From an uncultured Planctomycetia bacterium (GTDB lineage Bacteria; Omnitrophota; Gorgyraeia; 2-02-FULL-51-18): DNA of 64,000 bases. The translations under genes were made by a program, and so were the position numbers. The stretch covers positions 319,620-383,619 of the forward strand of contig CAZSGP010000002.1 in assembly GCA_964606485.1 (NCBI GenBank). Direction: 5' to 3'. Positions 1 through 64,000 of this stretch are shown here, piece by piece (positions within the stretch are counted from its first letter, which is position 1; the number at the start of each line of letters is the position of its first letter). Below the pieces are notes generated by a model. That model did no database searches. It worked only from the letters and a program-made list of their open reading frames with translations, and was not told the DNA's origin.

Positions 1-100
1 AAGCCTGTTTCGTAATCGAGGTAGGCAATGAGCGAGACGAGGCTCAAAGAAAATAAAATCAGGAACGCATTCGATCGTTTTCCAAAAAAAGCGGTCAGGC

Positions 101-1462
101 TCATAGAGTGATCCTCTTTAGAATCTTATCGAAGATAGAGCAGCAGTGCAAAATTTCTTTTTCGGTGATCACAAACGGAGGCGTTAAGGAAATTACGTTA
201 TGCTTCGGTCCAGACGAGAGAACCACAAGCCCCTCTTTTAAAGACTCCACTATAAATACGCCCGCTTTGTCACTAAGCTCCATTCCAATCATCAATCCCG
301 AGCCGCGAATGTCGGCAATCGCAGAGTATTTTTCTTTTAATTTCCACAACTCTTTGCGGAAGAAATCGCCCAAAAGCTTGGAGCGCTCGACAAACTTTTT
401 CTCCTGAATTTCACGAATGACGGCGAGTGCGACGGCGCAACCCAGCGGATTTCCGAGAAAGGTGCTCGTATGAATGGCGTCTCCGGTCGAAGCGCCCCAC
501 GAGTACATGATGCGCGCCGGCGCGATGCACGCCGAAATGGGAAACCCGCCGCCCATGCCCTTCCCAACACAGAGAATATCAGGAATAATACCCGACTTTT
601 CGACCGCAAAGAGCGACCCAGTGCGGCCAAACCCGGTAAACACCTCATCGGCAATCAGCAAAATTTTTTCTTCGTCACAAAATGCGCGGAGCGCCTTCAT
701 GAAATCAGGGGGTGCTGAAATAATTCCCCCGCGGCCCTGAATAGGTTCGATCAAAATCGAGCCCACGGGATGCTTCGAGCGTTTATTTTTCTTCACCAGT
801 GATTGAATAGCCTTCATGGACGTTTGTGTGGCTTTATTTTCGTACACACGCACATCGGGAAACGGCGCAAAATGAGAAAAACCGCCAAGCTGTTTCAAAA
901 ATGGTTTTTTAAAATCCTCGCGATGGGTCACATTTAGCGTCCCATAACCCAGTCCGTGGTACGCCCCCGTGAAAGCGATAACCCCCGTTTTTTTGGTGTG
1001 CATCACGGCGGTTTTAAGAGCGGTTTCAACCGTTTCAAAACCCGTTGAGGAGAAAATACTCATGCTTAAATTGCCAGGGGTGATTTCACTTAACACTTTG
1101 GCGAGCTCCACTTTGACTTCATTGGGATGAACGTCTCCCATCCCATGAATCATGTTTTTGGATTGAAGCCTAATCGCTTCGAGCACTGCCGGGTTTGAAT
1201 GCCCGATACCCGACACCCCAAAGGCACTCGTCAAATCCAAATAACGATTCCCGTCCACATCGGTCATGTTGGCGCCTTTGGCCGACTGGATAAAAATCGG
1301 AAAATTTTCGTTCACGAAGGTGATGTTCGGACATTCAAATCGCTTAAGCGACTCGGAAAGCTTCTGGGACTTGGGGCCCGGAACAATCTTCGTCCGAATT
1401 TTAGGAAGCTGATTCTTGGGGAGCTCTATCTTTTTTTTCTTCTTGGCGAAGAAAGGAAACAT
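101..1462 (-). CDS. Class III PLP-dependent aminotransferase (acetylornithine/GABA aminotransferase family)
   Basis: 453 aa ORF. Contains the class III aminotransferase motif LIADEVFTGFGRTGSLFA with a PLP-lysine context. Its start overlaps the trxB stop. Confidence 0.8.
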   Translation of the reverse strand: MFPFFAKKKKKIELPKNQLPKIRTKIVPGPKSQKLSESLKRFECPNITFVNENFPIFIQSAKGANMTDVDGNRYLDLTSAFGVSGIGHSNPAVLEAIRLQSKNMIHGMGDVHPNEVKVELAKVLSEITPGNLSMSIFSSTGFETVETALKTAVMHTKKTGVIAFTGAYHGLGYGTLNVTHREDFKKPFLKQLGGFSHFAPFPDVRVYENKATQTSMKAIQSLVKKNKRSKHPVGSILIEPIQGRGGIISAPPDFMKALRAFCDEEKILLIADEVFTGFGRTGSLFAVEKSGIIPDILCVGKGMGGGFPISACIAPARIMYSWGASTGDAIHTSTFLGNPLGCAVALAVIREIQEKKFVERSKLLGDFFRKELWKLKEKYSAIADIRGSGLMIGMELSDKAGVFIVESLKEGLVVLSSGPKHNVISLTPPFVITEKEILHCCSIFDKILKRITL

Positions 1463-2397
1463 TAATGCTCCAGTGATCGTTCCGCGTCAAGTGCCGCCAT
1501 ACAGCCGGAACCTGCCGCCGTGATGGCCTGGCGGTATTTGAAGTCCTGCACGTCTCCGCAGGCAAAAACGCCGGGCACATTCGTTAACGTTCCATCATGA
1601 ACTTTAATGTAGCCCTTGGGGTCCAAATCAATCTGACCCTTAAAGAGCTCGGAATTTGGTGTGTGACCAATGGCCATGAAAACGCCGTCGCACTTTTTCT
1701 CATAAGTTTGATTCGTTTTCAAATCTTTGAGCACCACGCCCGAGACTTTTTTCTGAGCGGGGTCTTTGATTTCCAAAATCTGTGTATTTAAAACAAATTC
1801 AATTTTAGGATTGGCCTTCGCGCGATCGTACATGATTTTGGACGCGCGGAACACGTCACGTCGATGAATGATCGTCACCTTTGACGCAAATTTGGTGAGG
1901 AAATTAGCTTCTTCCATGGCGGAATCTCCCCCGCCCGCCACAATGACTTCTTTATTTTTAAAGAAAAATCCGTCACACGTTGCGCACGCTGAAACGCCGT
2001 AGCCTTGCAACGCTTTTTCGGATGGAAGACCGAGCCAATTGGCGGATGCGCCGGTCGAAATGATCACGGTTTTTGAAAAATAATCTTTTCCGTCGGAAGT
2101 GACTTTAAAAGGCTTCTTTGAAAAATCCACCGACTGTACGTCCTGCACGAGACACTCAGTGCCAAAACGCTTGGCCTGCTCGCGAAAAAGCTCCATGAGT
2201 TCCGGCCCCATTTTCCCATGCGGAAAACCAGGAAAATTCTCAACTTCGGTCGTGAGCATGAGCTGGCCGCCGGGTTGGCCGCCCTTCACCTGGCCTTCAA
2301 ATAAAAGTGGTTTTAGATTGGCGCGTGCCGCGTAAATTGCCGCTGTGAATCCGGCGGGGCCTGAACCGATAATCAAAACATTACGAATATCTGACAT
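1462..2397 (-). CDS. trxB: Thioredoxin-disulfide reductase
   Basis: 311 aa. N-terminal FAD motif GSGPAGFTAAIYAARA, redox-active CATCDG motif and NADPH motif GGGDSAMEEA. Confidence 0.9.
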   Translation of the reverse strand: MSDIRNVLIIGSGPAGFTAAIYAARANLKPLLFEGQVKGGQPGGQLMLTTEVENFPGFPHGKMGPELMELFREQAKRFGTECLVQDVQSVDFSKKPFKVTSDGKDYFSKTVIISTGASANWLGLPSEKALQGYGVSACATCDGFFFKNKEVIVAGGGDSAMEEANFLTKFASKVTIIHRRDVFRASKIMYDRAKANPKIEFVLNTQILEIKDPAQKKVSGVVLKDLKTNQTYEKKCDGVFMAIGHTPNSELFKGQIDLDPKGYIKVHDGTLTNVPGVFACGDVQDFKYRQAITAAGSGCMAALDAERSLEH

Positions 2398-2405
2398 AAA
2401 ATTTT

Positions 2406-3437
2406 TTAACCTTCTTTTTTATCTAGCATTCCCTTAAAAACTCCGTTTAAATCCATCAGCGTGGTGTTGTTAGCGCCGGTGGGAATTCCCCAGATTTGCA
2501 ATTTATCCGGGATATTCTTGGCAAACTCCAAAGCCACCACGTTGTGTCCACCTCCAAGTGCTTCAGCGGATAATTTTTTGCCTTCAGCTTCCGCTTTATA
2601 AATCGCAAGCTTTCCCGACGCTTCCTGCTCAAGCTTGTACCGTTCACCGTCGGCTTCAATTTTAGCAGACTCCGCGCGGCCTTGCGCATCTTGAATAGCT
2701 TTTAGCTTCATACCTTTGGCTTCCGCCTCTTGGCGCTTGGCTTCTTCTTCCTGGGCGAGCGCACGGTTTTTATTAATCTCAACTTGTTGAGCCGCTAACT
2801 TCTTCGACTCGATTGCATTTTCAAATTGAGGGCTAAATTGAAAATGGCGGATTAGGGCATCCTGAATCTGAATCGCTGGATATTTGCTTAAAACAGCTAC
2901 GAGCTTCTCTTTGATTTGGAGCTGGATTTGATCACGGACTTTCCCCTGATAAATTTCTTCCGCAGAGTATCCGCCGATGGCAATTCTTGCTTCAGACCGC
3001 ACCTGAGGAAGCAGGATTTGGTCTTCATAATTGGAGCCTATGGATTGGTGCAGTGAAGGAACGCTTTTAGCCTCAAGCGCGTAGATAATCGTCATGTCCA
3101 CACTCACATTTTGCCCGTCGTTTGTTTTGAGCTCCATGTTGTATTCCTTTTCATTCTCGGAAGCCATGGATTGGGACGGAAAAGAGCGGGCGGAAACTTT
3201 ATAAACCACCATGTCGGTGGACCATTTGTTAAAAAAGTGGTATCCCACTCCCAGAGGGTCCTTGCGAACTTCCCCTTTAAATTTATTCACCTGAACGGCG
3301 ACTTCGGTGGGCTTCACATTAATCCATCCAAAGGACAACGCCACGACAACGATCACTGCTGCGACGAGCATAGAGCCGAATGCAGAACCAAAATGCCGTG
3401 TAAATCCTTCCGGAAACGGGCTATTGCCTTGGGCCAT
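2406..3437 (-). CDS. SPFH/band-7 (prohibitin/HflC-like) membrane protein
   Basis: 343 aa. N-terminal TM anchor, SPFH core, and a C-terminal coiled Ala/Glu-rich region (LAAQQVEINKNRALAQEEEAKRQEAEAKG). Confidence 0.8.
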   Translation of the reverse strand: MAQGNSPFPEGFTRHFGSAFGSMLVAAVIVVVALSFGWINVKPTEVAVQVNKFKGEVRKDPLGVGYHFFNKWSTDMVVYKVSARSFPSQSMASENEKEYNMELKTNDGQNVSVDMTIIYALEAKSVPSLHQSIGSNYEDQILLPQVRSEARIAIGGYSAEEIYQGKVRDQIQLQIKEKLVAVLSKYPAIQIQDALIRHFQFSPQFENAIESKKLAAQQVEINKNRALAQEEEAKRQEAEAKGMKLKAIQDAQGRAESAKIEADGERYKLEQEASGKLAIYKAEAEGKKLSAEALGGGHNVVALEFAKNIPDKLQIWGIPTGANNTTLMDLNGVFKGMLDKKEG

Positions 3438-3454
3438 GACTTTCTCCTTATAAA

Positions 3455-3486
3455 ATAAAAAAAGCCCGGCAGGTTTATGCCGGGCT
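3455..3486 (-). terminator. Rho-independent terminator hairpin downstream of the gltBD-ferredoxin transcription unit
   Basis: GC stem AAGCCCGGCA..GCCGGGCTT flanked by an A-run on one side and a T-run on the other. It lies just after the minus-strand ferredoxin stop. Confidence 0.7.
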
Positions 3487-3510
3487 TTTGGTTAAAAATT
3501 TAAATGTTTC

Positions 3511-3744
3511 TTAAGCTCCATCGCTTCCGATGGCTTCCACCGGGCAACCCTCTTTGGCTTCTTTGCAGAGCGCCTCTTCTTCAGGGGTGGTCGGTTGTTT
3601 CTTCACGAATGAATATCCACCGCTTTGATTGCGGTCAAAATTGCTAGGAGCCGTCTGACGGCATAGATCGCAGTCAATGCATTGCGTATCAACGTAAAAA
3701 GCTCCGCCCGTGTTGTCTGCGTATTTATTTGCCTTATCTGCCAT
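3511..3744 (-). CDS. Small ferredoxin (4Fe-4S type)
   Basis: 77 aa with cysteine clusters CIDCDLCRQTAP and CKEAKEGCPVEAI. It sits immediately downstream of gltD. Confidence 0.7.
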   Translation of the reverse strand: MADKANKYADNTGGAFYVDTQCIDCDLCRQTAPSNFDRNQSGGYSFVKKQPTTPEEEALCKEAKEGCPVEAIGSDGA

Positions 3745-3814
3745 TTCTTTTAAACTCCTCTAAAATTTTTATGTGAAAACTTGGTTGTTAGACTATCAAG
3801 AAAAAAGCTCTTTT

Positions 3815-5296
3815 TCAAGGAAGATCCGTGTAGCCCATCAAATATTGATCGAGCGCTTTGGCAGCTCCGCGGCCTTCGTTGATCGCCCACACCACAAGGC
3901 TTTGTCCGCGGCGCATATCACCGGCCGCAAACACTCCTTTAATGTTGGTTGCGTATTTGCCATACTCGGCTTTGGCGTTCGAGCGCTCATCCTGCTCCAC
4001 TCCCAGACCTTTTAAAACGGTGTCCTCGGGACCTAGAAAACCCATGGCCAAGAGAACGAGTTCGGCTGGAAGCGTTTTTTCAGTTCCTGGAACTTCTTTC
4101 GGAATAAAGCGGCCTTTGTCGTCTTTCCCCCACTGAATATTCACGATCTCAATGCCTTTAACCTGGCCCTTTTCATCGGCCACTAATTTTTTGGCGGTAA
4201 CCAAGTACTTGCGGGGATCCGCTCCAAAAAGTGCCGCCGCTTCTTCCTGACCGTAATCCATTTTATAAACCTTGGGCCACTGCGGCCACGGATTGTCGCC
4301 TGCGCGTTCCGTTGGAGGTTGCGGCAAAATCTCAAGCTGAACCACGCTCTTTGCGCCATGACGAATTGATGTACCAACACAGTCGGTTCCGGTGTCTCCG
4401 CCGCCGATCACGATGACGTTTTTACCTTTAGCAGAGATCAGAGCATCCGGAGATTTTCCGTCTAATAAATTCTTGGTATTCGCGTGTAAAAATTCCATCG
4501 CAAAATGAACGCCTTTGAAGTTTCGACCTTCGATTGGAAGATCTCGCGGCTTGGTGGCGCCACCGCAAAGCACAACGCCGTCAAACTCTTTGAGTAATTT
4601 TTCCGCTGGATAATTTTTTCCGACTTCGGTGTTCACCACAAATTGAACGCCTTCTTTTTTAAGGAGCTCGACGCGGCGTTCGACAATTTTTTTATCGAGC
4701 TTCATATTGGGAATGCCGTACATGAGAAGCCCGCCCACGCGATCCGCGCGCTCAAACACCGTCACGGTGTGGCCGGCTTTATTGAGCTGTGCGGCGGCCG
4801 AAAGTCCAGCGGGGCCCGAGCCCACAATAGCTACTTTTTTACCCGTGCGCTTTTCAGGAGCTTCGGCGGTGACCCAGCCCTCTGCAAATCCTTTATCGAT
4901 AATTGAAGCTTCGATGTTTTTAATCGTCACGGCGGGCTCGCTAATACCAAGCACACAAGAACCTTCGCAAGGAGCCGGGCAAACACGTCCGGTAAACTCA
5001 GGGAAATTATTCGTCTTATGAAGACGGTCGAGAGACTCGCGCCAGAGACCGCGGTAAACTAAGTCGTTCCATTCAGGAATTAAGTTATTCACGGGGCAAC
5101 CCGAGGCCATGCCCGCCAAAAGCGTTCCCGTGTGACAAAATGGCACACCGCAATCCATGCAACGCGCGCCCTGCTCTTGAAGCTTGGCTTCAGGCATGTG
5201 TTCGTGGAATTCATTCCAGTGCTTCACGCGCTCTTTGGGAGCGGCATCTACCGGAAGCTGTCTTTTAAATTCTTTAAAACCAGTTGGCTTGCCCAT
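3815..5296 (-). CDS. gltD: Glutamate synthase small (beta) subunit, NADPH-dependent
   Basis: 493 aa. N-terminal Fe-S cysteines ([10 protein letters not shown]), the dinucleotide motif [17 protein letters not shown] and a second GGGDTGTDC motif. There is a 1-nt TAATG overlap with the gltB stop. Confidence 0.9.
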
Positions 5297-8200
5297 TAAT
5301 TTCCACCCACGCGGGATAAATCTTTTACGTTCGCCTCAAACGCGGCCATGATAGCTTCGTCACCTGTTAAACCCTGACTCTTCACGCGCTCGAGCATTTC
5401 TAAAACGCGCTTGTAATCTTTCGGGAGAATTTTTACAAATTTCGGTGCCATGTCGTCCCAAAGTTTTAAAATTTGTTCGGCGAGCTTGCTCTTCGTGTAG
5501 CGAGCGTGTTTTTCGATGAGCTCCTTGACCGCCTTGGCTTCGGCCGGATTGTCGAGCCGGAGCACTTCCACCATTTGCTTATTCACTTTTTTCTCAAAAT
5601 CATTCTTCACATCGAGCACATAGGCCACACCGCCCGACATTCCTGCCGCAAAATTACGGCCCGTGGGGCCAAGCACCACCACGCGTCCGCCTGTCATGTA
5701 TTCACAACCATGATCACCAATCGCTTCCACCACCGCATCGACGCCACTATTTCTGACGGCAAATCGCTCACCGGCCATGCCACGGAAAAAGGCTTCACCG
5801 CGGGTTGCGCCATAGAGCGCCACGTTACCGATAATCATATTTTCTTCAGGCTTAAAAGTCGCTTTCGCTGACGGATAAACCATGATGCGGCCACCCGAAA
5901 GACCTTTGCCGACATAGTCGTTGGCGTCACCCTCGAGCTCCAGCGTCATCCCTTTAGGGATAAACGCACCAAAGCTCTGACCCGCGGAACCGTTGAAATG
6001 AAAATGAATCGTATCATCCGGCAAACCCTCAGCTCCAAAACGCCGCGTGACTTCACTGCCCAAAATCGTTCCGACTACGCGGTTCGTGTTGCGAATATGA
6101 AGCGAGGCATGAACCTTTTCTTTTTTAGTGAGCGCTGGCTCGGCTAAATCCATCAACACTTGCTCATCGAGCGACTTATCAAGTCCGTGGTCTTGAGTTT
6201 CTTGGGCAAAGCGTCCGATAGATTTGTCTGCTTTGGGTTGATACAAAATATTGGAGAGATCAATTTTATTGGCCTTCCAGTGTTCAATGGCTTTTTTCAT
6301 TTCAAGTTTGTCAGAGCGGCCAACCATTTCATTCAAGGTTCGAAATCCAAGTTGAGCCATGAGCTCACGCACTTCTTGGGCAATCATGGTCATAAAATTC
6401 ACCGCGTGCTGCGGGTCGCCGGTAAATTTCTTGCGAAGTTCAGGATCTTGAGTCGCAACACCCACTGGGCAGGTGTTCAAGTGACAGACGCGCATCATGA
6501 TGCAGCCGAGTGTGACCAGTGGCGCGGTTGCAAATCCAAATTCTTCGGCGCCGAGCAATGCACCAATCACCACGTCGCGACCGGTCTTGAGTTGTCCGTC
6601 GGTTTCAACAACGATGCGGCTTCTGAGATTATTCAAAACCAAAGTTTGATGCGTTTCGGCAAGCCCGAGCTCCCAAGGCGCTCCCGCGTGTTTTAAGCTA
6701 GAAAGCGGAGAAGCGCCCGTTCCGCCATCGTGTCCGCTGATCAGCACCACGTCGGCATGCGCTTTCGCTACACCCGCGGCAATCGTCCCAACCCCGACTT
6801 CGGCGACAAGTTTGACACTAATGCGCGCGTACTTGTTGGCATTCTTTAAATCGTGAATGAGCTCAGCCAAATCTTCGATCGAATAAATATCATGATGCGG
6901 CGGCGGAGAAATGAGTCCAACACCCGGCGTCGACAAGCGGACTTTCGCAATCCACGGATACACTTTTGCGCCTGGCAACTGTCCGCCCTCGCCGGGCTTC
7001 GCGCCTTGCGCCATTTTGATTTGAATTTCGCGGGCGCTCACCAAATATTCGCTCGTCACGCCAAAGCGGCCGGAGGCCACTTGCTTGATCGCGCTCATCT
7101 TGGAATCACCATTGGGAAGCGGCTTAAACCGTTCGGGATCCTCGCCGCCCTCACCGGTGTTGCTTTTTCCACCAATCCGGTTCATGGCAATAGCCAGCGA
7201 CTCGTGCGCTTCTTTGCTGATCGAGCCATAAGACATCGCACCCGTCTTAAAGCGTTTTAAAATTTCAGTCACCGGTTCAACTTCTTCAATGGGAATCGCT
7301 TTTTCGGCAAACTTAAAATCCATCAGCCCGCGAATCGTGCAGTGATTCTTGGATTGCTCGTTTACCGCTTTAGAATATTCTTTGAACACCGTGTAGTTAT
7401 TCGTGCGAGTGGCAAGCTGAAGCTTGTGAACGGTTTCAGGATTGAATAAATGATACTCGCCGTCTTTTCTCCACTGGTATTGGCCGCCTGGGTCTAGCAC
7501 CGAGCCATTCACCTGCCGCAGCGGAAAAGCGTGGCGGTGGCGCCGTGTGACTTCCTCGGCGATTTCTTCGAGCCCCGCGCCTTCAATGCGAGTCGGCGTC
7601 CACGTAAAATATTTATCGATGAATTTTTGGTTTAATCCAATCGCTTCGAAAATCTGCGCACCGCGGTAACTTTGAATTGTGGAGATCCCCATCTTCGACA
7701 TGGTTTTCACAACGCCTTTGGCGACAGCCTTTGCGTAATTCTTCACGGCCGTTTTGTGATCCACGCCTTTTAGAATGCCTTGGCGAATCAGATCATCCAA
7801 CGTTTCAAATGCTAAGTAAGGATTGATCGCGCCGACGCCGTAACCAATAAGTAGCGCAAAGTGATGCACCTCGCGCGGCTCGCCCGACTCCAAAATAAGT
7901 CCCACTTTGGTGCGGGTTCCTTCGCGAATCAAATGATGATGAAGCCCTGACACGGCCAGTAGCGCCGGAATCGCCGCTTGGTTATGATCAATGCCGCGGT
8001 CGGAAATGACGATAAAATTAATTCCTTTTTCGATAGCAAGGCTCGCCTTCTTATACAATTCTTCGAGAGCGGCTTCAAGCGCTTGAGTGCCCTTATTCAC
8101 GTCGTACAAAATTGGAAGTGTAATCGATTTGAAATACGGATCTTTGATATGACGAAGCTTTTCAAATTCTTCATTCGTCAAAATCGGGCTTTTGAGTTTA

Positions 8201-9879
8201 ATTTGGCGGCAGCTTTCCGGAATGGGCTTGAGCAAATTCCCCTCAGGACCAATCGTCGTTTCAGTCGAGGTGACAATTTCCTCGCGAATGCAATCGATCG
8301 GAGGGTTTGTCACCTGCGCAAACAGCTGTTTGAAATAATTATAAAGGGGTTGTGACTTGTTCGACAAAACTGCGAGCGGCGTGTCGGTTCCCATGGAGCC
8401 CACAGGCTCAACGCCATCGCGGCCCATCGGCGTCATGAGAATGCGCAGATCTTCGAAGGTGTATCCAAAAGCTTGTTGGCGCAGCAGCACCGTGCGGTGG
8501 TCCGGCTCGTGCACATGCGGCGCGTCCGGAAGATTCTCGAGCGGAATTAAATTTTCATTCAGCCATTTGCGGTATGGAAATTGTTTAACGATTTGATTTT
8601 TAATCTCTTCGTCGGCAATGATTCTTCCTTCCTGAGTATCAATCAAGAACATGCGTCCGGGCTGAAGGCGTCCTTTTTGAACCACGTTCTCGGGAGCCAC
8701 GTCGAGCACGCCGACTTCGGAAGCCATGATGACCAAATCATCTTTTGTGACGTAATAACGCGAAGGGCGCAGTCCGTTGCGGTCGAGAGTCGCGCCAATC
8801 CGAACGCCGTCAGTGAACGCAATCGACGCCGGTCCGTCCCACGGCTCCATCATCGACGAATGGTATTCGTAAAAAGCTTTTTTTTCATCCGACATGCTTT
8901 CGTGATTGTTCCATGGCTCAGGAATCATCATCATCATGGCGTGCGGGAGCGAGCGGCCGCCGAGCACCATGAATTCGAGCGCATTGTCAAACATAGCTGA
9001 GTCGCTGCCGTCTTCGCAGATCACCGGAAGAATTTTTTTCAGATCGTCTTTAAAAATATCGGACTGGCAAACGGCTTGGCGCGCGTGCATCCAGTTGACG
9101 TTTCCGCGAAGTGTGTTGATTTCGCCGTTGTGTGCAACATAACGGTACGGATGGGCGCGCTCCCAGCTTGGGAAAGTGTTGGTGCTAAAGCGCGAATGCA
9201 CGAGAGCAAGTGCCGTCTCCACCGTGGGCTCCATGAGCTCAGGGAAAAATTCCTCTACCTGCTCGGACATGAGCATGCCTTTATAAACAATGGTTTTACT
9301 GGAAAGGCTTGAGACGTAGAAAAATTCCCCGCCTTTTATTTTACCGGAGAAACGAATCAGGTTTTCCGCACGGCGGCGAATCACGTAAAGTTTGCGTTCA
9401 AAATCCAAATCGTTCTGAATTTGCGCGCTGCGACCAATGTAGATCTGACGCACAAAAGGTTCTGAAAGTTTCGCGGTGGGTCCAAGCGTACCATTGTCGG
9501 TCAACACCGTGCGCCAACCGAGGAACTGCTGCCCCTCTTCATTAATAATATCTTCGAGCGCCTTTTCGCAAACTTTTCTTTGTCTGGCATCTGGGGGCAA
9601 GTAAACCATGCCGACGCCGTATTGTCCTTCGGAAGGAAGTTTGATGCCCACGCCTTCGCAGGCTTCATTTAAAAATTTATGGGGGATCTGCAGCAAAATA
9701 CCCGCACCGTCGCCCGTGTTGGTTTCGCAACCACAGGCGCCGCGATGGCGAAGATTGAGCAGAACCGTCAGCGCTTGGCGGACGATTTCATGAGATTTCT
9801 TGCCTTTGATGTGGGCAACAAATCCCACACCGCAAGAATCATGCTCGAAATTGGGGTCGTAGAGTCCTTGTTTTTTCAT
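5296..9879 (-). CDS. gltB: Glutamate synthase large (alpha) subunit
   Basis: 1527 aa. The N-terminal amidotransferase domain has the catalytic Cys ([10 protein letters not shown]). FMN and 3Fe-4S domains and the C-terminal GXGXG beta-helix ([11 protein letters not shown]) are present. Confidence 0.95.
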
Positions 9880-9936
9880 ACTTTTTTACACAAACGTAGT
9901 ATTTTGGATGACCGCGAACGGAGTGTCAACACTTTC

Positions 9937-11067
9937 TTACAAAAGTTCCGATGCTTTTTGAAAAACCTCTCGAGGGCTGAGCGTCTCAAGACAGCGGTGT
10001 TCATTGCCACAGACCACCTTCTTTCCATTATAGATCTGGTAGCAAGGGCTGCAATAAAGCATTTTGGAGATGTTTTTAACGTGGGGGCTTTCATAACCGT
10101 AGAGCTTTGGTGTTTCAGGCCCGAACAGGATGGCGGTTGGCACACCCAGCGCCGCTGAAAAATGAGGTGTACCACTATCCACGCTCACCACTAATCTCGC
10201 ATTCCCCAAAAAAGAAAGATACTCTCTAAAATCAAACTGACCGCAGACGTTTTCAGTGTGCTTACGCTCTTCCGGGGTAAGCTCATTTAAAATGCTCTCC
10301 ACTAAATTTCGATCCGGGCCAAGACCCGTCAAGACAATACTCGATTCTCCGCGTTTTAAAAATAGCCGGATGAGTTCTGCCCAATTTTTGTGAGGCCACA
10401 ACCGGTATCCGTCCAAGGCTCCCCCGCCGCTAGGATTAAAAACAATAACTTTGGAGGGATCGGACTTTTTTTGATTTTCTAAAACCGGATACCCCACACC
10501 TTTATCCACGGGAACGCCAAACGCTCTCAGTAAATTGCAAAAGTTTTCAGTGATCGGAGTCATCCAGTCATAATCGGCGCGGTGCGAATAAACGGATGAG
10601 CGACACTCAAGATACGTCGAATCGAAACCCGCGCTCCACCGCGCTTTCGAAAGCGAAACCACCCAAGCCGAAAATCTTGAATAAAACTCGGCGTCTAAAA
10701 ATAAATCAACTTTCTTCCGTCGTATGATTCTGATAGTCCGAAGCACCGATCTTAAAAAACCCAAAAGACCGCGCGACTCCACAAATAACACCTCATCAAC
10801 CCCGCCCATTATTTCTAAAAGCGGCTTACTGGATTCGAGCGTCAAAAAAATAATCCGCGCTTTCGGGAAATTTTTCCGAGTTTGTCGAAAAAGTTTTTGC
10901 ATCAAGAGAATGCTTCCGAGTCCGACAAATTTTGAAATTACGATGGTGCGAACCTGGGAAGCGTCGAAAGGCTCTGGCTTATTTTTCCCTTTAAAAAGTG
11001 AACGACTTTTCAGTAAGGCGCCAAAGAGAGAGCGTTCAAGCGTTAGAGCGAGTTGGTTTCGGGTCAT
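9937..11067 (-). CDS. Glycosyltransferase family 9 (LPS heptosyltransferase-like)
   Basis: 376 aa. GT9-type N-terminus (IVISKFVGLGSIL) and a C-terminal nucleotide-sugar binding half (VIVFNPSGGG...GYRLWP, VSVDSGTPHFSAALGVPTAILFG). Confidence 0.7.
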   Translation of the reverse strand: MTRNQLALTLERSLFGALLKSRSLFKGKNKPEPFDASQVRTIVISKFVGLGSILLMQKLFRQTRKNFPKARIIFLTLESSKPLLEIMGGVDEVLFVESRGLLGFLRSVLRTIRIIRRKKVDLFLDAEFYSRFSAWVVSLSKARWSAGFDSTYLECRSSVYSHRADYDWMTPITENFCNLLRAFGVPVDKGVGYPVLENQKKSDPSKVIVFNPSGGGALDGYRLWPHKNWAELIRLFLKRGESSIVLTGLGPDRNLVESILNELTPEERKHTENVCGQFDFREYLSFLGNARLVVSVDSGTPHFSAALGVPTAILFGPETPKLYGYESPHVKNISKMLYCSPCYQIYNGKKVVCGNEHRCLETLSPREVFQKASELL

Positions 11068-12707
11068 TTCCGTCGCAGAATCAAAATGGTTCCAATTTTC
11101 TTTTCAAGCGTGTAGCGCTCGTTTAAATAGGCTCCGACTTGGGGCAGCACTTCATCGGAGCGACCGATTGAAAGTGCCAAATCAGAAACCTCAGCACTTT
11201 TTAAAACGTACTGTGGATCCACCTTTTCTAAATCACTCAAAAGCGCATTCTGCCATTCGGGTTTAGCCCACGCGGCACCACTCACAGTAAAACTCCCCAC
11301 TCCCGGTCGGTTGCATAGAAAATTAAACACGCCGAGATCCGGAAATGTAAATAAAGTCTCCCCCGGCTTTGTGTTTTGTTGAATAAATTGAACGGTCTGC
11401 TCGATCTCCTGGGCCTGATCTTCAGCCACCCACAACCCCCGCGCGCGCGGCGCGAGCGCAACGTTCACCGGACGCAGTCCAAGCGAATCCACGCGCGTGA
11501 AACCTTTATCCGGATAACGCATCCACTCCGCTTTATGAAACTGATAGTGCACCCAACCCGAAAGATTATCCTGGTAGAACCTCTTTTGGGAGAAGATCAT
11601 AAATAAAAATGATATTGAAAGAAGCAGTGCTAGGGCACCTCTCTGAAGGCGCATTCGCAGGCTGAGCGGCCATGGAGTTCTGCCGAAGGCAGAACGAGCG
11701 AAGCCGAGAACCTGAGCGAAAGCCGCGACGGCAGCGCGGCCGAGCGTCGCCGGAAGAGAGGTGTCCTGGCGCTCGCGGATTAGGAGTTGGTAGCTCTTGA
11801 TACTAATAATAAACGAAACAATTGTGCAAACCGGAAGTGCCGCCTCAAACTGCGGACCCTGCACTGCCCGAAACGAATAGAAATAAAGCCCCGCTCCGAA
11901 TACGCTTAGAACAAAAAGCGCCTTCTTCTCAAAATGTTCCTCTTTGGTCCAGAGTGATTTTACGCTCACCATCAAAAAGCTAAACCCGTAGATAAAAAGC
12001 GGGTAGAAAAACTTCACGCGGCTGCGGGTTCCAAATGTAAATTCTTGCGCCCATATGCGGTAAGCGCCGAGCGACCGGAAATGCTCGATAAATCCATTTA
12101 ACGCACCACCCCAAACTAAAAGCGCAGCAAAAATCCCAAACACGGTGAGCGCGCCCATCGCATAACTGATTGCTCGCTCTCCTCGATTCTCAGATTCCCA
12201 TAAAAAGAATGTTCCAGCCGTTAAAAGCGAGAGCATTCCAAGATCGTACCCAAAAAGAAAACTGATAGCCGCCGTAAATCCTGCCAAATGAAACCATTTG
12301 GAATTTTTAAATTTCGCTCCGGCTACAAGTGCCGCAACTGATGCGTAAGCAAATGTGAGTCGCATCCCACCCCAACGACTCACCCAGAAAGGGTGATGAC
12401 CCTCGATCACCGCCACTGTAATCGCCAAAAGAGAAATCCAGTAATTTTTAAGAACGAGACGGCAAATGGCATACAAAAATAGGAAATTGAAAAAATCAGC
12501 ACACAAGAAAAACGCACGAAGAACGACGAGACTATCGCCCAACAGCTTCATCAAGGCGGCTGGCGCGTAACACGACAACGGACCGTATAAAAAATAAAAA
12601 TCCTTATAAATAATTTTACCGTCGAAGATCGCTTGAATGGCAGAGGCGTACCAGCCGCTCTCTAGATAATTTTCGAAGCCGCGGGCAAAATTCGGCTCAA
12701 AAACCAA
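11064..12707 (-). CDS. Polytopic membrane glycosyltransferase-like protein (ArnT/PMT-like, GT39/83 fold) with a C-terminal periplasmic domain
   Basis: 547 aa, about 10 predicted TM helices followed by a soluble C-terminal region. Its position next to the GT9 gene suggests LPS or glycan modification. Assignment to a specific family is tentative. Confidence 0.45.
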   Translation of the reverse strand: MVFEPNFARGFENYLESGWYASAIQAIFDGKIIYKDFYFLYGPLSCYAPAALMKLLGDSLVVLRAFFLCADFFNFLFLYAICRLVLKNYWISLLAITVAVIEGHHPFWVSRWGGMRLTFAYASVAALVAGAKFKNSKWFHLAGFTAAISFLFGYDLGMLSLLTAGTFFLWESENRGERAISYAMGALTVFGIFAALLVWGGALNGFIEHFRSLGAYRIWAQEFTFGTRSRVKFFYPLFIYGFSFLMVSVKSLWTKEEHFEKKALFVLSVFGAGLYFYSFRAVQGPQFEAALPVCTIVSFIISIKSYQLLIRERQDTSLPATLGRAAVAAFAQVLGFARSAFGRTPWPLSLRMRLQRGALALLLSISFLFMIFSQKRFYQDNLSGWVHYQFHKAEWMRYPDKGFTRVDSLGLRPVNVALAPRARGLWVAEDQAQEIEQTVQFIQQNTKPGETLFTFPDLGVFNFLCNRPGVGSFTVSGAAWAKPEWQNALLSDLEKVDPQYVLKSAEVSDLALSIGRSDEVLPQVGAYLNERYTLEKKIGTILILRRK

Positions 12708-12754
12708 AAAAGCAATGAGAGAGAACGGAAGAAGAATTTCAAAAAAAAGGAGTT

Positions 12755-13783
12755 TTAAGGTTTTAATACGATTTTCCCGAAATTAAGACGCGCTTCCATG
12801 CGCTGATGCGCCGCCGCGGCTTCTTTTAAAGGAAATACTCGGTCAACCGTGGGCCGAATCACTCCCTTTTCGACGAGGGCTAGCACTTTCAAGAGTTCTA
12901 GCTGGCTTCCCATGTACGCGCCGAGAATACTGAGTTGTTTGGAGAATAAAAAGCGGATATCGACTTCTGCTTTTGGGCCAGACGTTGCGCCGCAGGTCAC
13001 CATGCGTCCGCCGCGGGCGAGGCTCATTAAATTTTTAGGCCAAGTCTCAGGGCCGATGTGCTCAAAAATGACGTCTACTCCGCGCGCGTCAGTAAGTCTT
13101 TTTACTTCTTCCGAAAAATCTTTGTCGCGGTACAAAATAACTTCATCGGCTCCCAATTTTTTGGCGTGGTCCACTTTTTTTTCGTCACCCACCGTTGTGA
13201 GAATTCGCGCACCGATCGATTTGGCCAGTTGAACCGCCACACTCCCCACGCCGGAACCCGCCGCGTGCACCAAAATAGTTTCGCCTTTTTTTAAATCGGC
13301 GCGTGTCACGAGCATGTGATAGGCCGTAAGCGACACAAGTGGAAACGAAGCCCATTCTTCGAAGGAATATTTTTCGGAAACCGGAATGACGAAACGCTCA
13401 TTCACCGCGACGCGTTCGGCGTATCCCCCGTTGGATTGAAGACCCAAGATTTGAAATTGTGGAGAGTAGCTGTCTTTACCTTCAAAAGCTTCAACGGCTT
13501 CCAAAGGCAATTGACCGGGAGAGAGCACGACCCGATCCCCTTTTTTAAAACGCTTGGCAGCATTTCCCGTTTGAAGGACAATTCCGGAAACATCGGCGCC
13601 GAGAATATGAGGAAGGGGAATCTTGACGGTGGGCATCCCCTGCCGCGCCCAAATATCCAGGTGGTTAAGTGCGCAAGCTTTGATGTCGATTAAAACATCG
13701 CTCGGCCCTAAATTCGGATCAGGAAAATCGCCGTACTCTAAAACTTCGGGTCCGCCGTGATGGCGGAAAAATGTGGCTTTCAT
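12755..13783 (-). CDS. Zinc-binding/MDR-family NADPH:quinone oxidoreductase
   Basis: 342 aa. GroES-like N-domain and Rossmann motif HAAGSGVGSVAVQLAK. Confidence 0.8.
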   Translation of the reverse strand: MKATFFRHHGGPEVLEYGDFPDPNLGPSDVLIDIKACALNHLDIWARQGMPTVKIPLPHILGADVSGIVLQTGNAAKRFKKGDRVVLSPGQLPLEAVEAFEGKDSYSPQFQILGLQSNGGYAERVAVNERFVIPVSEKYSFEEWASFPLVSLTAYHMLVTRADLKKGETILVHAAGSGVGSVAVQLAKSIGARILTTVGDEKKVDHAKKLGADEVILYRDKDFSEEVKRLTDARGVDVIFEHIGPETWPKNLMSLARGGRMVTCGATSGPKAEVDIRFLFSKQLSILGAYMGSQLELLKVLALVEKGVIRPTVDRVFPLKEAAAAHQRMEARLNFGKIVLKP

Positions 13784-13787
13784 TTGT

Positions 13788-13862
13788 CATTGCGAGCGCA
13801 GCGAAGCAATCTCGCTTCAAACCGGGATTGCTTCGTCGCTCTCGCTCCTCGCAATGACATTT
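13788..13862. repeat. Imperfect 75-bp palindromic REP-like element (family 2: GTCATTGCGAGCG...GCAATGAC)
   Basis: The arm GTCATTGCGAGCGCAGCGAAGCAATC and its imperfect reverse complement GATTGCTTCGTCGCTCTCGCTCCTCGCAATGAC flank a central spacer. It lies between pepA and the quinone oxidoreductase gene. Confidence 0.65.
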
Positions 13863-13863
13863 C

Positions 13864-15312
13864 TTATAGATAACTCTTTACGAGGTTTACAAAAATCCGC
13901 ACGCCGACACCGGTCGCGCCAATCGGCGACAGCAATTTAGCTCCGCCTTCATTCCAAGCGGTCCCGGCCACGTCTAAATGCGCCCAGGATTTCGTGTGAT
14001 CGGCAAATTCTTTTAAGAACATTCCCGCCGTAATTGTTCCGGCGTAGCGCTTCGAAATATTCTGAATATCCGCGTAAGTGGCTTTGATGAGATCGCCGTA
14101 TTCTTCCCAGAGCGGAAGCTCCCAGAGACGTTCCCCGGCGCGCTCGCCTGCGTCTCTTAAACGGCTCGTGAGATCGGAATCCGTGCTCATGAGACCCGAA
14201 GCCAGATCCGCAAACGTCACGGAGCATGCTCCGGTTAGCGTCGCGATATCCACTAGCGCCTTAGGATTAAAGCGCTTCGCGAAAGACAGCGCGTCCGCCA
14301 AAATAAGGCGGCCTTCGGCATCCGTGTTCAAAACTTCAACGGTTTTTCCGTTCGAAATTTTAATAATGTCCCCGGGACGCATGGCCTTTGAACCCGGCAT
14401 ATTTTCGCAGACCGGTGTAATGCCAACCACTTTGATCGGCAATTTCAAATTCGCAATCGCCTTCATGGCGCCCATCACGGCCGCCGCGCCGCACATGTCG
14501 AATTTCATTTTATCCATGTCATTCGCGGGCTTAATCGAAATTCCGCCCGTATCAAATGTAATGCCTTTTCCAACCAGCACAATCGGCTCTTTAAAAAGAG
14601 GCTTCGTAACGCGGTTTTCGAGAACAATGAGCTGAGGATCAAAACTTGAGCCTTGTGAAACACCCAAAATTCCGCCCATGCCCATTTTTTTAATTTCCGC
14701 TTTGCCGTACACTTTGCAGGACAAGTTATTCTTTGCAGCCATTTCCTTAGCGGCTTTGGCGAGCGCTTGTGGTGTCATCACATTCGGCGGCTCGTTGGCC
14801 ACATTGCGGGTGAAATAAATACCTTCAGATACAGCCTCGGCATCCGCCATACCCTTTTCAATTGCCCGAACTTTTCCGGATTCTTTGGTCGTTAAAATAA
14901 ATTCTGAGATTTCAAAACCACTTTTTTTCTTGGACTTGTACTTGTCGAATTGATAATCCGAAAGCCTTAAGCCTTCCACGGCTGCACCGGCGACAAAATC
15001 GATGGAAATGTCGTGCGTCAGAAATCCATCCAAATCCAGCGCCACGGTTTTGTATTTAAAATGCTTGGCTTGAGCCAATACTTTGGCTGCTGCGAGCCGG
15101 ACTTTTTTGAGAGTGAGCTTTTCTTTTTTACCAAGGCCGATCATGAGCACAAATTTTGAGAGATTTTGCTTTGGGTTTGCCGCAAAATGCGTTTCGCCAT
15201 CGGCACCCTTAAATTCCACACCTGTCGCTTTCTCGTCGGCACCAAACTGCGCTACACCAATCAAATCCACCGCTTTATAATTTTTTCCGAGGACCTTTAA
15301 AACGATTTTCAT
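13864..15312 (-). CDS. pepA: Leucyl aminopeptidase (M17 family)
   Basis: 482 aa with the M17 signature NTDAEGRLILADAL and metal-binding residues. Confidence 0.9.
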   Translation of the reverse strand: MKIVLKVLGKNYKAVDLIGVAQFGADEKATGVEFKGADGETHFAANPKQNLSKFVLMIGLGKKEKLTLKKVRLAAAKVLAQAKHFKYKTVALDLDGFLTHDISIDFVAGAAVEGLRLSDYQFDKYKSKKKSGFEISEFILTTKESGKVRAIEKGMADAEAVSEGIYFTRNVANEPPNVMTPQALAKAAKEMAAKNNLSCKVYGKAEIKKMGMGGILGVSQGSSFDPQLIVLENRVTKPLFKEPIVLVGKGITFDTGGISIKPANDMDKMKFDMCGAAAVMGAMKAIANLKLPIKVVGITPVCENMPGSKAMRPGDIIKISNGKTVEVLNTDAEGRLILADALSFAKRFNPKALVDIATLTGACSVTFADLASGLMSTDSDLTSRLRDAGERAGERLWELPLWEEYGDLIKATYADIQNISKRYAGTITAGMFLKEFADHTKSWAHLDVAGTAWNEGGAKLLSPIGATGVGVRIFVNLVKSYL

Positions 15313-15324
15313 TTCTAGCTCCTT

Positions 15325-16374
15325 TTACGTGTGAATGGGTTCGGTGGTTAAAAGCGGCGTCATCTCACCCGCTTCTTTGTAGCCTAGTTTTTTTAAAAAA
15401 TCTTGAATCAATTCTTCTTCCACCTTGGTGCACTGTTCATGCTCCATATTGCAGTGCACTTGGCCTCCGGCAATCATGCCGTGCCCACCGGCCGTTCCTT
15501 TTTTTCCGATGAGTTTTCTTAAAAAATTTCCGGCGTTTCCATTGTGATTGGTGGTACGCAAGGATACGATCACTTTTTCTTTGTAGCGTCCGAGGCAAAT
15601 AGCCCAACTCATGCGCTCACAGCGAAGCATGAAGTCCGCGATCAGCGGCACGAAGTCCGGATTCTCAACTTCTCCGAGCGAACTCGCAACGGCGTTTTTA
15701 TAAACAAAGCTGTGATGGAGCGCCCGGTTCAAGGTGATGTAATAATTTCGCGGCAAGCGCGGATGCTCAATTTGCGCGAGCATTTTTTTATTACTCATCG
15801 GGAAAAGAGCCAGATACGCCTGAATATCTTTTTCCTGAGCTTCGCGGCCCAGATCCTGCGTTTCAGAGCTAATCCCATAGGATAGCGAGGTCGCCAGCGA
15901 CGATGGAATTTCCAAGCCGCTTGCCAATAAATACTCCGTCAAAATGGTGGCCGTGGCTCCATAATCAGTTCGGATATCGGCATACGCCGCTTTAGTTGTT
16001 TTTCTTAACGGGTGGTGATCAATCACAATTAAGGGATTTTTATTCTTTGGAAAACCGTTATTCCCGGTGCGCGGCTGCATGTCGACCACCGCGAAATCCG
16101 CGTCAGATTTATAATCCTGCTCTTTGATCGGAGAAACCTTGAGCTCTAGAATGCGAATCATGGTGCGGTTTTCGGCTCGGCCCACAATCCCACCGTATTT
16201 GACGACGGATGGGATTTTGAATTTATGCTGAGCAATATAGGCTAGAGTCAACGCGCTCGACACCGAATCCGGGTCGGGGTTGTCGTGCGTCATCACGATG
16301 AGACGCTTGGTATTTTTTAAAGCCTCTCCCATTTTCTCGAGGCGTTCTTGCATTTCAGCGGAAACTGAAATCAT
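15325..16374 (-). CDS. DHH-family phosphoesterase (NrnA-like oligoribonuclease/pAp phosphatase)
   Basis: 349 aa. DHH motifs VMTHDNPDPDSVSS and IVIDHHP, plus a DHHA1-like C-terminus with GGH. Confidence 0.8.
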   Translation of the reverse strand: MISVSAEMQERLEKMGEALKNTKRLIVMTHDNPDPDSVSSALTLAYIAQHKFKIPSVVKYGGIVGRAENRTMIRILELKVSPIKEQDYKSDADFAVVDMQPRTGNNGFPKNKNPLIVIDHHPLRKTTKAAYADIRTDYGATATILTEYLLASGLEIPSSLATSLSYGISSETQDLGREAQEKDIQAYLALFPMSNKKMLAQIEHPRLPRNYYITLNRALHHSFVYKNAVASSLGEVENPDFVPLIADFMLRCERMSWAICLGRYKEKVIVSLRTTNHNGNAGNFLRKLIGKKGTAGGHGMIAGGQVHCNMEHEQCTKVEEELIQDFLKKLGYKEAGEMTPLLTTEPIHT

Positions 16375-17538
16375 TTAATACCGCGGGCAGGACGCGTCGA
16401 CGTCCGTTGACCACGCATCGATGCCGCCAGCAAGATTGACCACATTTTTGTAGCCTAGCGCGTAAAGCGCTTTTGCCGCCTTCATGCTGCGGCCACCGAA
16501 ATGGCACTGCAACACAATTTCATCGCCTGGGTTTAGCTCTTTCGCACGTTCTTCGATGGCTCCGAGCGGAATGAGTTTCGAGCCCGGGATTTTGTTGATC
16601 TGATACTCAGACGGCTCACGCACGTCCACGAGCACAAATTTTTTCTTTTGATCCATCCAAGCTTTTAATTCCTTCGCTGAAATTTCGCGAACGCCACCAC
16701 TCGCTTGCGCACTAGTGGGCGTAGCCTCTTGGCCGCGCTTAGGGATTCCACAAAACGCGTCGTAGTCAATGAGCTCTGTGATGGTTGGATTTTCACTGCA
16801 AACCGGGCATTTGGGATTCTTGCGGAATTTAACCTCTCGAAACGTCATTTTCAAAGCGTCATAAAGCATGAGGCGGCCGATCAGGGGCTCGCCTTTTCCA
16901 ATAATCAGCTTCACCACCTCTGTCGCTTGAATCACGCCGATCACGCCTGGCAAAATTCCGAGCACTCCGCCTTCGGCGCAGCTAGGAACCATTCCGGGTG
17001 GAGGAGGTTCTGCGAACAAGCAGCGATAGCACGGACCTTTGCCCGGGTAAAACACCGTCGCTTGTCCATCGAACTGAAAAATGCTGCCGTACACAAACGG
17101 TTTTTTGGTAAAGATACACGCATCATTCACTAAATAGCGCGTCTGAAAATTATCCGTGCCATCAAGAACAATGTCGTAATCTTTGATCAATTTCATAATA
17201 TTATCTTTGGTCAGCATTTCGTTATAAGTGACCACTTTGACATTAGGATTGATCTCGGCGATGCGCTTTTTAGCGGATTCAACCTTAGGCTGATTCACGG
17301 TCGACGTGCTGTGAATAATTTGACGCTGGAGATTGGAGAAATCAACCACGTCGAAATCAATGAGACCCATTGTTCCAACACCCGCGGCTGCCAAATAAAG
17401 AGCCGCCGGAGATCCGAGTCCGCCGGTTCCAATTAAAAAAACTTTTGCGGCCTTAAGCTTCTCTTGGCCTTCAACACCCACTTCCGGCATAATGAGATGC
17501 CGGCTATATCTTAAAATTTCTTCCTGAGTCAGTGCCAT
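16375..17538 (-). CDS. MoeB/ThiF-type adenylyltransferase fused to a C-terminal rhodanese domain (MoeZ-like)
   Basis: The listed ORF has a non-homologous 36-aa N-terminal extension, so the start is taken at MALTQEEILRYSRHL. ThiF GXGXXG (IGTGGLGSPAALYLAAAG), CXXC pairs and a C-terminal rhodanese with active-site Cys (VLQCHFGGRS) are present. Confidence 0.85.
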   Translation of the reverse strand: MALTQEEILRYSRHLIMPEVGVEGQEKLKAAKVFLIGTGGLGSPAALYLAAAGVGTMGLIDFDVVDFSNLQRQIIHSTSTVNQPKVESAKKRIAEINPNVKVVTYNEMLTKDNIMKLIKDYDIVLDGTDNFQTRYLVNDACIFTKKPFVYGSIFQFDGQATVFYPGKGPCYRCLFAEPPPPGMVPSCAEGGVLGILPGVIGVIQATEVVKLIIGKGEPLIGRLMLYDALKMTFREVKFRKNPKCPVCSENPTITELIDYDAFCGIPKRGQEATPTSAQASGGVREISAKELKAWMDQKKKFVLVDVREPSEYQINKIPGSKLIPLGAIEERAKELNPGDEIVLQCHFGGRSMKAAKALYALGYKNVVNLAGGIDAWSTDVDASCPRY

Positions 17539-17655
17539 TTGAACAATCTCCCAATGCAGCGGGTCCTGCCGGCGGTTGTCCGTTCGGAACCACCTGCGGT
17601 GGCTTCCGAGACGGACGCCTACCGCCGTCACCCGCTGCCAAGCCACACATTCTTG

Positions 17656-18615
17656 TTATTCTACCATACTGATATTTTTTAGGACTACTTCAGCGTTTTT
17701 GACAAGTCCCTGCCGTTTGGCGCGCTTAACCGGGCTACCTTGAAATCGGGCTTGAAATTGCTCGTCCGAGGAGAAATTCTGTATTTCGTTCAAATCGAGC
17801 CACGTCCCCGCTATTTTGTTGGGGTAGAGTTCAGCGTGCCGCGTCGTCTTCGCTTTATGATTATACGGGCAGACATCTTGGCAAATGTCGCACCCGAACG
17901 CCCATTCCCCCACTCCCTTTTGCAGTTCCTGCGGAATCGGCTGTTTGGATTCGATGGTTAAATACGAAATGCACCGCCTCGCGTCTATTTCATAGTTCCC
18001 TAAAAGGGCGTTTGTAGGACAAGCATCAATGCAGATCCGGCAGGAACCGCACGAACCCGTGTGCGGCGAATCCGGTTCAAGCTCTAAATCTGTGATGAGA
18101 CTCGCCAAGAATACAAACGACCCGAAATTTTTCGTGATGATATTCGTATTCTTCCCAAAAAAACCGAGCCCCGCTTCTTTTGCGAACGCTTTTTCTAAAA
18201 CCGGTCCCGTGTCGACATAAGTTTTCACTTGCGCGCCTGGAGAGAGCTCCAGAATATAATTGCGGAGTAGCTTTAATTTTTTTTCGATAATTTTATGGTA
18301 ATCGCGGCCATAGGCGTACTTCGCCACTTTTCCAACCGGCCGGTCCGTGGGCTTCGGGTCATCCGGATGATGGTAATTAATGACAAGTGAGATGACGGAC
18401 TTCGCGCCGGGTAAAACTTGCTGAGCATCGGTTCGTTTCTTGGGATCGCGTTCCATGTAGTCCATGGAACCGGCGTGGCCTTTTTTGATCCAGACTTCTA
18501 AAGCATCGGAATGAATCTGCGGGAGAGCGGCCAAAGAAAAACCGGCAAGATCAAAACCCGCTTCGTTTAAAGCGAAATCTTTAATCTTGCCGGTTAGAAC
18601 AGAATTTATTCCCAA
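17656..18615 (-). CDS. queG: tRNA epoxyqueuosine(34) reductase
   Basis: 319 aa with two 4Fe-4S motifs (CGSCRICIDACP, CDICQDVCPYN) and the QueG cobalamin-binding fold. Confidence 0.85.
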   Translation of the reverse strand: MGINSVLTGKIKDFALNEAGFDLAGFSLAALPQIHSDALEVWIKKGHAGSMDYMERDPKKRTDAQQVLPGAKSVISLVINYHHPDDPKPTDRPVGKVAKYAYGRDYHKIIEKKLKLLRNYILELSPGAQVKTYVDTGPVLEKAFAKEAGLGFFGKNTNIITKNFGSFVFLASLITDLELEPDSPHTGSCGSCRICIDACPTNALLGNYEIDARRCISYLTIESKQPIPQELQKGVGEWAFGCDICQDVCPYNHKAKTTRHAELYPNKIAGTWLDLNEIQNFSSDEQFQARFQGSPVKRAKRQGLVKNAEVVLKNISMVE

Positions 18616-19382
18616 ACCTCTTCTTCGGAAATTACTTTTCCATCGGAGTTAAATTTGCGGATAATTTTTTTCTTGAGCTGTGACTGCTGTTGCTGCACAG
18701 GCGCTTGTTGCTGATAAGAAGGTTGTTGATATGAAGGCTGCTGGTACTGGACCGGCGCCTGCTGAACATAAACCGTCTGAGGCTGCTGCTGGGGTTGAGA
18801 ACCGCTTCCCATCAGCGTGTCGAGAAGCGCACCACCAATGACGTTTGTTCCTGCTCCAATCAGAGCGCCCTTGCCGGCTTTTCCGCCCGAAGCACTGGCC
18901 GAAATCGCACCAACACCGGCGCCCAAGAGACCCTGCTTAATAATTTTTTTATTCGGATCCTCTTGCTGAGGCTGTTGATAAACCGGAGCTTGCTGAACAT
19001 AGACGGGCTGGGGCTCATACACCGGTTGAGATTGAACCGTCTGAACCGGATAAGAAGATTGAGCGTATTGAGGCTGTTGCTGCACGTATTGTGGGGCCGC
19101 TTGTACATACTGAACTTGTTGCTGTTGCGGCTTCGGAGAAGAGGTTAGCGTATCGAGTAGCGCGCCGCCAATTACGTTTGTTCCCGCACCCACCAAGGCA
19201 CCCGTCCCTGCTTTACCGCCAGATGCTTCCGCAGAAATGGCTCCGACACCAGCTCCCAAGAGACCTTGTTTTAAAATTTTCTTATTGGGATCTTCATTTC
19301 CCGAATAATCTTGGCCGTTGGCCCAAACCGTTGCGGCTGAAACCAGTAGCAAAAACGCTGTCAATTTCATCAATCTTTTCAT
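18606..19382 (-). CDS. Secreted repeat protein with two glycine-zipper modules separated by a Q/P/Y-rich low-complexity linker
   Basis: 258 aa with a signal peptide (MKRLMKLTAFLLLVSAATVWA). The ~60-aa unit EDPNKKI[LI]KQGLLGAGVGAISA.ASGGKAG.GAL.GAGTNVIGGALLDTL is duplicated and joined by QQ/PQ/Y-rich tracts. Confidence 0.6.
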   Translation of the reverse strand: MKRLMKLTAFLLLVSAATVWANGQDYSGNEDPNKKILKQGLLGAGVGAISAEASGGKAGTGALVGAGTNVIGGALLDTLTSSPKPQQQQVQYVQAAPQYVQQQPQYAQSSYPVQTVQSQPVYEPQPVYVQQAPVYQQPQQEDPNKKIIKQGLLGAGVGAISASASGGKAGKGALIGAGTNVIGGALLDTLMGSGSQPQQQPQTVYVQQAPVQYQQPSYQQPSYQQQAPVQQQQSQLKKKIIRKFNSDGKVISEEEVWE

Positions 19383-19412
19383 CGTGCTCTCCTCTAAAAA
19401 TATTGGCGGTTA

Positions 19413-20969
19413 TTATATCACTCTTTGAAACTTGTCGATAGGAAGCTTCCAGACGGGCACCCCGCAGAAACGGTCCCCTTCCGGACAAATCGGCCGTACT
19501 TGTGACAAATTGCGAATCCCACACGGCGGCAAAATAAATTTGGCTAAATCCGGAAAAATCCGGCCTACTTCTTCGACCTCATCCTTACACATATTCCAAA
19601 TTTCTTCCTGAGCGGTGTAGCAGAGGCGCTTGGTCCACTTATGATGATGATTCAGAAGATCGCCCGACTCGTGAAAGCGAATCGGAAACGCATTGGGCAA
19701 AAGATACAGTGCAAATTCTTCTTTAACGCCTTCGTTTAACAGCGCCGTGATAGCCTTCCAAGTCTTGCCCATGGTTTCGGCATAAAACGCCATCGCTTCG
19801 GAAGACGCTTTGACCAAGGCTGGAATCACGTAGTCGGGTTTACCCGGCACAAAATGACGGTGCAGCACCGGCCGCGACGCGGGAGTCATGCGGTGGCGCT
19901 GATCCTGAGAGTCTGCGGTGTGGCTAATTTTTTTCATAAACGTAAAATGTGGGTGCGACATGGTTCGCGATAACTTCCCAAGCGTCGTTAGATTCAAGTT
20001 TTCTCCAAAATACGGATTTTTTGAAGGATCCATCACAAGATTGATCGCGTCCTGCTCCGACAAGCGGCTCTTAGACAGTCCAAGCACCGCTCGCACCGCA
20101 TCGGCCATACTCTTTTGGCCGTTTATTTTGTGATCCACTAGCTTAGACGTCTTAGAGCCGAGTAAAGTGTCGAACTCTTTTAAGAATTCTTCACGGCTTG
20201 TCACCTCGCTAGCAGGAGATTGGCTTAAGAAAAATTCGTATTCGGGCGTTTCTTCAATCGGCAGCGGGTCTTCGATATTCTTAAAAAACAAAGGATCGAC
20301 CGCGCTTACGGCGTCGATCATTTTTTGAATCACAATTTTTTGTTCGTGCGGCGTGTCAAATTGCTGCGAAAGCTTATTGTAGCGGTGGAGCGTGATCCCG
20401 CTCACGGTGTGGTACAAATGCGCATGCGTCGCAAGCGGCAAAACGTAGCGCGCCACTTCTTGCCCACGTTTTTGCAAAGCGCTTTTCCATTTTTTAAGCT
20501 CCGGGTCACGGTTCGGGAAAATTTTGGCGTACTGCGCGCGCACGACCGGTTCTAAAATTTGAATGAGTTTTTCATAGGCTTCCATTTGGAAGTGGATCGT
20601 TTCGGTGTAAATTTCGCGCGCCTTGCCCTCGATTGGAGGAATTGCAAAATTCTCAGCCGACACGTGCACGTAGCGCTGGCTCACCTGCTCCGAATTGTAG
20701 AAAGGATGCGAATGAAGAAACGACCAGATGAATTGCCGAGAAACTTTATCGAGAATGAATTGAAACGTGGCGTGCTGAATCGTGGTGTGATGACCGGCCT
20801 TGTAAATAGATTCGGCAATCCGGTCGCGAAGTTCGAGCGCTTTCTGGTCCTTATGAACGTCCTCGGAGGTGATCACTCGCGAGGAGTAACACGTGCGGGC
20901 CGTTGCGACAGCGTTGTCGAACGGATCCTTGAAATAATTTTCGAGTTTAACGATAGGTTCGGGAGTCAT
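19413..20969 (-). CDS. thyX: Tandem-duplicated (two-domain) ThyX-like FAD-dependent thymidylate synthase
   Basis: Start taken at MTPEPIVKL with a ThyX-like N-terminus (ATARTCYSS). The first half has a ThyX pattern (AGHHTTIQHATFQF..VSR..SQRYV) but a degenerate RHR. The second half carries a ThyX-like RHR..S motif (QRHRMTPASRP). The upstream 93 codons of the listed ORF are rejected. Confidence 0.55.
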   Translation of the reverse strand: MTPEPIVKLENYFKDPFDNAVATARTCYSSRVITSEDVHKDQKALELRDRIAESIYKAGHHTTIQHATFQFILDKVSRQFIWSFLHSHPFYNSEQVSQRYVHVSAENFAIPPIEGKAREIYTETIHFQMEAYEKLIQILEPVVRAQYAKIFPNRDPELKKWKSALQKRGQEVARYVLPLATHAHLYHTVSGITLHRYNKLSQQFDTPHEQKIVIQKMIDAVSAVDPLFFKNIEDPLPIEETPEYEFFLSQSPASEVTSREEFLKEFDTLLGSKTSKLVDHKINGQKSMADAVRAVLGLSKSRLSEQDAINLVMDPSKNPYFGENLNLTTLGKLSRTMSHPHFTFMKKISHTADSQDQRHRMTPASRPVLHRHFVPGKPDYVIPALVKASSEAMAFYAETMGKTWKAITALLNEGVKEEFALYLLPNAFPIRFHESGDLLNHHHKWTKRLCYTAQEEIWNMCKDEVEEVGRIFPDLAKFILPPCGIRNLSQVRPICPEGDRFCGVPVWKLPIDKFQRVI

Positions 20970-20973
20970 GGCC

Positions 20974-22782
20974 TTAGGCCGCGCACTCGCCTTTACCCAT
21001 CTCCAGCTTGAATGGCTTTCCAGGGTCGCCCAAATCTTCGTACATCTTAGGATCTTTGTCGAAGGCGGGAATATCCACAAACGGCGCCACAATTTCTTTG
21101 AGCTTCGGCACGCCAACGCGCCCAGACCAGTCAAGGAACGATTCTGTGGCGCCTTTATCTTTTTTGAATGCCTGCAGAACTGCTTCCGCCGCTTCAGGGG
21201 TACGCTTGGCCGGAATCTGCGCAATGCGCTTTCCGAACACCGCCACACCGTCTTTAGCGGTGTAACCGCCGATCATAAATTGGTAGTGAGGAACCGCTTT
21301 GCCGTCCACGGTTTTAGACGCGCCGTGAAAACCCATATTGGCCACGTGATGCTGACCGCACGAATTCGTGCAACCGGAAATTTTAATCGAAATATCTTTC
21401 AGCACTGAATCACTGCCAAGTCCATGTCCGTTTTCGAAAAGCTTACCCATTTCAAACGCGAGACCCTTCGAATGCGTGATGGCGATCTGGCAGGTATCGG
21501 CACCCGGGCAACGCGTAATGTCGGTGATTTCTTCAGCACCTTTTGCGGCAAGGCCATTTTGAGAGAGTTGCGAATAAAGTGCTTTTAAAGAATCTTTCGG
21601 AATCCAACACAGCAAAATATTCTGCAAAATGGTCGTGCGCATGCGTCCATCGCAAAACTCGCGCGCAATTTTGGCAACGGCTCTGGCCTGTGCCGGAGTT
21701 AAGTCTCCGAGCGGACAGCGCACGTTCACCGCAAAAAAGCCTTTTTGTTTTTGTTCGAAAGTATTGCTCTTGGCCCATTCGTCGTAACCAGGCAACACGG
21801 CCGGGCTTTGAGTCGGGGCGGGCTTCGGAAGAACCGGAGCTTTTTCTTCTTCCAGGCGCAAATTCCAAAAACTTTCTTTTCCGGAACCCGTCATCATCAC
21901 CTGTTTGCGTTCAATTTGAAATTCAGCGCGGAAAGTTTCAATGCCCCACTTCGCGACTAAAAATTTAATGCGCGCGCGGTTCTTGTCTTTGCGCTCGCCG
22001 TTTCGGTCAAACAAACGGATCACCGCTTCGGCGCTTGGAAGCATCAATTCAACGGGGCAGAATTCTTCGAGCATTTGTGCCGGGTATGGCAAACTTCCCA
22101 GTCCCCCACCCACAAAAATGCGAAATCCTTTTACTTCCTTGCCGTTGATATTTTTTTTTATCGCGACAAATCCAAGATCGTGTAAGCCGACCTTGGCGTA
22201 GTCCTCTTCAAGACTCGCTTCAAACGCGATTTTAAATTTGCGCGGCATGTTTTGACATACCGGATTTCTTAAGAAATATTGCGAAATGAGATCTGCGTAG
22301 GGCGCCACGTCAAACGCTTCCTTCGGAGAAATACCGGTGTAGTGCGACGCGCTGACATTTCGAACCGTGTTTCCGCAACCTTCGCGGGTCGTGAGACCCA
22401 CGAGCGACAACTCGCGTAAAACGGTAGGAATGTCCGTACGTTTAATTTCGTGAATCTGTATGGCCTGGCGCGTCGTGATATGCGAAAGTTTATTGGGCGT
22501 ATATTTTTCAGCGATATCTGCCACGCGTTCGAGCTGCAACGAATTGATGTGACCATAGCGGATTTTAATGCGGATCATGTGACGGTCATCGGAATTGCGA
22601 ATGCCGTACACACCGTTTTCTAAACGAAATTTGCGAAAATCTTCGGGGTCAAGTTCGCCCTTGTTTAAACGGTTGATTTCTTCTTGAGCACGCTTCAGCT
22701 CGGCTTCAATAATGGGGGGTAGTTCAGTAAGCTGTTTTTCTTCTTGGATCCGCGGGACAAGCTCTAATTCTTTGATTGCCAT
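20974..22782 (-). CDS. Nitrite/sulfite reductase hemoprotein (ferredoxin-dependent sulfite reductase-like)
   Basis: Two NIR_SIR ferredoxin-like halves. Siroheme/4Fe-4S cysteine motifs CPGADTCQIA and SGCTNSCGQHHVANMGF. Start taken at MAIKELELVP. Confidence 0.8.
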   Translation of the reverse strand: MAIKELELVPRIQEEKQLTELPPIIEAELKRAQEEINRLNKGELDPEDFRKFRLENGVYGIRNSDDRHMIRIKIRYGHINSLQLERVADIAEKYTPNKLSHITTRQAIQIHEIKRTDIPTVLRELSLVGLTTREGCGNTVRNVSASHYTGISPKEAFDVAPYADLISQYFLRNPVCQNMPRKFKIAFEASLEEDYAKVGLHDLGFVAIKKNINGKEVKGFRIFVGGGLGSLPYPAQMLEEFCPVELMLPSAEAVIRLFDRNGERKDKNRARIKFLVAKWGIETFRAEFQIERKQVMMTGSGKESFWNLRLEEEKAPVLPKPAPTQSPAVLPGYDEWAKSNTFEQKQKGFFAVNVRCPLGDLTPAQARAVAKIAREFCDGRMRTTILQNILLCWIPKDSLKALYSQLSQNGLAAKGAEEITDITRCPGADTCQIAITHSKGLAFEMGKLFENGHGLGSDSVLKDISIKISGCTNSCGQHHVANMGFHGASKTVDGKAVPHYQFMIGGYTAKDGVAVFGKRIAQIPAKRTPEAAEAVLQAFKKDKGATESFLDWSGRVGVPKLKEIVAPFVDIPAFDKDPKMYEDLGDPGKPFKLEMGKGECAA

Positions 22783-22795
22783 GTTCATTCTTCCT

Positions 22796-23920
22796 TTATA
22801 TAGGTGGCGTATTATAGCCTTTTTTGACGAGCCTATCAATTGCGGCCTCAAACGTCTGAGGCACCGGCAATAGGCTCAAGACAAAATGCCCCTCCTCTTC
22901 AAAATCAAAGAAGTAACCTGGATAAATCAAAACCCCTTCATTTTCAAGGAGTTCCATGGCGTAGGTTTCGTCATTTTTGCAGGAGGCAATGTGAAAAACA
23001 GCGTACCATCCCCCTTCCGAATCCAACACTTGGATAGGAGAGTTCAGGGCTATTTTACGAAAGGTCTCAAAATTTTGCGCGCATCGCTGATTGATCTCCG
23101 AAAGAATCCGTTCTTTTTTGGACAGCCACTGGGGCAATGCGTTTTGAACGGGTGCGCTGACTGATAAATACGCGTCGGAAATAATTTCCAATTTTTGAAG
23201 CGCTTGCATTTTTGATTTTTCGGGGCCGCTCACGACAATCCAGGATAATTTCATTTGGGGTAATGCCAAAATCTTAGAAATCCCACTCAAGGTAAATGTT
23301 AGAACCTCTGCGTTTCCGGCGAGTGACAGCGGAGCTTCTTTGCGGCCCCAGTCATAATCTAAAAACACTTCGTCAGAAATCAAAGCACAGCGGCTTTGAA
23401 TACAAAAGGCATTCCATTTATTAATTTCATCAATTCTCAAAAAATGGCCTGTGGGGTTATTGGGATTGACGAGAATCACGGCTCGAGGAATTTCCGTGTC
23501 TGATAATTTCACATCGTTTAATTCTGCAAGCTGATCCAAGAGCGGATAGCCTGGCTTTGGCGTGCGCACCGCATCTCCCGGATCGCACAAGAGTCGGAAT
23601 AAAAAAGAATAGGCTTCGCTGGTCCCCGCCGTCAGAAAAATCTGATTGGGTTCGACCCTAATATTTTTTTCCGCGTAATAACGGCAAATCGCCTCGCGCG
23701 TCATTTCCAGTCCGCGCGGATTGGGTTCGTATTTTAAATTTTCGACAGCCGTTAAACCTTCCAGCTGATTTTCGGAATAGAATTTAAATCCACAGCGCGT
23801 GGGATTGGATTCGGTGAGATCCAGGAAGTTTTTTTCGTGTTTTTTTTGTTCGATCAAATTAGAGAGCGGGTTCGAATCCCCCGACCAATCCGTTCGTTTT
23901 GAAAAATTCGTCATAGACAA
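22796..23920 (-). CDS. Class I/II PLP-dependent aminotransferase
   Basis: 374 aa. Aminotransferase fold with an SGISKILALPQMKLSW lysine region. Confidence 0.75.
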   Translation of the reverse strand: MSMTNFSKRTDWSGDSNPLSNLIEQKKHEKNFLDLTESNPTRCGFKFYSENQLEGLTAVENLKYEPNPRGLEMTREAICRYYAEKNIRVEPNQIFLTAGTSEAYSFLFRLLCDPGDAVRTPKPGYPLLDQLAELNDVKLSDTEIPRAVILVNPNNPTGHFLRIDEINKWNAFCIQSRCALISDEVFLDYDWGRKEAPLSLAGNAEVLTFTLSGISKILALPQMKLSWIVVSGPEKSKMQALQKLEIISDAYLSVSAPVQNALPQWLSKKERILSEINQRCAQNFETFRKIALNSPIQVLDSEGGWYAVFHIASCKNDETYAMELLENEGVLIYPGYFFDFEEEGHFVLSLLPVPQTFEAAIDRLVKKGYNTPPI

Positions 23921-23996
23921 ATGATTCTAGCATGCGTGCTGTGGGATTTTATAGGGTTATGAGAGGTTTTTGGGCTGTGATACCATATTTTCCACC

Positions 23997-26900
23997 ATGA
24001 GCACTTCCCTAGAAAAAGAACTTCAAAAAAGAATCCTCATCATCGACGGCGCCATGGGCACGATGATTCAAGGCTACAAGCCCGACGAAGCCGCCTATCG
24101 AGGAGAAAAATTTAAAAATCACCCCTCTTCTCTCAAGGGCTGCAACGATCTTTTGTCGCTGACCCAACCGCAAATGATCGAAGAAATTCACAAAGCCTAT
24201 TTGGAAGCGGGCGCCGATATTTTAGAGACCAATACGTTCAGTTCCAACAGTGTCGCCATGGCGGACTACGCTCTCGGGGAATACGTCTATGAGCTAAATC
24301 TCAAATCCGCGCAAATCGCCAAAAAAATTGCAGCAGAATTCACACAAAAAAATCCGTCGAAGCCGCGATTTGTAGCGGGGTCTTTAGGTCCCACCAATCG
24401 CACCGCGTCGATGTCACCCAATGTAAACGACCCAGGCTTTCGCGCCGTTACTTTTGACGATCTCGTCGCTTCTTTTTCCGAGCAGATCCGCGGACTTCTG
24501 GATGGCGGAGTGGATCTTATTTTAATCGAAACGGTAATCGACACGCTAAATTGCAAAGCCGCTCTTTTTGCGGCTGAAGAATTGTTTAAAAGAAATGGAA
24601 AACGCATTCCGGTCATTGTTTCGGGAACCATCACCGATGCGAGTGGCCGCATTTTGTCGGGTCAAACCGTCGAAGCATTTTGGAACTCCATCCGCCACGC
24701 AAACTTGCTAGCCGTCGGCTTAAACTGCGCGCTCGGAGCGAAAGAACTTCGCCCCTATCTCGAGGAGCTGTCGAATATCGCCGACACAAACGTCATTGCT
24801 TACCCGAACGCCGGCCTGCCGAATCAATTTGGCGAATACGATCAGACGGCCGACATGATGGGAAATTTCATCAAGGATTTTGCCGAGAGTGGTTTTTTAA
24901 ATATTGTCGGCGGCTGCTGCGGCACGACCCCGGCGCACATCCAAAAAATTGCGGAGACCGCTAAAAATTTTAAACCGCGTGTCATCCCAACACCCGAACG
25001 TCTCACGCGGCTAAGCGGACTCGAAGCGTTTACAATTCGCAAAGATTTGAACTTCGTAAACGTTGGGGAACGCACCAATGTCACCGGCTCCCCCAAATTT
25101 TCAAAACTCATTCTAGCCGGCGATTACGAAGGCGCTTTAGCAATTGCCAAACAGCAAGTCGACGCCGGCGCGCAAATCATCGACATTAATTTTGACGAAG
25201 GCATGCTCGATTCGGAAGCCGCCATGACCAAATTTTTAAATCTCATCGCCTCCGAGCCAAATATCGCCAAAGTTCCGGTGATGATCGATTCCTCAAAGTG
25301 GTCCGTCATCGAAGCGGGCTTAAAATGTGCGCAAGGAAAAGGCATTGTGAACTCCATCAGCTTAAAAGAGGGTGAAGCCGCCTTTGTGGAGCGCGCCAAA
25401 AAAATCCGCCAGTACGGCTTTGCCACCGTCGTCATGGCCTTCGATGAAAAAGGCCAAGCCGACACCGCCGAGAGAAAGTACGAAATCTGCTCGCGTTCGT
25501 ACAAACTTCTGACCGAAAAAGCAAATTTTCCTGCAGAAGATATTATTTTTGACCCGAATATTCTCACCGTCGCCACCGGCATGGACGAGCACAACAATTA
25601 CGGCGTTGAATTCATTGAAGCCACGCGAAAAATCAAAGCGACTCTCCCCCACTGCCACGTTTCAGGGGGTGTGAGCAATTTATCGTTCTCGTTTCGCGGG
25701 GTAAACCCGGTGCGCGAAGCCATGCACTCGGCGTTTTTATTCCACGCCATGAAGGCTGGTATGGACATGGGCATTGTGAATGCGGGTCTCGTCACAATTT
25801 ATGACGAAATCCCCAAAGACTTGCTCGAGCACGTTGAAGACGTGATTTTAAACCGTCGCCCCGACGCCACCGAGCGGCTTTTAAAATTATCCGAAAATTT
25901 CCGCGGCGAAAAACAGGCCACCGTTAAAAATGAAGCCTGGCGCGGCGGCTCTGTCGAAGAGCGCCTTTCTCATTCGCTGGTTCAGGGCATCACGGATTAC
26001 ATCGACCAAGACACCGAGGAAGCGCTTCAAAAATACAAAAGACCCCTACTTGTCATCGAAGGTCCTCTTATGGCGGGAATGAGTGTCGTAGGAGATTTAT
26101 TCGGCGCCGGAAAAATGTTTTTACCCCAAGTGGTTAAAAGCGCCCGTGTCATGAAAAAGTCTGTGGCTTACTTAACGCCGTATCTCGAAAAAGAAAAAGC
26201 CGCGAGCGGCCGTCAAGCGGCTGGGAAAATTTTACTCGCCACCGTCAAAGGGGACGTGCATGACATTGGTAAAAATATTGTCGGGGTCGTGCTGGCCTGC
26301 AACAATTACGAAATCGTAGATCTTGGCGTGATGGTTTCTTGTGAGAAAATTCTTCAAACCGCCATTGAGCAAAAATGCGACATTATTGGTTTAAGCGGTC
26401 TCATCACACCGTCACTCGACGAAATGGTACACGTGGCGCGTGAAATGAAGCGCCAAAATCTTGAAGTTCCGCTTTTAATCGGAGGTGCGACCACGTCGCC
26501 CGCCCACACTGCGGTAAAAATTGAGCCTCAGTATGACAACGCTGTGGTTCATGTGCACGACGCCTCGCGTTGTGTCACCGTTGTGAGTAGTCTTTTAAAT
26601 TCAACGCTCAAAAACCCATTTGTTCAGACCAAGAAAGCGGAGTACGAAAAAATCCGCACCGAACAAAAAAACCGCACGCCGCTCGTTCGGTATTTCACGC
26701 TTCAAGAAGCGCGCAAAAACCGCTTCACCTGTGATTGGACAAAATCCCCCATCGCAACGCCCCGCGTGTCGGGACTCACCGCATTTGATGATTTTCCGCT
26801 CGACAAAATTGCGGAAAAAATAGACTGGTCACCCTTTTTCCATACCTGGGAAATCCGCGGCCGCTACCCCCAAATTTTTGAAGACAAAGTCGTTGGTGAG

Positions 26901-27668
26901 ACGGCTAAAAAACTTTACGACGACGCGCAGACTCTCCTACAGAAAATAATTAAGGAAAAATTGCTCACCGCCAAGGGTGTGATTGGTCTTTTTCCGGCAA
27001 GTTCCGTGGGGGACGACATTGAAATTTATAATGAGAGCGGAAAAAAGGTCGTAGCAACCCTTCACACCCTGCGCCAACAGATTCACAAAGAAAAGGGCGA
27101 TCCGAGTTTTGCTTTAGCTGATTTTGTAGCGCCCAAAGAGTCTGGGCGACAAGACGCGATCGGCGCATTCGCGGTGACGACCGGCATTCGCATTGAAGCC
27201 CTGCTTCGCAATTTCGAAAAAAATCACGATGATTATAATTCGATCTTGGTCAAAGCCATCGCGGATCGCTTGGCAGAAGCATTCGCCGAAACCATGCACT
27301 TACAAGTGCGTAAAGATTATTGGGGCTATGCGAAAGACGAAAATTTATCCAATGAGGACTTAGTCGGTGAGCGCTACCGCGGTATCCGTCCGGCACCGGG
27401 CTACCCCGCCTGTCCCGATCACACTGAAAAACAAACGCTGTTTGAGCTCTTGCATGCTGAGCGCTTCACTAAAATTAAACTGACTGAGTCCTTTGCCATG
27501 TATCCCGCCTCATCGGTGAGCGGACTTTATTTTGCGCACCCAGAGGCCAAGTACTTTGCTGTCGGAAAAATTGCGAAAGACCAGGTCGAAGACTACGCCC
27601 GCCGCAAAGGCATGGACGTAAAAACCATTGAAAAGTGGCTCGCACCAAACCTTAATTACGAAATCTAG
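23997..27668 (+). CDS. metH: Cobalamin-dependent methionine synthase
   Basis: About 1224 aa. Contains a Hcy-binding domain, a pterin-binding domain, B12-binding motifs DVHDIGKN and GLSGL, and a C-terminal AdoMet reactivation domain. Start at ATG 23997 ([10 protein letters not shown]). Confidence 0.95.
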
Positions 27669-29344
27669 ATATTCTTTAAAGCGCGGTAGGTCTGCATGCC
27701 GCCCGAGAGATTCCGTGCATCTAAATTATTTTCGCGGAGCGCTCGAACCGCATAGTATGCGCGCTGCCCCACGCCGCACGTGACGTAAATAGGCCTATCC
27801 TTAGGAAGCTCTTTCAATCTGGATCGAAGCTCATTCAAGGGAATATTCACAGCCTCGTGGACGGAGAACTCTTTAAACTCCTCACGATTTCTGACATCTA
27901 AAATAAAATCATTTTTAGGATCAATCTTATCCCAGTGAGCGAGCGGCGCGTCTCCCCGAAGCGCGTTTGCGGCAATCATGCCGGCTACATTCACAGGATC
28001 TTTGGCGGCACCAAATTGAGGCGCATAACACAGCTCGGCCTCCTCTAAATCATAAACCGTTGCTTTCATTTGAATGGCCATGGCGATCACATCAATTCGC
28101 TTTTCAACGCCGTCTTCTCCGACGGCCTGCGCGCCCAACACTCGCCCGCTGTCCGGTGAGAATAGAAGTTTCAGATCAATCGGCTTCGCATCCGGAAAAT
28201 ACCCCGCGTGATGCCCCGGGTGCAAATATACTTTTTCGTAGGGTATATTCAATCGCTTTAATGTTTTTTCGCTCTCCCCTGTCATCGCTGCCACGCGATC
28301 AAACGCTTTGCAAACCGCCGTGGCCTGCACACCGCGAAACACCGATTTCCGGCCAAAAATATTATCCGCTGCAATGCGTCCTTGCCGATTCGCCGGACCC
28401 GCCAGTGGAATGCTCATCCAGTCCTGGGTAATAAAATCTTTCTTTTCAACCGCGTCTCCGACAGCCCAGATCGCCGGGTCCGATGTTTTCATCGTGTTGT
28501 CGACGCGAATTCCCCCGCGCGCACCAATTTCAAGCCCTGCTTCCTGCGCGAGTTTCGTTTCAGGCTTCACACCAATTGATAAAATCACAAGATCCGTCTC
28601 AAGACGCAGCCCGCCCTTGGATAAAACGGTTATTTTTCCGAGAGGCGCTTGTTCAAAACCCGTTAAAGCGTCGCCAAGATAGAGCGACACACCTTTTTTT
28701 CTCAAATCCTCGTGAACTCCCGCGACCATCTCCGCGTCAAAAGGCGGCAGCACCTGTGTTTGCATTTCTAAAATGGAAACTTTCATCCCGCAGCAATGCA
28801 CCAAGTTTTCAGCCATCTCAAGACCAATAAATCCCCCGCCGATCACCACGACGTTTTTGGCATTTTTAGAAAGAATCCATTCTCTGATTTTGCGGCTATC
28901 CGGAATTGTGCGAAGCGCAAAGATACCTGGCAAATCAATCCCGGGAAGCGGTGGCCGAATGGGCCCAGCGCCCGGCGACAGCACCAGCGCATCGTAACTT
29001 TCGGAATACACGCGGCCGGATCCAAGCTCTTTGATCTGCAGGACTTTTTTTACGCGGTCAATCGACAAAACTTCATTTTCAGTGCGAACCTGGATATTAA
29101 ACCGCTCCTTAAAAAGCTCGGGAGTCGCGACAATCAACTTTCCCTCATCTTTAATCACGTCCCCCACAAAATAAGGCAAACCGCAGTTTGCAAAAGAGAC
29201 GTATTTTCCACGGTCGATCAAAATAATTTCAGCTTTCTCCGACAACCGACGCGCACGCGCGGCACTGGATGCGCCGCCCGCAACCCCACCCACAATAACG
29301 AGCTTCATGACGCGCAGCATCCTTTTGAATTTTTTTGATTCCAC
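27665..29344 (-). CDS. CoA-disulfide reductase-family FAD/NAD(P) oxidoreductase with a C-terminal rhodanese domain (CoADR-RHD)
   Basis: FAD motif [20 protein letters not shown] with active-site Cys ([10 protein letters not shown]), a second NAD(P) Rossmann motif, and a C-terminal rhodanese with Cys ([11 protein letters not shown]). The true start may be the internal MKLVIVGG. Confidence 0.8.
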
Positions 29345-29847
29345 GGCATTTTAGCTAAGATGAGTCCCATCGTGCAGGTATCCGTCACAGCCGAAAACAT
29401 CAGGCCGCAGGCGACAAAAACCGAAAGTCCCACCCAATAAATATTCACCCAGTGGGCTAGCATTAACCCCAATAGCACGAGAAACCCAGCCGCGAAGCGC
29501 ACCTGGCGCTCAAGGCCCCAGACACGGGAGACTCCCTTTGTGGTCGATTTTCCAGCCGCGGACCAAGCGGCCAAGCCGCCCTCTAAAACGCGCACCTCTT
29601 GAAAACCGGCTTGCATTAATTTTTGAGCGGCTTGCCCCGCGCGATTGCCGCTTCGGCACAGCACATACACCGGTTTATTTTTATCCAAACCGGATTTGGG
29701 TAGTTCTGCGTCAAATCGAGACAGCGGAATCAGCTTCGCTGCACTTAGGTGCTCCGCCTCATGCTCGGCCGGCTCACGCACATCAATAATCTGACAGTGA
29801 GCGTTATTTAAAGCATTCTCAATATCCAACACGCTGCATTTTTTCAT
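29305..29847 (-). CDS. Rhodanese-domain protein with a C-terminal YgaP-like (DUF2892) transmembrane region
   Basis: 180 aa. Rhodanese active site VYVLCRSGNRAG followed by a hydrophobic C-terminal segment. Confidence 0.75.
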   Translation of the reverse strand: MKKCSVLDIENALNNAHCQIIDVREPAEHEAEHLSAAKLIPLSRFDAELPKSGLDKNKPVYVLCRSGNRAGQAAQKLMQAGFQEVRVLEGGLAAWSAAGKSTTKGVSRVWGLERQVRFAAGFLVLLGLMLAHWVNIYWVGLSVFVACGLMFSAVTDTCTMGLILAKMPWNQKNSKGCCAS

Positions 29848-29848
29848 C

Positions 29849-30142
29849 TCATTTTCCTCCGTGACTGCGAATACAATCGAGAACCCTTAAAACATTGGGG
29901 TAAATAACCGTGTAATAACGAAAATTTTTGTCGGCACTACTTTCAACAATGCCGCATTGTTTGAGCGAAGCCAAATGCTTGGATACCGCGACCTGGCTTA
30001 AACCCAATTTCTTGACGAGCTGCCCCACCGATAATTTTTGATGCTCCAAGCTTTCTACGATTCTCAGCCGGTCCGGGTGAGAGATGCAGCGCAACACTTT
30101 TGCCGCCTGCTTCACCCTTGTTAAAGTCAATCGCTCCTTCAT
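29849..30142 (-). CDS. ArsR/SmtB-family transcriptional regulator (candidate BigR/SqrR-like persulfide sensor)
   Basis: 97 aa. wHTH with HPDRLRIVESL, SVGQLVKKLGLSQVAVSKHLASL. Cys residues sit in the alpha2 region (LRCISHP) and the C-terminal helix (VLDCIR). Confidence 0.8.
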   Translation of the reverse strand: MKERLTLTRVKQAAKVLRCISHPDRLRIVESLEHQKLSVGQLVKKLGLSQVAVSKHLASLKQCGIVESSADKNFRYYTVIYPNVLRVLDCIRSHGGK

Positions 30143-30147
30143 GAATT

Positions 30148-30185
30148 CTCCTATATACTATATTTGGAATATACTACTTTTGGAA
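30148..30185. promoter_or_regulatory. Candidate ArsR operator and divergent promoter region
   Basis: AT-rich repeats ATATACTATAT..GGAATATACTAC lie between the divergent ArsR gene and the FNR-like gene. Confidence 0.35.
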
Positions 30186-30271
30186 CTTATTGTCAACCCC
30201 ATTCAAAGGCTTGGCGTATTGAAGCGCTCCGGGTTTCTGTTATACTATTTTGCAATCAAGGAGAACTTATG

Positions 30272-30994
30272 GCAGAGAAAGCTCGGTTTTACGACGCCAA
30301 GATGGTGAAGATTTTTAATTTGAGCGAAACGGTGAAGCATTTCGTGCTTCAATACCCCGATGGCGCCGACACAAGTTTCATTGCCGGGCAGTTCATGCAG
30401 GTTCACCTTGAAAAAGAAGGCAAGCCGCACAAAAAATCTTATTCCATCGCCTCTTCCCCCTCTCTGGCCAAAGCTAAAAATCAAATCGAGCTGTGCATCA
30501 AAAAAGTAGAAGGCGGCTACGTCTCCACCTGGTTCTTCGGCCTCAAAGAAGGAGATGTGATTAAAACAGCGCTCCCCTACGGCGTGTTCACGATCAAGGA
30601 GCCTTTGCAAAAGCACATGGTTTTTGTGGGAACTGGCACCGGCGTTGCCCCTTTGCGCGGCATGATTCAGAATCTTTACGAAAAAAATTACACGGGTGAA
30701 ATCACACTCGTCTTTGGAAATCGGTACGACACAGACATTCTTTATCTAGATGAATGGAAAAAGCTGGAAGCCCAGCATAAGAACTTTCATTTTATCCCGA
30801 CGGTGAGCCGCTCCCCTCATTGGACCGGCGAGAAAGCCTACGTACAAGACATTATCAAAGGGAAGTTCTCGGGAAATGTGGAAGGGCTTGATTTTTACGG
30901 CTGCGGGCTCGTTCCAATGTGCCAGCAATTAAAAGCAACGCTAATCGAGATGGGCGTGGCTAAAGAACAAATTCACTTCGAGCAGTTTACTTAA
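30272..30994 (+). CDS. Ferredoxin-NADP reductase-type FAD/NAD(P)-binding oxidoreductase
   Basis: Start taken at MAEKARFYD. FAD-binding RxYS motif (KKSYSIASSP) and NAD(P) motif MVFVGTGTGVAPLRG. Confidence 0.75.
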   Translation, partial: AEKARFYDAKMVKIFNLSETVKHFVLQYPDGADTSFIAGQFMQVHLEKEGKPHKKSYSIASSPSLAKAKNQIELCIKKVEGGYVSTWFFGLKEGDVIKTALPYGVFTIKEPLQKHMVFVGTGTGVAPLRGMIQNLYEKNYTGEITLVFGNRYDTDILYLDEWKKLEAQHKNFHFIPTVSRSPHWTGEKAYVQDIIKGKFSGNVEGLDFYGCGLVPMCQQLKATLIEMGVAKEQIHFEQFT

Positions 30995-30999
30995 AATAT

Positions 31000-31542
31000 T
31001 TAGCTTAACCCAAACCCTTTTTTCTTGTAGTCGTCCATGAGGCGACGAATGTCACCTTCGGCGGAACGCGCAATCTGGCCACCCACAAAGAGCAGCACAC
31101 TAAACTGCCACACGTCTTCGGGGCCTGTCAGTAAACCGGAGTGAACGTCTTCCTCGCGCTGAAATTTTTCCATATAACTTTTGATCGCGCTAGAAACCTT
31201 TCCCTCGTGGACATCAATTCCTGAGGTCTGGTTATTGTACTTGAATGACGGGAAGCTCACGCCGCGCACGAGAAAAAAAGTATTCAAAAAATCCTGCTTA
31301 AAGTCGGACTCCCCTTCAAACTCAAACCCTTCAAACTGCGGCAAATTAAATGGGAGGATAATAGAGGGCTTCTCAACAATCACTTCCCCCTTTCGAACCA
31401 CGGTATCTCCGGAGTTGACCGAAGAGGCCGCTAAAAATACATAGGGAATCCGTGTCGATTCATACGAATGAAGCGGCTGAACGCGCGGACGCACGATATC
31501 GGTCTTCTTTAATGCTTTTTCCCAGGCGTCTTGGATGGTCAT
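31000..31542 (-). CDS. Hypothetical protein
   Basis: 180 aa ORF with no recognisable motifs. It is translationally adjacent to the DUF309 gene. Confidence 0.4.
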   Translation of the reverse strand: MTIQDAWEKALKKTDIVRPRVQPLHSYESTRIPYVFLAASSVNSGDTVVRKGEVIVEKPSIILPFNLPQFEGFEFEGESDFKQDFLNTFFLVRGVSFPSFKYNNQTSGIDVHEGKVSSAIKSYMEKFQREEDVHSGLLTGPEDVWQFSVLLFVGGQIARSAEGDIRRLMDDYKKKGFGLS

Positions 31543-31842
31543 TTATAAATCCTTTAAAAGTTTTTCCATGCGTTTCACCAGAGCGCTCACATCTAAACCC
31601 AGCGCCGCTGGCTCGTATTTCTGAAGATAAGCGATAGAGCTCTTTGCTAAACCTTTGGCCCCGCTAAAAATCTTGCGATCAAACTGATACACCGCAGCGG
31701 CAGCCTGAATCACACCCTGATAAAGCTCTCGGTTTGGGTCAGACTTTGGCGTTTCAAGCCACAGGCCTTCGATCACCTCGTGACACTCAAAATACTCTTT
31801 TTGTTCTAGAAGCCGAAGGCCTTCGACCCAACGTTTATCCAC
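31543..31842 (-). CDS. DUF309-domain protein
   Basis: 99 aa with FECHEVIEGLWL, matching the DUF309 consensus (F..Y.EAHEvlE.lW). Confidence 0.5.
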   Translation of the reverse strand: MDKRWVEGLRLLEQKEYFECHEVIEGLWLETPKSDPNRELYQGVIQAAAAVYQFDRKIFSGAKGLAKSSIAYLQKYEPAALGLDVSALVKRMEKLLKDL

Positions 31843-31898
31843 TGGAAACTTAGTCTATTCACATCCATTTTAAAGTCAAGAAATTTGCTTTAAAAATC

Positions 31899-32975
31899 TT
31901 ATTTCAGGGAGAGCTTTCTAAGATATTTATACCCGTAAAGCCCGGTCGAATGACCATCGCTCCAGGCAATGTGAAGCGCGTAGCGCCCAACAGTTTGAAT
32001 AGACGCCGCTTTTAGGTCTTGAGGAATTTTTTGAGGGTCTAATAATTTTTTTCCGGAAAATTCATCTACGCAGGCGGCACACGGGCACGCCACTCGAAGA
32101 TCTTTGGCTGAAAAAATACTTAATTTTCCGTCGGACCACTCCACTAGCACTTCCGAGTGGCCTGCTCCATTAGTTTTTTTGACAGAAATTTGAGATCCGC
32201 TCTCGTGAGCGCGGCCTTTAACTTGTTCGTCTAATTTTTTAGCAATCTCCGAAAAATCCCGCGTCACTGCGTGTTCCAAGGCATACCGAATCATGGGTTT
32301 TCCGTTATCGGAAGCTTCCCGCAACTCCGGCTCAAGCGCAATTTCTCCTAGGAATGGAATTTCTAGCACTGCCGCCGCTTTTTCTGTCCCTTTGTGGCCG
32401 AAAATTTCATGCTTCGTTGAGCAATTAGAACAAACAAAATAACTCATATTTTCGACGATGCCTAAGATTGGGACGTTCAGCTTGTCGAACATCACAATCG
32501 CTTTTTGAGCCACACTCCACGCCAAGTCCTGCGGCGTCGACACAATCAAGGCTCCCGTCACGGACGCGCTCTGACAAAGACTGAGCTGAACATCTCCTGT
32601 GCCGGGCGGCAAGTCGATCACGAGATAATCGAGCTCCCCCCACTCCACATGACCCAAAAAATCCTGAATCATTTTATTGAGCATCGGCCCGCGCCAAATC
32701 ACCGCTTCATTCGCCGGCACAAAAAAACCCATGGAAATGACGCTAATTCCAAAGGCTTGAACCGGAAAAATATGACCCCCTGACGACAGGGGCTTTTCGG
32801 TAATTCCTAAAATCGTTGGAATACTCGGGCCGTAGACGTCGGCGTCCATCAATCCAACTTTATAGCCTTGAGCCGACAACGCAAGCGCCAAATTGGCACT
32901 GAGTGTCGATTTTCCAACGCCGCCCTTGCCGCTAGCGACTGCGATAATATTGCGAATAGAATTAAGAGTATGCAT
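31899..32975 (-). CDS. Mrp/NBP35 (ApbC) Fe-S cluster carrier ATPase fused to a C-terminal DUF971 domain
   Basis: P-loop AVASGKGGVGKST, the Mrp CxxC (CSNCS), and a C-terminal segment with CPCAACVDE..HIAWSDGHSTGLY typical of DUF971. Confidence 0.8.
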   Translation of the reverse strand: MHTLNSIRNIIAVASGKGGVGKSTLSANLALALSAQGYKVGLMDADVYGPSIPTILGITEKPLSSGGHIFPVQAFGISVISMGFFVPANEAVIWRGPMLNKMIQDFLGHVEWGELDYLVIDLPPGTGDVQLSLCQSASVTGALIVSTPQDLAWSVAQKAIVMFDKLNVPILGIVENMSYFVCSNCSTKHEIFGHKGTEKAAAVLEIPFLGEIALEPELREASDNGKPMIRYALEHAVTRDFSEIAKKLDEQVKGRAHESGSQISVKKTNGAGHSEVLVEWSDGKLSIFSAKDLRVACPCAACVDEFSGKKLLDPQKIPQDLKAASIQTVGRYALHIAWSDGHSTGLYGYKYLRKLSLK

Positions 32976-33017
32976 AGATGTTTGCCTTACTAAAATACCT
33001 TAAAGGGATACTTCTTC

Positions 33018-34250
33018 CTAGATTTTATTTAAAGGGGCCGACAACTCGCGGTTGTTGGGACGTGTGAAAACCGCTTGAGCCACGCTGATATTGCGCATGC
33101 TGAACGCGGCTTCGCAGTAGGAGAGATAATAGTTCCACTTGCGCATAAATTTTTCGTCGAAGCCCAGCGCTTTCACGGCATCGGAATTTTGGTTAAAAGC
33201 CTCTCTCCAAATCGAAAGTGTCCTGGCGTAAAACGGCGTCATGTCCTCGTAAGCGTGCAAGCCCAAGTCCCCGGTGCGCCCGACCGAACGCATGATCTGT
33301 CCAAAGCTCGGCAAAATGCCGCCCGGGAAAATATGTTTTTGGATCCAATCCACGCTCTTTCGAAAACTTTCGTAACGATGATCGGGAGACAAAATCATCT
33401 GCAAGCCCAAAAGCCCGTTTGGCTTGAGCAAATGGTGGCATTGGGCAAAAAATTCTCCTAAAAAATCATGCCCGACCGCCTCGATCATCTCAATTGAAAC
33501 AATCTTGTCATACCTCCCCTTCAGATGCCGGTAATCCGAAAGCTCAACATGAATTTGATGAGAGAGCCCTTTTTCTTTGAAGCGCTTTTGCATAAACTCA
33601 TACTGTTCTTTTGAAATCGTCGCCGTCGTAACACGGCAACCCAGATTCACTGCAGCAAATTCTGCAAACCCTCCCCATCCTCCGCCGATTTCCAGCACAT
33701 GATCCTCACGGCGAATCAGAAGTTTGCGGCACATCACCTCATACTTGGAAGACTGGGCTTCCCCGAGAGACTGATAGTCGTTTTTAAAATAAGCGCACGA
33801 ATACGTCATTCCCGGATCCAAGAACGTTTCAAAAAAGGCGTTGCCGAGATCGTAGTGTTCTCTGATATTTTTGCGTGAGCCGGCCACCGTGTTTTGATTC
33901 AGGTGATGTTGGAAGCGGCTCAAAATTTTAAGCAAATTTAGCCGAGTACGCTTCTGACGGGAGCCCATGAGCGTCGGATGCGTTTCAGCGTTTAAAATCA
34001 TCCATTCAACGACCTTCACAATGTTGCTGGTTTCCCAATCGCCGTCAACATACGATTCTCCAAAACCGATGTCTCCATGCAACACGCATTTGCGAAAGAA
34101 ATCATCGTTTAAAATTTGAATATCCGCTTCGGCGGCCGAACCCTTGCGGCCAAATGTGAGGTGTTGACCGGTCGGCAGCGTCATCCGAAGGTAGCCCTCT
34201 GTCATGGGCTCCATCACTTTCAAAACAATTGAGCGGTAAGTGGTCTTCAT
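33018..34250 (-). CDS. Cyclopropane-fatty-acyl-phospholipid synthase family methyltransferase
   Basis: 410 aa with SAM motif VLEIGGGWGGFAEFAA and CFA-synthase architecture. Confidence 0.85.
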   Translation of the reverse strand: MKTTYRSIVLKVMEPMTEGYLRMTLPTGQHLTFGRKGSAAEADIQILNDDFFRKCVLHGDIGFGESYVDGDWETSNIVKVVEWMILNAETHPTLMGSRQKRTRLNLLKILSRFQHHLNQNTVAGSRKNIREHYDLGNAFFETFLDPGMTYSCAYFKNDYQSLGEAQSSKYEVMCRKLLIRREDHVLEIGGGWGGFAEFAAVNLGCRVTTATISKEQYEFMQKRFKEKGLSHQIHVELSDYRHLKGRYDKIVSIEMIEAVGHDFLGEFFAQCHHLLKPNGLLGLQMILSPDHRYESFRKSVDWIQKHIFPGGILPSFGQIMRSVGRTGDLGLHAYEDMTPFYARTLSIWREAFNQNSDAVKALGFDEKFMRKWNYYLSYCEAAFSMRNISVAQAVFTRPNNRELSAPLNKI

Positions 34251-34276
34251 AATATTCCCATTATTCCTGCATGCTT

Positions 34277-35074
34277 TTAGCCGGAACGAAAGCGCCTTTG
34301 AACGTCTCTTTGCAAATCAGGCCTATCTTCTTTTAAGCGGTGCGGAATTTTTTTTAAACTCAAAACCAACGCATGCCAATGTATCATAAAAATGATCTGC
34401 AGCGTCACAAATGGAAATCGAAGGGTATTGATCCATAAGTTTTTGGCGCAGAGCTCCTTCTTTTTTCCGGTCAACACCGTCGCTAGAATCTTCTGGCCGC
34501 CCTTCCAATCATCCACCCGGATCGACAACTGTTCTTTAGGCAGTGCGACCGAAAAATGCAGTTCCGCATCCAAATCGATAAATGGGGAAATATAATAAAA
34601 CTTTGTTTGCCGGTCTGAAAATTCGGCACTCTTAAAACAATCTCTTCCTAAAAAATACGCCTTTAGCTCTCCAAAGGTATTTCCGACCTCAGCAACAAGT
34701 GCTAACGGCTTGCGATTGGCATCGAAACAAAAGTAAAACGAAACCGGGTTAAAAATGTAGCCGAAAAAACGCAGATTGGTCAGAAGAAGAACCTGCGAAA
34801 CCGGCTCTGACACTCCGTTTTGTCTCAAATACTCTAAAACGTTTTCTTTGGCCGAATTTTTTCCGAACTGCAAATGATCGGAGTCTCTAAATTCGTAAAT
34901 CCCCTTAAGTTTTAGAGTTTTTAATTCATCCAAGTCGAGGCAAAACATAAAAAAGCTTTGCGAAAACTTGTAGGACCTAGGCGTAAAACGCTGGTGGGTA
35001 GTGCGGCATTCATAGAGACAGGACTGCATGGGCTGCCTCCTGTCCGGATTGAAACGCGTCCTCATGAAAACCAT
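34277..35074 (-). CDS. DUF1365-family protein
   Basis: 265 aa with HQRFTPRSYKFSQSFFMFCLDLDEL, matching the DUF1365 consensus. This family typically accompanies CFA synthase and amine oxidase genes. Confidence 0.7.
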   Translation of the reverse strand: MVFMRTRFNPDRRQPMQSCLYECRTTHQRFTPRSYKFSQSFFMFCLDLDELKTLKLKGIYEFRDSDHLQFGKNSAKENVLEYLRQNGVSEPVSQVLLLTNLRFFGYIFNPVSFYFCFDANRKPLALVAEVGNTFGELKAYFLGRDCFKSAEFSDRQTKFYYISPFIDLDAELHFSVALPKEQLSIRVDDWKGGQKILATVLTGKKKELCAKNLWINTLRFPFVTLQIIFMIHWHALVLSLKKIPHRLKEDRPDLQRDVQRRFRSG

Positions 35075-36263
35075 ACTTAAAATAGCTCCCGCAAAATTTA
35101 ATTCTCGAGCCTTGATTTAACTGGGGCAGCTCGTTCTGGGCGGCCACCGCGCCGGGATTATAGACCGGATGGAGATAAGTCCCGCTCCAGAGAATTTGTG
35201 AAGAGCGCACGAGACCCGGGTCGTTGATGGAAACAAAATAATTCTTTTTTTCCGAAACGCGCTGCAGGCGGTTCATCCAGTACACCGTTGTCGCAAAGGG
35301 TTTTCCGGCCGCTCTGGTTCCCGCGTAGTAATTCCAGGCTGACCACGCGCGACGCTTGCGGGGCATCACACTCTCGTCGGTGTGAAGAAGCGCTTCATTT
35401 TTTTGGTACCGAAATTTTTGAAGCAATTCTCTTTCCCCGGGCCGCGGGTTTTTGAGCATAGAAACCGACTCATCGGCATGAGCGGCTAAAACCACGGCGT
35501 CAAACTCGCGGCGCTCTCCATTGACCGTTTCGACCATTACTTTATCTCCAAATGACTCCACACGATGAACGCCGCAGCTTAAAAAAACATTTCCCTTAAA
35601 AAAATCCATAACCCTGTCACGATACACTCGACTGCCGCCCGTCACCGTTCTCCATTTTAAATGCCCGGTCAGACCAAGCAATCCGTGGTTTTTAAAAAAA
35701 CGCACGAGCGTCTCGGCTGGGAAATCAAGCATTTCGCGAGCTTCGGTCGACCAAATAGCCGAGCTCATGGGGAGAATGTATTTGTTCATAAAATCTTCCC
35801 CGAAGCACTTTTTTTTGGCGTAGTCCTTGAGCGACATATTCCTAAAACGAGGGTCATCCAAAATTTCACCGCAGGTTTTGTTGAAGCGGTTAATGTCTCC
35901 CAGCATTTTCCAAAATGGGATATTTAAAATATTCCGGCGCTGCGCAAAAAGGCCGTCTAGGCCCGTGCCGCTGTACTCTAGCCCCGAAGCCGCATGCTGG
36001 AAACTAAATGACATATCCGTCTCTTGGGTTGGAATCGAAAGTTCCGCAAAAAATTTCACAAGGCCAGGATAGGTGACTTCGTTGTAGACGATAAATCCGG
36101 TGTCGATAGGGATCGGACGGCCGTCTTCATCTGCGAGGACCGTGTTCGTGTGGCCGCCGGGGCGCGCGTCTTTCTCAAAGAAAGTCACCTCACATGCATC
36201 TTTTAAGTAATACCCGCAGGACATGCCCGCGATGCCGGTTCCAACAATCGCAATTTTTTTCAT
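35010..36263 (-). CDS. FAD-dependent oxidoreductase (amine-oxidase-like)
   Basis: Start taken at MKKIAIVGTGIAGMSCGYYL (Rossmann GXGXXG). Amine oxidase fold. Confidence 0.75.
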   Translation of the reverse strand: MKKIAIVGTGIAGMSCGYYLKDACEVTFFEKDARPGGHTNTVLADEDGRPIPIDTGFIVYNEVTYPGLVKFFAELSIPTQETDMSFSFQHAASGLEYSGTGLDGLFAQRRNILNIPFWKMLGDINRFNKTCGEILDDPRFRNMSLKDYAKKKCFGEDFMNKYILPMSSAIWSTEAREMLDFPAETLVRFFKNHGLLGLTGHLKWRTVTGGSRVYRDRVMDFFKGNVFLSCGVHRVESFGDKVMVETVNGERREFDAVVLAAHADESVSMLKNPRPGERELLQKFRYQKNEALLHTDESVMPRKRRAWSAWNYYAGTRAAGKPFATTVYWMNRLQRVSEKKNYFVSINDPGLVRSSQILWSGTYLHPVYNPGAVAAQNELPQLNQGSRIKFCGSYFKYGFHEDAFQSGQEAAHAVLSL

Positions 36264-37339
36264 TTTTTTACGAATAAATAATGCCCCACAAACCATTCCG
36301 ACCCGCGCTTAAATCCAAACAGTTCCTCGCAGGCCATAAAAAATACCCGCCATCTCACCCACCACTTCAGGGCGTCATCCTTGCCGTAGGTTTTTTCTAA
36401 AATTGGCCAAATTTCTTTTTTGTGACGGTCCATATTTTTAAGCCACGCCCGGCACGTTTTTTGATAATGCGTCCCGTCTACCCGCCAGTGATACTGAATT
36501 TTTAAATGCTCGCTAAACTCCGCAAATAAATTTTCGCTCGGCATAATTCCACCCGTAAAAAAGTGCTGAGCAATCCAATCGCTCGGGTCCGTGTGGTCGT
36601 AGGCATACGCAAAGCGCTTATGGCAAAAAATATGCACAAACAGTTTTCCCTCGGGCCTTAGCCAGCGGCTTATTTTTTGAAAAAGGAGCTGATAGTTTCG
36701 AACATGTTCGAACATTTCAACGGAAACCACTCGGTCAAAGGTCTGATCGGATTCAAACTCCGCAATATCTGCGGTGAGCACCGTTAAGTTGGTTAGTTTT
36801 TTCTTTAATGCTTTGTCTTGAATATATTCCCGTTGCGTCGAAGAATTTGAAAGTGCGGTGATGCGGCAGTCCGGGAAATGCTCTGCCAGATACAGACACA
36901 TTGATCCCCAGCCGCAGCCCAATTCTAAAATATTCATCCCGTTGTAAATTTCAGCGCGCTCGATGCTCATCTCGAGCATGTCTTTCTCGGACAGATCCAG
37001 CCCGCTCAGCTTCGCGTGAGGATTCGGTTCGCGGTAGGCAGGCTGCGACCCAGGAAATTTTGTGGGCGGGCGCCAATAGCCGCCGCTATACTTCATATGC
37101 CTTCCTAAAATAAATTTAAAAAACTCGGTGGGTAGCTCATAATGCTGGCGATTCGCGTCCTGCGTATGAACCGTGATAGGGCTCTTCATGAGCGTCTTTA
37201 CAAAATCATTGAATCTCTTCTTTTGAGCCTCTTCGCGCCCGGAATTTTCCTGATCCAGTTTTTGACTGAGCAAGCGGCGCATGCCAAAACGAATGAGAAA
37301 ATCGGGCAGCTGATTTTTTTCGAGAAGGCTTTCGATCAT
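36260..37339 (-). CDS. Cyclopropane-fatty-acyl-phospholipid synthase family methyltransferase (second copy)
   Basis: 359 aa with SAM motif ILELGCGWGSMCLYLAE. Confidence 0.85.
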   Translation of the reverse strand: MIESLLEKNQLPDFLIRFGMRRLLSQKLDQENSGREEAQKKRFNDFVKTLMKSPITVHTQDANRQHYELPTEFFKFILGRHMKYSGGYWRPPTKFPGSQPAYREPNPHAKLSGLDLSEKDMLEMSIERAEIYNGMNILELGCGWGSMCLYLAEHFPDCRITALSNSSTQREYIQDKALKKKLTNLTVLTADIAEFESDQTFDRVVSVEMFEHVRNYQLLFQKISRWLRPEGKLFVHIFCHKRFAYAYDHTDPSDWIAQHFFTGGIMPSENLFAEFSEHLKIQYHWRVDGTHYQKTCRAWLKNMDRHKKEIWPILEKTYGKDDALKWWVRWRVFFMACEELFGFKRGSEWFVGHYLFVKK

Positions 37340-38130
37340 TTCTTTTTAAACCACGGTACAAATACGCTGGTTGATTTTTGATACCGGCGGTAAAACTCAC
37401 CTTTGGACTTTAGAGACTGGGCTTCTGCCGGGGGAATTCCGCTGCCGAACACTAAAAAATAAAACATCAGCACAGGACTACAAATCGCCCAAATCCCTCC
37501 GGGTGCCGGCAATGCAAAAAGAAAATACCCCACCCACATCGTCCATTCAAAAAAATAATTGGGGTGACGGGAAAAATTCCATAGTCCCGCCTCGCAGACT
37601 TTGCCCTTATTCGCCGGGTCGCTTTTAAAACGCGCAAGCTGTCCGTCCGCCGAGGCTTCACCGATAAAACCAACCCACCAAACACCGATGCCGATCCACT
37701 CTAAAATCTCAAATTCTGGCTTGGGATTGGCATCGATAATGAGAAACGGAACCGATAAAACTGCTGCAGCGATGGCCTGAATTTGAAAAAAAGCAAAGAA
37801 GTTGAGTTTTAAATTTTTTTTCCAATCTACGCGTAATTTCGCATAGCGCGCATCTTCTCCTTTTTCTTTAAAGAGGCGGTGAAACAAATGGCGCGACAGC
37901 CGCCAAGCCCACAGCGCGACCATGATTGAAAGCGCTGCTTGTCTTCTTTCAAAACCATGCGCCTGGAAGTCATAAAAGAAAGCTAAAACCGCCAAACTTA
38001 ATGTCCAGACCGGGTCAACGATACTGAAGCGGTCAATGCGCACCGCGATGATCCAGAGCACCGCCATGATGGCGCAAGACAAGAAAAGTCCGTACATCCA
38101 AGTCGTTGCGAGAGAATTGAAGAGATTCAA
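37336..38130 (-). CDS. DUF1295 membrane protein (ICMT/steroid-reductase-like)
   Basis: 264 aa polytopic protein with GLWNFSRHPNYFFEWTMWVG (RHPNY motif). Confidence 0.7.
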   Translation of the reverse strand: MNLFNSLATTWMYGLFLSCAIMAVLWIIAVRIDRFSIVDPVWTLSLAVLAFFYDFQAHGFERRQAALSIMVALWAWRLSRHLFHRLFKEKGEDARYAKLRVDWKKNLKLNFFAFFQIQAIAAAVLSVPFLIIDANPKPEFEILEWIGIGVWWVGFIGEASADGQLARFKSDPANKGKVCEAGLWNFSRHPNYFFEWTMWVGYFLFALPAPGGIWAICSPVLMFYFLVFGSGIPPAEAQSLKSKGEFYRRYQKSTSVFVPWFKKK

Positions 38131-38136
38131 AATTTT

Positions 38137-38865
38137 TTACTCGGGCACACGAACAATTTTTAAAATCCTAAAAAAACGGATCAACGGATAGGTGGGGTCG
38201 ATTTCAAACCATTTCATAGCAAAATTAAGCTTCATGCCGGCGTGGTGATGATTATTTTGCATCAGCTCCCCCATCACCAACAAATCTACCGGAAGCGTAT
38301 TGCGCGACTTGTCTTTATTATCAAAATTCTGATAACCATATTTGTGCCCGCACCAGTTCACAATTGCGCCGTGCACCGGACCCATCATAAAGTGAAGCGG
38401 CAAAAGCAAGTACATCCACCACGCTGTTGCAAAAATCATATAATAAACCACGTAACAACCGATCCAGAAAATTCTAAAAAACCAGTGATCCGCAAAACGG
38501 TCAAACTCCACCCATTCGGGATAATGCCCTTCGAATTTTGAGGCGGGTTTTAACCGACCCTCCTTAATATCCAGATACCTATAAAGCGTTTGAAGCATCA
38601 TGGATGCCACGTTTTTGTAGTAACTCGGCGAATGAGGATCTTCCTGGGTATCGCTATACGCGTGATGCATGCGGTGCATCAAGGCATACGCGCGTGGATT
38701 CAAATAGGAGGATCCTTGCGTAAGAAATGTGAGGACATAGAATACCCGCTCCCAAAATTTATTCATGGTAAACATTTGGTGGGCGCTGTATCGGTGTAAA
38801 TAAAATGTTTGGCAAAACGCGGATAAATACCAATGCGCCACAAAAAAAACGAGAATCGGAATCAC
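38137..38865 (-). CDS. Membrane fatty-acid (acyl-lipid/acyl-CoA) desaturase
   Basis: Histidine boxes HRYSAH, HRMHHAYSDTQEDPHSP and NNHHHAG. Confidence 0.8.
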   Translation of the reverse strand: MIPILVFFVAHWYLSAFCQTFYLHRYSAHQMFTMNKFWERVFYVLTFLTQGSSYLNPRAYALMHRMHHAYSDTQEDPHSPSYYKNVASMMLQTLYRYLDIKEGRLKPASKFEGHYPEWVEFDRFADHWFFRIFWIGCYVVYYMIFATAWWMYLLLPLHFMMGPVHGAIVNWCGHKYGYQNFDNKDKSRNTLPVDLLVMGELMQNNHHHAGMKLNFAMKWFEIDPTYPLIRFFRILKIVRVPE

Positions 38866-38882
38866 AAAAAACCTTTCAAATT

Positions 38883-39866
38883 TTAGTAGCTTGCCAGAAC
38901 CGCGTTGGGGTGATCGCCGGTTAAGTCCATCATGCGCTGAAGGGTTTTTTGCGCGCGGCTGCGAGTGGGCTCCGGAACTTCAATTTTATGCTCCATGTTT
39001 TCGAGCGCGTGCGCGACCCAGCCAAGAGTCGTCATTTTCATAGTCTGACACACAAAATGTTCAGTTGGCGCAATGAAACGTTTATTCGGAAAATCTTTCT
39101 TTAATTTATAAATCATTCCGACTTCGGTGCCAATGATAAACGTGTCCGCTTTGGACTTGGCAATAAACGGCCCGAAACCGCTCGTCGAACACACGCAATC
39201 GGCCAAATCAATGACGTCCGGCGGACACTCCGGGTGCACAATAAAAGGCGCGCCGGGGAACTTTGCTTTCACCGCGCGCACTTCTTCGGCGGTGATGCGA
39301 ATGTGTGTCGTGCAAAAACCTTGCCAGAGAATAATTTCTTTTTCGGGGCAAAACCGCTGAGCATAATGCCCCAAGTTTTTATCAGGGACGAATAAAATTT
39401 GCTTTTCTTTAAGAGACTTCACGACTTGAATCGCATTGGCCGAGGTGCAAGCAATGTCGCTCTCCGCCTTCACTTCGGCAGAGCTATTCACATAACAGAC
39501 CACAGCAGCGTTTGGAAATTCTTTTTTCTTTTCGCGTAAACGCTCAGCCGTCACCATGAGCGCCATGGGACAGTCTGCTTCGCGAACAGGAAGTAAAACC
39601 GTTTTTTCGGGATTTAAAATCTTGGCGCTCTCGGCCATAAAATCCACGCCGCAAAACACAATGGTGTCGTAACCAGTTCCCACCGTCGCCTTGGAAAGCG
39701 CGAGCGAGTCGCCAAGAATATCCGCTACCTCCTGCACTTCATAATTTTGATAATTATGGGCAACGATATAAGCATTGCGCTCCTTTTTTAAGCGCAACAC
39801 TTTCTCGCGGAGCTTCTTTTTATACTCCTTTGAGGTTTCAAGCGTTTCGAATTCTGGTTCGATCAT
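38883..39866 (-). CDS. nadA: Quinolinate synthase
   Basis: Start taken at MIEPEF (ATG about 39866, with GGAGGT 8 nt upstream). NadA motifs VAHNYQ plus Fe-S cysteines. The 71 upstream codons of the listed ORF derive from a repeat element. Confidence 0.85.
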   Translation of the reverse strand: MIEPEFETLETSKEYKKKLREKVLRLKKERNAYIVAHNYQNYEVQEVADILGDSLALSKATVGTGYDTIVFCGVDFMAESAKILNPEKTVLLPVREADCPMALMVTAERLREKKKEFPNAAVVCYVNSSAEVKAESDIACTSANAIQVVKSLKEKQILFVPDKNLGHYAQRFCPEKEIILWQGFCTTHIRITAEEVRAVKAKFPGAPFIVHPECPPDVIDLADCVCSTSGFGPFIAKSKADTFIIGTEVGMIYKLKKDFPNKRFIAPTEHFVCQTMKMTTLGWVAHALENMEHKIEVPEPTRSRAQKTLQRMMDLTGDHPNAVLASY

Positions 39867-39870
39867 AAAT

Positions 39871-39985
39871 CTACCTCCCCGGCACTTCGTGTCCGCCCCT
39901 CCTTGGTAGGGAGGGGAAATCCTACTCGTCTTTCCTCCCCTTACCAAGGGGAGGTGTCCACCGCAGTGGACGGAGGGGTCTAAAC
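39871..39985. repeat. 110-nt multi-hairpin intercistronic repeat element, copy A (suf region)
   Basis: Contains the palindromes CCCCTCCTTGGTAGGGAGGGG, TCCCCTTACCAAGGGGAGG and GTCCACCGCAGTGGAC. Near-identical to copies at 40565 and 43797. It lies directly upstream of the nadA start. Confidence 0.8.
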
Positions 39986-40549
39986 TTGGACAACTTCCTT
40001 CACTTCCGGAATAGATGCTTTGAGCCGATTCTCTACACCCATTTTGAGCGTCATAATCGAACTCGGACACGAACTGCACGAGCCCTGTAAATGAAGCGTC
40101 ACAATCCCGTCATTATACCCGTAAAACGTAATATCTCCCCCATCCATGGCCACGGCAGGTCTGATTTCACTATCCAGAATCTGACGGATTTTTTGTTCGA
40201 TGGCACTGTTCCCTTCAACCGGCACACCTTCCGTCACCTGCGGCTTGTGTCCAAAGAGCTCTTTGTCACTTGCAAGCGCAGACTTAATGGTTTCGGTAAC
40301 ATTCCCCACGATGGTTTGCCACTGAGCAGCGGGAGCCTTCGTGACCGTGATAAAATCGCGGCCGACCATTACCCCTAGCACCGAATCAATCGCAAAAAGC
40401 TGCTCGGGTAAATAATTTCCGCGCGCTTTTTCCTTGTCCGGAAAATTAAATGAGCCGGATTCAAAAAAAACTTTGTTCACATTAAATTTCAGCGTATGCG
40501 GATTCGGTGTGACTTCCGCAGTAATTTCGATTTTAGTATTCGTATCCAT
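39980..40549 (-). CDS. NifU/Nfu-type Fe-S cluster scaffold (Nfu_N + NifU C-terminal CxxC domain)
   Basis: Start taken at MDTNTKIEITAEVTPNPHTLKF (Nfu_N). C-terminal GSCSSCPSS motif. The upstream 60 codons of the ORF are repeat-derived. Confidence 0.8.
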   Translation of the reverse strand: MDTNTKIEITAEVTPNPHTLKFNVNKVFFESGSFNFPDKEKARGNYLPEQLFAIDSVLGVMVGRDFITVTKAPAAQWQTIVGNVTETIKSALASDKELFGHKPQVTEGVPVEGNSAIEQKIRQILDSEIRPAVAMDGGDITFYGYNDGIVTLHLQGSCSSCPSSIMTLKMGVENRLKASIPEVKEVVQV

Positions 40550-40564
40550 AGCTATCTCCTTTTT

Positions 40565-40686
40565 ACCTCCCCGGCACGCCTTCGGCGTGTCCACTCCTCC
40601 TTGGTAAGGAGGGGAAATCTTTCTCATTTTTCCTCCCCTTACCAAAGGGGAGGTGGTCGCCCTCAGGCGACCGGAGGGGTTAAATC
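40565..40686. repeat. 110-nt multi-hairpin intercistronic repeat element, copy B
   Basis: Same architecture as copy A. The third hairpin is GGTCGCCCTCAGGCGACC in place of GTCCACCGCAGTGGAC. It overlaps the 3' end of sufU and supplies the RBS of nfu. Confidence 0.8.
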
Positions 40687-41121
40687 TTTTAGCGCGTCCC
40701 CCAGTGCCTGCCAGGCCAGCGTCGCGCACTTGACGCGCACCGGATAATTCTTAACCCCTTCAAAAATTTTTAGCTTTCCGAGAGCCGCTTTTTCCTCAGA
40801 TGAAAGCGTTTCGTCCGTCAGCATCCGGATAAAATTCGCATCCATCGTCTTTGCTTCTTTGATGCTTTTTCCTTCCAGCGCTTCAGTCATTAAAGACGCG
40901 CTAGACTTTGAAATGGCGCATCCAGAACCTTCAAACTTTACGGCCTTTATTTTACCGCTTTCATCTGTCAACAAATAGACATGATAGTCATCACCGCAGA
41001 GAGGATTTACCCCATGCGAGTAAGCGCTTGGATTTTCCAGTTTGCCGAAATTGCGCGGCGAACGGTTGTGATCCAAGATCACTTCCTGATAGAGATCGTT
41101 TAATTTAAACTCGAACATCAA
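40663..41121 (-). CDS. sufU: SufU/IscU-like Fe-S scaffold/sulfurtransferase
   Basis: 152 aa with conserved cysteines (LCGDDYHV, GSGCAISKSSAS). Confidence 0.8.
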   Translation of the reverse strand: MMFEFKLNDLYQEVILDHNRSPRNFGKLENPSAYSHGVNPLCGDDYHVYLLTDESGKIKAVKFEGSGCAISKSSASLMTEALEGKSIKEAKTMDANFIRMLTDETLSSEEKAALGKLKIFEGVKNYPVRVKCATLAWQALGDALKDLTPPVA

Positions 41122-42353
41122 TGCCCCAACACTTCCTGAACTTTTAAAATTCCTTCGATCAATTTATCAATTTCCTGAGTGGTGTTGTAAAACGCGAAAC
41201 TTGCGCGTGCGGTGGCGGGCACTCCAAAACGTCTCATCGCCGGTTGCGCGCAGTGATGCCCCGCTCGAATGGCAATGCCACACTGGTCAAGCACGGTGCC
41301 GATATCGTGCGGGTGAATACCCTCCATCGTAAACGACACGAGGCTCGCCTTCTCGCGTGCCGTTCCAATAATTTTAAGCCCCTTGATTTCCGCTAATTTT
41401 TTTGTCGCGTAAACGAGCAGCTCTTTTTCATAAGCTTCAATCGCCTCAAAACCAACGCTTTGAAGATAGTCGATGGCGGCCCCCAAGCCCACGATTTCGG
41501 CAATGGCTGGCGTGCCTGCTTCAAATTTGGCTGGGATTTTTGCGTACGTCGTTTTTTCAAATGTCACACTTTCAATCATGTCGCCGCCGGATTGGTACGG
41601 GTCCATCATTTCTAAAACTTTGCGCTTACCGTACAACACGCCTATGCCGGTCGGCCCGTAAACTTTGTGCCCCGAGAAACAATAAAAATCACAATCGAGC
41701 GCTTGCACATCCACTTTCATGTGGGGCGTACTCTGCGCGCCATCAATCAAGACCAAGGCCCCGGCGTGATGGGCGATTTTTACGATTTCTTCGACAGGAT
41801 TAATCGTCCCAATCGCATTCGACACGTGATTGACTGCCACAAAATAAGTGCGCGTCGTCAGCATCTTTTCAAATGCGTCCAAATCAAGCTCTCCGCGGTC
41901 GTTAACCGGGATCACTTTTAAAACGAGTTCTTTTTCTTCGCAAAGCCTCTGCCAGGGAACGATATTCGAGTGATGTTCGAGCGTCGAAATAATAATTTCA
42001 TCGCCCTTTTTCAAAAGTTTTCGTCCGTAACCTGCCGCGACCAAATTAATCGCCTCGGTCGCGCCGCGCACAAAAATAATTTCTTCTTTTTCTTTGGCAT
42101 TCAAAAAATCGCGGCATTTCACGCGCACCGCTTCGCATTCTTCGGTGGACGTCTGCGAAAAGGTATACACGCCGCGGTGCACCGTGGCGTATTCCTTTTT
42201 ATAGAACTCCGACAGACGCTCAATCACCAAAAAAGGCTTCTGTGTCGTCGCAGCATTATCAAGATAGACAAGTGGAAGTCCATTCATCCGGCTGCGAAGC
42301 ATCGGAAATTCCTGGCGAATTTTATGAGCGTCAAGCATGGGCATTGAGAGCAT
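41118..42353 (-). CDS. sufS: Cysteine desulfurase SufS
   Basis: 411 aa. PLP-lysine motif FSGHKVYGPTGIGVLYGK and active-site Cys HHCAQP. Confidence 0.9.
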   Translation of the reverse strand: MLSMPMLDAHKIRQEFPMLRSRMNGLPLVYLDNAATTQKPFLVIERLSEFYKKEYATVHRGVYTFSQTSTEECEAVRVKCRDFLNAKEKEEIIFVRGATEAINLVAAGYGRKLLKKGDEIIISTLEHHSNIVPWQRLCEEKELVLKVIPVNDRGELDLDAFEKMLTTRTYFVAVNHVSNAIGTINPVEEIVKIAHHAGALVLIDGAQSTPHMKVDVQALDCDFYCFSGHKVYGPTGIGVLYGKRKVLEMMDPYQSGGDMIESVTFEKTTYAKIPAKFEAGTPAIAEIVGLGAAIDYLQSVGFEAIEAYEKELLVYATKKLAEIKGLKIIGTAREKASLVSFTMEGIHPHDIGTVLDQCGIAIRAGHHCAQPAMRRFGVPATARASFAFYNTTQEIDKLIEGILKVQEVLGH

Positions 42354-43074
42354 CTCGCATCCCCTCTCTGACTAGCGCTTCAAGCTGGCTACGCACAGTT
42401 CGGTCCTTAATTTGCTGTAAAATTTCATCCGCAAACCCATACACCAGCAAGCTTTTGGCTTGGTCTTCGCTCAAACCCCGACTCTTCAAATAAAAAAGCT
42501 CGCGCTCATCGATCTGCCCCACGGTTGCGCCGTGCGCGCAGGAGACATCGTCGTTTTCAATTTGAAGCTCAGGCTTTGCATCCGCATGCGCTCCGCTTGA
42601 TAACAGTAAATTTTTATTGAGCTGCTTCGAATCAGACTTCACCGCGTCTTTGTGCACATGGACAAGGCTTTCAAAATCCGACCGAGACTCATCGAGTAAA
42701 ATATTTTTAAAAATTTGACGGCTTGTGCAGCGGGGCGTCGAGTGCTCCACGCGCGCTTTGTGGGATACGCGTGATTTTCCTTTCAAGAGAGACAACCCTT
42801 TTAAATCCGCCTCCGCCCCTTCTCCATTAAACTCGACCACGTGTTCATTTTGAGCGTTCGTCCCACCGCTTGAAAAAGAAACCAGCGTTAGCTTTGCATT
42901 TTTCTCCAAATGAAAATGGTTTAAAAGCGCAATCGATCCATCTTTTTGGATTTGCGTTACCAAAAGCTCAGCATCTTCGCCAATCCAGGCTTCAACCCCT
43001 TCATTCTCGAGAGAGGTTTGAAGCGTTTGGCCTTTAGCGAGTTTGATTTGTTTGTTCATACCCTTTTTTCTCAA
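42331..43074 (-). CDS. sufD: Short SufD-like Fe-S assembly protein
   Basis: 247 aa with a SufD C-terminal beta-helix region ([23 protein letters not shown]). It overlaps the sufC end. Confidence 0.65.
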
Positions 43075-43780
43075 GTTCTAGCGCGAGCGTCTTGTCGCCC
43101 GAACGCACAATTTTCCCGTCAGCCATGATGTGCACAAAATCGGGTTTCACATAGTCGAGCAAGCGCTGATAATGAGTGATCAAAATAATGGCATTGTCCG
43201 CGCGGCGCAGGGCGTTCACGCCACCGGCTACTTCGCGCAGTGCGTCAATGTCGAGGCCCGAATCCGTTTCGTCTAAAATGGCTAAGTCCGGATCGAGCAC
43301 CGCCATTTGTAAAATTTCATTCCGCTTTTTCTCGCCACCTGAAAAACCCTGATTCAGTGAACGTGTTAAAAATATTTCAGGCATATTCACGGTTTTGAGT
43401 TTTTCGCGCACGAGTTCATCAAACTCCAAAGGATCAGCTTCTTTCTGGCCTTTAAATTTGCGCTTGGCGTTGTAGGCCATTCGCAAAAATGAAGCATTGT
43501 TCACACCCGGAATCTCAACCGGGTATTGAAACGCCATGAAAATTCCACTCAGCGCGCGCTCGGTCGGCTCAATTGTGAGAAGACTCTTTCCCTTATAAAG
43601 GATTTCGCCTTCAGTCACCTTGTAATGGGGGTCTCCTGCCAACACTTTCGACAGCGTGCTCTTGCCGGAACCGTTCGGTCCCATAATGGCGTGCACCTGC
43701 CCAGGTTTCACCTCAAGCGAAAAGCCTTTTAAAATTTCTTTGCCGTTAATCTCAGCGTGTAAATTTTTAATGCTTAGCAT
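43034..43780 (-). CDS. sufC: Fe-S cluster assembly ATPase SufC
   Basis: Start taken at [13 protein letters not shown]. Walker [10 protein letters not shown] and ABC signature FSGGEKKR. Confidence 0.9.
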
Positions 43781-43796
43781 AATTCTCCTTTTCAAA

Positions 43797-43906
43797 CCAC
43801 CTCCCCGGCGCTTCGCGTCCACCCCTCCTTGGTAAGGAGGGGAAATCGCTAGCCCTTTCCTCCCCTTACCAAGGGGAGGTGTCCACCGCAGTGGACGGAG
43901 GGGTCA
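43797..43906. repeat. 110-nt multi-hairpin intercistronic repeat element, copy C
   Basis: Near-identical to copy A. It lies between the sufB stop and the sufC start and provides AAAAGGAG before the sufC ATG. Confidence 0.8.
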
Positions 43907-45349
43907 GCCTGTTGCACCTTCCAACTTAAGTCCTAGTAATTGCGTTGCCTCGACCGCGAATTCGCCGGGAAGTTCACGAAACACGTCCTTGCAAAATCCA
44001 TTGATGATGGCGCTCATCGCGTCTTCTGAGGAGATTCCCCGTTGTTGAAAATAAAAAAGTTGGTCGTCGCTCACCTTCGATGTCGTGGCTTCGTGTTCCA
44101 CCTGCGACTGAGGCTGGCTCGAACGAATCACTGGAAACGTGTTGGCTGTGCACTTAGAGCCAACGAGCAGCGAATCGCACTGCGTAAAATTGCGCGCACC
44201 GGTTGCGGATTTTTTAATATCCACCAAACCACGATACGTGTTTTGTCCATGTCCCGCAGAAATTCCCTTCGAAATAATCGTGCTCTTCGTATTTTTTCCA
44301 ATGTGAATCATTTTCGTTCCGGTATCCGCCTGCTGAAAATGATTGGCGAGGGCCACCGAGTAAAATTCACCCACGGAATTGTCTCCGGCCAAAATGCAGC
44401 TAGGGTATTTCCAGGTAATCGCGGAACCCGTCTCGACTTGAGTCCAGGAAATCTTAGAATTGAATCCGGCACACTTGCCACGCTTTGTCACAAAATTAAA
44501 AATGCCGCCTTTTCCGGTTTTAGGATCCCCCGCGTACCAGTTTTGAACCGTGGAGTATTTGATTTCAGAATTTTCAAGCGCCACAAGCTCTACAATCGCC
44601 GCATGGAGTTGATTGGAATCAAATTTCGGGGCGGTGCAACCTTCTAAATAAGAAACGGTGCTATTGTCCTCGCAAATAATCAGCGTTCGCTCAAATTGTC
44701 CTGAGCCTTCAGTGTTGATACGGAAATAGCTCGAAAGTTCCATGGGACATTTGGTGTTTTTAGGAATATAAACAAATGATCCGTCCGAAAAAACAGCGGA
44801 GTTCAAGGCCGCAAAAAAATTATCGGTGTACGGAACCACCGAGCCCATGTATTTTTTCACAAGGTCCGGGTACTTTTCGACCGCCTCGGAGAATGGGCAA
44901 AACACCACGCCCACTTCGAGCAATTTCTTTTTATAACTCGTCGCGACCGATACGCTGTCAAAAATGGCGTCCACTGCAACACCGGCGAGCTTTTTTTGCT
45001 CCATCAGCGGAATACCAAGCTTTTCGAAGGTTTTCTTGAGCTCCGGATCCACCTCATCCATGCTTTTTAATTTTTCGGGAGAGGGTTTCGGCGCCGAATA
45101 ATAAATAATATTTTGGTAATCAATCGGATCGTATGTGGCATGTGCCCAATGAGGCTCTTTCATTGTCTGCCAATGCCGGAATGCTTTTAAACGAAACTCT
45201 AGCATCCACTCCGGCTCATTTTTTTTCTTGGAAATGAGACGCACCGTGTCCTCGGTGAGGCCTTTTGGAATAACATCCGCCCCAATATCGGTTTTGAAAC
45301 CGTATTTGTATTCTTGGCTCGTTATTTTTTGAATGGCCTTTTGGCTCAT
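43904..45349 (-). CDS. sufB: Fe-S cluster assembly protein SufB
   Basis: 481 aa with a typical SufB sequence ([18 protein letters not shown]...). Confidence 0.9.
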
Positions 45350-45357
45350 AGTTTCCT

Positions 45358-45416
45358 GTCATCCCCGCGTAGGCGGGGATCGAATCGTTAGATTCCCGCT
45401 TTCGCGGGAATGACAC
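45358..45416. repeat. Double-hairpin REP-like element, family 1 (GTCATCCCCGCGTAGGCGGGGATC ... ATTCCCGCTTTCGCGGGAATGAC), copy 1
   Basis: Two GC-rich hairpins. It translates to the REP-derived peptide IPAYAGMTG / VIPAKAGI and forms the last codons of the rrf2 ORF. Confidence 0.8.
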
Positions 45417-45879
45417 TACCTTCCTGTCTTGCGCTCAACAATGAAAATTGCACTTCCGCCTGGCTTTTAGTTAAGGTTTCAAGCGTAATCGAATCAAAAA
45501 AATGATCCAGCAAATCTTTGGTGCGCTTCCACACGGGCTTCGCCCCGCACATGCAAATATGATTGCAAACAATGTCTTCTCTCACATGCGGATCGCAGAA
45601 CACTTCAAAGGTGCTGCCTTCGAGCGCATCAATAATTTGCCGAACGGTAATTTCCGACGGCGCTTTCGCGAGCACGTATCCGCCTTGATTACCGGTTTGA
45701 GCCGTCACGAGCTTTGCATTTCGAAGCGCTTGTAAAATTTTCTCGATGTAAGCCACCGGATAATTTTCTTTTTTGGCGAGTTCTTTAATCGTCATCAGCG
45801 TCGCCTGTCCTTCGCGCGCCAAAGCGATCATGCAAACAAGGCCGTATTCGGTTTTAGTGGTGTATCTCATGCTCGCCAT
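45388..45879 (-). CDS. Rrf2-family transcriptional regulator (IscR-like)
   Basis: Start taken at MASMRYTTKTEYGLVCM. Rrf2 wHTH with IscR-type cysteines (CDPHVREDIVCNHICMC). The C-terminal about 10 aa are encoded by the REP element. Confidence 0.8.
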   Translation of the reverse strand: MASMRYTTKTEYGLVCMIALAREGQATLMTIKELAKKENYPVAYIEKILQALRNAKLVTAQTGNQGGYVLAKAPSEITVRQIIDALEGSTFEVFCDPHVREDIVCNHICMCGAKPVWKRTKDLLDHFFDSITLETLTKSQAEVQFSLLSARQEGSVIPAKAGI

Positions 45880-46255
45880 TTCCTTGGTTATTTTTATTCG
45901 TGGACGAATCCGCCGACGCTCCAGTGGCGGAAGAAGAAACCGTAAAAGACGTCCCACAACCACAAGTACCCGTCGCGTTGGGATTCACAAATTTAAATCC
46001 ACCTGATAATAAATCGCTCGAATAATCGACATGCATTCCCCCCAAATAAAGCAGGCTCTTAATGTCAGACACCACTTTGAGTCCGTCCACATCGAAGGCG
46101 CGGTCATTTTCGCCCATTTGATTGTCGAATTTGACGTCATAGCTAAAGCCCGAACATCCCCCGCCCTTGACGCCCACCCGAAGGAAAACGTCTGGCTTTT
46201 GGTCTGCAATCAGCTTCCTTACATGTTGCTTGGCTGCATCTGTTAGTTGGATCAT
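45854..46255 (-). CDS. IscA/SufA/ErpA-type Fe-S cluster insertion protein
   Basis: Start at MIQLTDAAKQHV. HesB motifs with the C-terminal cysteines GTCGCGTSF. Five upstream codons of the listed ORF come from REP copy 2. Confidence 0.85.
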   Translation of the reverse strand: MIQLTDAAKQHVRKLIADQKPDVFLRVGVKGGGCSGFSYDVKFDNQMGENDRAFDVDGLKVVSDIKSLLYLGGMHVDYSSDLLSGGFKFVNPNATGTCGCGTSFTVSSSATGASADSSTNKNNQGNGEHEIHH

Positions 46256-46264
46256 GCTTGCCTC

Positions 46265-46326
46265 CGTCATTCCCGCGAAAGCGGGAATCTAATCGCTTTG
46301 ATCCCCGCCTACGCGGGGATGACAAG
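46265..46326. repeat. Double-hairpin REP-like element, family 1, copy 2 (inverted relative to copy 1)
   Basis: CGTCATTCCCGCGAAAGCGGGAATC..GATCCCCGCCTACGCGGGGATGAC. It translates to RFRGNDG in a spurious ORF. Confidence 0.8.
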
Positions 46327-46419
46327 TGTATTCGGACTAAATAAGTCTGAATTTGGTCGATTAAAAAAGCCAGCGGGCGTTACGCCGACTGACAGGAAAA
46401 TTATACTCTAAAATCTATG

Positions 46420-46839
46420 TTATGTCCAGGTGACTCGGTAAAGCATCCAATACACCACCACTCCCGTAACCGAAACGTACAACCAGATCGGCCAGGTGAG
46501 CCGCGCAATTCGTTTGTGCCCCTCGTAGTTACCCCGAAACGCCTTCACAAGCGTCGTAATCACAAGCGGCGGAACCAGCGCCGCGAGCACGGTGTGAGTC
46601 CCCAGAATAGACAGGTAAACGGTCCGGATAAGCCCCTGCCCCTGAAAGTGTGTTGCCCCATGGTGATAGTGGTAATAAAGATACGAGGCTAAAAATAACG
46701 TAGAAACCGCGCAGGCTCCAATCATGCAAAATACATGAGCCGTTTTATTCTGTTTCTTGATGAAATAAAAACCGAAGATCAAAAAAACCGCGCTAATAAA
46801 GTTAAGCACTGCATTGAGCGTAGGGAGATGGATTTGCAT
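46420..46839 (-). CDS. DUF420-family integral membrane protein
   Basis: 139 aa with 4 TM helices and a histidine-rich loop (YYHYHHGATHF). Confidence 0.55.
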   Translation of the reverse strand: MQIHLPTLNAVLNFISAVFLIFGFYFIKKQNKTAHVFCMIGACAVSTLFLASYLYYHYHHGATHFQGQGLIRTVYLSILGTHTVLAALVPPLVITTLVKAFRGNYEGHKRIARLTWPIWLYVSVTGVVVYWMLYRVTWT

Positions 46840-46846
46840 TCGGGTC

Positions 46847-47998
46847 CTAGGCTAAATCTTTATAATAATCGATCGCTGTTTTCCAAGGAATAATTTCAAA
46901 ACCCTCCGCTGACTTCCGGGCGATTTTATCACTCAGCGAAACAATAAACAAAGGGACTTTTGGAAATTGGCTTTTAAATGCCTTCACAGCCAAATTATTA
47001 ACAATGGACCGGCCCGACTTGAGTTCAAATGCGGCCAAAGGCCCGCGCCCTCCTGACACGAGCAAATCAATTTCGTGTGCACCCTCTCTCCACAACGAAA
47101 ACTCGTGCGCTTTTCCAAAATAATCCCGGCACCGCTTTAACTCTCCAAAAAACCAAGTTTCAAATAAAATTCCCATTTCCGCGGGAGTGGGAGGGTCGTT
47201 TAACCTGTTTTGAATGGCCCGCACAACCCCGCAGTCAAAAAAATAAAATTTAGGACGGGCTTTTTTTCGCTCGCTCCGGTCCCAAGGCCACAAAAATTCT
47301 CCCAGCAAGGTATCTTCCAAAATAGAATAGTATTCCTTCACCGTACTAGATGGCACCGAGCATTCTCTTGAAATGTTCTGAAATTCGATCATTTGGCCGT
47401 TCGATTGAACGGCAATATTTAAAAATCGTTGAAACGCCCCAACGTTTCGGGTCAGGGCTTCTGCCTGAATCTCTTCTTTTATGTAAGTGGTGTAGTAGGA
47501 TTTTAAAAGCGCTTTGACTTCCTCAATTTCACGGCGGATAAAAAAGTCGCTGATTTTAGGAAGAGTGCCATACTCTAGCGCATCGGACACCCGAAACGAA
47601 TCACCTATTTCTTCGGCGGCCAAAGCATGAAGCTTGAGATCACGGGCCCTACCTCCCAGAAGGTTAGCTCCACCACGACGAAGCTTCCGAGCGCTGGAAC
47701 CGGACAAAATAAACCTCAAACCAAGCTCTTCAATCCCCTTTTGCACATAGTCAAGCAACGCGGGAACTTTTTGAATTTCATCTACGGCAACTAAACTTCC
47801 TTTTGGCAGAGCTGAAATAATCTCCCAAAAACGCCGCGGAGCTTGCTTAAACTCAAGCTCCTTTTCAGGATCCAAAAGATCAATCTGGTGTGCGCCTTTT
47901 AGGCTTTTTATTAAGGATGTTTTTCCGGTCATGCGCGGGCCAAACAAAAAGGCCGATGTTTTGACTTTCTGGAGATCCAAAAGACGATGAAATCGCAT
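46847..47998 (-). CDS. AAA-family ATPase with a DUF4143 domain
   Basis: 383 aa. Walker A GPRMTGKTS. The architecture AAA_14 + DUF4143 is inferred from motifs. Confidence 0.75.
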   Translation of the reverse strand: MRFHRLLDLQKVKTSAFLFGPRMTGKTSLIKSLKGAHQIDLLDPEKELEFKQAPRRFWEIISALPKGSLVAVDEIQKVPALLDYVQKGIEELGLRFILSGSSARKLRRGGANLLGGRARDLKLHALAAEEIGDSFRVSDALEYGTLPKISDFFIRREIEEVKALLKSYYTTYIKEEIQAEALTRNVGAFQRFLNIAVQSNGQMIEFQNISRECSVPSSTVKEYYSILEDTLLGEFLWPWDRSERKKARPKFYFFDCGVVRAIQNRLNDPPTPAEMGILFETWFFGELKRCRDYFGKAHEFSLWREGAHEIDLLVSGGRGPLAAFELKSGRSIVNNLAVKAFKSQFPKVPLFIVSLSDKIARKSAEGFEIIPWKTAIDYYKDLA

Positions 47999-48069
47999 GA
48001 AATATAAATAACATATAGATGTTATTTAATCAAGTTTTATAACATAATGCCACGGCTCAATGGGGGGGG

Positions 48070-51000
48070 CTACGCAGATGCTCCTATTGAGGCAAGCGAC
48101 GTCTTTGCAAACTCCACAAACTTCGCCCAGTCGAGCACGGCGAGCACTTTTAAGGAGAGTTTTTTGTAAAATTGTGTGTCGATAGTGGTAACTTTTTTAA
48201 TGGCCTGAAATGCCGCAGGCAAAAGCTCCGAGAACGAGTCGCTTCTTAAATTATTCCACATTTGCTTTAAAGTGTCGGTGACCGACGGCAATCGAGCAGC
48301 CGCCACAGCAAAAGTCGCACTCGCCGCAAATGGAATGGCGGATTTGCCATCACCAAAATTTTCAAAGACCACAGCACCTGCTCCATCAGCTTGGGCGAGT
48401 TTCAAGGCCGCGTCGCTGAGCTTGGAAAAATAGACCATTTCGTACTGATCGCGAGCCAGTCCCTGCAAAGCGTCGGAAGCGCCGTATTCTAAAAAGCGCT
48501 CCCCCGCTAGAGTTCCAAACTGCAACAGCACATTGCTTCCGGCCACAGCGCGAACGGATTTTATTTTAGAAGCGTAAAGCGAAAGCTCTTCGACACTCAA
48601 TTCTTTTTCGGTCACAATTCTTAAAACCACGGTGCGGTCGTTGGAGATGCCTGATTTCTGATAGAGCCTCGTGATCAAGCGCGTCACGCGTTCATTTTCG
48701 GAGTTCAGCTCTAACACTTCCGGTGACGCCATTTGAATCTGTTGACCCACGACGCGCGGTAAGACGGCAACGCTTTCGGAATTGAGTTTGTGTGCTTTTT
48801 CGCGCGTGGCTTCATCAAACGTTAACTTGCCGATGAAAACACGAGCCTCTTCCCCGACGTCACCTCGCCGGTAAAGCTCAACGGCAAGCCCTGCGTCTAC
48901 GAATTTAACTAAAGTAATTCCCGTTAAAAAGGAAAAGGGTCGAGACAATTCATCCTTCGAAAATTGCGCACCAACTTTGTCCGCCAAGCGCGCTAAGAGC
49001 AGAGTGTCAGACGCTTCGAAAGCGCTAGGCATGGATTTGATTTCGTTGGATGGAAGGCGTGCGCCGTAAATTTCTTTAAATGTCGGCACTAATTCTTCGA
49101 TATCCGGCACCTGATAAACCTTAAACGCGGTCTCGCCATTTAACGCGCCTTTATTTTTAAATTTGAGCGTGAATAATTCGGACTGCTGAGGATCTCCCCA
49201 GGCTTTCGGATAATACGGCCCGACATGATTGCCCCACTGACCCATTACAGCAAACGCTCCAGGCTTAAGTTCGCGGCCCAGCTTTTCCCGAAGAGCCGAT
49301 TGAAAACTTTCTCTCTTACCCACACCCAAACCGCTGGGTTGTGTGTAGTAAAAATAAAAAACATCAACCTGACTCCAAGACACCGCCAGTGCGTCCGTGT
49401 TTCCCAAAAATGTAAAATTGTCTCTGGGAACGAGTTGCCAAAATTTGGACTGAATCAGCACGTCCCGGGCGGCCCTCGAAATATCCGCGTCCTTTTCAAC
49501 CGCCGTAATTTTCATCCCGTACAGATAAGCCGCCACGGCAGAAACGCGGAAATCTCCGGAACCCATTTCAAAAAACTGCTTTCCTTCAAGCGACCCTTTT
49601 TCTTTTAATAATTTTTCAAACACTTCAAAAATACTCTTCAGATCCGTTGGTTTGTAGAAACTCGTGTCCGCTACCGCACCTTCCGCATCTTTGAATGCAT
49701 CACCCTGAGTTTCGTAAAACTTCTGAAGCTCTTGGAGTCTCGCCATTCGGCCCTGTTTGCCAAGGGCCAATCGCGCACCAACGCCCACCAGTTGTTGGTT
49801 GGGAGCTAAATCTGGAGCAATCTCTTTAAGAGGCGCTGTCGCTGCGAACATGGGTCGAGGGGCGAGCAGCTCTTGCATCAATTGCTCGGGAGCGGCTCCT
49901 GTCAAAATAAGACGCTCCCCCTTGGCCTCAAACGGCACGTAGGACAGCCAACCCTTTTTGATCGAGAACTCCACCTGATCTTTGGGAAGCGCTTTTAATT
50001 GAACTGTACCGAATGAAGTTCGATTTTTATTGTTGTTGAACGTATGAATCGGAACCAGAATCTCCGCTTTGGCATCTTTCGGATGGTCACGAAGAAAATC
50101 GTTCACTTGTCGGCTTCGACGATCTGTAAGATATTGATTTAGATTAAAATTCTCAACGGCCAGTGAAAGAGCCCCCGACTTCTCGTCAACTGCTAGAATT
50201 CCTAGACGCAAATCACGCACCACTTCTCTAAAATTAGCCCAAACAGACGCCTGTCCTGCTAACGGAATCCAGTAAAGTCGATATTTTTTTGCGCCAAGCG
50301 CGGCTTTGTTTAATTGGTAAAATGATCTCAAATCGGAAAGACGGGCGCCTTCCATCTCCACTCTTCTTTCTTTTGCGGGTTCTTCGGTCACCTTCTCATC
50401 AACAACCGTTGTGGGCTTTTTCTCGCTGAGTATCGCTTCCGCTGAAATACCCTCCTTAAGACTCCGATCAACTTCCCGGGGAGTTAACTGGCCAACTTGA
50501 GCATCTATTTGTTTCAAGATAGCGTCTGAACGAGTCTTTTTAATTTTTAATTCGGCGATTTCATTCGCCTTCTGCTTGATTTTTTCTTTTTCTGTGTTGG
50601 TTAATGCGAAAGCATCTTGGAGAATTTCAAGATCGCCATCGCGATTAACTTGAGTCTCTGCTCCATTCCACTGCTCAGCCAGCTCTTGTGTCATCGTTTC
50701 AAAAACCTCGCCCGTCATCGTGCCTTTAAGTTTTTCATCGCCCTCCAGCGTTAGATCTTGAGGAATGGGCGCATTCAGATTTTTGGCTACGAGCCGCTTG
50801 AGACGAAAAGCTTCGCGAGGCTCGATGTAATCGTGTTCCTTTAGGATCTCTGTCGTTATTTTTTCGATGTCTTTTTCACTAACCTCCTTAACGGCAGATG
50901 AATCGGCGGCGATACGACCGAGCGTGTTCAGATTGTCCAGCGTATTTGCGACGGAACCTTTGTTAACTTGCTCGGTAGCTTCGCTGGCTAAAGTGGCTAT

Positions 51001-54000
51001 AGGATCAAGCTCGCTAGTCAGGGAATTAAAATGTTTTTTTGCCGCGTCGTCGGCTAATGATGCAACCGCGTCGAACTTTTGGCTGACGGAGTTTTTAAGC
51101 TGTCGATCGACAACGGGCACAAATTCTTCTTTTAAGTCTTCAGGGAAGTATTTCCGGTAAACATCTTCAGGAGTAATTGAGTCGACGTATTTTTTGGCTA
51201 GGTCATAAGCGGCCTTCGCTTTTTTGGTGCGTTCAGAACCGGTTATTCGCCCGACCCAACTATCCTTAATTTCCGCCAAGGGAAGCAGAGCGACTTCATT
51301 GTTTTGGGCGACGGCGTCCACTGCCAAGTCATAAATTTCCTTATCACTAGCCCAGTGGACAGGCTCGTTGTCCTTTTCTGCTAAAAAGTCGGCCAAACGA
51401 AGAATTTCAAATCCACTGAGAGAATATTTTTTCCCATAGGGATATGCGGCTTCCAAAAACGAAATTAGTCTTGTTGAACTATTATTCATTCTACCAAGCG
51501 CTTGTATAGCGCTTTCACTTACGATTTTATATTTATCATTTAATAGCTCAATGAGCGCAAGAGCAATATTTGGTGCTACAGGGCCGATCCTGCCAAGAGC
51601 AAAAGCAGCTTCTAAACGAACAGATGGATCCTCGTCTTTTAACGCTTCAATCAGAGCAGGGATGACTTCTTTGGCGGCGGGGCCAATCTGTCCGAGGGTG
51701 ATGGCAGCATTTCTGCGGACAACCCGATCCTTGTCTTTTAATGCTTCAATCAGTGCAGGGATGGGTTCTTCGGCAGTGGGATCAATCTTACCGAGAGCAA
51801 CAATAGCTTGACTGTTACCCAGATCTTCGTCCTTTGACGCTTCAACTAGAGCGGGGATGGCTTCTTGGGCGGCGGGGCCGATTTTGCCGAGAGACTCGGC
51901 GGCGTAGTGACGGACAAGCCAATCTTTGTCTTTTAATGCTTCGATCAACGCTGGAACAACTTCTCTGGCGGCGGGGCCAATCTGTCCGAGGGCGGTGGCA
52001 GCATTTCTGCGGACAGTCGGATCTTTGTCTTTTGATGCTTCGATCAACGCTGGAATGACTTCTTTGGTAGCGGCACCTATCCTGCCGAGAGTTAGGACAT
52101 CACCGTGGCGCATAACCCCGCTCTCGTCTTTCAATCTTTCAAGGAGCGTAGGGATGGCTTCTTTGGCGGCGGGGCCGATTTTGCCGAGAGCAATGTATGC
52201 ATAACCCTCTTCATCTTTCAATGCTTCGATCAACGCTGGAATGACTTCTTTGGTAGCAGGTCCGATCTCTCCGAGAGCAATGGCGGCGCTTCTACGTAGA
52301 TGCAGATTTTTGTCTTTCAATGCTTCAATCAGAGCAGGGATGGCTTCTTGGGCAGAGGGCCCCATCTCCGCAAGGGTCCGCGCAGAACGAACGCGAATAT
52401 TTCCATCTTCATTTTTTAAATCTTCTATTAATTTTTTGATTTCATCGGATCCGGCCATCCGCGCGCCAACTTGGTTAGCTGAAATTTTTTCCAAATCACT
52501 CTGAATAGGAAACCGGACCGCATGCATCCAATAGGAAGAATCGCCTGACGGGCGAGCGGCTATATATTCAGCGAGCGCCTCTTTAAAGGAAGGCGCAATA
52601 ACTCTATGCGTCTCTTTTTTGGAGTCTACAGTAATTTCTTTTTGTTTTTTCACGACGATCACTTTTTTAAAATCGTTACCCATCACCCTGCTGGCCATAT
52701 CCAGCATCGTTTCTGGTACAAAAAATACGTCAATGGCAGAAGCGGAGACTGAGCCCTCCCTCTCCACTTCGGTCTTACCCAAGCGAACGTAAGGAAGCTT
52801 CGCATCCTTAAAAATTTGCATAACAATGATGGTGTGATTTAATCTTTCGCGCACATCCTCGTCGGTGGAATCATTTTCCACCACTACCGGTAACATTGAA
52901 AAAGGGGATCGGTCTCCGAGCGCCCGATCCAGATTTTGGTCTACGTCCTTCGATGCAGGCATAGCCACTCCATACACGCGGTCGTCATAGATCAAATCTC
53001 CACCTGCGTCCGGATAATCCAAATCCCGCGAAAATGCGAAGATCGTATCCGGTCTCTTTTCCATTATCGCCCGCCTCGATAAAATCCCATGCGTCATAAT
53101 ACTTTTCATATGTTTTTCGCGCGCTTTGTCAATTGATACATCAGCCATCCGCGCGCCGAAACCTTCGCTTTGGTCCACCCAATCCATACTAGCTCGAAAT
53201 ATCTCACCGATTTCAGGATCGTTTTTTAATTGGCTGATGACGCTCCGAGCTTTCTTAGAAACATCCGACAGGCTTGTCCGGGCGATATTGTTCAGGAAAA
53301 TGTAATTGTTCATTTGATAGTTGGTAGAAGTGTTTTTAGCTGGGAATTTGATCAATAAATGGGCATATTCCATGTCTTTTTCATCAAAAATATCGGGACT
53401 TGCGATTGATAGCGCCGGGAGAAGGTCCGACAATATTTCCTTTTCAAGGTAACTTAGATTGGCGGGCGCCTTTCTTTCGGATTGAATTCGCGCCAAGATC
53501 CGATAGGCCGCTTTTTTGTCACGGGAAAGCTGAAAATATTCATCAATTGCCTGTCTTGCAACAATCCGCTCCTTGTCTGTGCTGGCTAAATTGAAATAGG
53601 TTTCAATGCAGGTTGAATCGAGCGGATTGACGACACGCGCAACCGACTCTTGGAGTGCTGTCGTGACCGGCTCGCCCACAGCCGGCTTGCTGCTGTCTGA
53701 CAACCAAAAATAAATCTGCGCGGCGAGCAAAGGAACGGGTCCCATTAAAATGAAAACCTTCACAGCTGTAAGCGCATAAAGCCCCGTAAATAGAAGTGTT
53801 GTTCTTAGGAACAGTGTGAAGGCAATATCCTCAAGGCGGGTCTCTTTGCTGGTCGCCATCCCTGCCTGTCCGGCAGACAAACGCGCGCCGGCTAGAACTC
53901 TATTTAATTCATGCGGAAATTGTATGGGTGCATGCAAATGAACCGTCTCGTTTGTCGGTTCGATGTGAATAGTGTTTGGGGCTATAACCGAGAATTTAAC

Positions 54001-57000
54001 CCCCTCTCTAAAAATTCCTTTTTCAGCCCAATCTTGAAGCGCTTTGCTTACAAGCTCGGTGTCTTTAGTAGGATCTTTAAGGAGACTGAGATAGATTTTG
54101 TCTGATCCGAGTTGGATATACGGGCCCTTTAATGAGTCTTCGCCTTTGGTGATTAAATTAGCATTTTGAGTGGGCGTGCCGGAAAGGCGCGCGCCGGAAT
54201 TGAGCGCCGACAAATCCACATTCACCATGCGGTTTATAGCCGCTCCGACCGGGCGCAGTTTGGCTTCGATGACCACGGGCCTTGGGTAATCTTCGGAGCC
54301 GCTCGCTGGAAGCCACATGAGATCAATTTGGCCATCTAATTCAAATCCGTCCGGGACACCGATTGCTTTAAGCCTTTGGGACAAATAACGAACCTCGGCC
54401 TTAACCTGTTCATCCATCTGCTTGGAAAAACCGTCTTTTTTGCCTTCCGAAATCCCTGCCGCTTCATAAAGCGGCGCGTAAATAGTGGGCCAATAATCTT
54501 TCTGGGTCTGAGCTTCTCCGGTAATAAATGTAAAATACGACGAGCTCCCGACACGCGAATGCCAACCGCTCAAATTTTTATCCCCGTCCCTTTCTTTGAG
54601 CAGCACCACGTCGCCGCCGACCGTAAATTGATAGCGCGTCCTTAGCTCCAGCGCTTTACCGTGATAACGCAAAACGGGTGACAATGTCTCAGCCACTCCG
54701 TAATTCTCTCCTATAAACAATTCCCAAAATTCCCGCAATCGGCTAGCCGCATCTTCTCTACTAGCGTCAATAACCAATTGCGTGATTTCTTCAGACGGCT
54801 TGTCTAGGACTGGCACCTTACGGAAAGAAAAATGAGCCTTTACGCGCTGCAATTGATCATCAGACGCGATCGAGCGGTAATCGGCAAACGTGATCACAAA
54901 CGCTCCTTCCTGATTTTTTTCAATCATAAATATGCCATTTCCCATGCTCATCGAATTCGCTTTAACCACGATTGGCAGAGCGCGCGCGCCGCTCATAATT
55001 TCATCGAGCAGTTGGCGCGGTGTTCTGCTTCCTCCAGACGGAATCAGCTCAAGAACAGGCTGTTCCTCAAGAAGGCGGATGTGAAAGGGCTCCGGACCCT
55101 GCCATGATCCATTTACAAAGCGCTTTCCAAAAACCACGTATTCCGGTTGAATCATCGGACCCCCATCCAACAGGCGACGCATTTCGTATTTTCTCGAAAA
55201 CGTCTGAATTAGATTGTCGAATGGCACTTCACTAGCCGACAAGCGGGCACCCGATGATAATGCATCGGTCGGCCTCTGAACTAAAATCTGTCCCGGCTCG
55301 GTTAACCAATGCGTACTAGAGGACTTATTGGAGTCGGTGAAATAAGGCAACGCTAGACTCATATTCTTCGAAATAATCCCAGCGAGTGTTTTCACCTCTG
55401 AGACACTGTTTAGCAATACCTCTTTTTTAAATGTTCTATGAGAAAGAAGATGGGAAATTTTACCGATGCGAGGCTGATTGACGCCGGCCAACCATATTTT
55501 TAATTTTTGGTCCGGCTCTACCAGTATGGTGTAATAACTATCCCTGTAATTAGACTGGACGTAAATTAAGGTCCCTGGTATTTCATCGAATAAATTTAGA
55601 AATTCAACCTCATCCGGCTTCCGGGACGTGTCAAACTTAGGCGCCGCCTCGCTCGAAGAACCTGGAGCCCATGGTCCCGCAGACATCTCGGGATTATGAA
55701 ATTCATAAAACACTTGCCTTAGATATAACTGGCTCATAGCGACAAGCGGTACAGCAGCCGCCAGAACATCAATCCCTACGATGATAGCCGCAAACAATGG
55801 CATACCAAAATAAATCAATCCCAATGAGGTTATTCCGCCAAAAATAATACCCGCACCCCAATAGGCCAAGCGATTTTCATCTATTGAAATACCCAGAAGA
55901 ACATGGGTGGGTATTTCAGCCATCCTCGCCCCGTCCGGCAGGCGGTCTTTAGGAATCTCGTTACGATTTAGAAGATTTAGCTCTCTCTGGACTGCCTGAA
56001 CCGCTTCTTCCAAAAATTTTTTAAATTGATCTCCTGAATAATCTTTCTGTATTGCCTCTACCATTTTCTTCGACTCTTGGGCTAACGCTTTGGCCTTAGC
56101 CCAGTCCTTTGCTTCTTTCCTCACTGCATTGCGGTCCCCTTGAATTTTTTCATAAGCTCGATCCAACTTGGATGAAAAACGGCTATCCTCAATCAGCTCG
56201 GCTTCGGCGATATCTCCCTTAATCGCCGCAAATATTTGAAGCGCCATCCACATTTTTAAAACGACGCGGCCCCGAATGAATTGCCCCGGCCTCCAGGAAA
56301 CTAGGTATGCGTCCGCCATTTTTTCGGCTGTGACCAAGTCCATGGCTTCGATCCCGCGCTTGTTCAGCGCTCTGTACAAATTCAGAAAAACAATCTTGTG
56401 TTTCAAATCCGGTATGGATTCGACACTTTCAACAAGTTCCTTCGACGTTTTTTCATCCATCTCGGTCTTTATGGACTTTAGATTTTCGATCAACGATTCT
56501 AATTTCAAGACGTTCTCTTGGCTTAATTCATCAAAAAGCACCTGTTTTAATTTTGGGTTGGCGCTACTCCACTTTAAAACCGTTTTCATGGTCTCGGGTT
56601 CAACGTTTTCAAGCAGCGCCGCCGGCCCCCCACGCTGGCGCACCGTTTTCAAATCACCCGATTCATTGTAGGCAATCGCGGTGACAAAATTGGGGACGGT
56701 TTTTGAATCAAATAGACCTTTAAAATAGCGGTAGTACACCACCTCGTTCTCTTCCAAAACTTTTTGGTAGTTCTGAGCGACCGGACTCGTCAAGACAGTC
56801 TTTAAGGGGCTTGGCTCGGCGGGCGCCATCGCCTGGGAAGCCTCGGGCGACTGAGAAGACTCGACGGATTCTTGGTAATGGATGGAGGCTTGGGTCAATA
56901 AATGCGAGGTAGAAATTGGTAAAAGCGCTAAAAATAAACCGATCGTGAAAGGAAGCATTCGTCTAAGCAATTGATTCTGAGAGTTTGCCGCAATGATAAT

Positions 57001-60000
57001 TCCCAAATAAACGAGCGCTGTGCAAAGCACTCCGGGAATTCCTAAAGCCGTGTACGCTGAAAGCGCTCCGACAAGCATGCTCGCGGAGGCAGCGCTAAAG
57101 TTTGCCGGGCTAAGAGATGCGAATCGTGCACCGGCGGCCTTCAGAAAATTTATTCTTTTAGCCATTTCTGCCGACCGGCCAAAATCTGCCGCCAATCGCG
57201 GCGCAGTCACTGAGAGCTCCGGATCGTTTTTAAAATATTCTGAAATGTATGAATAAATATCGGCAATAGCATTTCTAATTTTTTGCTGTACTTGCTCTGG
57301 GGTGGCTTCGGCTGCATCCCGGCTCCACAGCTGCGCGACGGCACGAAGGCTTTTCTCATCAACAAGGTCCGTTTGTCCGCTTGCAACTTTCAGCGCCCCC
57401 CTAAACTTCAGCAGAAGGGCGTATTCCTCAATAACCTTCTGGCTTTTTGGAAGTCTTTCCAAAACCTCAAAAGAGCTCGAAAAAGAACGCAACTCAGGAT
57501 GCCGGCTTTTTTCATGCCAAACCAGAAAATGAATGGCGCGGATCACGGCCAATTTTATATTCAATTCTTTTGCGCCCGAAATGACCGGGGTTTGAACACT
57601 GTCTAATTCCTCCAAAAGTGCCTTCTGATGATCACTTCGAGAACTTCCATAGAGATTGTTAGCAACAATCCGTTGAATCAGCACCTGGTCATACTGGTCC
57701 CTGCTACCCGCCACAAAATAAATATCCCGAAACGTAGTCGGCGTGTTGCTGGGAACCTCTATATCGGCATCAATGGCTGGTTCGTATCTTTTTTCAAAAG
57801 GCGCCCATATTTCTTTTGCGCCACCCAGCTCTTCCAGAGATAGAAAATATTTATCCCCCAAACTCTCTTTCATTCCTTCATCCACATCCAGATCCGGCAG
57901 CTTGTATTCATCCACCCACTGCTCAAGCTGAATTTTAATCGCTTCGTGTATTTTTTTTGCATTTTCTTTATTTGCGGCGCTGACCGGAATAACCTTAAAA
58001 TCGATGTCCGAAAAATAAACCAACTCGTCTTTCCGGGCCAAGCTTCCGTAGCTAGCCACCACAAAATCATTCAAATCGACGCCGATCTTTTGCGACACGG
58101 CCTCCGCAGCTAAACGAACGGTTTGATTGAGCCAGCTCGTCATTGAAGTCGAAGCTTTTATCTGCCGCTCCCTATTTATTTCAGGAGCACTCGCTTCAAT
58201 CTCCACATCCCGTTTTAAATCTTTGTAAACTTGAACATGTTGCGCCATTGGATCTTCCGCCAACCGCGCCCCGCTCACGGGCATAAACTTCTCCAAAGCA
58301 GACTTATAAACAAACTCCGGCATCTCACCATCAATCTTGAGCAGTACGATTTCACCACTGGCCACCGCCGCCTTAAAATCGGTTTCATTTGAAATTTTCC
58401 ACCCCATGTTTTGCTCGATGCCAGGGATGAGAACATTTTTTGCTACGTGCCTTCCTTTTCCGGGAGGAATTTTAGAAAGCGCCTCTTTTGTGGGGAAAAT
58501 TCTAAAATGATATTTTTTTCCAAATCTAGCCAGCACATCAAATTCCATCAAGTCTGAATCTGTCTCCACCGTCGCCAGTGTAATTACAGCGCCCTGATCA
58601 AAGCTTTGGCCCTGATGCAATGCGCCGTTCACACCGCTAATCTTAATTTTCCATTGTCCTTCTTCAAAAAAAATCTCCGCATGCTTTCTGGAGATTGTTG
58701 AGCCTGGTATTGATATCTCATTCTCCGGATTCCGCCCAACGAAGTATCTTTTTTCAGGTGTAAGCGTTATAGGCGATCCGCTTGTCGTTGTGACTACTAA
58801 ATTTTTTCCGTCCAAGTGATAACCAAACTTGCCGTCCCCCAAAAACATCTCTTGGGTGGTAGGCTCGGTGGAAGTAGCGGCGGGCGCGCCAAATCGTTTC
58901 CGAAACTCCGCAATCACCGGTATCCTGTTGAGATATTTTTCAGAAACATCGACGTAATTAGTATTGGAGGGGTGCGATTGGCCTGCGTATTCTCTCGCTT
59001 GTTTTCGATACTCATATGCGGGAGTCGTAAAGGACCCACCCTTGACCCATTTTGCCCTTAAACCTAAAACTCCAATTTTACCGGTGGTTTCAATGCTACC
59101 AATCCACGATCTTCCATCTTTATCCGTCATAAAAATAAAACGTAGATTTTTATTGAGCGATCTAAAAACACGCGCGGTGACCATTCCATAAAGATTTGTT
59201 TGCATCGTAGTCTGATCTTTTTTGGGATCGAAACCCTCAAAATTAGGAGCATCCCCCGGGTCCGTAAACCGAACATCTTCGGGCCTCGGTTTTTTCGTAG
59301 AGTCCACCATCCCGAAACGGTCCATCACCAAAGAACCTTCCTTTAACCGCTGCGCGTTCCTGTCGATGGCCATTTTATAAGTCCCCTGTAAATCATAATT
59401 ATTCTGATAATCCCGTGTCGTTCCCGCAAAAATCAACTCTTGAACACGCTTATCTCTTATCTCAACAATTTTCTTTTGCTCGGAAATTTTGTTGAGCGCT
59501 ACTTGAATTTCAAAAGGAAGTGTAATGCTGTCTTCTCCAAAACCTTTGTCATACCAATCAATCTCTCCAAGCCCATCCAAGTAAACACTAGGCAAGTATC
59601 TCCACAATGCTTGGGAATTGCTCAAATAATAAGTTCTCGCCACGTATCTGTTTCCCGCTTTTACATAGGCAATCGCAGCCAGTCGTTTATCTTTCATTTC
59701 AAATAAATTCGATGCAAACAAAAGCACCTGCCCGTCCACATTAACCCGATGCTTGGGAATCATCCCTTCGCGTCTTAGCAAGTCCGTGGTCAAAAATTCA
59801 CCCTTAAAGGACCGTCCGTGAATATCCGTTTTAGCTAAAATCGCAAGCCCTTCTTCAGCGCCAATTTCGACAGGAGCATCGGCCTGGAGCGAAATTTCCT
59901 CATTAACCCCTGCCGGAGAAGCCAAAGAAACGTTAAACCTATCGATCATTTTTTCAACGATATTTTTGATGGCTTCCTTGGCTTGCGCAGGAATGGAGTT

Positions 60001-63000
60001 ATCGAGTGCATAGCTAAAAGCACCATCACCGCTTTCCGCGGAAAGATTACGAATGAGGTGAAGCCGATACTGACCCGGTTTTAGTGCGCTCGCTTTGCCA
60101 ATCGATAAAATATTTCCGTCAATCCCAATAATGACCTCTACGATAATTTTTTTGTACGTATTGCTCGACACAAGAGCGCTTTCGAAATCGTCGGATTTTA
60201 GTTTTTTGACGTTCGTCTGAAGAATGAGCTCGTCATCGTCCTTTAGATTGGCTCTCAGGATCGAAAGCACTTTTGTTTCTCCGGAGTCCATGTCTTCATT
60301 GTCTTGCGTGCGGCGTGAAGCGGCGGCTATTTCGATGAGCGGCAAGTACAAATCTCGAGGCATCCGGTAGGAGGCCACTAATTCATAAAACTCGCCGAGT
60401 TTTCCCGCCTTTGAAGCGTCCTTTAAATCGTCGGATTGTCTCAAGAAAAATTCGATTTCGGACATTTCGGTTAAATTCATTTTTCCGCTAAGATCTTCGA
60501 CTGCTTTTTTAAACAAAGATTGGTCGGCCAGCCATCCCATATCCACAAACTGAAGCGGCGGCACTTTCGTGCCGTTGGTTGATTCCAAATCTTGCACAAC
60601 TACCATCGGCAACCCTTGAGAGGCGTCCAAATGAATTTCAAAATGACGCGTTGAAATTCCAGGATCAGAGAGCTCGCTCGCATCCCGTCCTGCAATAAAT
60701 GGTTTGCCCGTCATAAGTTTCTGGAATGAGGGATCCAGTTCACGCGAATCACCGACTTGCGCATATTTTCTTAAAATAAATTCATCCCCTCTTTTTTCTA
60801 TCGCAAAATCCGTATTGCCTGCCCGCAGCAATGGCCTCGCTCCATCTTCGGTCATTGTCATAAAATAGGGTACGTTCGCGGTGAGGGGGGTTGTGAATAA
60901 ATCACTTGGCGCAAGGGAGGCTAAACGCGAACCGCTTGGAGGAGCGACCTCATCCATTCTCTGCAAAACCAGCTTAATCTGACTCTTTATGCTTTCGGGA
61001 TAACGCCTAAATGAGGGGCTTGTTACAACCGCCTGAACAGATTGCTTGAGCTTTGAAAGATCTTCCTTGGAAAGATTTCTTTCCTCTAGAAATTTATCAA
61101 AAGCTACTGAGATTCCGTTAAAATTTTTAGCTTCTTCCGCCCCAAATCCTGGAAACATCTTTCGCATATCCAGATTTATTTTTGAAATCAAGCTGTTAAA
61201 ATCAAGATATTGCGGCAATCCTAAGTCGAGATACTGAACCTTTGAGACTTCATTCTTTGACTTCACAACAAAATTATCGGGCTTCAAGTCGCCGATCGTG
61301 ATTCCCGTATCTGCATATCTATTGGCTTGGCTTATTAAAAGCCAGGCTCTCACAATAGTTTCGACCACGCTGGCGTATTTATCCCGCGTTATCCCGGTAA
61401 CTGCGCCGATCTCCACGCCGTTTTTCAAATCAACATACTCCCCAACCGTGAACCCCGTATATTTAACGGGCTTCTCGCCGATACCCATCACCAAGGGAAT
61501 GTAGCCATACACCTCGATGGCCACACCGTTTAACTCATTGTATTTCCTGAAAAGCTGCACTTCCTTTTTTGCAGTATCCTCACCGCCATTTTTTATAAAT
61601 CGGATTCCAATAACATGCGATTCGAGCACTCCATCTTTGTTTGAGGCTTCAATTTCCATTCTTAGAACGTATTTATAATTTCCCTCGCCCCCATAGCTAA
61701 TTTTTTTAATTTTTACTTCTTTTAAATTCTGAAGATTCGCCATTTCCAAAATTTTGTCCATATTTGAATAAATGTAGGGGACTGTCGCTTCATAATCCTG
61801 CGGATCAATCCCTTCCAAAATAGAGACCGCCATCCTCGCCCCCGCCGCCTTAAAATCATCCACCACGGCACTCACCTCTTGCGGCGTTGCCCCCGCTTCA
61901 CTTAAAAGCTCCGTAAGCGTACTAGGTCTATTTTCCGCAGCTGCGAGTCGTGCACCGGGGGCCGTCAACACAGGCCGAAGGTCATTATTTTTCTGCCTAC
62001 TTTTAAGCAAATCCTTCTCCAAAGCACTTAAAGGTTTATCCGCATGAGACTCGCCCTGCACCATCTCCACCTTTTTAATTTCTGCGTGCATGGGTTCAAG
62101 CAGCAGCTTTTCATATTTCTTTTGATTCGTTTCTGCCGTCACCACCGGCGTCAGCACCGCGATCGAATACCCCTTTTCGGAAAGGAGTTTCTTTAAATGC
62201 GGCGTGTGATAACCACCCGCGATCATAAACGCGGCATTCGCATTATTTTCAGCGAGCGCTTTTTCGGCATTTTGGAGAAACACGAAATCTCTCTTCGACA
62301 CCGTGTCATAAAAAGCCTCGAGCGACTTACGGCCTTCATCCAAAACCGGTTCAAGCACCAAAAGATCTTCGAAATATCCAAGCTCCGCGAGTTTTCGATT
62401 GATAAATGCTAAATAAGATAATGTTGAGAAATCGGGCTCATTGGCTTTAAACGTTTCAAAATCTTTCGTCGTCATTTGAATTTGGTAGGCTGTTTTGAGG
62501 AGTTTCAGGTAACGGTCGATGGAGCGAATAAGCCTAGTATCACTGGATTGCTTCGCTTCGCTCGCAATGACAGATAAGTAAACTTCGTCTTCGATGGCTT
62601 CCATTTCGCCTAGCAGAACATCCAGATCAATCGCAGAAAAAAACTGCAAGTATTCCGCGTATTTTTCAAGATGCGGAAACTTTTCAAGATTCACTCCCTT
62701 TACCTTTGCCATATTCAATGTGTTTAAAATTGGGCCAAGCCGCGAAAGCTTGTTGTCATTCCCGCGCAAGCGGGAATCAAGTTGATCCCCGCTTAAAGAT
62801 TGCGGGGATGACCGAAGCTCTTCCAACAATGCGGCCAGCTCGAGATTGGAGAGATTGAAATCGATTAATTTTTCCTGAAGCGAAAGCTCAACAAGTTTTT
62901 CAGCATTTGGGTACTTTTCGAGTTCTATTTTATTCTGAGAAGCCATCTCGAGCAGCGCTTTGAATTTTTTCTCAAACGAACTCTCCGCCCCATAAAGCTT

Positions 63001-63630
63001 CTCAAATTGGAGCAGTTCTTTGGGGTAGAGCTTCGACTTGATCTGATCTTCCGCACGCTGAATAGCGTGGAGATAATCGAGTATCTTTTCCCGGCGAGTG
63101 GCCAAATCGCCGTAACTTTGAACACTTTTTAAATAGAGCTCCTGATCCTCAAGTCCCATAATTTTCATTGGATGCTCGCTTGTTAAATTTAAATATTCCT
63201 CCCCCGAAATTTTTCCAAGCAGTAAATATTTTTTAGCAATCCGTTTCCAAACAGCGGGTGTCGCGATTTTTTTGAGTGCTGTCAGCGAGCAGTCATCGAT
63301 ACCACCCTCCGACAACACTAGCTTGATTCCATACTTTGACATCAGAAAATCAAGTGCGCCCGAGAGATTCTGTTGTCCCGAAAAATTGGCATGCGCGTCT
63401 TCGATTTGGATAATCAACTTTCCCCCGGACGCTTTAGAAACCTCTTTGAGCGAACAAAATTCGGTGGGTACGTCTAGCTGCTGTGGCTCCGCTAAAAGCG
63501 AGGTAAGTAGCGGCGGTGAAACAGGCGTCGCCCCAATTTCAGTCCCGGCAAAACCAAGCTCTTGCAAAAAGAAAGCGAAAGCTAAAACTAAGCTGACAAG
63601 GCGAACCGTTAGGCACTGTCTGTTTTTCAT
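48070..63630 (-). CDS. Giant multidomain protein (5186 aa): signal peptide, Tiki/TraB-like domain, kinase-like domain, two FHA domains, Pol-beta nucleotidyltransferase, ATP-grasp-like segment, three TM blocks, HEAT-repeat array, SAM-MTase-like segment
   Basis: A single uninterrupted 15.56-kb ORF in a roughly 50% GC genome. Several independent domain signatures were recognised by eye (detailed in the sub-features). Confidence 0.75.
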   Translation of the reverse strand: MKNRQCLTVRLVSLVLAFAFFLQELGFAGTEIGATPVSPPLLTSLLAEPQQLDVPTEFCSLKEVSKASGGKLIIQIEDAHANFSGQQNLSGALDFLMSKYGIKLVLSEGGIDDCSLTALKKIATPAVWKRIAKKYLLLGKISGEEYLNLTSEHPMKIMGLEDQELYLKSVQSYGDLATRREKILDYLHAIQRAEDQIKSKLYPKELLQFEKLYGAESSFEKKFKALLEMASQNKIELEKYPNAEKLVELSLQEKLIDFNLSNLELAALLEELRSSPQSLSGDQLDSRLRGNDNKLSRLGPILNTLNMAKVKGVNLEKFPHLEKYAEYLQFFSAIDLDVLLGEMEAIEDEVYLSVIASEAKQSSDTRLIRSIDRYLKLLKTAYQIQMTTKDFETFKANEPDFSTLSYLAFINRKLAELGYFEDLLVLEPVLDEGRKSLEAFYDTVSKRDFVFLQNAEKALAENNANAAFMIAGGYHTPHLKKLLSEKGYSIAVLTPVVTAETNQKKYEKLLLEPMHAEIKKVEMVQGESHADKPLSALEKDLLKSRQKNNDLRPVLTAPGARLAAAENRPSTLTELLSEAGATPQEVSAVVDDFKAAGARMAVSILEGIDPQDYEATVPYIYSNMDKILEMANLQNLKEVKIKKISYGGEGNYKYVLRMEIEASNKDGVLESHVIGIRFIKNGGEDTAKKEVQLFRKYNELNGVAIEVYGYIPLVMGIGEKPVKYTGFTVGEYVDLKNGVEIGAVTGITRDKYASVVETIVRAWLLISQANRYADTGITIGDLKPDNFVVKSKNEVSKVQYLDLGLPQYLDFNSLISKINLDMRKMFPGFGAEEAKNFNGISVAFDKFLEERNLSKEDLSKLKQSVQAVVTSPSFRRYPESIKSQIKLVLQRMDEVAPPSGSRLASLAPSDLFTTPLTANVPYFMTMTEDGARPLLRAGNTDFAIEKRGDEFILRKYAQVGDSRELDPSFQKLMTGKPFIAGRDASELSDPGISTRHFEIHLDASQGLPMVVVQDLESTNGTKVPPLQFVDMGWLADQSLFKKAVEDLSGKMNLTEMSEIEFFLRQSDDLKDASKAGKLGEFYELVASYRMPRDLYLPLIEIAAASRRTQDNEDMDSGETKVLSILRANLKDDDELILQTNVKKLKSDDFESALVSSNTYKKIIVEVIIGIDGNILSIGKASALKPGQYRLHLIRNLSAESGDGAFSYALDNSIPAQAKEAIKNIVEKMIDRFNVSLASPAGVNEEISLQADAPVEIGAEEGLAILAKTDIHGRSFKGEFLTTDLLRREGMIPKHRVNVDGQVLLFASNLFEMKDKRLAAIAYVKAGNRYVARTYYLSNSQALWRYLPSVYLDGLGEIDWYDKGFGEDSITLPFEIQVALNKISEQKKIVEIRDKRVQELIFAGTTRDYQNNYDLQGTYKMAIDRNAQRLKEGSLVMDRFGMVDSTKKPRPEDVRFTDPGDAPNFEGFDPKKDQTTMQTNLYGMVTARVFRSLNKNLRFIFMTDKDGRSWIGSIETTGKIGVLGLRAKWVKGGSFTTPAYEYRKQAREYAGQSHPSNTNYVDVSEKYLNRIPVIAEFRKRFGAPAATSTEPTTQEMFLGDGKFGYHLDGKNLVVTTTSGSPITLTPEKRYFVGRNPENEISIPGSTISRKHAEIFFEEGQWKIKISGVNGALHQGQSFDQGAVITLATVETDSDLMEFDVLARFGKKYHFRIFPTKEALSKIPPGKGRHVAKNVLIPGIEQNMGWKISNETDFKAAVASGEIVLLKIDGEMPEFVYKSALEKFMPVSGARLAEDPMAQHVQVYKDLKRDVEIEASAPEINRERQIKASTSMTSWLNQTVRLAAEAVSQKIGVDLNDFVVASYGSLARKDELVYFSDIDFKVIPVSAANKENAKKIHEAIKIQLEQWVDEYKLPDLDVDEGMKESLGDKYFLSLEELGGAKEIWAPFEKRYEPAIDADIEVPSNTPTTFRDIYFVAGSRDQYDQVLIQRIVANNLYGSSRSDHQKALLEELDSVQTPVISGAKELNIKLAVIRAIHFLVWHEKSRHPELRSFSSSFEVLERLPKSQKVIEEYALLLKFRGALKVASGQTDLVDEKSLRAVAQLWSRDAAEATPEQVQQKIRNAIADIYSYISEYFKNDPELSVTAPRLAADFGRSAEMAKRINFLKAAGARFASLSPANFSAASASMLVGALSAYTALGIPGVLCTALVYLGIIIAANSQNQLLRRMLPFTIGLFLALLPISTSHLLTQASIHYQESVESSQSPEASQAMAPAEPSPLKTVLTSPVAQNYQKVLEENEVVYYRYFKGLFDSKTVPNFVTAIAYNESGDLKTVRQRGGPAALLENVEPETMKTVLKWSSANPKLKQVLFDELSQENVLKLESLIENLKSIKTEMDEKTSKELVESVESIPDLKHKIVFLNLYRALNKRGIEAMDLVTAEKMADAYLVSWRPGQFIRGRVVLKMWMALQIFAAIKGDIAEAELIEDSRFSSKLDRAYEKIQGDRNAVRKEAKDWAKAKALAQESKKMVEAIQKDYSGDQFKKFLEEAVQAVQRELNLLNRNEIPKDRLPDGARMAEIPTHVLLGISIDENRLAYWGAGIIFGGITSLGLIYFGMPLFAAIIVGIDVLAAAVPLVAMSQLYLRQVFYEFHNPEMSAGPWAPGSSSEAAPKFDTSRKPDEVEFLNLFDEIPGTLIYVQSNYRDSYYTILVEPDQKLKIWLAGVNQPRIGKISHLLSHRTFKKEVLLNSVSEVKTLAGIISKNMSLALPYFTDSNKSSSTHWLTEPGQILVQRPTDALSSGARLSASEVPFDNLIQTFSRKYEMRRLLDGGPMIQPEYVVFGKRFVNGSWQGPEPFHIRLLEEQPVLELIPSGGSRTPRQLLDEIMSGARALPIVVKANSMSMGNGIFMIEKNQEGAFVITFADYRSIASDDQLQRVKAHFSFRKVPVLDKPSEEITQLVIDASREDAASRLREFWELFIGENYGVAETLSPVLRYHGKALELRTRYQFTVGGDVVLLKERDGDKNLSGWHSRVGSSSYFTFITGEAQTQKDYWPTIYAPLYEAAGISEGKKDGFSKQMDEQVKAEVRYLSQRLKAIGVPDGFELDGQIDLMWLPASGSEDYPRPVVIEAKLRPVGAAINRMVNVDLSALNSGARLSGTPTQNANLITKGEDSLKGPYIQLGSDKIYLSLLKDPTKDTELVSKALQDWAEKGIFREGVKFSVIAPNTIHIEPTNETVHLHAPIQFPHELNRVLAGARLSAGQAGMATSKETRLEDIAFTLFLRTTLLFTGLYALTAVKVFILMGPVPLLAAQIYFWLSDSSKPAVGEPVTTALQESVARVVNPLDSTCIETYFNLASTDKERIVARQAIDEYFQLSRDKKAAYRILARIQSERKAPANLSYLEKEILSDLLPALSIASPDIFDEKDMEYAHLLIKFPAKNTSTNYQMNNYIFLNNIARTSLSDVSKKARSVISQLKNDPEIGEIFRASMDWVDQSEGFGARMADVSIDKAREKHMKSIMTHGILSRRAIMEKRPDTIFAFSRDLDYPDAGGDLIYDDRVYGVAMPASKDVDQNLDRALGDRSPFSMLPVVVENDSTDEDVRERLNHTIIVMQIFKDAKLPYVRLGKTEVEREGSVSASAIDVFFVPETMLDMASRVMGNDFKKVIVVKKQKEITVDSKKETHRVIAPSFKEALAEYIAARPSGDSSYWMHAVRFPIQSDLEKISANQVGARMAGSDEIKKLIEDLKNEDGNIRVRSARTLAEMGPSAQEAIPALIEALKDKNLHLRRSAAIALGEIGPATKEVIPALIEALKDEEGYAYIALGKIGPAAKEAIPTLLERLKDESGVMRHGDVLTLGRIGAATKEVIPALIEASKDKDPTVRRNAATALGQIGPAAREVVPALIEALKDKDWLVRHYAAESLGKIGPAAQEAIPALVEASKDEDLGNSQAIVALGKIDPTAEEPIPALIEALKDKDRVVRRNAAITLGQIGPAAKEVIPALIEALKDEDPSVRLEAAFALGRIGPVAPNIALALIELLNDKYKIVSESAIQALGRMNNSSTRLISFLEAAYPYGKKYSLSGFEILRLADFLAEKDNEPVHWASDKEIYDLAVDAVAQNNEVALLPLAEIKDSWVGRITGSERTKKAKAAYDLAKKYVDSITPEDVYRKYFPEDLKEEFVPVVDRQLKNSVSQKFDAVASLADDAAKKHFNSLTSELDPIATLASEATEQVNKGSVANTLDNLNTLGRIAADSSAVKEVSEKDIEKITTEILKEHDYIEPREAFRLKRLVAKNLNAPIPQDLTLEGDEKLKGTMTGEVFETMTQELAEQWNGAETQVNRDGDLEILQDAFALTNTEKEKIKQKANEIAELKIKKTRSDAILKQIDAQVGQLTPREVDRSLKEGISAEAILSEKKPTTVVDEKVTEEPAKERRVEMEGARLSDLRSFYQLNKAALGAKKYRLYWIPLAGQASVWANFREVVRDLRLGILAVDEKSGALSLAVENFNLNQYLTDRRSRQVNDFLRDHPKDAKAEILVPIHTFNNNKNRTSFGTVQLKALPKDQVEFSIKKGWLSYVPFEAKGERLILTGAAPEQLMQELLAPRPMFAATAPLKEIAPDLAPNQQLVGVGARLALGKQGRMARLQELQKFYETQGDAFKDAEGAVADTSFYKPTDLKSIFEVFEKLLKEKGSLEGKQFFEMGSGDFRVSAVAAYLYGMKITAVEKDADISRAARDVLIQSKFWQLVPRDNFTFLGNTDALAVSWSQVDVFYFYYTQPSGLGVGKRESFQSALREKLGRELKPGAFAVMGQWGNHVGPYYPKAWGDPQQSELFTLKFKNKGALNGETAFKVYQVPDIEELVPTFKEIYGARLPSNEIKSMPSAFEASDTLLLARLADKVGAQFSKDELSRPFSFLTGITLVKFVDAGLAVELYRRGDVGEEARVFIGKLTFDEATREKAHKLNSESVAVLPRVVGQQIQMASPEVLELNSENERVTRLITRLYQKSGISNDRTVVLRIVTEKELSVEELSLYASKIKSVRAVAGSNVLLQFGTLAGERFLEYGASDALQGLARDQYEMVYFSKLSDAALKLAQADGAGAVVFENFGDGKSAIPFAASATFAVAAARLPSVTDTLKQMWNNLRSDSFSELLPAAFQAIKKVTTIDTQFYKKLSLKVLAVLDWAKFVEFAKTSLASIGASA
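49230..49593 (-). other. SAM-dependent methyltransferase-like segment (motif I)
   Basis: FFEMGSGDFRVSAVAAYLYGMKITAVEKD resembles MTase motif I (E/D-x-G-x-G) with an acidic residue at the end of beta2. Tentative. Confidence 0.3.
51486..52467 (-). repeat. About ten tandem HEAT (PBS-lyase-type) repeats, with a 93-bp periodic near-identical DNA repeat
   Basis: The 31-aa unit AIPALIEALKDKD..VRR.AA.ALG.IGPAAKE is repeated about 10 times. At DNA level, blocks such as GTCTTTTAA(C/T)GCTTCAATCAG.GCAGGGATG recur with a 93-bp period. Confidence 0.85.
53694..53823 (-). other. Internal hydrophobic (TM) block 3
   Basis: IAFTLFLRTTLLFTGLYALTAVKVFILMGPVPLLAAQIYFWL. Confidence 0.55.
54210..55023 (-). other. 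ATP-grasp-like segment of the giant protein
   Basis: ALPIVVKANSMSMGNGIFMIE (compare vvKP..gs.G.Gv) and later PVVIEAKLRP (compare viEvN..P). Tentative. Confidence 0.3.
55725..55869 (-). other. Internal hydrophobic (TM) block 2
   Basis: LAYWGAGIIFGGITSLGLIYFGMPLFAAIIVGIDVLAAAVPLVAM. Confidence 0.55.
56910..57078 (-). other. Internal hydrophobic (TM) block 1 of the giant protein
   Basis: MLVGALSAYTALGIPGVLCTALVYLGIIIAA...MLPFTIGLFLALLPI, two predicted helices. Confidence 0.55.
57180..58143 (-). other. Pol-beta superfamily nucleotidyltransferase domain (GlnE/GlnD/DUF294-like) plus helical region
   Basis: ASYGSLARKDELVYFSDIDFKV carries the GS...D.D NTase signature. Confidence 0.6.
58560..58779 (-). 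other. FHA domain 2 of the giant protein
   Basis: YFVGRNPENEISIPGSTISRKHAEIFFEEGQWKIKISGVNGALHQG. Confidence 0.55.
60540..60738 (-). other. FHA domain 1 of the giant protein
   Basis: FIAGRDASELSDPGISTRHFEIHLD...VVVQDLESTNGTKV matches the FHA consensus (GR..D..l.d..vSR.Ha.i...........DlgStNGT.vN). Confidence 0.7.
61140..61713 (-). other. Protein-kinase-like domain (non-RD; catalytic D/K/N retained) in the giant protein
   Basis: Gly-rich loop ISYGGEGNYKYVL, catalytic-loop-like IGDLKPDNFVV (compare HRDLKPEN), and DLG in place of DFG (YLDLGLP). Confidence 0.5.
62546..62574. repeat. Single arm of the family-2 REP-like element (GTCATTGCGAGCGAAGCGAAGCAATCC), in-frame in the giant gene
   Basis: It matches the arm of the 13788..13862 palindrome and encodes VIASEAKQS within the giant protein. 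Confidence 0.6.
62749..62808. repeat. Family-1 double-hairpin REP-like element inserted in-frame inside the giant gene (copy 3)
   Basis: GTCATTCCCGCGCAAGCGGGAATCAAGTTGATCCCCGCTTAAAGATTGCGGGGATGAC. In the gene frame it encodes SSPQSLSGDQLDSRLRGND; the opposite strand gives SFPRKRESS. Confidence 0.8.
63544..63630 (-). other. Predicted N-terminal signal peptide of the giant protein
   Basis: MKNRQCLTVRLVSLVLAFAFFLQELGFAG: basic n-region, hydrophobic core and an A-x-A-like end. Confidence 0.6.
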
Positions 63631-63812
63631 AATTTTTTTATCATTATTAACTATTAATTAACTTCCTTATTATAAATTTTACATGAGATTTTAGCCATTT
63701 CAAGGCCTGGAGCCACTTTTTTAAGGTCTATAACCAATTGAAAACAAAGGGGTTATTGTGCTAGAATGCCATTCATAGCAACTTGTGACTTGAGCAAAGG
63801 AAAAAACAAGCA
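63631..63812. promoter_or_regulatory. AT-rich divergent promoter region between the giant gene and the hldD-like gene
   Basis: 182 bp at over 70% AT. Contains the palindrome TTAACTATTAATTAA and several TATAAT-like hexamers. Confidence 0.4.
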
Positions 63813-64000
63813 ATGGTCGTTGTGACGGGCGGGACTGGTTTTATTGGAAGTGTTCTGGTGTGGAAGCTCAACCAGATCGGGATTCGGGATATTTTAGTCG
63901 TCGACCAAGACGTCCATAACCCCTCAAAACTCATTAACCTTAAGAACCACGCCCACACTGAACGCATCGAATCAGGCGCATTTCTCGATGCGCTCGAAAA
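63813..64000 (+). CDS. hldD: ADP-L-glycero-D-manno-heptose-6-epimerase-like NAD-dependent epimerase (5' partial)
   Basis: ATG at 63813. The translation MVVVTGGTGFIGSVLVWKLNQIGIRDILVVDQ closely resembles the HldD/RfaD N-terminus ([31 protein letters not shown]). It runs off the window end. Confidence 0.55.
   Translation, partial: MVVVTGGTGFIGSVLVWKLNQIGIRDILVVDQDVHNPSKLINLKNHAHTERIESGAFLDALE

Follow-up and report, generated by a model that had tools for sequence, protein, structure and literature searches.

The persulfide sensors of ArsR 'SSN cluster 4' include SqrR of Rhodobacter capsulatus, BigR of Xylella and Agrobacterium, HlyU, and PigS. These regulators are defined by a pair of cysteines in helices alpha2 and alpha5, which are C41 and C107 in SqrR. 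The SqrR sensing pocket is built from alpha2, alpha5, and alpha1' (bioRxiv 10.1101/2020.03.22.001966), and the sqr box of SqrR and YgaV is ATTC-N8-GAAT (PMC9774250; bioRxiv 10.64898/2026.05.15.721447). E. coli YgaV has the canonical pair as Cys31 and Cys98. Its operon, ygaVP, is an autorepressed ArsR-rhodanese operon with an sqr box and is derepressed by sulfide (PMC9774250). In E. faecalis, the CoAPR of a cst-like operon is induced by sulfide, works together with rhodaneses, and becomes persulfidated at its rhodanese cysteine (PMC9405070).

The locus described here shares features with each of these systems. The following features were located in the window, i.e., the whole 64-kb stretch of DNA analyzed, and those that the initial annotation had reported were all confirmed in position:

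27665-29308, minus strand: CoADR-rhodanese fusion of the Npsr/CoAPR type, 547 aa (PDB phmmer, Pfam, NCBI product)
29305-29847, minus strand: membrane-anchored YgaP-type rhodanese, RhdYgaP, 180 aa (Pfam, PDB matches)
29849-30142, minus strand: ArsR-family winged-helix repressor, 97 aa (Pfam, NCBIfam, alignments, AF2)
30155-30186: putative operator of two abutting 16-bp boxes (tandem repeat, recurrence in orthologues)
30196-30168, minus strand: sigma-70-type promoter, TTGACA (30196-30191), 17-nt spacer, TATATT (30173-30168) (promoter scan)
30270-30994, plus strand: divergent FNR/Fre-like flavin reductase, 241 aa (Pfam, promoter scan)
16375-17646: ThiF-rhodanese protein, MoeZ-like
20974-22851: NIR_SIR sulfite/nitrite reductase
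about 40.7-46 kb: Rrf2-suf operon

On the minus strand, the genes arsR, rhd/ygaP, and npsr (coaPR) are tightly coupled in a tricistronic operon, preceded by an AGGAGA ribosome-binding site at 30152-30147. The RhdYgaP ATG lies 1 nt past the arsR stop codon, and the junction with the third gene is an ATGA overlap. Although the longest open reading frame of the third gene spans 27665-29344 (minus strand), translation most likely starts from the ATG at 29308, because the NCBI product has 547 aa, orthologue alignments begin there, and the ATGA overlap falls there. In approximately 55 related loci from Omnitrophota, Planctomycetota, and Verrucomicrobiota, the regulator adjoins both RhdYgaP and CoADR-rhodanese genes, at regulator identities down to ~40% and in varying order of the two enzymes. 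RhdYgaP was linked to the regulator at all loci surveyed. Tight spacing and linkage across phyla uphold the proposal of the initial annotation that the regulator is transcribed with these two genes, and they support a reading of the three genes as a single sulfur-related transcription unit controlled by an ArsR-family repressor that also regulates itself. The layout matches that of ygaVP, in which the gene of an ArsR-type autorepressor immediately precedes that of a rhodanese-DUF2892 membrane protein in one transcript, with an sqr-box-like site at the promoter; however, the window operon has a third gene, of the Npsr/CoAPR type.

The genes around this operon are of a different standing. The FNR-like gene (Pfam FAD_binding_6 and NAD_binding_1), which the initial annotation had joined to the module, is present, with its ATG at 30270 behind AGGAGA. 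It lies outside the module: the promoter scan gives it a promoter-like site of its own at 30219-30246, 32 bp beyond the operator, and the gene was absent beside the cassette at every other locus examined. Likewise, the nearby sulfur theme stands for gene content, but the conserved neighborhood of the cassette does not include the MoeZ-like gene, the sulfite reductase, or the suf operon.

Both effector proteins have relatives in the PDB. RhdYgaP contains Pfam Rhodanese (2e-19) and YgaP-like_TM (1e-6) domains. Its active-site loop reads CRSGNRA, and two helices at the C terminus make up a DUF2892/YgaP transmembrane domain. In the PDB, it matches the transmembrane (2mpn, 5e-11) and rhodanese (2moi) domains of E. 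coli YgaP. The third protein combines Pfam Pyr_redox_2/Pyr_redox_dim with a rhodanese domain, and phmmer aligns it with Shewanella loihica Npsr (3nta, E 1e-176), B. anthracis CoADR-RHD (3icr, 5e-168), and E. faecalis CoAPR (8a56, 4e-141). Both catalytic cysteines of Npsr/CoAPR are retained in these alignments, the redox cysteine in SFANCGLPY and the rhodanese cysteine in CGVGQRA, and the protein is predicted to be an NAD(P)H-dependent persulfide reductase. A CoADR with a C-terminal rhodanese is thus common to the window, S. loihica Npsr, and the E. faecalis cst-like operon. In contrast to the window, the latter encodes soluble rhodaneses rather than the YgaP membrane type, and its regulator is CstR, a dithiol protein of the CsoR family, rather than an ArsR protein.

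The operon promoter, with 11 of 12 matches, is the best of its region in the promoter scan. The hexamers TTGAC(A/T)-17-TATA(C/T)T are equally placed upstream of related loci L003 and L007/L008, those checked for hexamers. The AT-rich repeats that the initial annotation suggested as an operator consist of a 16-nt unit repeated directly in tandem at 30153-30184. They correspond to two minus-strand boxes with the consensus ATWC-N8-GWAT: box 1, GTTCCAAAAGTAGTAT (30186-30171), occupies the spacer between -35 and -10, and box 2, ATTCCAAATATAGTAT (30170-30155), covers the -10 and +1. The boxes are imperfect against the strict ATTC-N8-GAAT, at 6/8 and 7/8; no other site in the 64-kb window reaches 14/16. 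Of 14 independent upstream regions of orthologues, 12 show the two-box layout in 16-bp phase (shuffle probability 0.001). Moreover, a perfect ATTC-N8-GAAT is present at 42 of the 44 verrucomicrobial loci, where the N8 spacer takes 20 different forms, a phylogenetic footprint. This recurrence supports the repeats as a candidate operator with an sqr-box core, predicted to lie in the same place relative to the promoter in orthologues. The SqrR/BigR group also has promoters overlapped by an ATTC-N8-GAAT-type operator. However, in the window group two operators abut each other, and recognition-helix position i+5, Gln in SqrR, is Lys.

The regulator itself belongs to the same structural family (Pfam HTH_5, E 3e-14). 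Its best PDB phmmer matches are NolR, HlyU, BigR, SqrR, and YgaV, and its AF2 model (pLDDT 84.9; helices 7-20 and 23-31) superposes on HlyU, NolR, CzrA, and SqrR with TM ~0.8 in Foldseek. It shares the winged-helix fold of SqrR, BigR, HlyU, and PigS, which are among its closest neighbors at 27-35% identity; identity to YgaV is ~31%. In contrast to these proteins, it lacks both defining cysteines. In gap-free alignment, the alpha2 and alpha5 cysteines of BigR, SqrR, YgaV, and HlyU fall on Glu30 and Gly96. The regulator passes no NCBIfam equivalog, the BigR equivalog scoring 46.7 against a cutoff of 155 bits. It has three cysteines: Cys19 in the last turn of alpha1 in the AF2 model, Cys63, which is found in this protein alone and is not conserved, and Cys90 in alpha5, in the motif C-I-R-S-H, six residues upstream of the canonical alpha5 position. 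The initial annotation had placed cysteines in alpha2 and the C-terminal helix and likened them to the BigR/SqrR-type pair. The alpha5 cysteine stands, Cys19 belongs to alpha1 rather than alpha2, and the pair fails in the very alignment that the annotation had named as its check, leaving its interpretation partly supported overall.

Across the clade, Cys90 (C-x-R/K) is the only cysteine conserved throughout the cassette-linked regulators compared. All 18 diverse cassette-linked regulators in alignment A3 have it, as do 100 of 109 single-domain clade representatives, 15 of those having no other cysteine; the HMM profile used in one of the searches rewards Cys at this position. Glu30 is typical of the whole clade; in the genome-scan set, the search pattern itself accounts for part of the invariance of H22 and E30. 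Partner cysteines differ between lineages or are lacking: Cys19 is missing from several cassette-linked orthologues, several have a single cysteine, and relatives have Cys31, Cys95, or Cys13/Cys84. All of these variable partners map to alpha2, alpha5, and alpha1', the helices of the SqrR pocket. One-Cys and two-Cys OhrR proteins of the MarR family, which have one invariant sensing cysteine and a resolving cysteine in some lineages, model a clade of this kind. OhrR has another fold, responds to another oxidant (organic peroxide), and is not homologous, serving as a conceptual analogue only.

Linked genes vary within the same theme. In the sister loci L015 and L016, regulators 51-55% identical to that of the window precede a YgaP-like rhodanese, a TauE sulfite exporter, and a rhodanese-metallo-beta-lactamase (MBL) fusion; the operon content is BigR-operon-like, with the same TauE and MBL-rhodanese genes. 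Cys90-bearing homologues of 35-38% identity from Poseidoniales, a Methanobacteriota MAG, and Marinimicrobia adjoin DsrE, rhodanese-MBL, Psr-like 4Fe4S/NrfD, and TauE genes. Conserved linkage and the exchange of one persulfide-handling effector for another support the reactive-sulfur theme first proposed for the module.

We favor, with a probability of roughly 0.6, an autoregulated operon whose ArsR repressor is released by reactive sulfur species through Cys90-based sensing, with persulfide-handling enzymes as output. The ArsR-family dimer would bind the two abutting sqr-box-like operators and would shut off the operon, because these overlap the spacer, -10, and +1 of a near-consensus sigma-70 promoter. 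The inducer would be persulfides or polysulfides, arising with sulfide or S0, that modify regulator thiols and cause the regulator to leave the DNA. The membrane-anchored rhodanese would then take up and transfer sulfane sulfur. In the Npsr/CoAPR-type flavoenzyme, the rhodanese cysteine would accept persulfide, and the redox cysteine, FAD, and NAD(P)H would reduce it to H2S. The sensor site would not be the BigR/SqrR alpha2-alpha5 pair. Its obligatory residue would be Cys90, which alignment to alpha5-site metal sensors would put near the alpha5/alpha5' dimer contact; the likely partner of Cys90 in the window regulator is Cys19, and relatives would use another partner cysteine or none.

An unlikely alternative is a general thiol-oxidant or electrophile sensor (peroxide, HOCl, disulfide stress), similar to one-Cys or two-Cys OhrR or to RexT, over an antioxidant operon of the CoA-disulfide-reductase type. 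A lone reactive cysteine beside Arg is typical of peroxide and electrophile sensors, the third gene falls in the CoADR/NADH-peroxidase superfamily, and ROS-sensing ArsR proteins are often near NADH oxidoreductases (PMC10509353). However, the oxidoreductase is of the rhodanese-fused Npsr/CoAPR subtype with both persulfide-relay cysteines, the alternative effectors (PDO-like MBL-rhodanese, TauE, DsrE, Psr-like) are sulfur-specific, and the regulator shows no similarity to the alpha3 Cys-Cys site of RexT.

Sensing of a metal, metalloid, or organometal, by Cys90 and His94 of each protomer at an alpha5/alpha5' interface site like that of alpha5-site ArsR/SmtB proteins, is slightly less probable. 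His94 occupies the ligand position of CzrA H97 and SmtB H117 if the HMMER alignments are extended gap-free. The i, i+4 pattern, C-x-x-x-H or, in 27 of the 100 relatives, C-x-x-x-C, is common in the clade and could equally mean a metal site. In addition, the general metalloregulator model HTH_metalloreg (74.6 bits, cutoff 55) is the only NCBIfam model passed, and E. coli ygaVP was first found as tributyltin-inducible, according to work cited in PMC9774250. Nevertheless, none of the ~60 loci carries a linked metal-transporter, metallothionein, or ars gene, and the linked genes all handle sulfane sulfur. Many cassette-linked orthologues have Gln, Ser, or Tyr at position 94, and the N-terminal alpha5 ligands (D-x-H) are replaced by Y81-P-N83.

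A similarly small probability attaches to the same operon and regulator serving respiratory or assimilatory reduction of S0 or polysulfide, with induction by elemental sulfur. This role was originally proposed for Npsr, whose S. loihica member is the best PDB match and was characterized with 'implications for sulfur respiration' (a title cited in PMC9405070); relatives come from groundwater and anoxic MAGs, and distant homologues adjoin Psr-like subunits. However, the window cassette has no quinone-linked or energy-conserving partners, and as a small, autoregulated operon that includes a membrane rhodanese, it is reminiscent of stress modules such as ygaVP and cst. Sequence cannot separate this role from detoxification.

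It is very improbable that the protein is a NolR-like repressor without sensing, with a structural Cys90 and control by regulator abundance only. NolR of Sinorhizobium fredii is the best PDB sequence match (E 9e-11), has an acidic residue and Ser at the alpha2 'Cys' position (ILDSL against IVESL), and lacks a sensing cysteine. Cys90 may be partly buried and structural, because the aligned residues in BigR, SqrR, HlyU, and NolR are small or hydrophobic (Ala, Thr, Leu, Gly). However, NolR has Gly at this position and no known sulfur-gene neighborhood; it regulates nodulation globally and has another operator. Cys90 is retained over 35-65% identity in bacteria and archaea while all other cysteines vary, and homologues without it (L085-L092) gave no match to cassette proteins in tblastn, the only search used.

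Least credible is a canonical BigR/SqrR-type sensor, whose intraprotomer alpha2-alpha5 pair would form a di- or tetrasulfide on persulfide exposure: its regulators are close sequence and fold neighbors with sqr-box operators and co-localized rhodanese/sulfurtransferase genes in common, but the pair is rejected at the sequence level by Glu30 and Gly96, its two cysteines (C30 and C96) occur together in 0 of 109 clade representatives, and the equivalog score and single-Cys orthologues also oppose it.

With release of the repressor by reactive sulfur as the preferred reading, the three-gene operon most likely detoxifies reactive sulfur. Its regulator would be a repressor that lacks the cysteine pair of all known ArsR-family sulfur sensors and keeps a different, conserved cysteine.

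The arsR gene of the window opens a coupled three-gene operon; its strong promoter is overlapped by a two-box, sqr-type operator that is conserved in orthologues. The gene calls of the initial annotation were confirmed by the ORF list and by domain scans.

Genes of the operon and the divergent reductase gene
29849-30142, minus strand: arsR, ArsR/HTH_5 protein, 97 aa (ORF list, Pfam HTH_5)
29305-29847, minus strand: ygaP-like gene, rhodanese plus YgaP-like two-helix membrane domain, 180 aa (Pfam Rhodanese and YgaP-like_TM)
probable start 29308, minus strand: CoADR-RHD gene, pyridine-nucleotide-disulfide oxidoreductase plus C-terminal rhodanese, 547 aa (Pfam Pyr_redox_2, Pyr_redox_dim, Rhodanese)
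start 30270, plus strand: FAD_binding_6/NAD_binding_1 reductase (FNR-like), 241 aa (Pfam, sequence)

A single nucleotide separates the arsR stop codon from the ATG of the ygaP-like gene. The CoADR-RHD gene most likely begins with the ATG at 29308, because the NCBI product has 547 aa and orthologue alignments begin at that methionine. With this start, the ATG and the stop codon of the ygaP-like gene share the sequence ATGA, and the three genes are therefore translationally coupled. As in ygaVP-type loci, arsR lies directly upstream of, and on the same strand as, a rhodanese plus DUF2892 (YgaP) gene; the window operon resembles ygaVP with an added CoA-persulfide reductase (CoAPR), as well as the BigR, SqrR and CstR regulons.

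The two enzymes have structurally characterized counterparts. In the PDB, the ygaP-like protein has matches to each of the two E. coli YgaP domains (2mpn, 5e-11; 2moi, 3e-6), and all YgaP-like orthologues carry the motif TD(T/W)C(G/T)MG, whose Cys, located in the second membrane helix, is conserved. The GCCAS C-terminus of this protein (29305-29400, minus strand) occurs in the window copy only and, not being conserved, was rejected as a relay motif. The CoADR-RHD protein shares the Npsr/CoAPR architecture of an oxidoreductase followed by a C-terminal rhodanese, and its full-length PDB matches include Shewanella loihica Npsr (3nta, E 1e-176), B. anthracis CoADR-RHD (3icr, E 5e-168) and the CoAPR of E. 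faecalis (8a56, E 4e-141). Both catalytic cysteines are kept, in SFANCGLPY (flavin-proximal) and CGVGQRA (rhodanese), the Npsr counterparts being SFANCGLPY and CQVGLRG; in the E. faecalis enzyme they are C42 and C508, respectively, whereas the rhodanese Cys is Ser in the variant Npsr chain 3ntd. In sulfide-treated cells, the rhodanese Cys of E. faecalis CoAPR is persulfidated, and a swinging CoA arm then takes the sulfur to the flavin-site Cys (PMC9405070).

The top promoter-like site of the region consists of TTGACA, a 17-nt spacer and TATATT (30196-30168, minus strand; 11 of 12 matches), with AGGAGA and the arsR ATG downstream. The AT-rich repeats that the initial annotation had suggested as an operator are a 16-nt tandem repeat, reading GTTCCAAAAGTAGTAT and then ATTCCAAATATAGTAT on the coding strand (30186-30155). 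As a predicted site, this suggestion stands: the repeat holds two sqr-type boxes over the promoter, GTTC-N8-GTAT and ATTC-N8-GTAT, which are kept in orthologues. ATTC-N8-GAAT is the published core of the SqrR operator, and the part of the ygaVP promoter footprinted by YgaV contains a similar sequence (PMC9774250; bioRxiv 10.64898/2026.05.15.721447). Two boxes exactly 16 bp apart are present in seven of eight independent orthologous upstream regions, the exception (locus L012) having a single box that scores at least 6/8 in that scan. One box lies between -35 and -10, the other over -10 and +1. The box consensus is ATWC-N8-GWAT, with several perfect ATTC-N8-GAAT palindromes, such as TATATTCCATATATGGAATATA in locus L007; perfect boxes also occur in L003, L005 and L010. 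A two-box score of at least 14/16 is reached by 12 of 14 independent loci vs 0.1% of shuffles (probability 0.001), and 30155-30186 is the only site with such a score in the 64-kb window. In the verrucomicrobial group, one perfect ATTC-N8-GAAT lies just upstream of arsR (42 of 44 loci); these loci have 20 different N8 spacers, and selection therefore acts on the half-sites. The base-contacting Gln66 (i+5) of SqrR is replaced by Lys in the window group, where T or A is tolerated at half-site position 3, whereas the Opitutae group has Gln at this position and a strict ATTC; the apparent co-variation of the i+5 residue with half-site position 3 is suggestive, nothing more. Poseidoniales upstream regions carry an ATTAAG-N4-CTTAAT palindrome instead of the sqr box.

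The arrangement recurs well beyond the window. The nearest regulators belong to Omnitrophota and Planctomycetia MAGs. Contigs were retrieved for nine close regulator homologues (57-65% identity), and each sufficiently long one carries arsR, the rhodanese-YgaP gene and the CoADR-RHD gene in the same order (hereafter, the cassette), with flanks that differ each time. A genome scan with one genome per species yielded 80 loci, against which the window proteins were searched by tblastn. The regulator is linked with both enzymes in Omnitrophota and Planctomycetia MAGs and also in about 45 Verrucomicrobiota/Opitutae genomes, in which the enzyme genes are reversed and regulator identity is only 36-45%. 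In one Opitutae genome (L052; bacterium BS10, BGOM01000006.1), arsR, CoADR-RHD and the ygaP-like gene form, from position 3968 onward, a single 850-aa ORF without intervening stops. This ORF is either a genuine fusion, and then evidence that the genes are functionally linked, or a coincidence of assembly or reading frame in a genome rich in GC. At two loci (L015, L016), a regulator 51-55% identical to that of the window heads an operon of a YgaP-like rhodanese, a TauE/SafE exporter and a metallo-beta-lactamase (MBL)-rhodanese fusion, which is the effector set of the BigR operon. Distant homologues (35-38% identity) occur in Poseidoniales, a Methanobacteriota MAG and Marinimicrobia, with neighbours that include DsrE-like proteins, rhodanese-MBL fusions, a fused 4Fe-4S-dicluster/NrfD (Psr-like) protein and TauE; at L065, L069, L075 and L080, from these lineages, a distant ArsR protein bearing Cys90 (numbered as in the window regulator) heads a cluster of such genes. 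Because the cassette, the L015/L016 operons and the neighbours of the distant homologues are all sulfur-handling, the clade formed by the window regulator and its Cys90-bearing relatives is, as a whole, consistently tied to sulfane-sulfur-handling genes. The window regulator itself co-localizes with sulfurtransferase, rhodanese or sulfur-transporter genes, and gene neighbourhood supports the inducer assignment of ArsR clusters in the literature (PMC10509353).

Other genes around the operon do not share this conservation. The FNR-like gene, which the initial annotation places divergent from the module, was rejected as a member of the regulon because it neighbours the cassette only in contigs identical to the window, has its own promoter-like site (30219-30246, 32 bp outside the operator) and has a best box, read by eye from the sequence, of 5/8. 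The wider sulfur theme drawn from a MoeZ-like gene, sulfite reductase and suf holds insofar as the genes exist; none is conserved beside the cassette, and these genes, together with MetH, were rejected as evidence for a sulfur module, being housekeeping genes that are never conserved cassette neighbours.

Further genes on the minus strand
31000-31542, minus strand: 180-aa ORF with no Pfam/NCBIfam match
31543-31842, minus strand: DUF309 protein
31899-32975, minus strand: Mrp/ApbC Fe-S carrier fused to a GBBH-like_N (DUF971) domain
33018-38865, minus strand: two cyclopropane-fatty-acid-synthase-like methyltransferases, DUF1365, amine-oxidase-type flavoprotein, DUF1295 (steroid-reductase-like), fatty-acid desaturase
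38883-45963, minus strand: Rrf2-family regulator, SufB, SufC, SufD, SufS, NifU_N (SufU-like), Nfu-type scaffold, NadA

The run at 33018-38865 is of the lipid-modification type, and the Rrf2-suf run is a housekeeping Fe-S cluster, absent beside the ArsR cassette in the other loci examined. At 19413-22851 (minus strand), two ORFs overlap by about 275 nt, one of 611 aa with two Thy1 (ThyX) stretches and the other for a NIR_SIR sulfite/nitrite reductase; the upstream start in this overlap is probably miscalled. By far the largest ORF of the window is an uninterrupted one of 5186 aa (48070-63630, minus strand).

The regulator has the ArsR/SmtB winged-helix fold (alpha1-alpha2-alpha3-alpha4-beta1-beta2-alpha5) according to Pfam HTH_5, AF2 and Foldseek. 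Its AF2 model (pLDDT 84.9) has helices at residues 7-20, 23-31, 39-46, 50-62 and 84-93 and strands at 66-71 and 74-79, and Foldseek TM values are about 0.8 to HlyU, SqrR and BigR. The initial annotation had read this protein as a candidate BigR/SqrR-type persulfide sensor, and had staked that reading on its cysteines aligning with the sensing pair. For that alignment (A2), BigR, SqrR and HlyU sequences were taken from PDB alignments, and the YgaV sequence was verified with two peptides given in PMC9774250, ILC31ML and KNVYC98P. The alpha2 Cys (BigR C42, SqrR C41, YgaV C31, HlyU C38; RLxxxC) corresponds to Glu30 in the window protein (RLRIVES) in gap-free HMMER and MAFFT alignments, and the C-terminal alpha5 Cys (BigR C108, SqrR C107, YgaV C98) falls, again without gaps, on Gly96. 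The window protein is therefore not a dithiol sensor of the BigR/SqrR type, a reading that the alignment excludes. It also fails the curated BigR equivalog model NF040642 (46.7 bits vs a cutoff of 155), which 18 clade members likewise all fail (best E-value 2e-15), and among NCBIfam models it passes the generic ArsR one only. The best specific match, TsoR (NF045707; 50.9 bits vs a cutoff of 115), was rejected, and a literature search on it gave nothing relevant. Membership in the BigR/SqrR/YgaV family fails on the two defining cysteines and the curated model, and passes on fold, operator and neighbourhood.

The cysteines that the protein does possess lie elsewhere: Cys19 in the last turn of alpha1, Cys63 just past the recognition helix, and Cys90 in alpha5, six residues upstream of the canonical alpha5 position. 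Cys63 is unique to the window protein and was ruled out as a sensor residue. Cys90, with Arg or Lys at +2, is the sole invariant Cys among the cassette-linked regulators (18/18, alignment A3), an ArsR-fold group that always stands alongside persulfide-handling genes. Additional cysteines vary by lineage.

Cysteines accompanying Cys90
Omnitrophota-like group, window included: Cys19, with or without Cys31
Loci L018 and L019: Cys95
Opitutae: Cys13 and Cys84
Planctomycetia-type proteins (L011, L014-L017): none

HMMER was also run without filters on 1.84 billion representatives, using a profile that rewards Cys90, and gave 109 single-domain matches. Cys occupies column 90 in 100 of these, a count that the profile favours, and 15 of the 100 have no other Cys; the canonical C30 and C96 occur together in none of the 109. 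That H22 and E30 are invariant among the genome-scan loci was discounted, since both residues belonged to the scan pattern, which partly imposed it; E30 was re-examined on the pattern-free HMMER set, and position 30 is Cys in one of 109 clade representatives.

The sensing pocket of SqrR is built from alpha2, alpha5 and the alpha1' of the other protomer (bioRxiv 10.1101/2020.03.22.001966). All variable partner cysteines of the clade map to these helices (13 and 19 to alpha1, 31 to alpha2, 84 and 95 to alpha5). The alpha5 metal ligands of CzrA and NmtR are known. When HMMER alignments are extended without gaps, they fall at about 81-84 and 94-98 of the window regulator, with a register uncertain by about one residue; Cys90 would therefore lie within one or two residues of the alpha5/alpha5' crossing point, subject to the same uncertainty. 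Many relatives (P0020, P0026-P0028, P0037 and others) are tandem duplications with two ArsR domains in a chain of 180-235 aa. Among the chains inspected, several have an alpha5 Cys in each half and for this reason may act as covalent pseudo-dimers.

Other readings of Cys90 have to be weighed. A generic sensor of oxidants or electrophiles is possible and would suit a Cys-x-Arg thiol, but it accords poorly with effector sets that are specific to sulfur. A metal site formed by Cys90 and His94 across the dimer is conceivable, given that position 94 is Cys in 27 relatives and that His94, alone, coincides with an alpha5 ligand position of CzrA, SmtB and NmtR. However, the D-x-H half of their ligand set, D-x-H ... 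H-x2-(H/E), is absent, the corresponding window residues being Y81/N83 (or P82/V84, as the gap-free extension fixes the register only to about one residue) rather than Asp or His. Moreover, His94 becomes Gln, Ser or Tyr in many cassette-linked orthologues, and no metal-handling gene is linked at any locus examined. A NolR-like repressor without sensing leaves unexplained the conservation of Cys90, alone among the cysteines, across bacteria and archaea.

The architecture of operon, repressor and operator is held with high confidence, and the reading preferred here, that reactive sulfur is the signal, is given a probability of about 0.65-0.7. The regulator dimer, probably as two dimers per 32 bp, would repress its own promoter until persulfides or polysulfides modify Cys90, upon which its affinity for DNA would fall; Cys90 is slightly favoured as the sensor. 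In the window protein, the reaction would probably be resolved by Cys19, a partnership that is itself rather doubtful, and in single-Cys relatives the route may be Cys90-Cys90' or a low-molecular-weight thiol. Next, the YgaP-type rhodanese and Npsr/CoAPR-type enzyme would consume NAD(P)H to dispose of sulfane sulfur as H2S. Both detoxification and the reduction of S0/polysulfide for energy are compatible with the sequence as the role of the operon.

One alpha2-alpha5 Cys pair is, according to the literature, the defining feature of every ArsR-family persulfide sensor known (PMC10509353). The clade combines every contextual hallmark of a sulfur-stress regulator (an sqr-box operator, rhodanese and persulfide reductase genes, and persulfide-dioxygenase-like, TauE and DsrE neighbours) with phylogenetic breadth; judged by sequence, it is without the canonical pair and conserves a different, single Cys. 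Annotation pipelines and family surveys look for the alpha2-alpha5 pair. A literature search of incomplete coverage found no prior account of a single-Cys or alpha1/alpha5 ArsR sulfur sensor, nor of an ArsR-CoADR-RHD operon. Tentatively, the clade may represent an unrecognized class of ArsR reactive-sulfur sensors in PVC bacteria, Marinimicrobia and marine archaea, with a single obligatory Cys90 (C-x-R/K, near the alpha5/alpha5' contact) and lineage-added resolving cysteines. Sensing in such a class could proceed through an intersubunit Cys90-Sn-Cys90' bridge, simple persulfidation or a mixed polysulfide with CoA; a resolving Cys would have been added independently on alpha1, alpha2 or alpha5, with sqr-box DNA recognition retained.

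The window locus itself is of moderate interest, and of greater interest as an entry to a broad, uncharacterized regulator clade. The regulator (97 aa) and its operator (32 bp) form a compact pair with potential use as a biosensor part. Should the clade be confirmed, thiol-based sulfur sensing would be widened to a one-Cys or intersubunit mechanism, persulfide specificity would become testable without a preformed dithiol pocket, and sulfide/S0 regulons could be annotated in such poorly known, uncultured groups as Omnitrophota, Planctomycetota, Opitutae and Poseidoniales. Were the single-Cys class real, it would imply that ArsR sulfur sensing arose two or more times on the same pocket.

Follow-up and report, generated by a model that had tools for sequence, protein, structure and literature searches.

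The Neisseria Correia/NEMIS and the enterobacterial ERIC/IRU elements are operon MITEs of about 100-150 nt with inverted termini, which are co-transcribed and whose long hairpins can change mRNA processing or stability. Both belong to the known stem-loop families (PMC2267715). BoxC of E. coli, an orphan repeat of 56 bp with about 32 copies, is catalogued in the same work (PMC2267715). In most REPs the palindrome carries a conserved GTAG or CGTC tag on one side (PMC3733652), and REPIN-RAYT systems are reported in the RAREFAN work to be mostly vertically inherited. REPs located less than 16 nt from a stop codon reduce translation, while 3' REPs stabilise the mRNA (PMC12306157). Among homing endonucleases, one proven family has the DUF559/Vsr fold (EDxHD, I-Bth0305I; PMC3424549; PMC9403480).

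Here we describe a repeat of about 110 nt with four hairpins, which is present in three co-oriented copies on the minus (coding) strand of an Fe-S operon with the gene order iscA-rrf2-sufBCDSU-nfu-nadA. The window, i.e. the whole stretch of DNA that was analysed, comprises 64 kb of an uncultured Omnitrophota-like bacterium, and the copy count covers that span. The junctions hit are nfu-nadA (copy A), sufU-nfu (copy B) and sufB-sufC (copy C). Each copy is likely to be a non-autonomous mobile DNA element, namely a REP-doublet of the REPIN/BIME-like type, possibly mobilised by a DUF559 endonuclease; its effects on the operon are proposed by analogy.

A four-hairpin repeat in the suf operon

A covariance model of the repeat finds exactly three matches in the 64 kb (112-129 bits, E 1e-22 to 1e-25), and for the 21-nt core 0 chance matches are expected (100 shuffles of the window). 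The ends agree within a few nt with the location given by the initial annotation, whose quoted hairpins were found in the copies and whose neighbour genes (nadA, nfu, sufU, sufS, sufD, sufC and sufB) are the same as ours. The copies and the Shine-Dalgarno (SD) sites of the genes downstream are as follows.

39873..39979, minus strand: copy A, 107 nt, between the nfu stop codon TAG (39980-39982) and the nadA ATG (39866-39864); 129 bits
40565..40680, minus strand: copy B, 116 nt, between sufU and nfu; 112 bits
43799..43904, minus strand: copy C, 106 nt, after the native sufB stop codon TGA (43906-43904); 122 bits
39873..39878, minus strand: nadA SD, GGAGGU, 6 nt before the ATG and formed by the 3' end of copy A
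40556..40561, minus strand: nfu SD, AAGGAG, 6 nt before the ATG, outside copy B; P(unpaired) 0.80
43785..43790, minus strand: sufC SD, AAGGAG, 4 nt before the ATG, outside copy C; P(unpaired) 0.71

In mRNA order, copy A consists of ACCCCTCC, G, hairpin hp1 (GTCCAC-TGCG-GTGGAC), hp2 (CCTCCCCTT-GGT-AAGGGGAGG), a spacer, hp3 (CCCCTCCCTA-CCAA-GGAGGGG), hp4 (GGACAC-GAAG-TGCC) and GGGGAGGT, and on the minus strand all three copies read from ACCCCTCC to GGGGAGGT. These ends are imperfect inverted repeats, the strictly complementary part being only CCTCC/GGAGG (5 bp). Over ungapped columns copies A and C are 89% identical, A and B 82%, and B and C 81%; a stretch of 51 nt is identical between A and C. 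Each copy is a doublet of two inverted units. In each unit a polypyrimidine terminus of 7 nt (CCCCTCC) is joined by a small hairpin of variable sequence to the main hairpin of 21 nt (CCTCCCCTT-loop-AAGGGGAGG).

The copies reach folding energies of -58 to -70 kcal/mol (z = -4.3 to -6.0 versus shuffles), which bears out the multi-hairpin structure first noticed in the repeat. The element is nearly symmetric, and both strands fold equally well. In copy B, hp1 (GGTCGCC-TGAG-GGCGACC) differs in sequence with its pairing kept, and hp4 is longer; hp4 of copy C differs from that of copy A by a compensatory CGC/GCG change. Alignment and consensus fold reveal three compensatory pairs in hp1 and one in hp4 among the window copies. 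Of the 24 distinct linkers collected across loci, 18 pair into a perfect stem over their whole length; 1000 shuffles gave 1.9 such linkers on average and never more than 6. As judged from these sequences, the small hairpin is conserved in its pairing and free in its sequence.

No GTAG or CGTC tag is located beside hp2 or hp3 in any copy. When the whole window was searched against Rfam at gathering score, no match was obtained, and the repeat region at E<=10 gave matches at chance level only. Terminator-like sites on the minus strand, with a GC-rich hairpin ahead of a U tract, are absent from the copies and their counts equal the shuffled expectation; a promoter or terminator function was rejected, the signal not exceeding that expectation. 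The suspicion that the repeats create artefactual ORF extensions proved correct, as the peptide 'ISPPYQGG' is read in the frame of the downstream gene in all three copies; over-long ORFs caused in this way span 38883-40079, 39980-40729 and 43034-43822.

Insertion into the operon and its possible consequences

Three related Omnitrophota suf operons (L005/6, L007/8 and L009/10), whose Nfu proteins are 70-73% identical, show the same gene order as the window and tight junctions, ranging from overlapping to about 50 nt. A model scan did not find the element in these six orthologous loci. In the window, copy A begins 1 nt past the native nfu stop codon and copy C 0 nt past that of sufB, and up to the element SufB and Nfu keep intact C-termini. 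SufU, in contrast, has its tail replaced: the sufU frame enters copy B by 18 nt and terminates within the hp1 loop (TGA 40665-40663), so that the protein now ends in ...ALKD-LTPPVA*. Deleting copy B together with one TAA in silico restores a sufU reading frame whose end is 2 nt upstream of the nfu ATG. On this comparative evidence, the copies are insertions and not ancestral regulators, and their entry into the three suf junctions is shown to postdate the split from the known relatives. The proposed targeting of intergenic sites is not quite accurate: copies A and C lie between stop and start codons, and copy B lies inside the 3' end of sufU.

Hairpin repeats occupy 5 of 9 junctions in the suf operon versus 0-1 of about 30 elsewhere (p = 2e-4 to 1e-3). 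A second repeat family (GTCAT...ATGAC) is also present in the operon and has no match in any fetched locus.

This concentration in the suf operon, along with the sense orientation of all three copies, the compensatory changes that maintain pairing and the use of the copy A terminus as nadA SD, would be expected of a dedicated cis-regulatory RNA (e.g. a protein- or metabolite-binding one) that is selected and immobile and either sets the sufB : sufCDSU : nfu : nadA stoichiometry or senses iron or oxidative stress. We consider such an RNA improbable, since the same junctions lack the element in three related operons, units also occur in unrelated contexts (DUF559 flanks, inside cas operons), the near-symmetric element folds equally on both strands, there is no Rfam family, and the truncation of the SufU tail by copy B resembles an insertion accident.

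A different mode of insertion would be that of a MITE derived from a DDE-transposase IS, moved in trans by cut-and-paste with a 3-bp duplication of a T-R-R (stop-codon-like) target. The size of about 110 nt, the imperfect inverted-repeat termini ACCCCTCC and GGGGAGGT and the position of copies A and C next to stop codons agree with it, as do the flanks, which read TAGA/TAGA for A, TAA/TAA for B and TGA/TGG for C and are ambiguous as a duplication; the element boundaries were chosen after the fact. A consistent target-site duplication is not seen in the related doublets, and no IS or transposase with matching ends was found in about 0.85 Mb of related loci. Moreover, in other members the 'A' and 'T' beside the termini are conserved as element sequence, and the apparent duplication may therefore be in part the element's own. 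We consider this origin very unlikely.

The claim that each copy supplies the ribosome binding site of the downstream gene holds for copy A and nadA, and fails for copies B and C, where the working SD is non-repeat sequence; the distance from the repeat end to the ATG is 15 nt for copy B and 18 nt for copy C (sufC ATG at 43780). The stretch AAAAAGGAGATAGCT in the nfu SD region is similar to the sufU tail/SD region of the relative L005, which is taken as ancestral. In the predicted closing helix the nadA SD is paired with CCUCC of the 5' terminus, its P(unpaired) amounting to 0.12 in the free mRNA and to 0.47 when the 12-15 nt past the nfu stop codon, where a ribosome was modelled, are held open. 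Sequestration of the SD in every copy is ruled out, as it holds for copy A only. Because the SD sites at copies B and C are free with or without the element, a translational effect on downstream genes would be limited to nadA. Start codons follow the purine terminus at 9 of 144 family termini versus 10.7% at random positions, i.e. without enrichment, which rules out that the family generally donates an SD or a start codon.

The element would be co-transcribed and would adopt a very stable multi-helix fold from the stop codon onward. As in E. coli REPs at distances below 16 nt from a stop codon, this fold would, by analogy, hinder terminating ribosomes and 3'-5' exonucleases, and as a consequence the expression of the sufB, sufCDSU, nfu and nadA segments may be uncoupled. 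Since it starts at the upstream stop codon, the element probably modulates translation and mRNA stability, if it behaves as those REPs do. For nadA only, the model additionally places the 3' terminus of copy A, now the SD, in the closing helix; nadA translation would then depend on ribosomes finishing nfu.

A dispersed family and its DUF559 neighbours

The main hairpin was found in at least 120 metagenome loci, and the hairpin unit occurs in Omnitrophota-like, Nitrospirota, Calditrichia, Bacteroidota, Proteobacteria and viral contigs; the family is widespread, its members being dispersed among numerous uncultured bacteria and a few viral contigs. L053, L031, L089 and L067 have core doublets with identical termini (50-56 bits), and there are complete four-hairpin doublets in L140 and L141 (36-37 bits), while the full form including hp1 and hp4 at high score was found in the window only. 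A scan of a genome collection with the two-hairpin core gave three partial matches only, all in unrelated MAGs. Curated plasmids and phages yielded no blastn match, and the open frame of the element found no candidate among 5.8 billion proteins. The initial annotation had suggested a BIME/REP-type element or a small MITE, which is the right general class: an inverted palindromic doublet, missing from the orthologous junctions, that belongs to a family dispersed in metagenomes. The kind of element is already known; this particular family of REP-like mobile hairpin elements apparently is undescribed so far.

In 14 of the 131 loci fetched via the hairpin, a DUF559 (Vsr-like) endonuclease gene abuts it (PF04480 match, E about 1e-36), and DUF559 is the only recurrent nuclease-type neighbour in this set. 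All-against-all clustering of the ORFs within 2.5 kb of the hairpin revealed no recurring transposase-like family in the 131 loci. In the reverse test, units bracket all seven of seven DUF559 genes picked blind, and within these 5-20 kb loci they are confined to at most 255 nt from the gene. DUF559 modules are situated between operon genes, e.g. between csm4 and csm5 or between cas and cas3. Spirosomataceae TFI 002 (LT907983.1) and Gramella jeungdoensis (GCA_023805255.1) are among the module-bearing genomes. The 64-kb window contains no DUF559 gene, and hence the link to DUF559 rests, for the window copies, on family membership.

These neighbourhoods weigh on the reading that we are dealing with a classical REP/REPIN which depends on a RAYT (HUH/Y1 transposase) from another locus of the genome for its mobility, with DUF559 being incidental. 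The anatomy does fit the REPIN definition of two inverted palindromic units with flanks and a less conserved spacer (PMC3337134), and the copies are extragenic and in transcribed positions. We nevertheless find a RAYT unlikely, because DUF559 and not a transposase-like family recurs within 2.5 kb of the hairpin (131 loci), the units in the blind-picked loci cluster at DUF559 genes and nowhere else, and the palindromes lack the tag that most REPs have (PMC3733652).

For the mobile REP-doublet, we infer a spread at the DNA level via a structure-recognising nuclease. The sole candidate from our data would be DUF559, a small Vsr-like PD-(D/E)xK endonuclease; with units on both sides, its genes may be comparable to RAYT genes bracketed by REPINs. 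The terminus CCCCTCC and the arm CCTCCCC are near-complementary to each other's partners, and cross-pairing leads to T:G and C:A mismatches. Vsr cuts next to a T:G mismatch, and the cross-pairing would fit the involvement of a Vsr-like nuclease. At and just downstream of ycjD, the DUF559 gene of E. coli, there is a repeat copy whose sequence is dispersed in E. coli, the median per genome being 17 places. This ycjD-fabI repeat is reportedly BoxC (Bergler et al. 1992). The window-derived model R1 has no match at E<=1 in the E. coli ycjD-fabI region.

We tentatively put forward, as a possibility short of an expectation, that the doublets and the DUF559 endonucleases of ~120 aa form a second, hitherto overlooked REPIN-RAYT-like partnership. 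In it, hairpin DNA that is folded or mismatched would be recognised, and doublets without a gene copied around the genome, by a PD-(D/E)xK nuclease instead of a HUH transposase; BoxC and ycjD would be the E. coli instance. A literature search returned no paper connecting DUF559 with hairpin repeats, and the nuclease-repeat link appears to be new. If DUF559 is the cognate enzyme, REP-like repeats would have arisen at least two times, each time with a nuclease unrelated to the other. A testable function would then fall to DUF559, E. coli YcjD included, and possibly to BoxC, in organisms amenable to growth and manipulation that include E. coli, Gramella and Spirosomataceae. Should BoxC and ycjD be an instance, this would provide a function for a long-orphan repeat and for a widespread domain of unknown function. 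Within the operon, the repeats account for three mis-extended ORFs, the rewritten SufU tail and assembly breaks, and they predict uneven expression along an essential Fe-S operon.

Comparison with known systems

With free-standing homing endonucleases, the modules described here share the Vsr/DUF559 clade and a location between operon genes. They differ in that an intron or intein context was not seen at the DUF559 modules, and homing endonucleases are not known to come with dispersed gene-less hairpin doublets.

The Correia/NEMIS and ERIC/IRU operon MITEs are alike in size, inverted termini, position between genes and long hairpins. However, they have long terminal inverted repeats, in case of Correia with a clear TA duplication, whereas the window element has termini of 7-8 nt, an uncertain duplication and a body of four discrete hairpins.

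BoxC resembles the family in its polypyrimidine/polypurine hairpins and in the layout 'terminus - TAA - hairpin', which reads CCCCTCACCC-TAA-CCCTCTCCCC-AGA-GGGGCGAGGGG in E. coli and AACCCCTCC-TAA-CCTCCCCTT-GGT-AAGGGGAGG in L053 and L031; in the window copies the small hairpin hp1 replaces the TAA linker. Without a significant model match, only the layout and the adjacency to DUF559 are common to both.

REPINs and BIMEs of Pseudomonas and E. coli, finally, are built like the window element from two palindromic units that are inverted to each other, have flanking sequence and enclose a variable spacer; with the wider family they also share the small single gene bracketed by repeats (PMC3337134). 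REPs number tens to hundreds of copies per genome, and in the window, 64 kb of the source genome, there are three copies of the element. Extragenic sites within operons are a further likeness, copy B overlapping the last 18 nt of sufU, and so is the proximity to stop codons, from which effects on the translation of upstream genes and on mRNA decay are to be expected (PMC12306157). The window element differs by lacking the GTAG/CGTC tag and by the extra small covarying hairpin between terminus and main hairpin. The bracketed gene encodes a DUF559 PD-(D/E)xK endonuclease here and a HUH/Y1 transposase there, and the hairpin sequence recurs across phyla, whereas REPIN-RAYT systems are reportedly inherited vertically for the most part.

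Three repeat copies in the suf operon

The three repeat copies reported in the initial annotation were recovered by repeat search, MAFFT alignment and a 21-nt core search, with no further copies in the window. R1, a covariance model built from these copies and run unfiltered over the whole 64 kb, matched only the following sites (112-129 bits, E 1e-22 to 1e-25):

39873-39979, minus strand: copy A, between nfu and nadA
40565-40680, minus strand: copy B, between sufU and nfu
43799-43904, minus strand: copy C, between sufB and sufC

All copies share one orientation and all genes of the region lie on the minus strand, in the order (NCBIfam) Rrf2 regulator, sufB, copy C, sufC, sufD, sufS, sufU, copy B, nfu, copy A, nadA, with an iscA-like gene upstream. 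Over ungapped columns, A and C are 89% identical, A and B 82%, and B and C 81%. The artefactual ORF extensions ascribed to the repeats are present, both as over-long ORFs and as 'ISPPYQGG' peptides. On the mRNA strand, each copy starts with ACCCCTCC and a G, and ends with GGGGAGGT after four hairpins:

hp1 (small): GTCCAC-TGCG-GTGGAC in A and C, GGTCGCC-TGAG-GGCGACC in B; then CA
hp2 (main): CCTCCCCTT-GGT-AAGGGGAGG; then a 17-nt variable spacer
hp3 (main), 3' of the spacer: CCCCTCCTTA-CCAA-GGAGGGG
hp4 (small), after hp3: GGACAC-GAAG-TGCC; longer in B, CGC/GCG in C

The multi-hairpin folding anticipated for the repeat is strong (-58 to -70 kcal/mol, z = -4.3 to -6.0), and equally so on the opposite strand, as expected because the element is a DNA palindrome. 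According to RNAalifold on copies A-C, a CCUCC/GGAGG helix closes the entire element and five pairs are changed on both sides, three of them in hp1 and one in hp4. Comparison with other loci resolves the element into two inverted units, in each of which a 7-nt terminus is followed by a small and then a 21-nt main hairpin. Within hp3 (39896-39916, 43822-43842), CCUCCUUA, which is identical to the anti-SD-bearing 3' end of 16S rRNA, pairs on the mRNA strand with AAGGAGG, a consensus Shine-Dalgarno site (SD); every transcript copy therefore contains internal SD-like and anti-SD-like sequences.

Insertion into the operon and its consequences

The source organism is Omnitrophota-like. Named Nfu homologues belong to Candidatus Omnitrophica, the top non-self match being 74% identical, and the exact SufS occurs on a sole public contig, a 3.9-kb Logan contig broken within copies C and A. 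In three relatives (L005/6, L007/8 and L009/10; Nfu 70-73% identical) the operon order is the same and junctions range from overlapping to ~50 nt. That the repeat is a regulatory element specific to this operon is unlikely, since R1 finds no match in these three operons despite their identical gene order. Copies A, B and C are lineage-specific insertions. Protein and junction alignments indicate that SufB (...EGATG*) and Nfu (...EVVQV*) keep their native C-termini, and thus copy C begins 0 nt and copy A 1 nt after the native stop codon. The variable tail of SufU is gone: the protein now terminates in ...ALKD-LTPPVA*, and its stop codon is a TGA that copy B supplies in its hp1 loop; AAAAAGGAGATAGCT-ATG, 3' of this copy, resembles the former tail/SD region of L005, and removing copy B together with one TAA in silico regenerates a sufU ORF whose end lies 2 nt 5' of the nfu ATG. 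The copy flanks (TAGA/TAGA, TAA/TAA and TGA/TGG, with boundaries chosen after the fact) are suggestive of a duplicated 3-bp stop-like triplet; no such duplication was seen in related doublets. An unrelated hairpin repeat occupies the sufU-nfu gap of relative L007.

The proposal that the repeat supplies the ribosome-binding sites of nadA, nfu and sufC holds for nadA only, where copy A contributes GGAGGU 6 nt 5' of the ATG, but not for nfu and sufC, which use a separate AAGGAG outside the repeat. The nadA SD is predicted to be paired (P(unpaired) 0.12) and partly opens (0.47) if the 12-15 nt that follow the nfu stop are kept unpaired to mimic a terminating ribosome; the SDs at copies B and C are mostly unpaired either way (0.7-0.8). 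Given these separate SDs, and since the family as a whole shows no excess of start codons after the purine terminus, SD donation to nadA looks opportunistic. The copies contain no terminator or promoter signature.

A second repeat family of ~57 nt, GTCAT...ATGAC, unrelated to copies A-C, occurs in the same operon:

45358-45414: GTCAT...ATGAC twin hairpin
46266-46323: GTCAT...ATGAC twin hairpin

Its hairpins are ATCCCCGC-GTAG-GCGGGGAT and ATTCCCGC-TTTC-GCGGGAAT; the ATTCCCGC-N4-GCGGGAAT hairpin resembles Neisseria dRS3. One copy lies directly upstream of the iscA-like gene, and the other, in inverted orientation, covers the stop codon of Rrf2 and finishes 8 nt 5' of the sufB ATG. The repeat was not found in the other fetched loci. 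Both hairpin-repeat families gather in the suf cluster (38883-46323), at 5/9 junctions vs 0-1 of ~30 in the rest of the window (Fisher p = 2e-4 to 1e-3). A third GTCAT twin hairpin (62755-62812) lies within a 5,186-aa minus-strand ORF (48070-63630); the frame stays open through it (...SSPQSLSGDQLDSRLRGNDNK...) with coding-like flanks on both sides, an in-frame insertion that preserves the ORF and recalls the palindromic elements of Rickettsia. The same ORF carries a tandem array of 99-nt period at 51482-52376, with six overlapping copies of a 217-nt unit (61-76% identity).

A wider repeat family and its DUF559 neighbour

A two-hairpin core gave only three matches in the genome collection, all partial. 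A search with hp2 alone retrieved 8 viral and at least 120 metagenome loci. The usual arrangement, (T)AACCCC[T/A]CC - linker - hairpin - linker - GG[A/T]GGGGTT(A), is frequently found as a doublet, and doublets at L053, L031, L089 and L067 (50-56 bits) bear the window copies' own termini. Across loci, terminus and main hairpin are repeatedly separated by a small hairpin with many different stems. In this linker structure is kept and sequence is not: a perfect stem spans 18 of 24 distinct linkers of 9-20 nt (shuffles: mean 1.9, maximum 6 in 1000).

When ORFs lying up to 2.5 kb from the hairpin were compared all against all, at 131 loci fetched through it, a single specific recurrent family emerged, the Vsr-like endonuclease DUF559 (PF04480, E ~1e-36; 14/131 loci). 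All remaining clusters consist of housekeeping genes; transposases do not recur among these ORFs. The DUF559 proteins, mostly 118-140 aa long, carry E-[LVI]-D-G-x-x-H, with E, D, G and H invariant, in all 12 of 14 sequences that include the motif region (exceptions L085 and L123). The geometry is stereotyped: the gap from the end of the preceding doublet to the start codon measures a few to a few tens of nt, and the following hairpin unit contains the gene's last codons or its stop codon. In the reverse direction, one DUF559 protein as query gave >7,800 matches in many phyla, seven of which were chosen on long contigs with their flanks uninspected. Hairpin units bracket all seven genes, including those of a Gramella jeungdoensis assembly and of the complete Spirosomataceae bacterium TFI 002 genome; in these 5-20 kb loci the units occur only <=255 nt from the DUF559 gene, and beside three of the genes R1 recognises full-length doublets (32-37 bits). 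Two DUF559 and hairpin modules are housed in cas operons:

L143, 3001-3408: DUF559 with flanking units, between csm4 and a RAMP gene (Calditrichia MAG)
L145, 10001-10369: DUF559 with flanking units, between cas genes and cas3 (Spirosomataceae TFI 002)

The nuclease partner is unexpected and reproducible; the 64-kb window itself contains no DUF559 gene. We found no literature description of this association. A published screen reports overlapping inverted repeats enriched in DUF559 CDSs (odds ratio 14; PMC9881135), and PMC3424549 and PMC9403480 place EDxHD homing endonucleases in the DUF559/Vsr clade. Among solved structures, the nearest is that of an uncharacterised Neisseria 'endonuclease-like protein' (3HRL).

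Putative mobilisation and comparison with known repeats

The insertions, doublet architecture, conserved pairing, family distribution and DUF559 adjacency are established. We infer that doublets may be mobilised at the DNA level by a structure-specific nuclease, with DUF559 as candidate. Ribosome stalling at REPs <16 nt from a stop codon reduces upstream translation, and 3' REPs stabilise mRNA (PMC12306157). The upstream stop lies 0-1 nt before the copy start, or inside the copy, in all three cases, and by analogy to REPs copies A-C would probably affect translation and mRNA stability.

In E. coli, ycjD (DUF559) ends ...CACCCTCTCCC-TGA-AAGAGCGAGGGGG, and its downstream spacer is presumably the original BoxC locus. 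Here CCCCTCGCCCCTCT-GGGG-AGAGGG-TTA-GGGTGAGGGG, ~150 nt downstream of the gene end, is a dispersed repeat found in 5,426/5,426 complete E. coli genomes, with a median of 17 sites per genome, which fits BoxC, catalogued as 56 bp with ~32 copies (PMC2267715). R1 does not match this repeat, and the link between BoxC and the window is therefore limited to layout and neighbourhood. The ycjD 3' end is apparently duplicated ~60 nt past the stop (GGAGACGGTGCTGGAGAATATTC... twice; L146, NC_000913.3 1351200-1351450). It is as if a hairpin repeat had inserted in the gene end and displaced the original C-terminal codons, compare sufU in the window.

Of the BIME/REP-type or MITE assignment, the general kind stands, a known one of REP/BIME/MITE-like intercistronic repeats; this variant appears undescribed. 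Its two-inverted-unit layout matches the definition of a REP doublet (REPIN; PMC3337134).

Follow-up and report, generated by a model that had tools for sequence, protein, structure and literature searches.

Giant ORFs are a signature of the phylum Omnitrophota and fill much of their small genomes. Giant multi-enzyme ORFs of the ‘archaeovorin’ type have been described by West-Roberts et al. 2023 (bioRxiv 10.1101/2023.11.21.568195), Seymour et al. 2023 (PMC10066038) and in a 2026 preprint (10.64898/2026.06.07.730766), with published thresholds of >30,000 aa (genes >90,000 bp in the West-Roberts 2023 set) or ≥10,000 aa. Processing of these products is suspected, the cleavage points being stated as unknown, and on that footing structure prediction per product is called impossible in the main paper.

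In MARTX toxins, conserved ends enclose interchangeable unrelated modules, and an in-built protease cuts the linkers between the modules; to our knowledge, these cut sites follow no strict 5-residue motif. One MARTX cargo domain, RRSP, is a TIKI-superfamily endopeptidase, and the TIKI catalytic signature consists of E-x-H, a Glu at +28 and a distal His (PMC6254334). Viral polyproteins (picorna-like, poty- and alphaviruses) release many independent proteins from one ORF by an in-chain protease, with short lineage-specific cleavage motifs at each junction that co-vary with the cognate protease. Polymorphic toxins (CdiA, Rhs) join a conserved delivery part to hypervariable cargo at a short boundary peptide. 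Such demarcation motifs are VENN in CdiA and PxxxxDPxGL in Rhs.

The 5,186-aa gene analysed here belongs to the published phenomenon of giant, multi-enzyme, membrane-associated ORFs of Omnitrophota. It has in common with the archaeovorin-type giants the phylum, a mosaic of unrelated enzyme-like domains, HEAT arrays, multiple transmembrane (TM) segments, an N-terminal signal or anchor, and mostly unannotatable, sequence-unique content, whereas its length is below the published thresholds. Pfam searches on tiles and modules returned none of the archaeovorin domains C39/S8 peptidase, SecA-DEAD, GT, GH and NUDIX, and in the searchable text of the three works a TIKI-like head, a small-small-Ala tail and junction motifs are unmentioned. 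The resemblance to MARTX toxins is an analogy, not membership: both have conserved ends around exchangeable modules, and the head of the giant appears TIKI-like as RRSP is, whereas the giant has neither RTX repeats nor the cysteine protease domain (Pfam), shows no evidence of type I secretion, and comes from an unrelated phylum. With viral polyproteins it would share the single ORF, the many independent proteins, the short lineage-specific motifs at the junctions and the in-chain protease; unlike them, it lies on a cellular chromosome among housekeeping neighbours, is multi-copy, and carries hypervariable cargo. Hypervariable cargo beside a conserved part, with a short peptide at the boundary, is common to the giant and polymorphic toxins. 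The latter carry one C-terminal toxin where the giant holds many modules, and the giant has no evident immunity genes and cargo that is enzyme-like or regulatory, not recognisably toxic.

Gene model and genomic context

The gene is a single ORF at 48070..63630 (-) of the window, i.e. of the whole 64,000-nt stretch of DNA analysed; it begins with ATG, encodes 5,186 aa up to its stop codon, and has zero internal stops. A stop-free run of this many codons has a chance probability of about 1e-108 at a stop frequency of 3/64. An identical 5,186-aa protein, P0034, is present in a public protein collection (401,265-bp NCBI contig), and a Logan assembly contig of run SRR12487046 holds an exact copy of window positions 45460-49998, which includes the final 1,929 nt of the ORF and likewise reproduces its 3′ neighbours exactly. 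The ORF has the GC content of the flanking housekeeping chromosome, and no long internal DNA repeats were found except the HEAT array. The ORF is thus confirmed as a real gene, as stated in the original prediction; it lies on an Omnitrophota chromosome and is no assembly artefact. Neither a chimeric assembly nor a collapsed repeat, which that prediction named as ways to refute it, was borne out; both, and likewise a run of distinct genes joined through sequencing errors, are extremely improbable in view of the identical public protein, the exact 3′ end and neighbours, the uniform composition, and the recurrence of the architecture at >150 loci.

The giant ORF adjoins an AAA_14/DUF4143 gene and is divergent from an upstream LPS-core-type epimerase gene, both as predicted. 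The AAA/DUF4143 gene is absent from the recurrent neighbours of family genes, and no functional tie to the giant ORF was found; the recurring neighbours are housekeeping genes (nuo operon, HldD-like epimerase). A conserved protease or transporter beside family genes was looked for and not found, and the window contains no tRNA or tmRNA. The protein is neither an adhesin nor an NRPS/PKS, in agreement with the first reading. Its claim of an undescribed architecture stood in so far as no Pfam, NCBIfam or PADLOC family covers the whole; the architecture is not isolated, being part of the published Omnitrophota giant phenomenon and of a multi-copy family. PADLOC on every module gave nothing meaningful, with one marginal pAgo match (E 0.004).

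Table 1. Modules, motifs and junctions of the 5,186-aa protein, with coordinates in the window.
Feature	Residues (aa)	Coordinates	Strand	Remarks
N-terminal hydrophobic helix	7-25	63556..63612	-	After K2/R4/R10; predicted membrane anchor or uncleaved signal; conserved family-wide
Head module	41-516	62083..63510	-	Alpha/beta core of TIKI/TraB/EreA/ChaN fold, interrupted by a helical insertion of ~300 aa (aa 163-461)
D78-A-H80	78-80	63391..63399	-	Putative counterpart of E-x-H in TIKI 2His/2Glu catalytic set; signature from PMC6254334
E108	108	63307..63309	-	28 residues past H80; identical spacing in RRSP (H3902/E3930) and Bcr135 (H85/E113)
G472-G-Y-H475	472-475	62206..62217	-	Invariant GxxH with putative second catalytic His
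Linker	517-558	61957..62082	-	Predicted disordered, pLDDT <50; runs into first junction motif
Junction 1, GARLA	559	61942..61956	-	Motif scan
Segment B	561-900	60931..61950	-	Non-RD kinase-like, IGDLKPDN ... YLDLG; includes 38-aa mini-module (aa 561-598)
Junction 2, GARMA	597	61828..61842	-	Closes the 38-aa mini-module
GSRLA	900	60919..60933	-	Probable variant junction
FHA domain 1	~987-1023	60562..60672	-	Pfam PF00498, 26.5 bits, above cut-off
FHA domain 2	1629-1679	58594..58746	-	Pfam PF00498, E 1e-15
Junction GARLA	1787	58258..58272	-	Motif scan
Module D	1789-2168	57127..58266	-	Orphan
Junction GARFA	2167	57118..57132	-	Motif scan
TM block 1	2185-2239	56914..57078	-	Begins 18 aa past a junction
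Junction GARMA	2567	55918..55932	-	Motif scan
TM block 2	2595-2630	55741..55848	-	Begins 28 aa past a junction
Junction GARLS	2794	55237..55251	-	Motif scan
Module G	2796-3147	54190..55245	-	ATP-grasp-like; sole cargo module with detectable relatives
Junction GARLS	3146	54181..54195	-	Motif scan
Junction GARLS	3248	53875..53889	-	Motif scan
TM block 3	3279-3308	53707..53796	-	Begins 31 aa past a junction
Junction GARMA	3492	53143..53157	-	Motif scan
Junction GARMA	3722	52453..52467	-	HEAT array starts directly after
HEAT-repeat array	3724-4050	51481..52461	-	~10 repeats; Pfam HEAT_2, E 4e-71
Junction GARLS	4428	50335..50349	-	Motif scan
Junction GARLA	4618	49765..49779	-	Motif scan
Module M	4620-4857	49060..49773	-	Possible class-I SAM methyltransferase (EMGSGD motif)
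Last junction, GARLP	4856	49051..49065	-	Tail alignments to relatives begin here
C-terminal tail module	4858-5186	48073..49059	-	Final ~210 aa conserved in a family subset, always at the C-terminus

An Omnitrophota family with conserved head and tail

The gene belongs to a large, previously undescribed family of giant proteins, which is multi-copy and restricted to Omnitrophota. Genomic relatives (n=151), obtained with the GxxH (GGYH) of the head as search pattern, and database homologues (n=33) align to aa ~10-520 with 34-57% identity, and the named homologues are all Candidatus Omnitrophota/Omnitrophica; this is the outcome of the homologue search that the original prediction had proposed. 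The head and tail architecture recurs at >150 loci from many studies, and some genomes hold at least eight paralogues. The family plan comprises an N-terminal membrane helix with a head of the TIKI/TraB/erythromycin-esterase fold, variable cargo, and a small-small-Ala tail. The N-terminal signal foreseen for the giant is present as the hydrophobic helix listed in Table 1.

The head core is a parallel beta-sheet alpha/beta structure matching the TIKI/TraB/EreA/ChaN superfamily fold. Residues D78-x-H80, E108 (+28) and H475 (GGYH) are each ≥90% conserved, and the catalytic signature appears intact in comparison with the TIKI 2His/2Glu set, with Asp for the first Glu and with the equivalence judged by sequence spacing. 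From the TIKI/TraB/PrgY/erythromycin esterase/ChaN superfamily, the head thus differs by this replacement, by the helical insertion in its core, and by being undetected by every superfamily sequence model: no Pfam or NCBIfam match was obtained at E ≤ 1, including the TraB, Tiki and Erythro_esteras models, nor any match to PDB profiles, and Foldseek gave no significant match (best E 0.14). Of the Tiki/TraB-like domain originally proposed, the core fold and the catalytic signature spacing hold, whereas a match to any Pfam, NCBIfam or PDB model is missing.

The tail ends in ...SLASIGASA (small-small-Ala), and its domain matches P0007, L044, L010 and others, being C-terminal in every case. C-terminal [AS]A endings occur in 16 of 25 family ORFs versus 12 of 474 ordinary ORFs. 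A word-indexed search with aa 4430-5186 found nothing, though family-internal profile searches detect the tail domain, because of which the null result is partly attributed to E-value scaling. AF2 on the tail module with four sequences gave a pLDDT of 41.

Cargo domains

Between head and tail, the protein holds a kinase-like segment, two FHA domains, an ATP-grasp-like module, three small membrane modules, a HEAT array, a methyltransferase-like module and several orphans. The mosaic of unrelated modules had been recognised in the first reading, and most of its domain guesses hold at least weakly. Both FHA domains exceed the Pfam cut-offs (20.7 bits for PF00498; the two copies total 58.2 bits, copy 1 alone 26.5), and the HEAT array and three internal TM blocks are present as foreseen.

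Segment B carries the motifs GDLKPDN and DLG, and all 11 of its 11 PDB matches were kinases, with alignments that cover the catalytic loop and DxG and sub-threshold E-values of 0.13-2.2; Pfam gave no match, including Pkinase. The segment is therefore weakly indicated as protein-kinase-like, which leaves the non-RD kinase-like call standing on the catalytic-loop alignments and without a Pfam counterpart. Similarly, module M aligned with a PDB RNA methyltransferase at motif I (E 0.74) and had no match in Pfam, so that the earlier methyltransferase-like assignment is at best very weakly suggested. Module D had no relevant match in Pfam, NCBIfam or PDB; its G-S...D-x-D pattern is the sole remaining basis for a nucleotidyltransferase call, which found no backing in any of these searches. 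A word-indexed homology search with aa 1789-3147 also found nothing.

An exhaustive search of 1.84 billion proteins with aa 2796-3723 returned 63 relatives, all confined to the motif-bounded module G, and the stand-alone homologues of this module are 330-490 aa long. A metagenome scan with the same residues gave zero close orthologues, and the module G family alignment was too divergent to yield a scan pattern. The family profile matched TTLL7 at E 0.007 and a second ATP-grasp protein at E 0.86, and Pfam on 20 family members gave no match. There is thus modest support for module G being ATP-grasp-like, as originally called, and it comes from the family profile, not from Pfam.

Across the family, cargo includes methyltransferase, PEP-utilising enzyme, LMW phosphatase, HTH, DnaJ and GT2 domains. 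The syntenic orthologue L010 has only head and tail in common with the giant, its cargo being entirely different, and its tail alignment starts at the last motif in both proteins. These differences in cargo indicate that the kinase/FHA/HEAT combination is one draw from a hypervariable repertoire. The original prediction had put forward a ‘eukaryote-like signalling hub’, secreted or embedded in the membrane, whose kinase, FHA, HEAT, nucleotidyltransferase and methyltransferase parts would form one machine, and the two FHA domains, HEAT repeats, kinase-like catalytic loop, N-terminal anchor and TM blocks are indeed there. As a designed ensemble this is very improbable, since the domain combination is not conserved as a unit, and relatives with the same head and tail, the positional orthologue among them, carry wholly different cargo. 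A secreted or membrane-embedded effector is possible, and would be compatible with a polyprotein.

A recurrent peptide between modules

The peptide G-A-R-[L/M/F]-[A/S] occurs in 13 copies in the 5,186-aa protein against 0.27 expected, sited between modules, with the local consensus [A/S]-G-A-R-[L/M]-[A/S] present at each module boundary. The other 18,098 aa of the long ORFs of the window contain 0 copies. The motif codons are varied (CGN and AGG for Arg, CTN and TTG for Leu), which indicates that the constraint acts on the peptide. A role at the DNA level (repeat element, recombination site, internal start or RBS) was rejected as the codons vary freely; as an internal start, the motif is moreover excluded by Leu CTN codons, which are unable to initiate. 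GARAL at aa 2881 was rejected as a junction since it sits within the conserved ATP-grasp-like core (LP.V.KPN), and signal-peptidase A-x-A logic was not adopted, the -3 residue being small in only ~40% of sites.

Motif density is 1.61 per 1000 aa in family ORFs versus 0.28 in other ORFs at the same loci. Over 257 junction sites, conservation is limited to G-A-R-[LMF]-[AS], and the flanks are unconserved, Pro-rich and aromatic-poor. The first motif always follows the head, within a predicted disordered stretch, and modules have a median length of 268 aa. Which variant of the motif is used (GARL, GARM, GAKL, AARL) depends on the genome; within a genome it is common to all junctions and to paralogues with unrelated cargo. 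The use of L versus M differs across genomes (chi-square 103, p = 5e-16), and a GAKL lineage is also present. The organising feature of the protein, the 13-fold junction peptide delimiting its modules, had been missed in the original prediction.

Module boundaries agree with the motifs in other giants as well. In P0052 and P0068, module G is flanked on both sides by GAR motifs at offsets of 0 to 17 aa; in P0066, [RK]SELR motifs at 625 and 994 compare with a projected module G of 628-1000; and in P0038 and P0039, GFGA precedes module G, ending exactly at the projected module start. Recognisable Pfam domains in the family are few, and none straddles a motif. Two domains that are usually N-terminal in free-standing proteins begin shortly after a motif, an XRE-type HTH at a distance of 6 aa and a DnaJ J-domain at 24 aa.

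Where P0038 and P0039 differ by an inserted or swapped module, the change falls at junction motifs, and the identical module type is found at differing positions in different family proteins. These indels, the varied module positions, and the turnover of cargo at a syntenic locus whose head and tail are conserved would fit a motif that serves mainly as a demarcation element for recombinational exchange of cassettes, with or without proteolysis. We consider this quite improbable, as a 15-nt motif with many synonymous codons and unconserved flanks offers no DNA homology for recombination, and the genome-specific peptide variant is unexplained without a protein-level reader; demarcation may be a consequence of modularity, not the function of the motif.

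Proposed polyprotein processing

By a narrow measure, the giant is more probably than not a bacterial polyprotein with the junction peptides as its cleavage sites, and its own TIKI-like head may do the cutting. The junction peptide would be the recognition site of a genome-specific protease that separates the ORF product into its modules; after that, membrane modules would insert via the hydrophobic segments directly behind their junctions, and soluble enzymes would be set free. The match of modules to independent proteins is consistent with this, i.e. the stand-alone homologues of module G, the HTH and J-domains at module starts, and the protein-like median length. The hypervariable cargo would fit a fast-evolving repertoire, e.g. 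of host- or prey-directed effectors.

The weakest step of the argument is the processing enzyme, for which the conserved TIKI-like head is the candidate. It is the best protease candidate because Tiki and RRSP, both sequence-specific endopeptidases, belong to the same superfamily. P0066 and P0045, giants of the RSELR type, show no TIKI-like head, which implies that the head is not required in cis and that another protease may act. Furthermore, by the positive-inside rule the head is expected outside the membrane, while many cargo modules are of cytoplasmic type (HTH, J-domain, kinase, methyltransferase), which makes cis-processing topologically awkward.

Alternatively, the product might stay an uncleaved single chain, a membrane-anchored multi-enzyme scaffold whose junction peptide is bound by a genome-specific partner, for example a chaperone, a factor for export or insertion, or a HEAT/TPR scaffold organising the modules; the conserved peptide could thus serve binding, not cleavage. 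Giant surface or membrane proteins are the published view, the motif is located in linker-like sequence, and HEAT repeats are common in such proteins. We regard an intact chain as unlikely, since the modules resemble complete free-standing proteins in size distribution, in the N-terminal-type domains at their starts, in the stand-alone homologues of module G, and in having hydrophobic N-terminal segments of their own. In addition, a 5-residue element that is unchanged from junction to junction and co-varies per genome is typical of a polyprotein protease site, unlike passive linkers, and the unrelated GFGA and RSELR fill the same role in other lineages.

If cleavage does take place, the family would represent extensive polyprotein gene organisation in a cellular organism, with hypervariable cargo and conserved head and tail. 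A wider generalisation, put forward tentatively and at less than an even chance, is that Omnitrophota giant ORFs are true cellular polyproteins that substitute for operons: each chain would contain dozens of independent enzymes, regulators and membrane proteins, freed by a genome-specific protease reading GAR[LM]A, GAKLA, GFGA or RSELR depending on the lineage, here perhaps the TIKI-like head, and the cargo would be a rapidly evolving effector repertoire for an epibiotic or predatory lifestyle.

With the junction peptides, this protein and many others gain explicit candidates for cleavage sites or module boundaries, and giant ORFs can now be split into modules for structure prediction. K-mer enrichment is a simple recipe by which the motif of a given lineage can be picked out in any giant ORF, the TIKI-like head is a candidate processing enzyme, and whether and where the giants are processed is testable by proteomics and reporter assay.

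Some long family members (L036, L057, L066) contain few or no recognisable motifs. A signal anchor after every junction, considered as a general rule, holds for all three TM blocks here and is weakly enriched family-wide, with 14 TM segments observed after motifs versus 8.3 ± 2.8. In paralogue P0013, the sole such case, an in-frame stop splits a longer frame.

Gene structure and genomic setting

The giant gene starts with ATG and runs unbroken through 5,186 codons, an ORF with a chance probability of ~1e-108. An identical protein (P0034, NCBI contig of 401,265 bp) was found in the public protein collection, and part of the gene was matched exactly by a Logan assembly contig of run SRR12487046. 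The base composition of the gene was that of its flanks, and the remaining window is ordinary chromosome (GltB, MetH, ThyX, sulfite reductase, SUF system, NifU, NadA). Together these observations identify the gene as real and native, in agreement with the original prediction of a single 15.56-kb gene, and an artefact is extremely improbable. The divergent neighbour, anticipated to be of LPS-core type, is an HldD-like epimerase gene. The ATPase gene adjoining the giant gene matched the PADLOC candidate single-gene defence system PDC-S01 (E-value 4e-41); it was not recurrent beside family genes and is therefore probably unrelated.

Features of the window and of the giant protein
Feature	Window position (strand)	Residues	Remark
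ORF in housekeeping region	11064-12707 (-)	547 aa	no Pfam match, E ≤ 1e-5
ORF in housekeeping region	18606-19382 (-)	258 aa	no Pfam match, E ≤ 1e-5
Exact Logan match	45460-49998		run SRR12487046
AAA_14/DUF4143 ATPase	46847-47998 (-)		adjoins giant gene
Giant gene	48070-63630 (-)	5,186 aa	ATG start
N-terminal peptide	63540-63580 (-)	~18-30	QELGFAGT
Head		to ~520	TIKI/TraB-like
Mini-module	61843-61950 (-)	561-596	38 aa (RLAAAENRPSTLTELLSEAGATPQEVSAVVDDFKAAGA), between first two junction motifs
Module G		2796-3147	ATP-grasp-like
HEAT array		start directly after motif at 3722

Junction motif in the giant protein

The pentapeptide G-A-R-[L/M/F]-[A/S] occurred 13 times in the giant protein, compared with 0.27 copies expected by shuffling (maximum 3 in 2,000 shuffles), and was absent from the remaining long ORFs of the window (18,098 aa). 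GSRLA represents one additional probable variant junction; GARAL, inside a conserved enzyme core, is a look-alike only. The motif codons varied freely (GGT/GGG/GGC; GCA/GCG/GCC; CGN and AGG; CTN/TTG/ATG/TTC), which places the constraint on the peptide and not on the DNA. That the motif is a cassette-demarcation element is considered improbable.

Segments cut by the motif coincided with everything else known about the protein. The head ends in a predicted-disordered stretch running into the first motif, the HEAT array follows a motif directly, and the three internal TM blocks start 18-31 aa downstream of motifs, a placement with a chance probability of ~7e-4 for the giant protein alone (calculated from how much of the protein falls within the 31 aa that follow each motif). 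The mosaic protein of the original prediction is partly supported as an interpretation; the recurring pentapeptide had been missed, and the integrated signalling hub then proposed is very improbable. A short semi-conserved peptide similar to the mini-module lies between two close motifs just after the head in many members (e.g. L004, L006, L017, L022, P0017).

Family architecture and cargo turnover

A query of aa 1-900 returned 33 homologues, all named ones being Candidatus Omnitrophota. Their common region was the first ~520 residues only, followed by different domains (methyltransferase, PF02636, LMW phosphatase, PEP-utilising enzyme, kinase). A head profile search gave 151 relatives (one genome per species), of which 79 loci in MAGs labelled Omnitrophota, or with evidently generic labels, were kept; some single MAGs contained eight or more paralogues. 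The family is specific to Omnitrophota, yet the records of many MAGs with it read "uncultured Planctomycetia", "Candidatus Eisenbacteria" or "uncultured proteobacterium", likely generic or wrong taxonomy.

Motif density was 1.61 per 1000 aa in 72 family ORFs (154,357 aa) and 0.28 in the non-family ORFs of these loci. Over 257 motif sites only [A/S]-G-A-R-[L>M>F]-[A>S>T] was conserved, and the internal modules had a median length of 268 aa. Complete members have a conserved tail, with an [AS]A terminus in 16/25 vs 12/474 ordinary ORFs. A C-terminal domain of 120-210 aa, which the window protein also has, ends always at the very C-terminus. About one third of the tails had a motif-like [GA]-A-R-[LM]-[AS] in the final 20 residues, which is about tenfold more frequent than in the controls. 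Several (300-490 aa) of the stand-alone module-G homologues P0036, P0037, P0067, P0072, P0073, P0085 and P0087 also end in ...AA, so small-small-Ala is perhaps not specific to giants and may act more widely as a signal in these organisms, for sorting or as a degron like the ssrA ...LAA tail.

The HldD-adjacent arrangement recurred at six other loci, indicating positional orthologues of the window gene. Similarity between the window protein and the sole complete one, L010 (3,745 aa, 14 motifs), was limited to the head (47% identity) and the tail module (23%), where the alignment began at the last junction motif of each; over the intervening 2,800-4,300 aa none was detectable. All-against-all comparison of 334 family modules gave eight clusters only, the largest besides the head comprising three modules. 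The architecture is head, junctions, cargo and tail. A second positional group lies beside the nuo (NADH dehydrogenase) operon at 11-14 loci (L013, L021, L025, L028, L040 and others), giving the family several conserved chromosomal positions.

At L081:3001-10254, in the same sample as the window (SRR12487046), the paralogue P0013 (1,417 aa, with head and GAR motifs) terminates 10 residues past a GARLA motif. The ORF that follows (1,986 aa) is in frame with this stop, the break point reading ...GARLAGPIVESSKQ*PVAGSIV...VTLERL..., so that the two form one ~3,430-aa frame with a single stop just after a junction. The stop could be a nonsense mutation, sequencing error, readthrough or natural split.

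Module boundaries with other motifs

The stretch aa 2796-3723, made up of four motif-bounded segments, was searched exhaustively with HMMER against 1.84 billion representatives. All 63 relatives returned were confined to query positions ~5-340, i.e. module G as set by its two motifs, and the other three segments had none. These relatives either stand alone, at 330-490 aa, or form part of other giants.

Motifs at the ends of projected module-G homologues in other giant proteins
Protein	Motif (copies)	Position
P0052; P0068 (with head)	GAR[LM] (15; 11)	both sides, 0-17 aa from projected module ends
P0066 (NCBI MDP3921239.1, Omnitrophota)	[RK]SELR (14)	motifs 625 and 994; projected module 628-1000
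P0045	[RK]SELR (10)	nearest motif 291; projected module 310-674
P0038; P0039 (with head)	GFGA (5; 7)	motif end is projected module start exactly

Between P0038 and P0039 the GFGA motifs were the break points of homology blocks, and a two-module insert in P0039 had GFGA at either side. The Pfam domains identified in four family proteins rich in GAR motifs (15,436 aa) were limited to an XRE-type HTH, a DnaJ J-domain and GT2, 0/3 of which straddled a motif; the HTH started 6 aa and the J-domain 24 aa past one. Both are usually N-terminal in free proteins. Judged from these alignments, the motif marks true module boundaries, a principle extending beyond the GAR motif, and homologous boundaries carry different motifs in different lineages.

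An ATP-grasp-like module was also present in the multi-module giants P0050 (7,388 aa, NCBI MFC1548485.1 "protein kinase", Omnitrophota), P0092, P0059, P0089, P0094 and P0048, mostly with xAA or xSA termini. Simple 4-mer enrichment gave no obvious recurrent junction motif in these six, and their junctions, if any, are more degenerate.

Genome-specific motif variants

A single motif variant prevailed within each protein and across the paralogues of a genome. The GARL:GARM ratio was 27:0 in genome DATJEK01 (four paralogues), 28:0 in CAYJXB01 and 16:0 in CAYODQ01, and GARM:GARL was 15:3 in CAYSKO01 and 11:0 in P0068; locus L068 had GAKLA, and L064, L042 and L036 AARLA. The heterogeneity of L vs M over 14 genomes was pronounced (chi-square 103, p = 5e-16). 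Since paralogues with a common variant have unrelated cargo and unconserved motif flanks, the simplest explanation is that all junctions of a genome co-evolve with one trans-acting, genome-encoded factor recognising the peptide. The motif is a peptide-level, boundary-specific and genome-specific element.

Putative processing and the head module

Such a pattern is classically seen at the cleavage sites of polyproteins. The motif would then be a proteolytic processing site and the giant ORF a polyprotein, which we hold at slightly better than even confidence and which would account for modules that look complete, some with their own hydrophobic N-terminal segments. If the chain were cut after G-A, the products would end much like the natural ...[AS]-A tail, and the R-to-K variant would be compatible with an enzyme specific for basic residues; neither point is decisive. 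The ten residues before the motif are enriched in Pro and depleted of aromatics, thus linker-like; an uncleaved scaffold in which the linker motif is bound is rather unlikely.

Under the polyprotein reading, the head is a candidate for the protease cutting the junctions. The TIKI superfamily includes sequence-specific endopeptidases (Tiki, RRSP) and esterases. In the head, D78-x-H80, E108 (likewise at +28) and H475 of an invariant GGYH, each residue at least 90% conserved, are equivalents, by sequence spacing and not residue-level superposition, of E3900-x-H3902, E3930 and H4030 in RRSP and of H85 and E113 in Bcr135 (PMC6254334). The head has a TIKI-type fold and active-site residues, and at these two levels the predicted Tiki/TraB-like domain is supported. 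Its role as the protease is more weakly inferred and tentative: RSELR-type giants have no detectable head, and by the positive-inside rule the head would lie on the outer side of the membrane, while much of the cargo is cytoplasmic-type.

Most family members have Q-E-[LIV]-[AS]-Y-[AS]-A-P after the N-terminal hydrophobic helix. Pro directly after the A-x-A-like site would block signal peptidase I, which points to an anchor that stays uncleaved or to a dedicated sorting step.

Relation to known systems

Omnitrophota are characterised in the literature by giant multi-enzyme ORFs, rich in TM segments and poorly annotated (10.1101/2023.11.21.568195; PMC10066038; 10.64898/2026.06.07.730766). The giant protein is of the same kind but smaller; it is under the size criterion of "Archaeovorins" and is without their defining GT, GH, NUDIX, C39, S8 and SecA domains. 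MARTX toxins, viral polyproteins and polymorphic toxins are functional analogues, of none of which it is a member. None of the three studies mentions a TraB/TIKI-like head, a conserved tail or junction motifs; cleavage points are unknown according to an explicit statement of West-Roberts et al. (10.1101/2023.11.21.568195), and internal signal-peptide calls were dismissed as artefacts in the 2026 preprint (10.64898/2026.06.07.730766). No paper in the searchable literature, with the Kizina 2022 proteomics outside that scope, combined Omnitrophota and polyprotein. The kind of protein is known, but its organising principle is undescribed and readily testable. The RSELR-type giant P0066, of 7,989 aa, is annotated merely as "Fic family protein".
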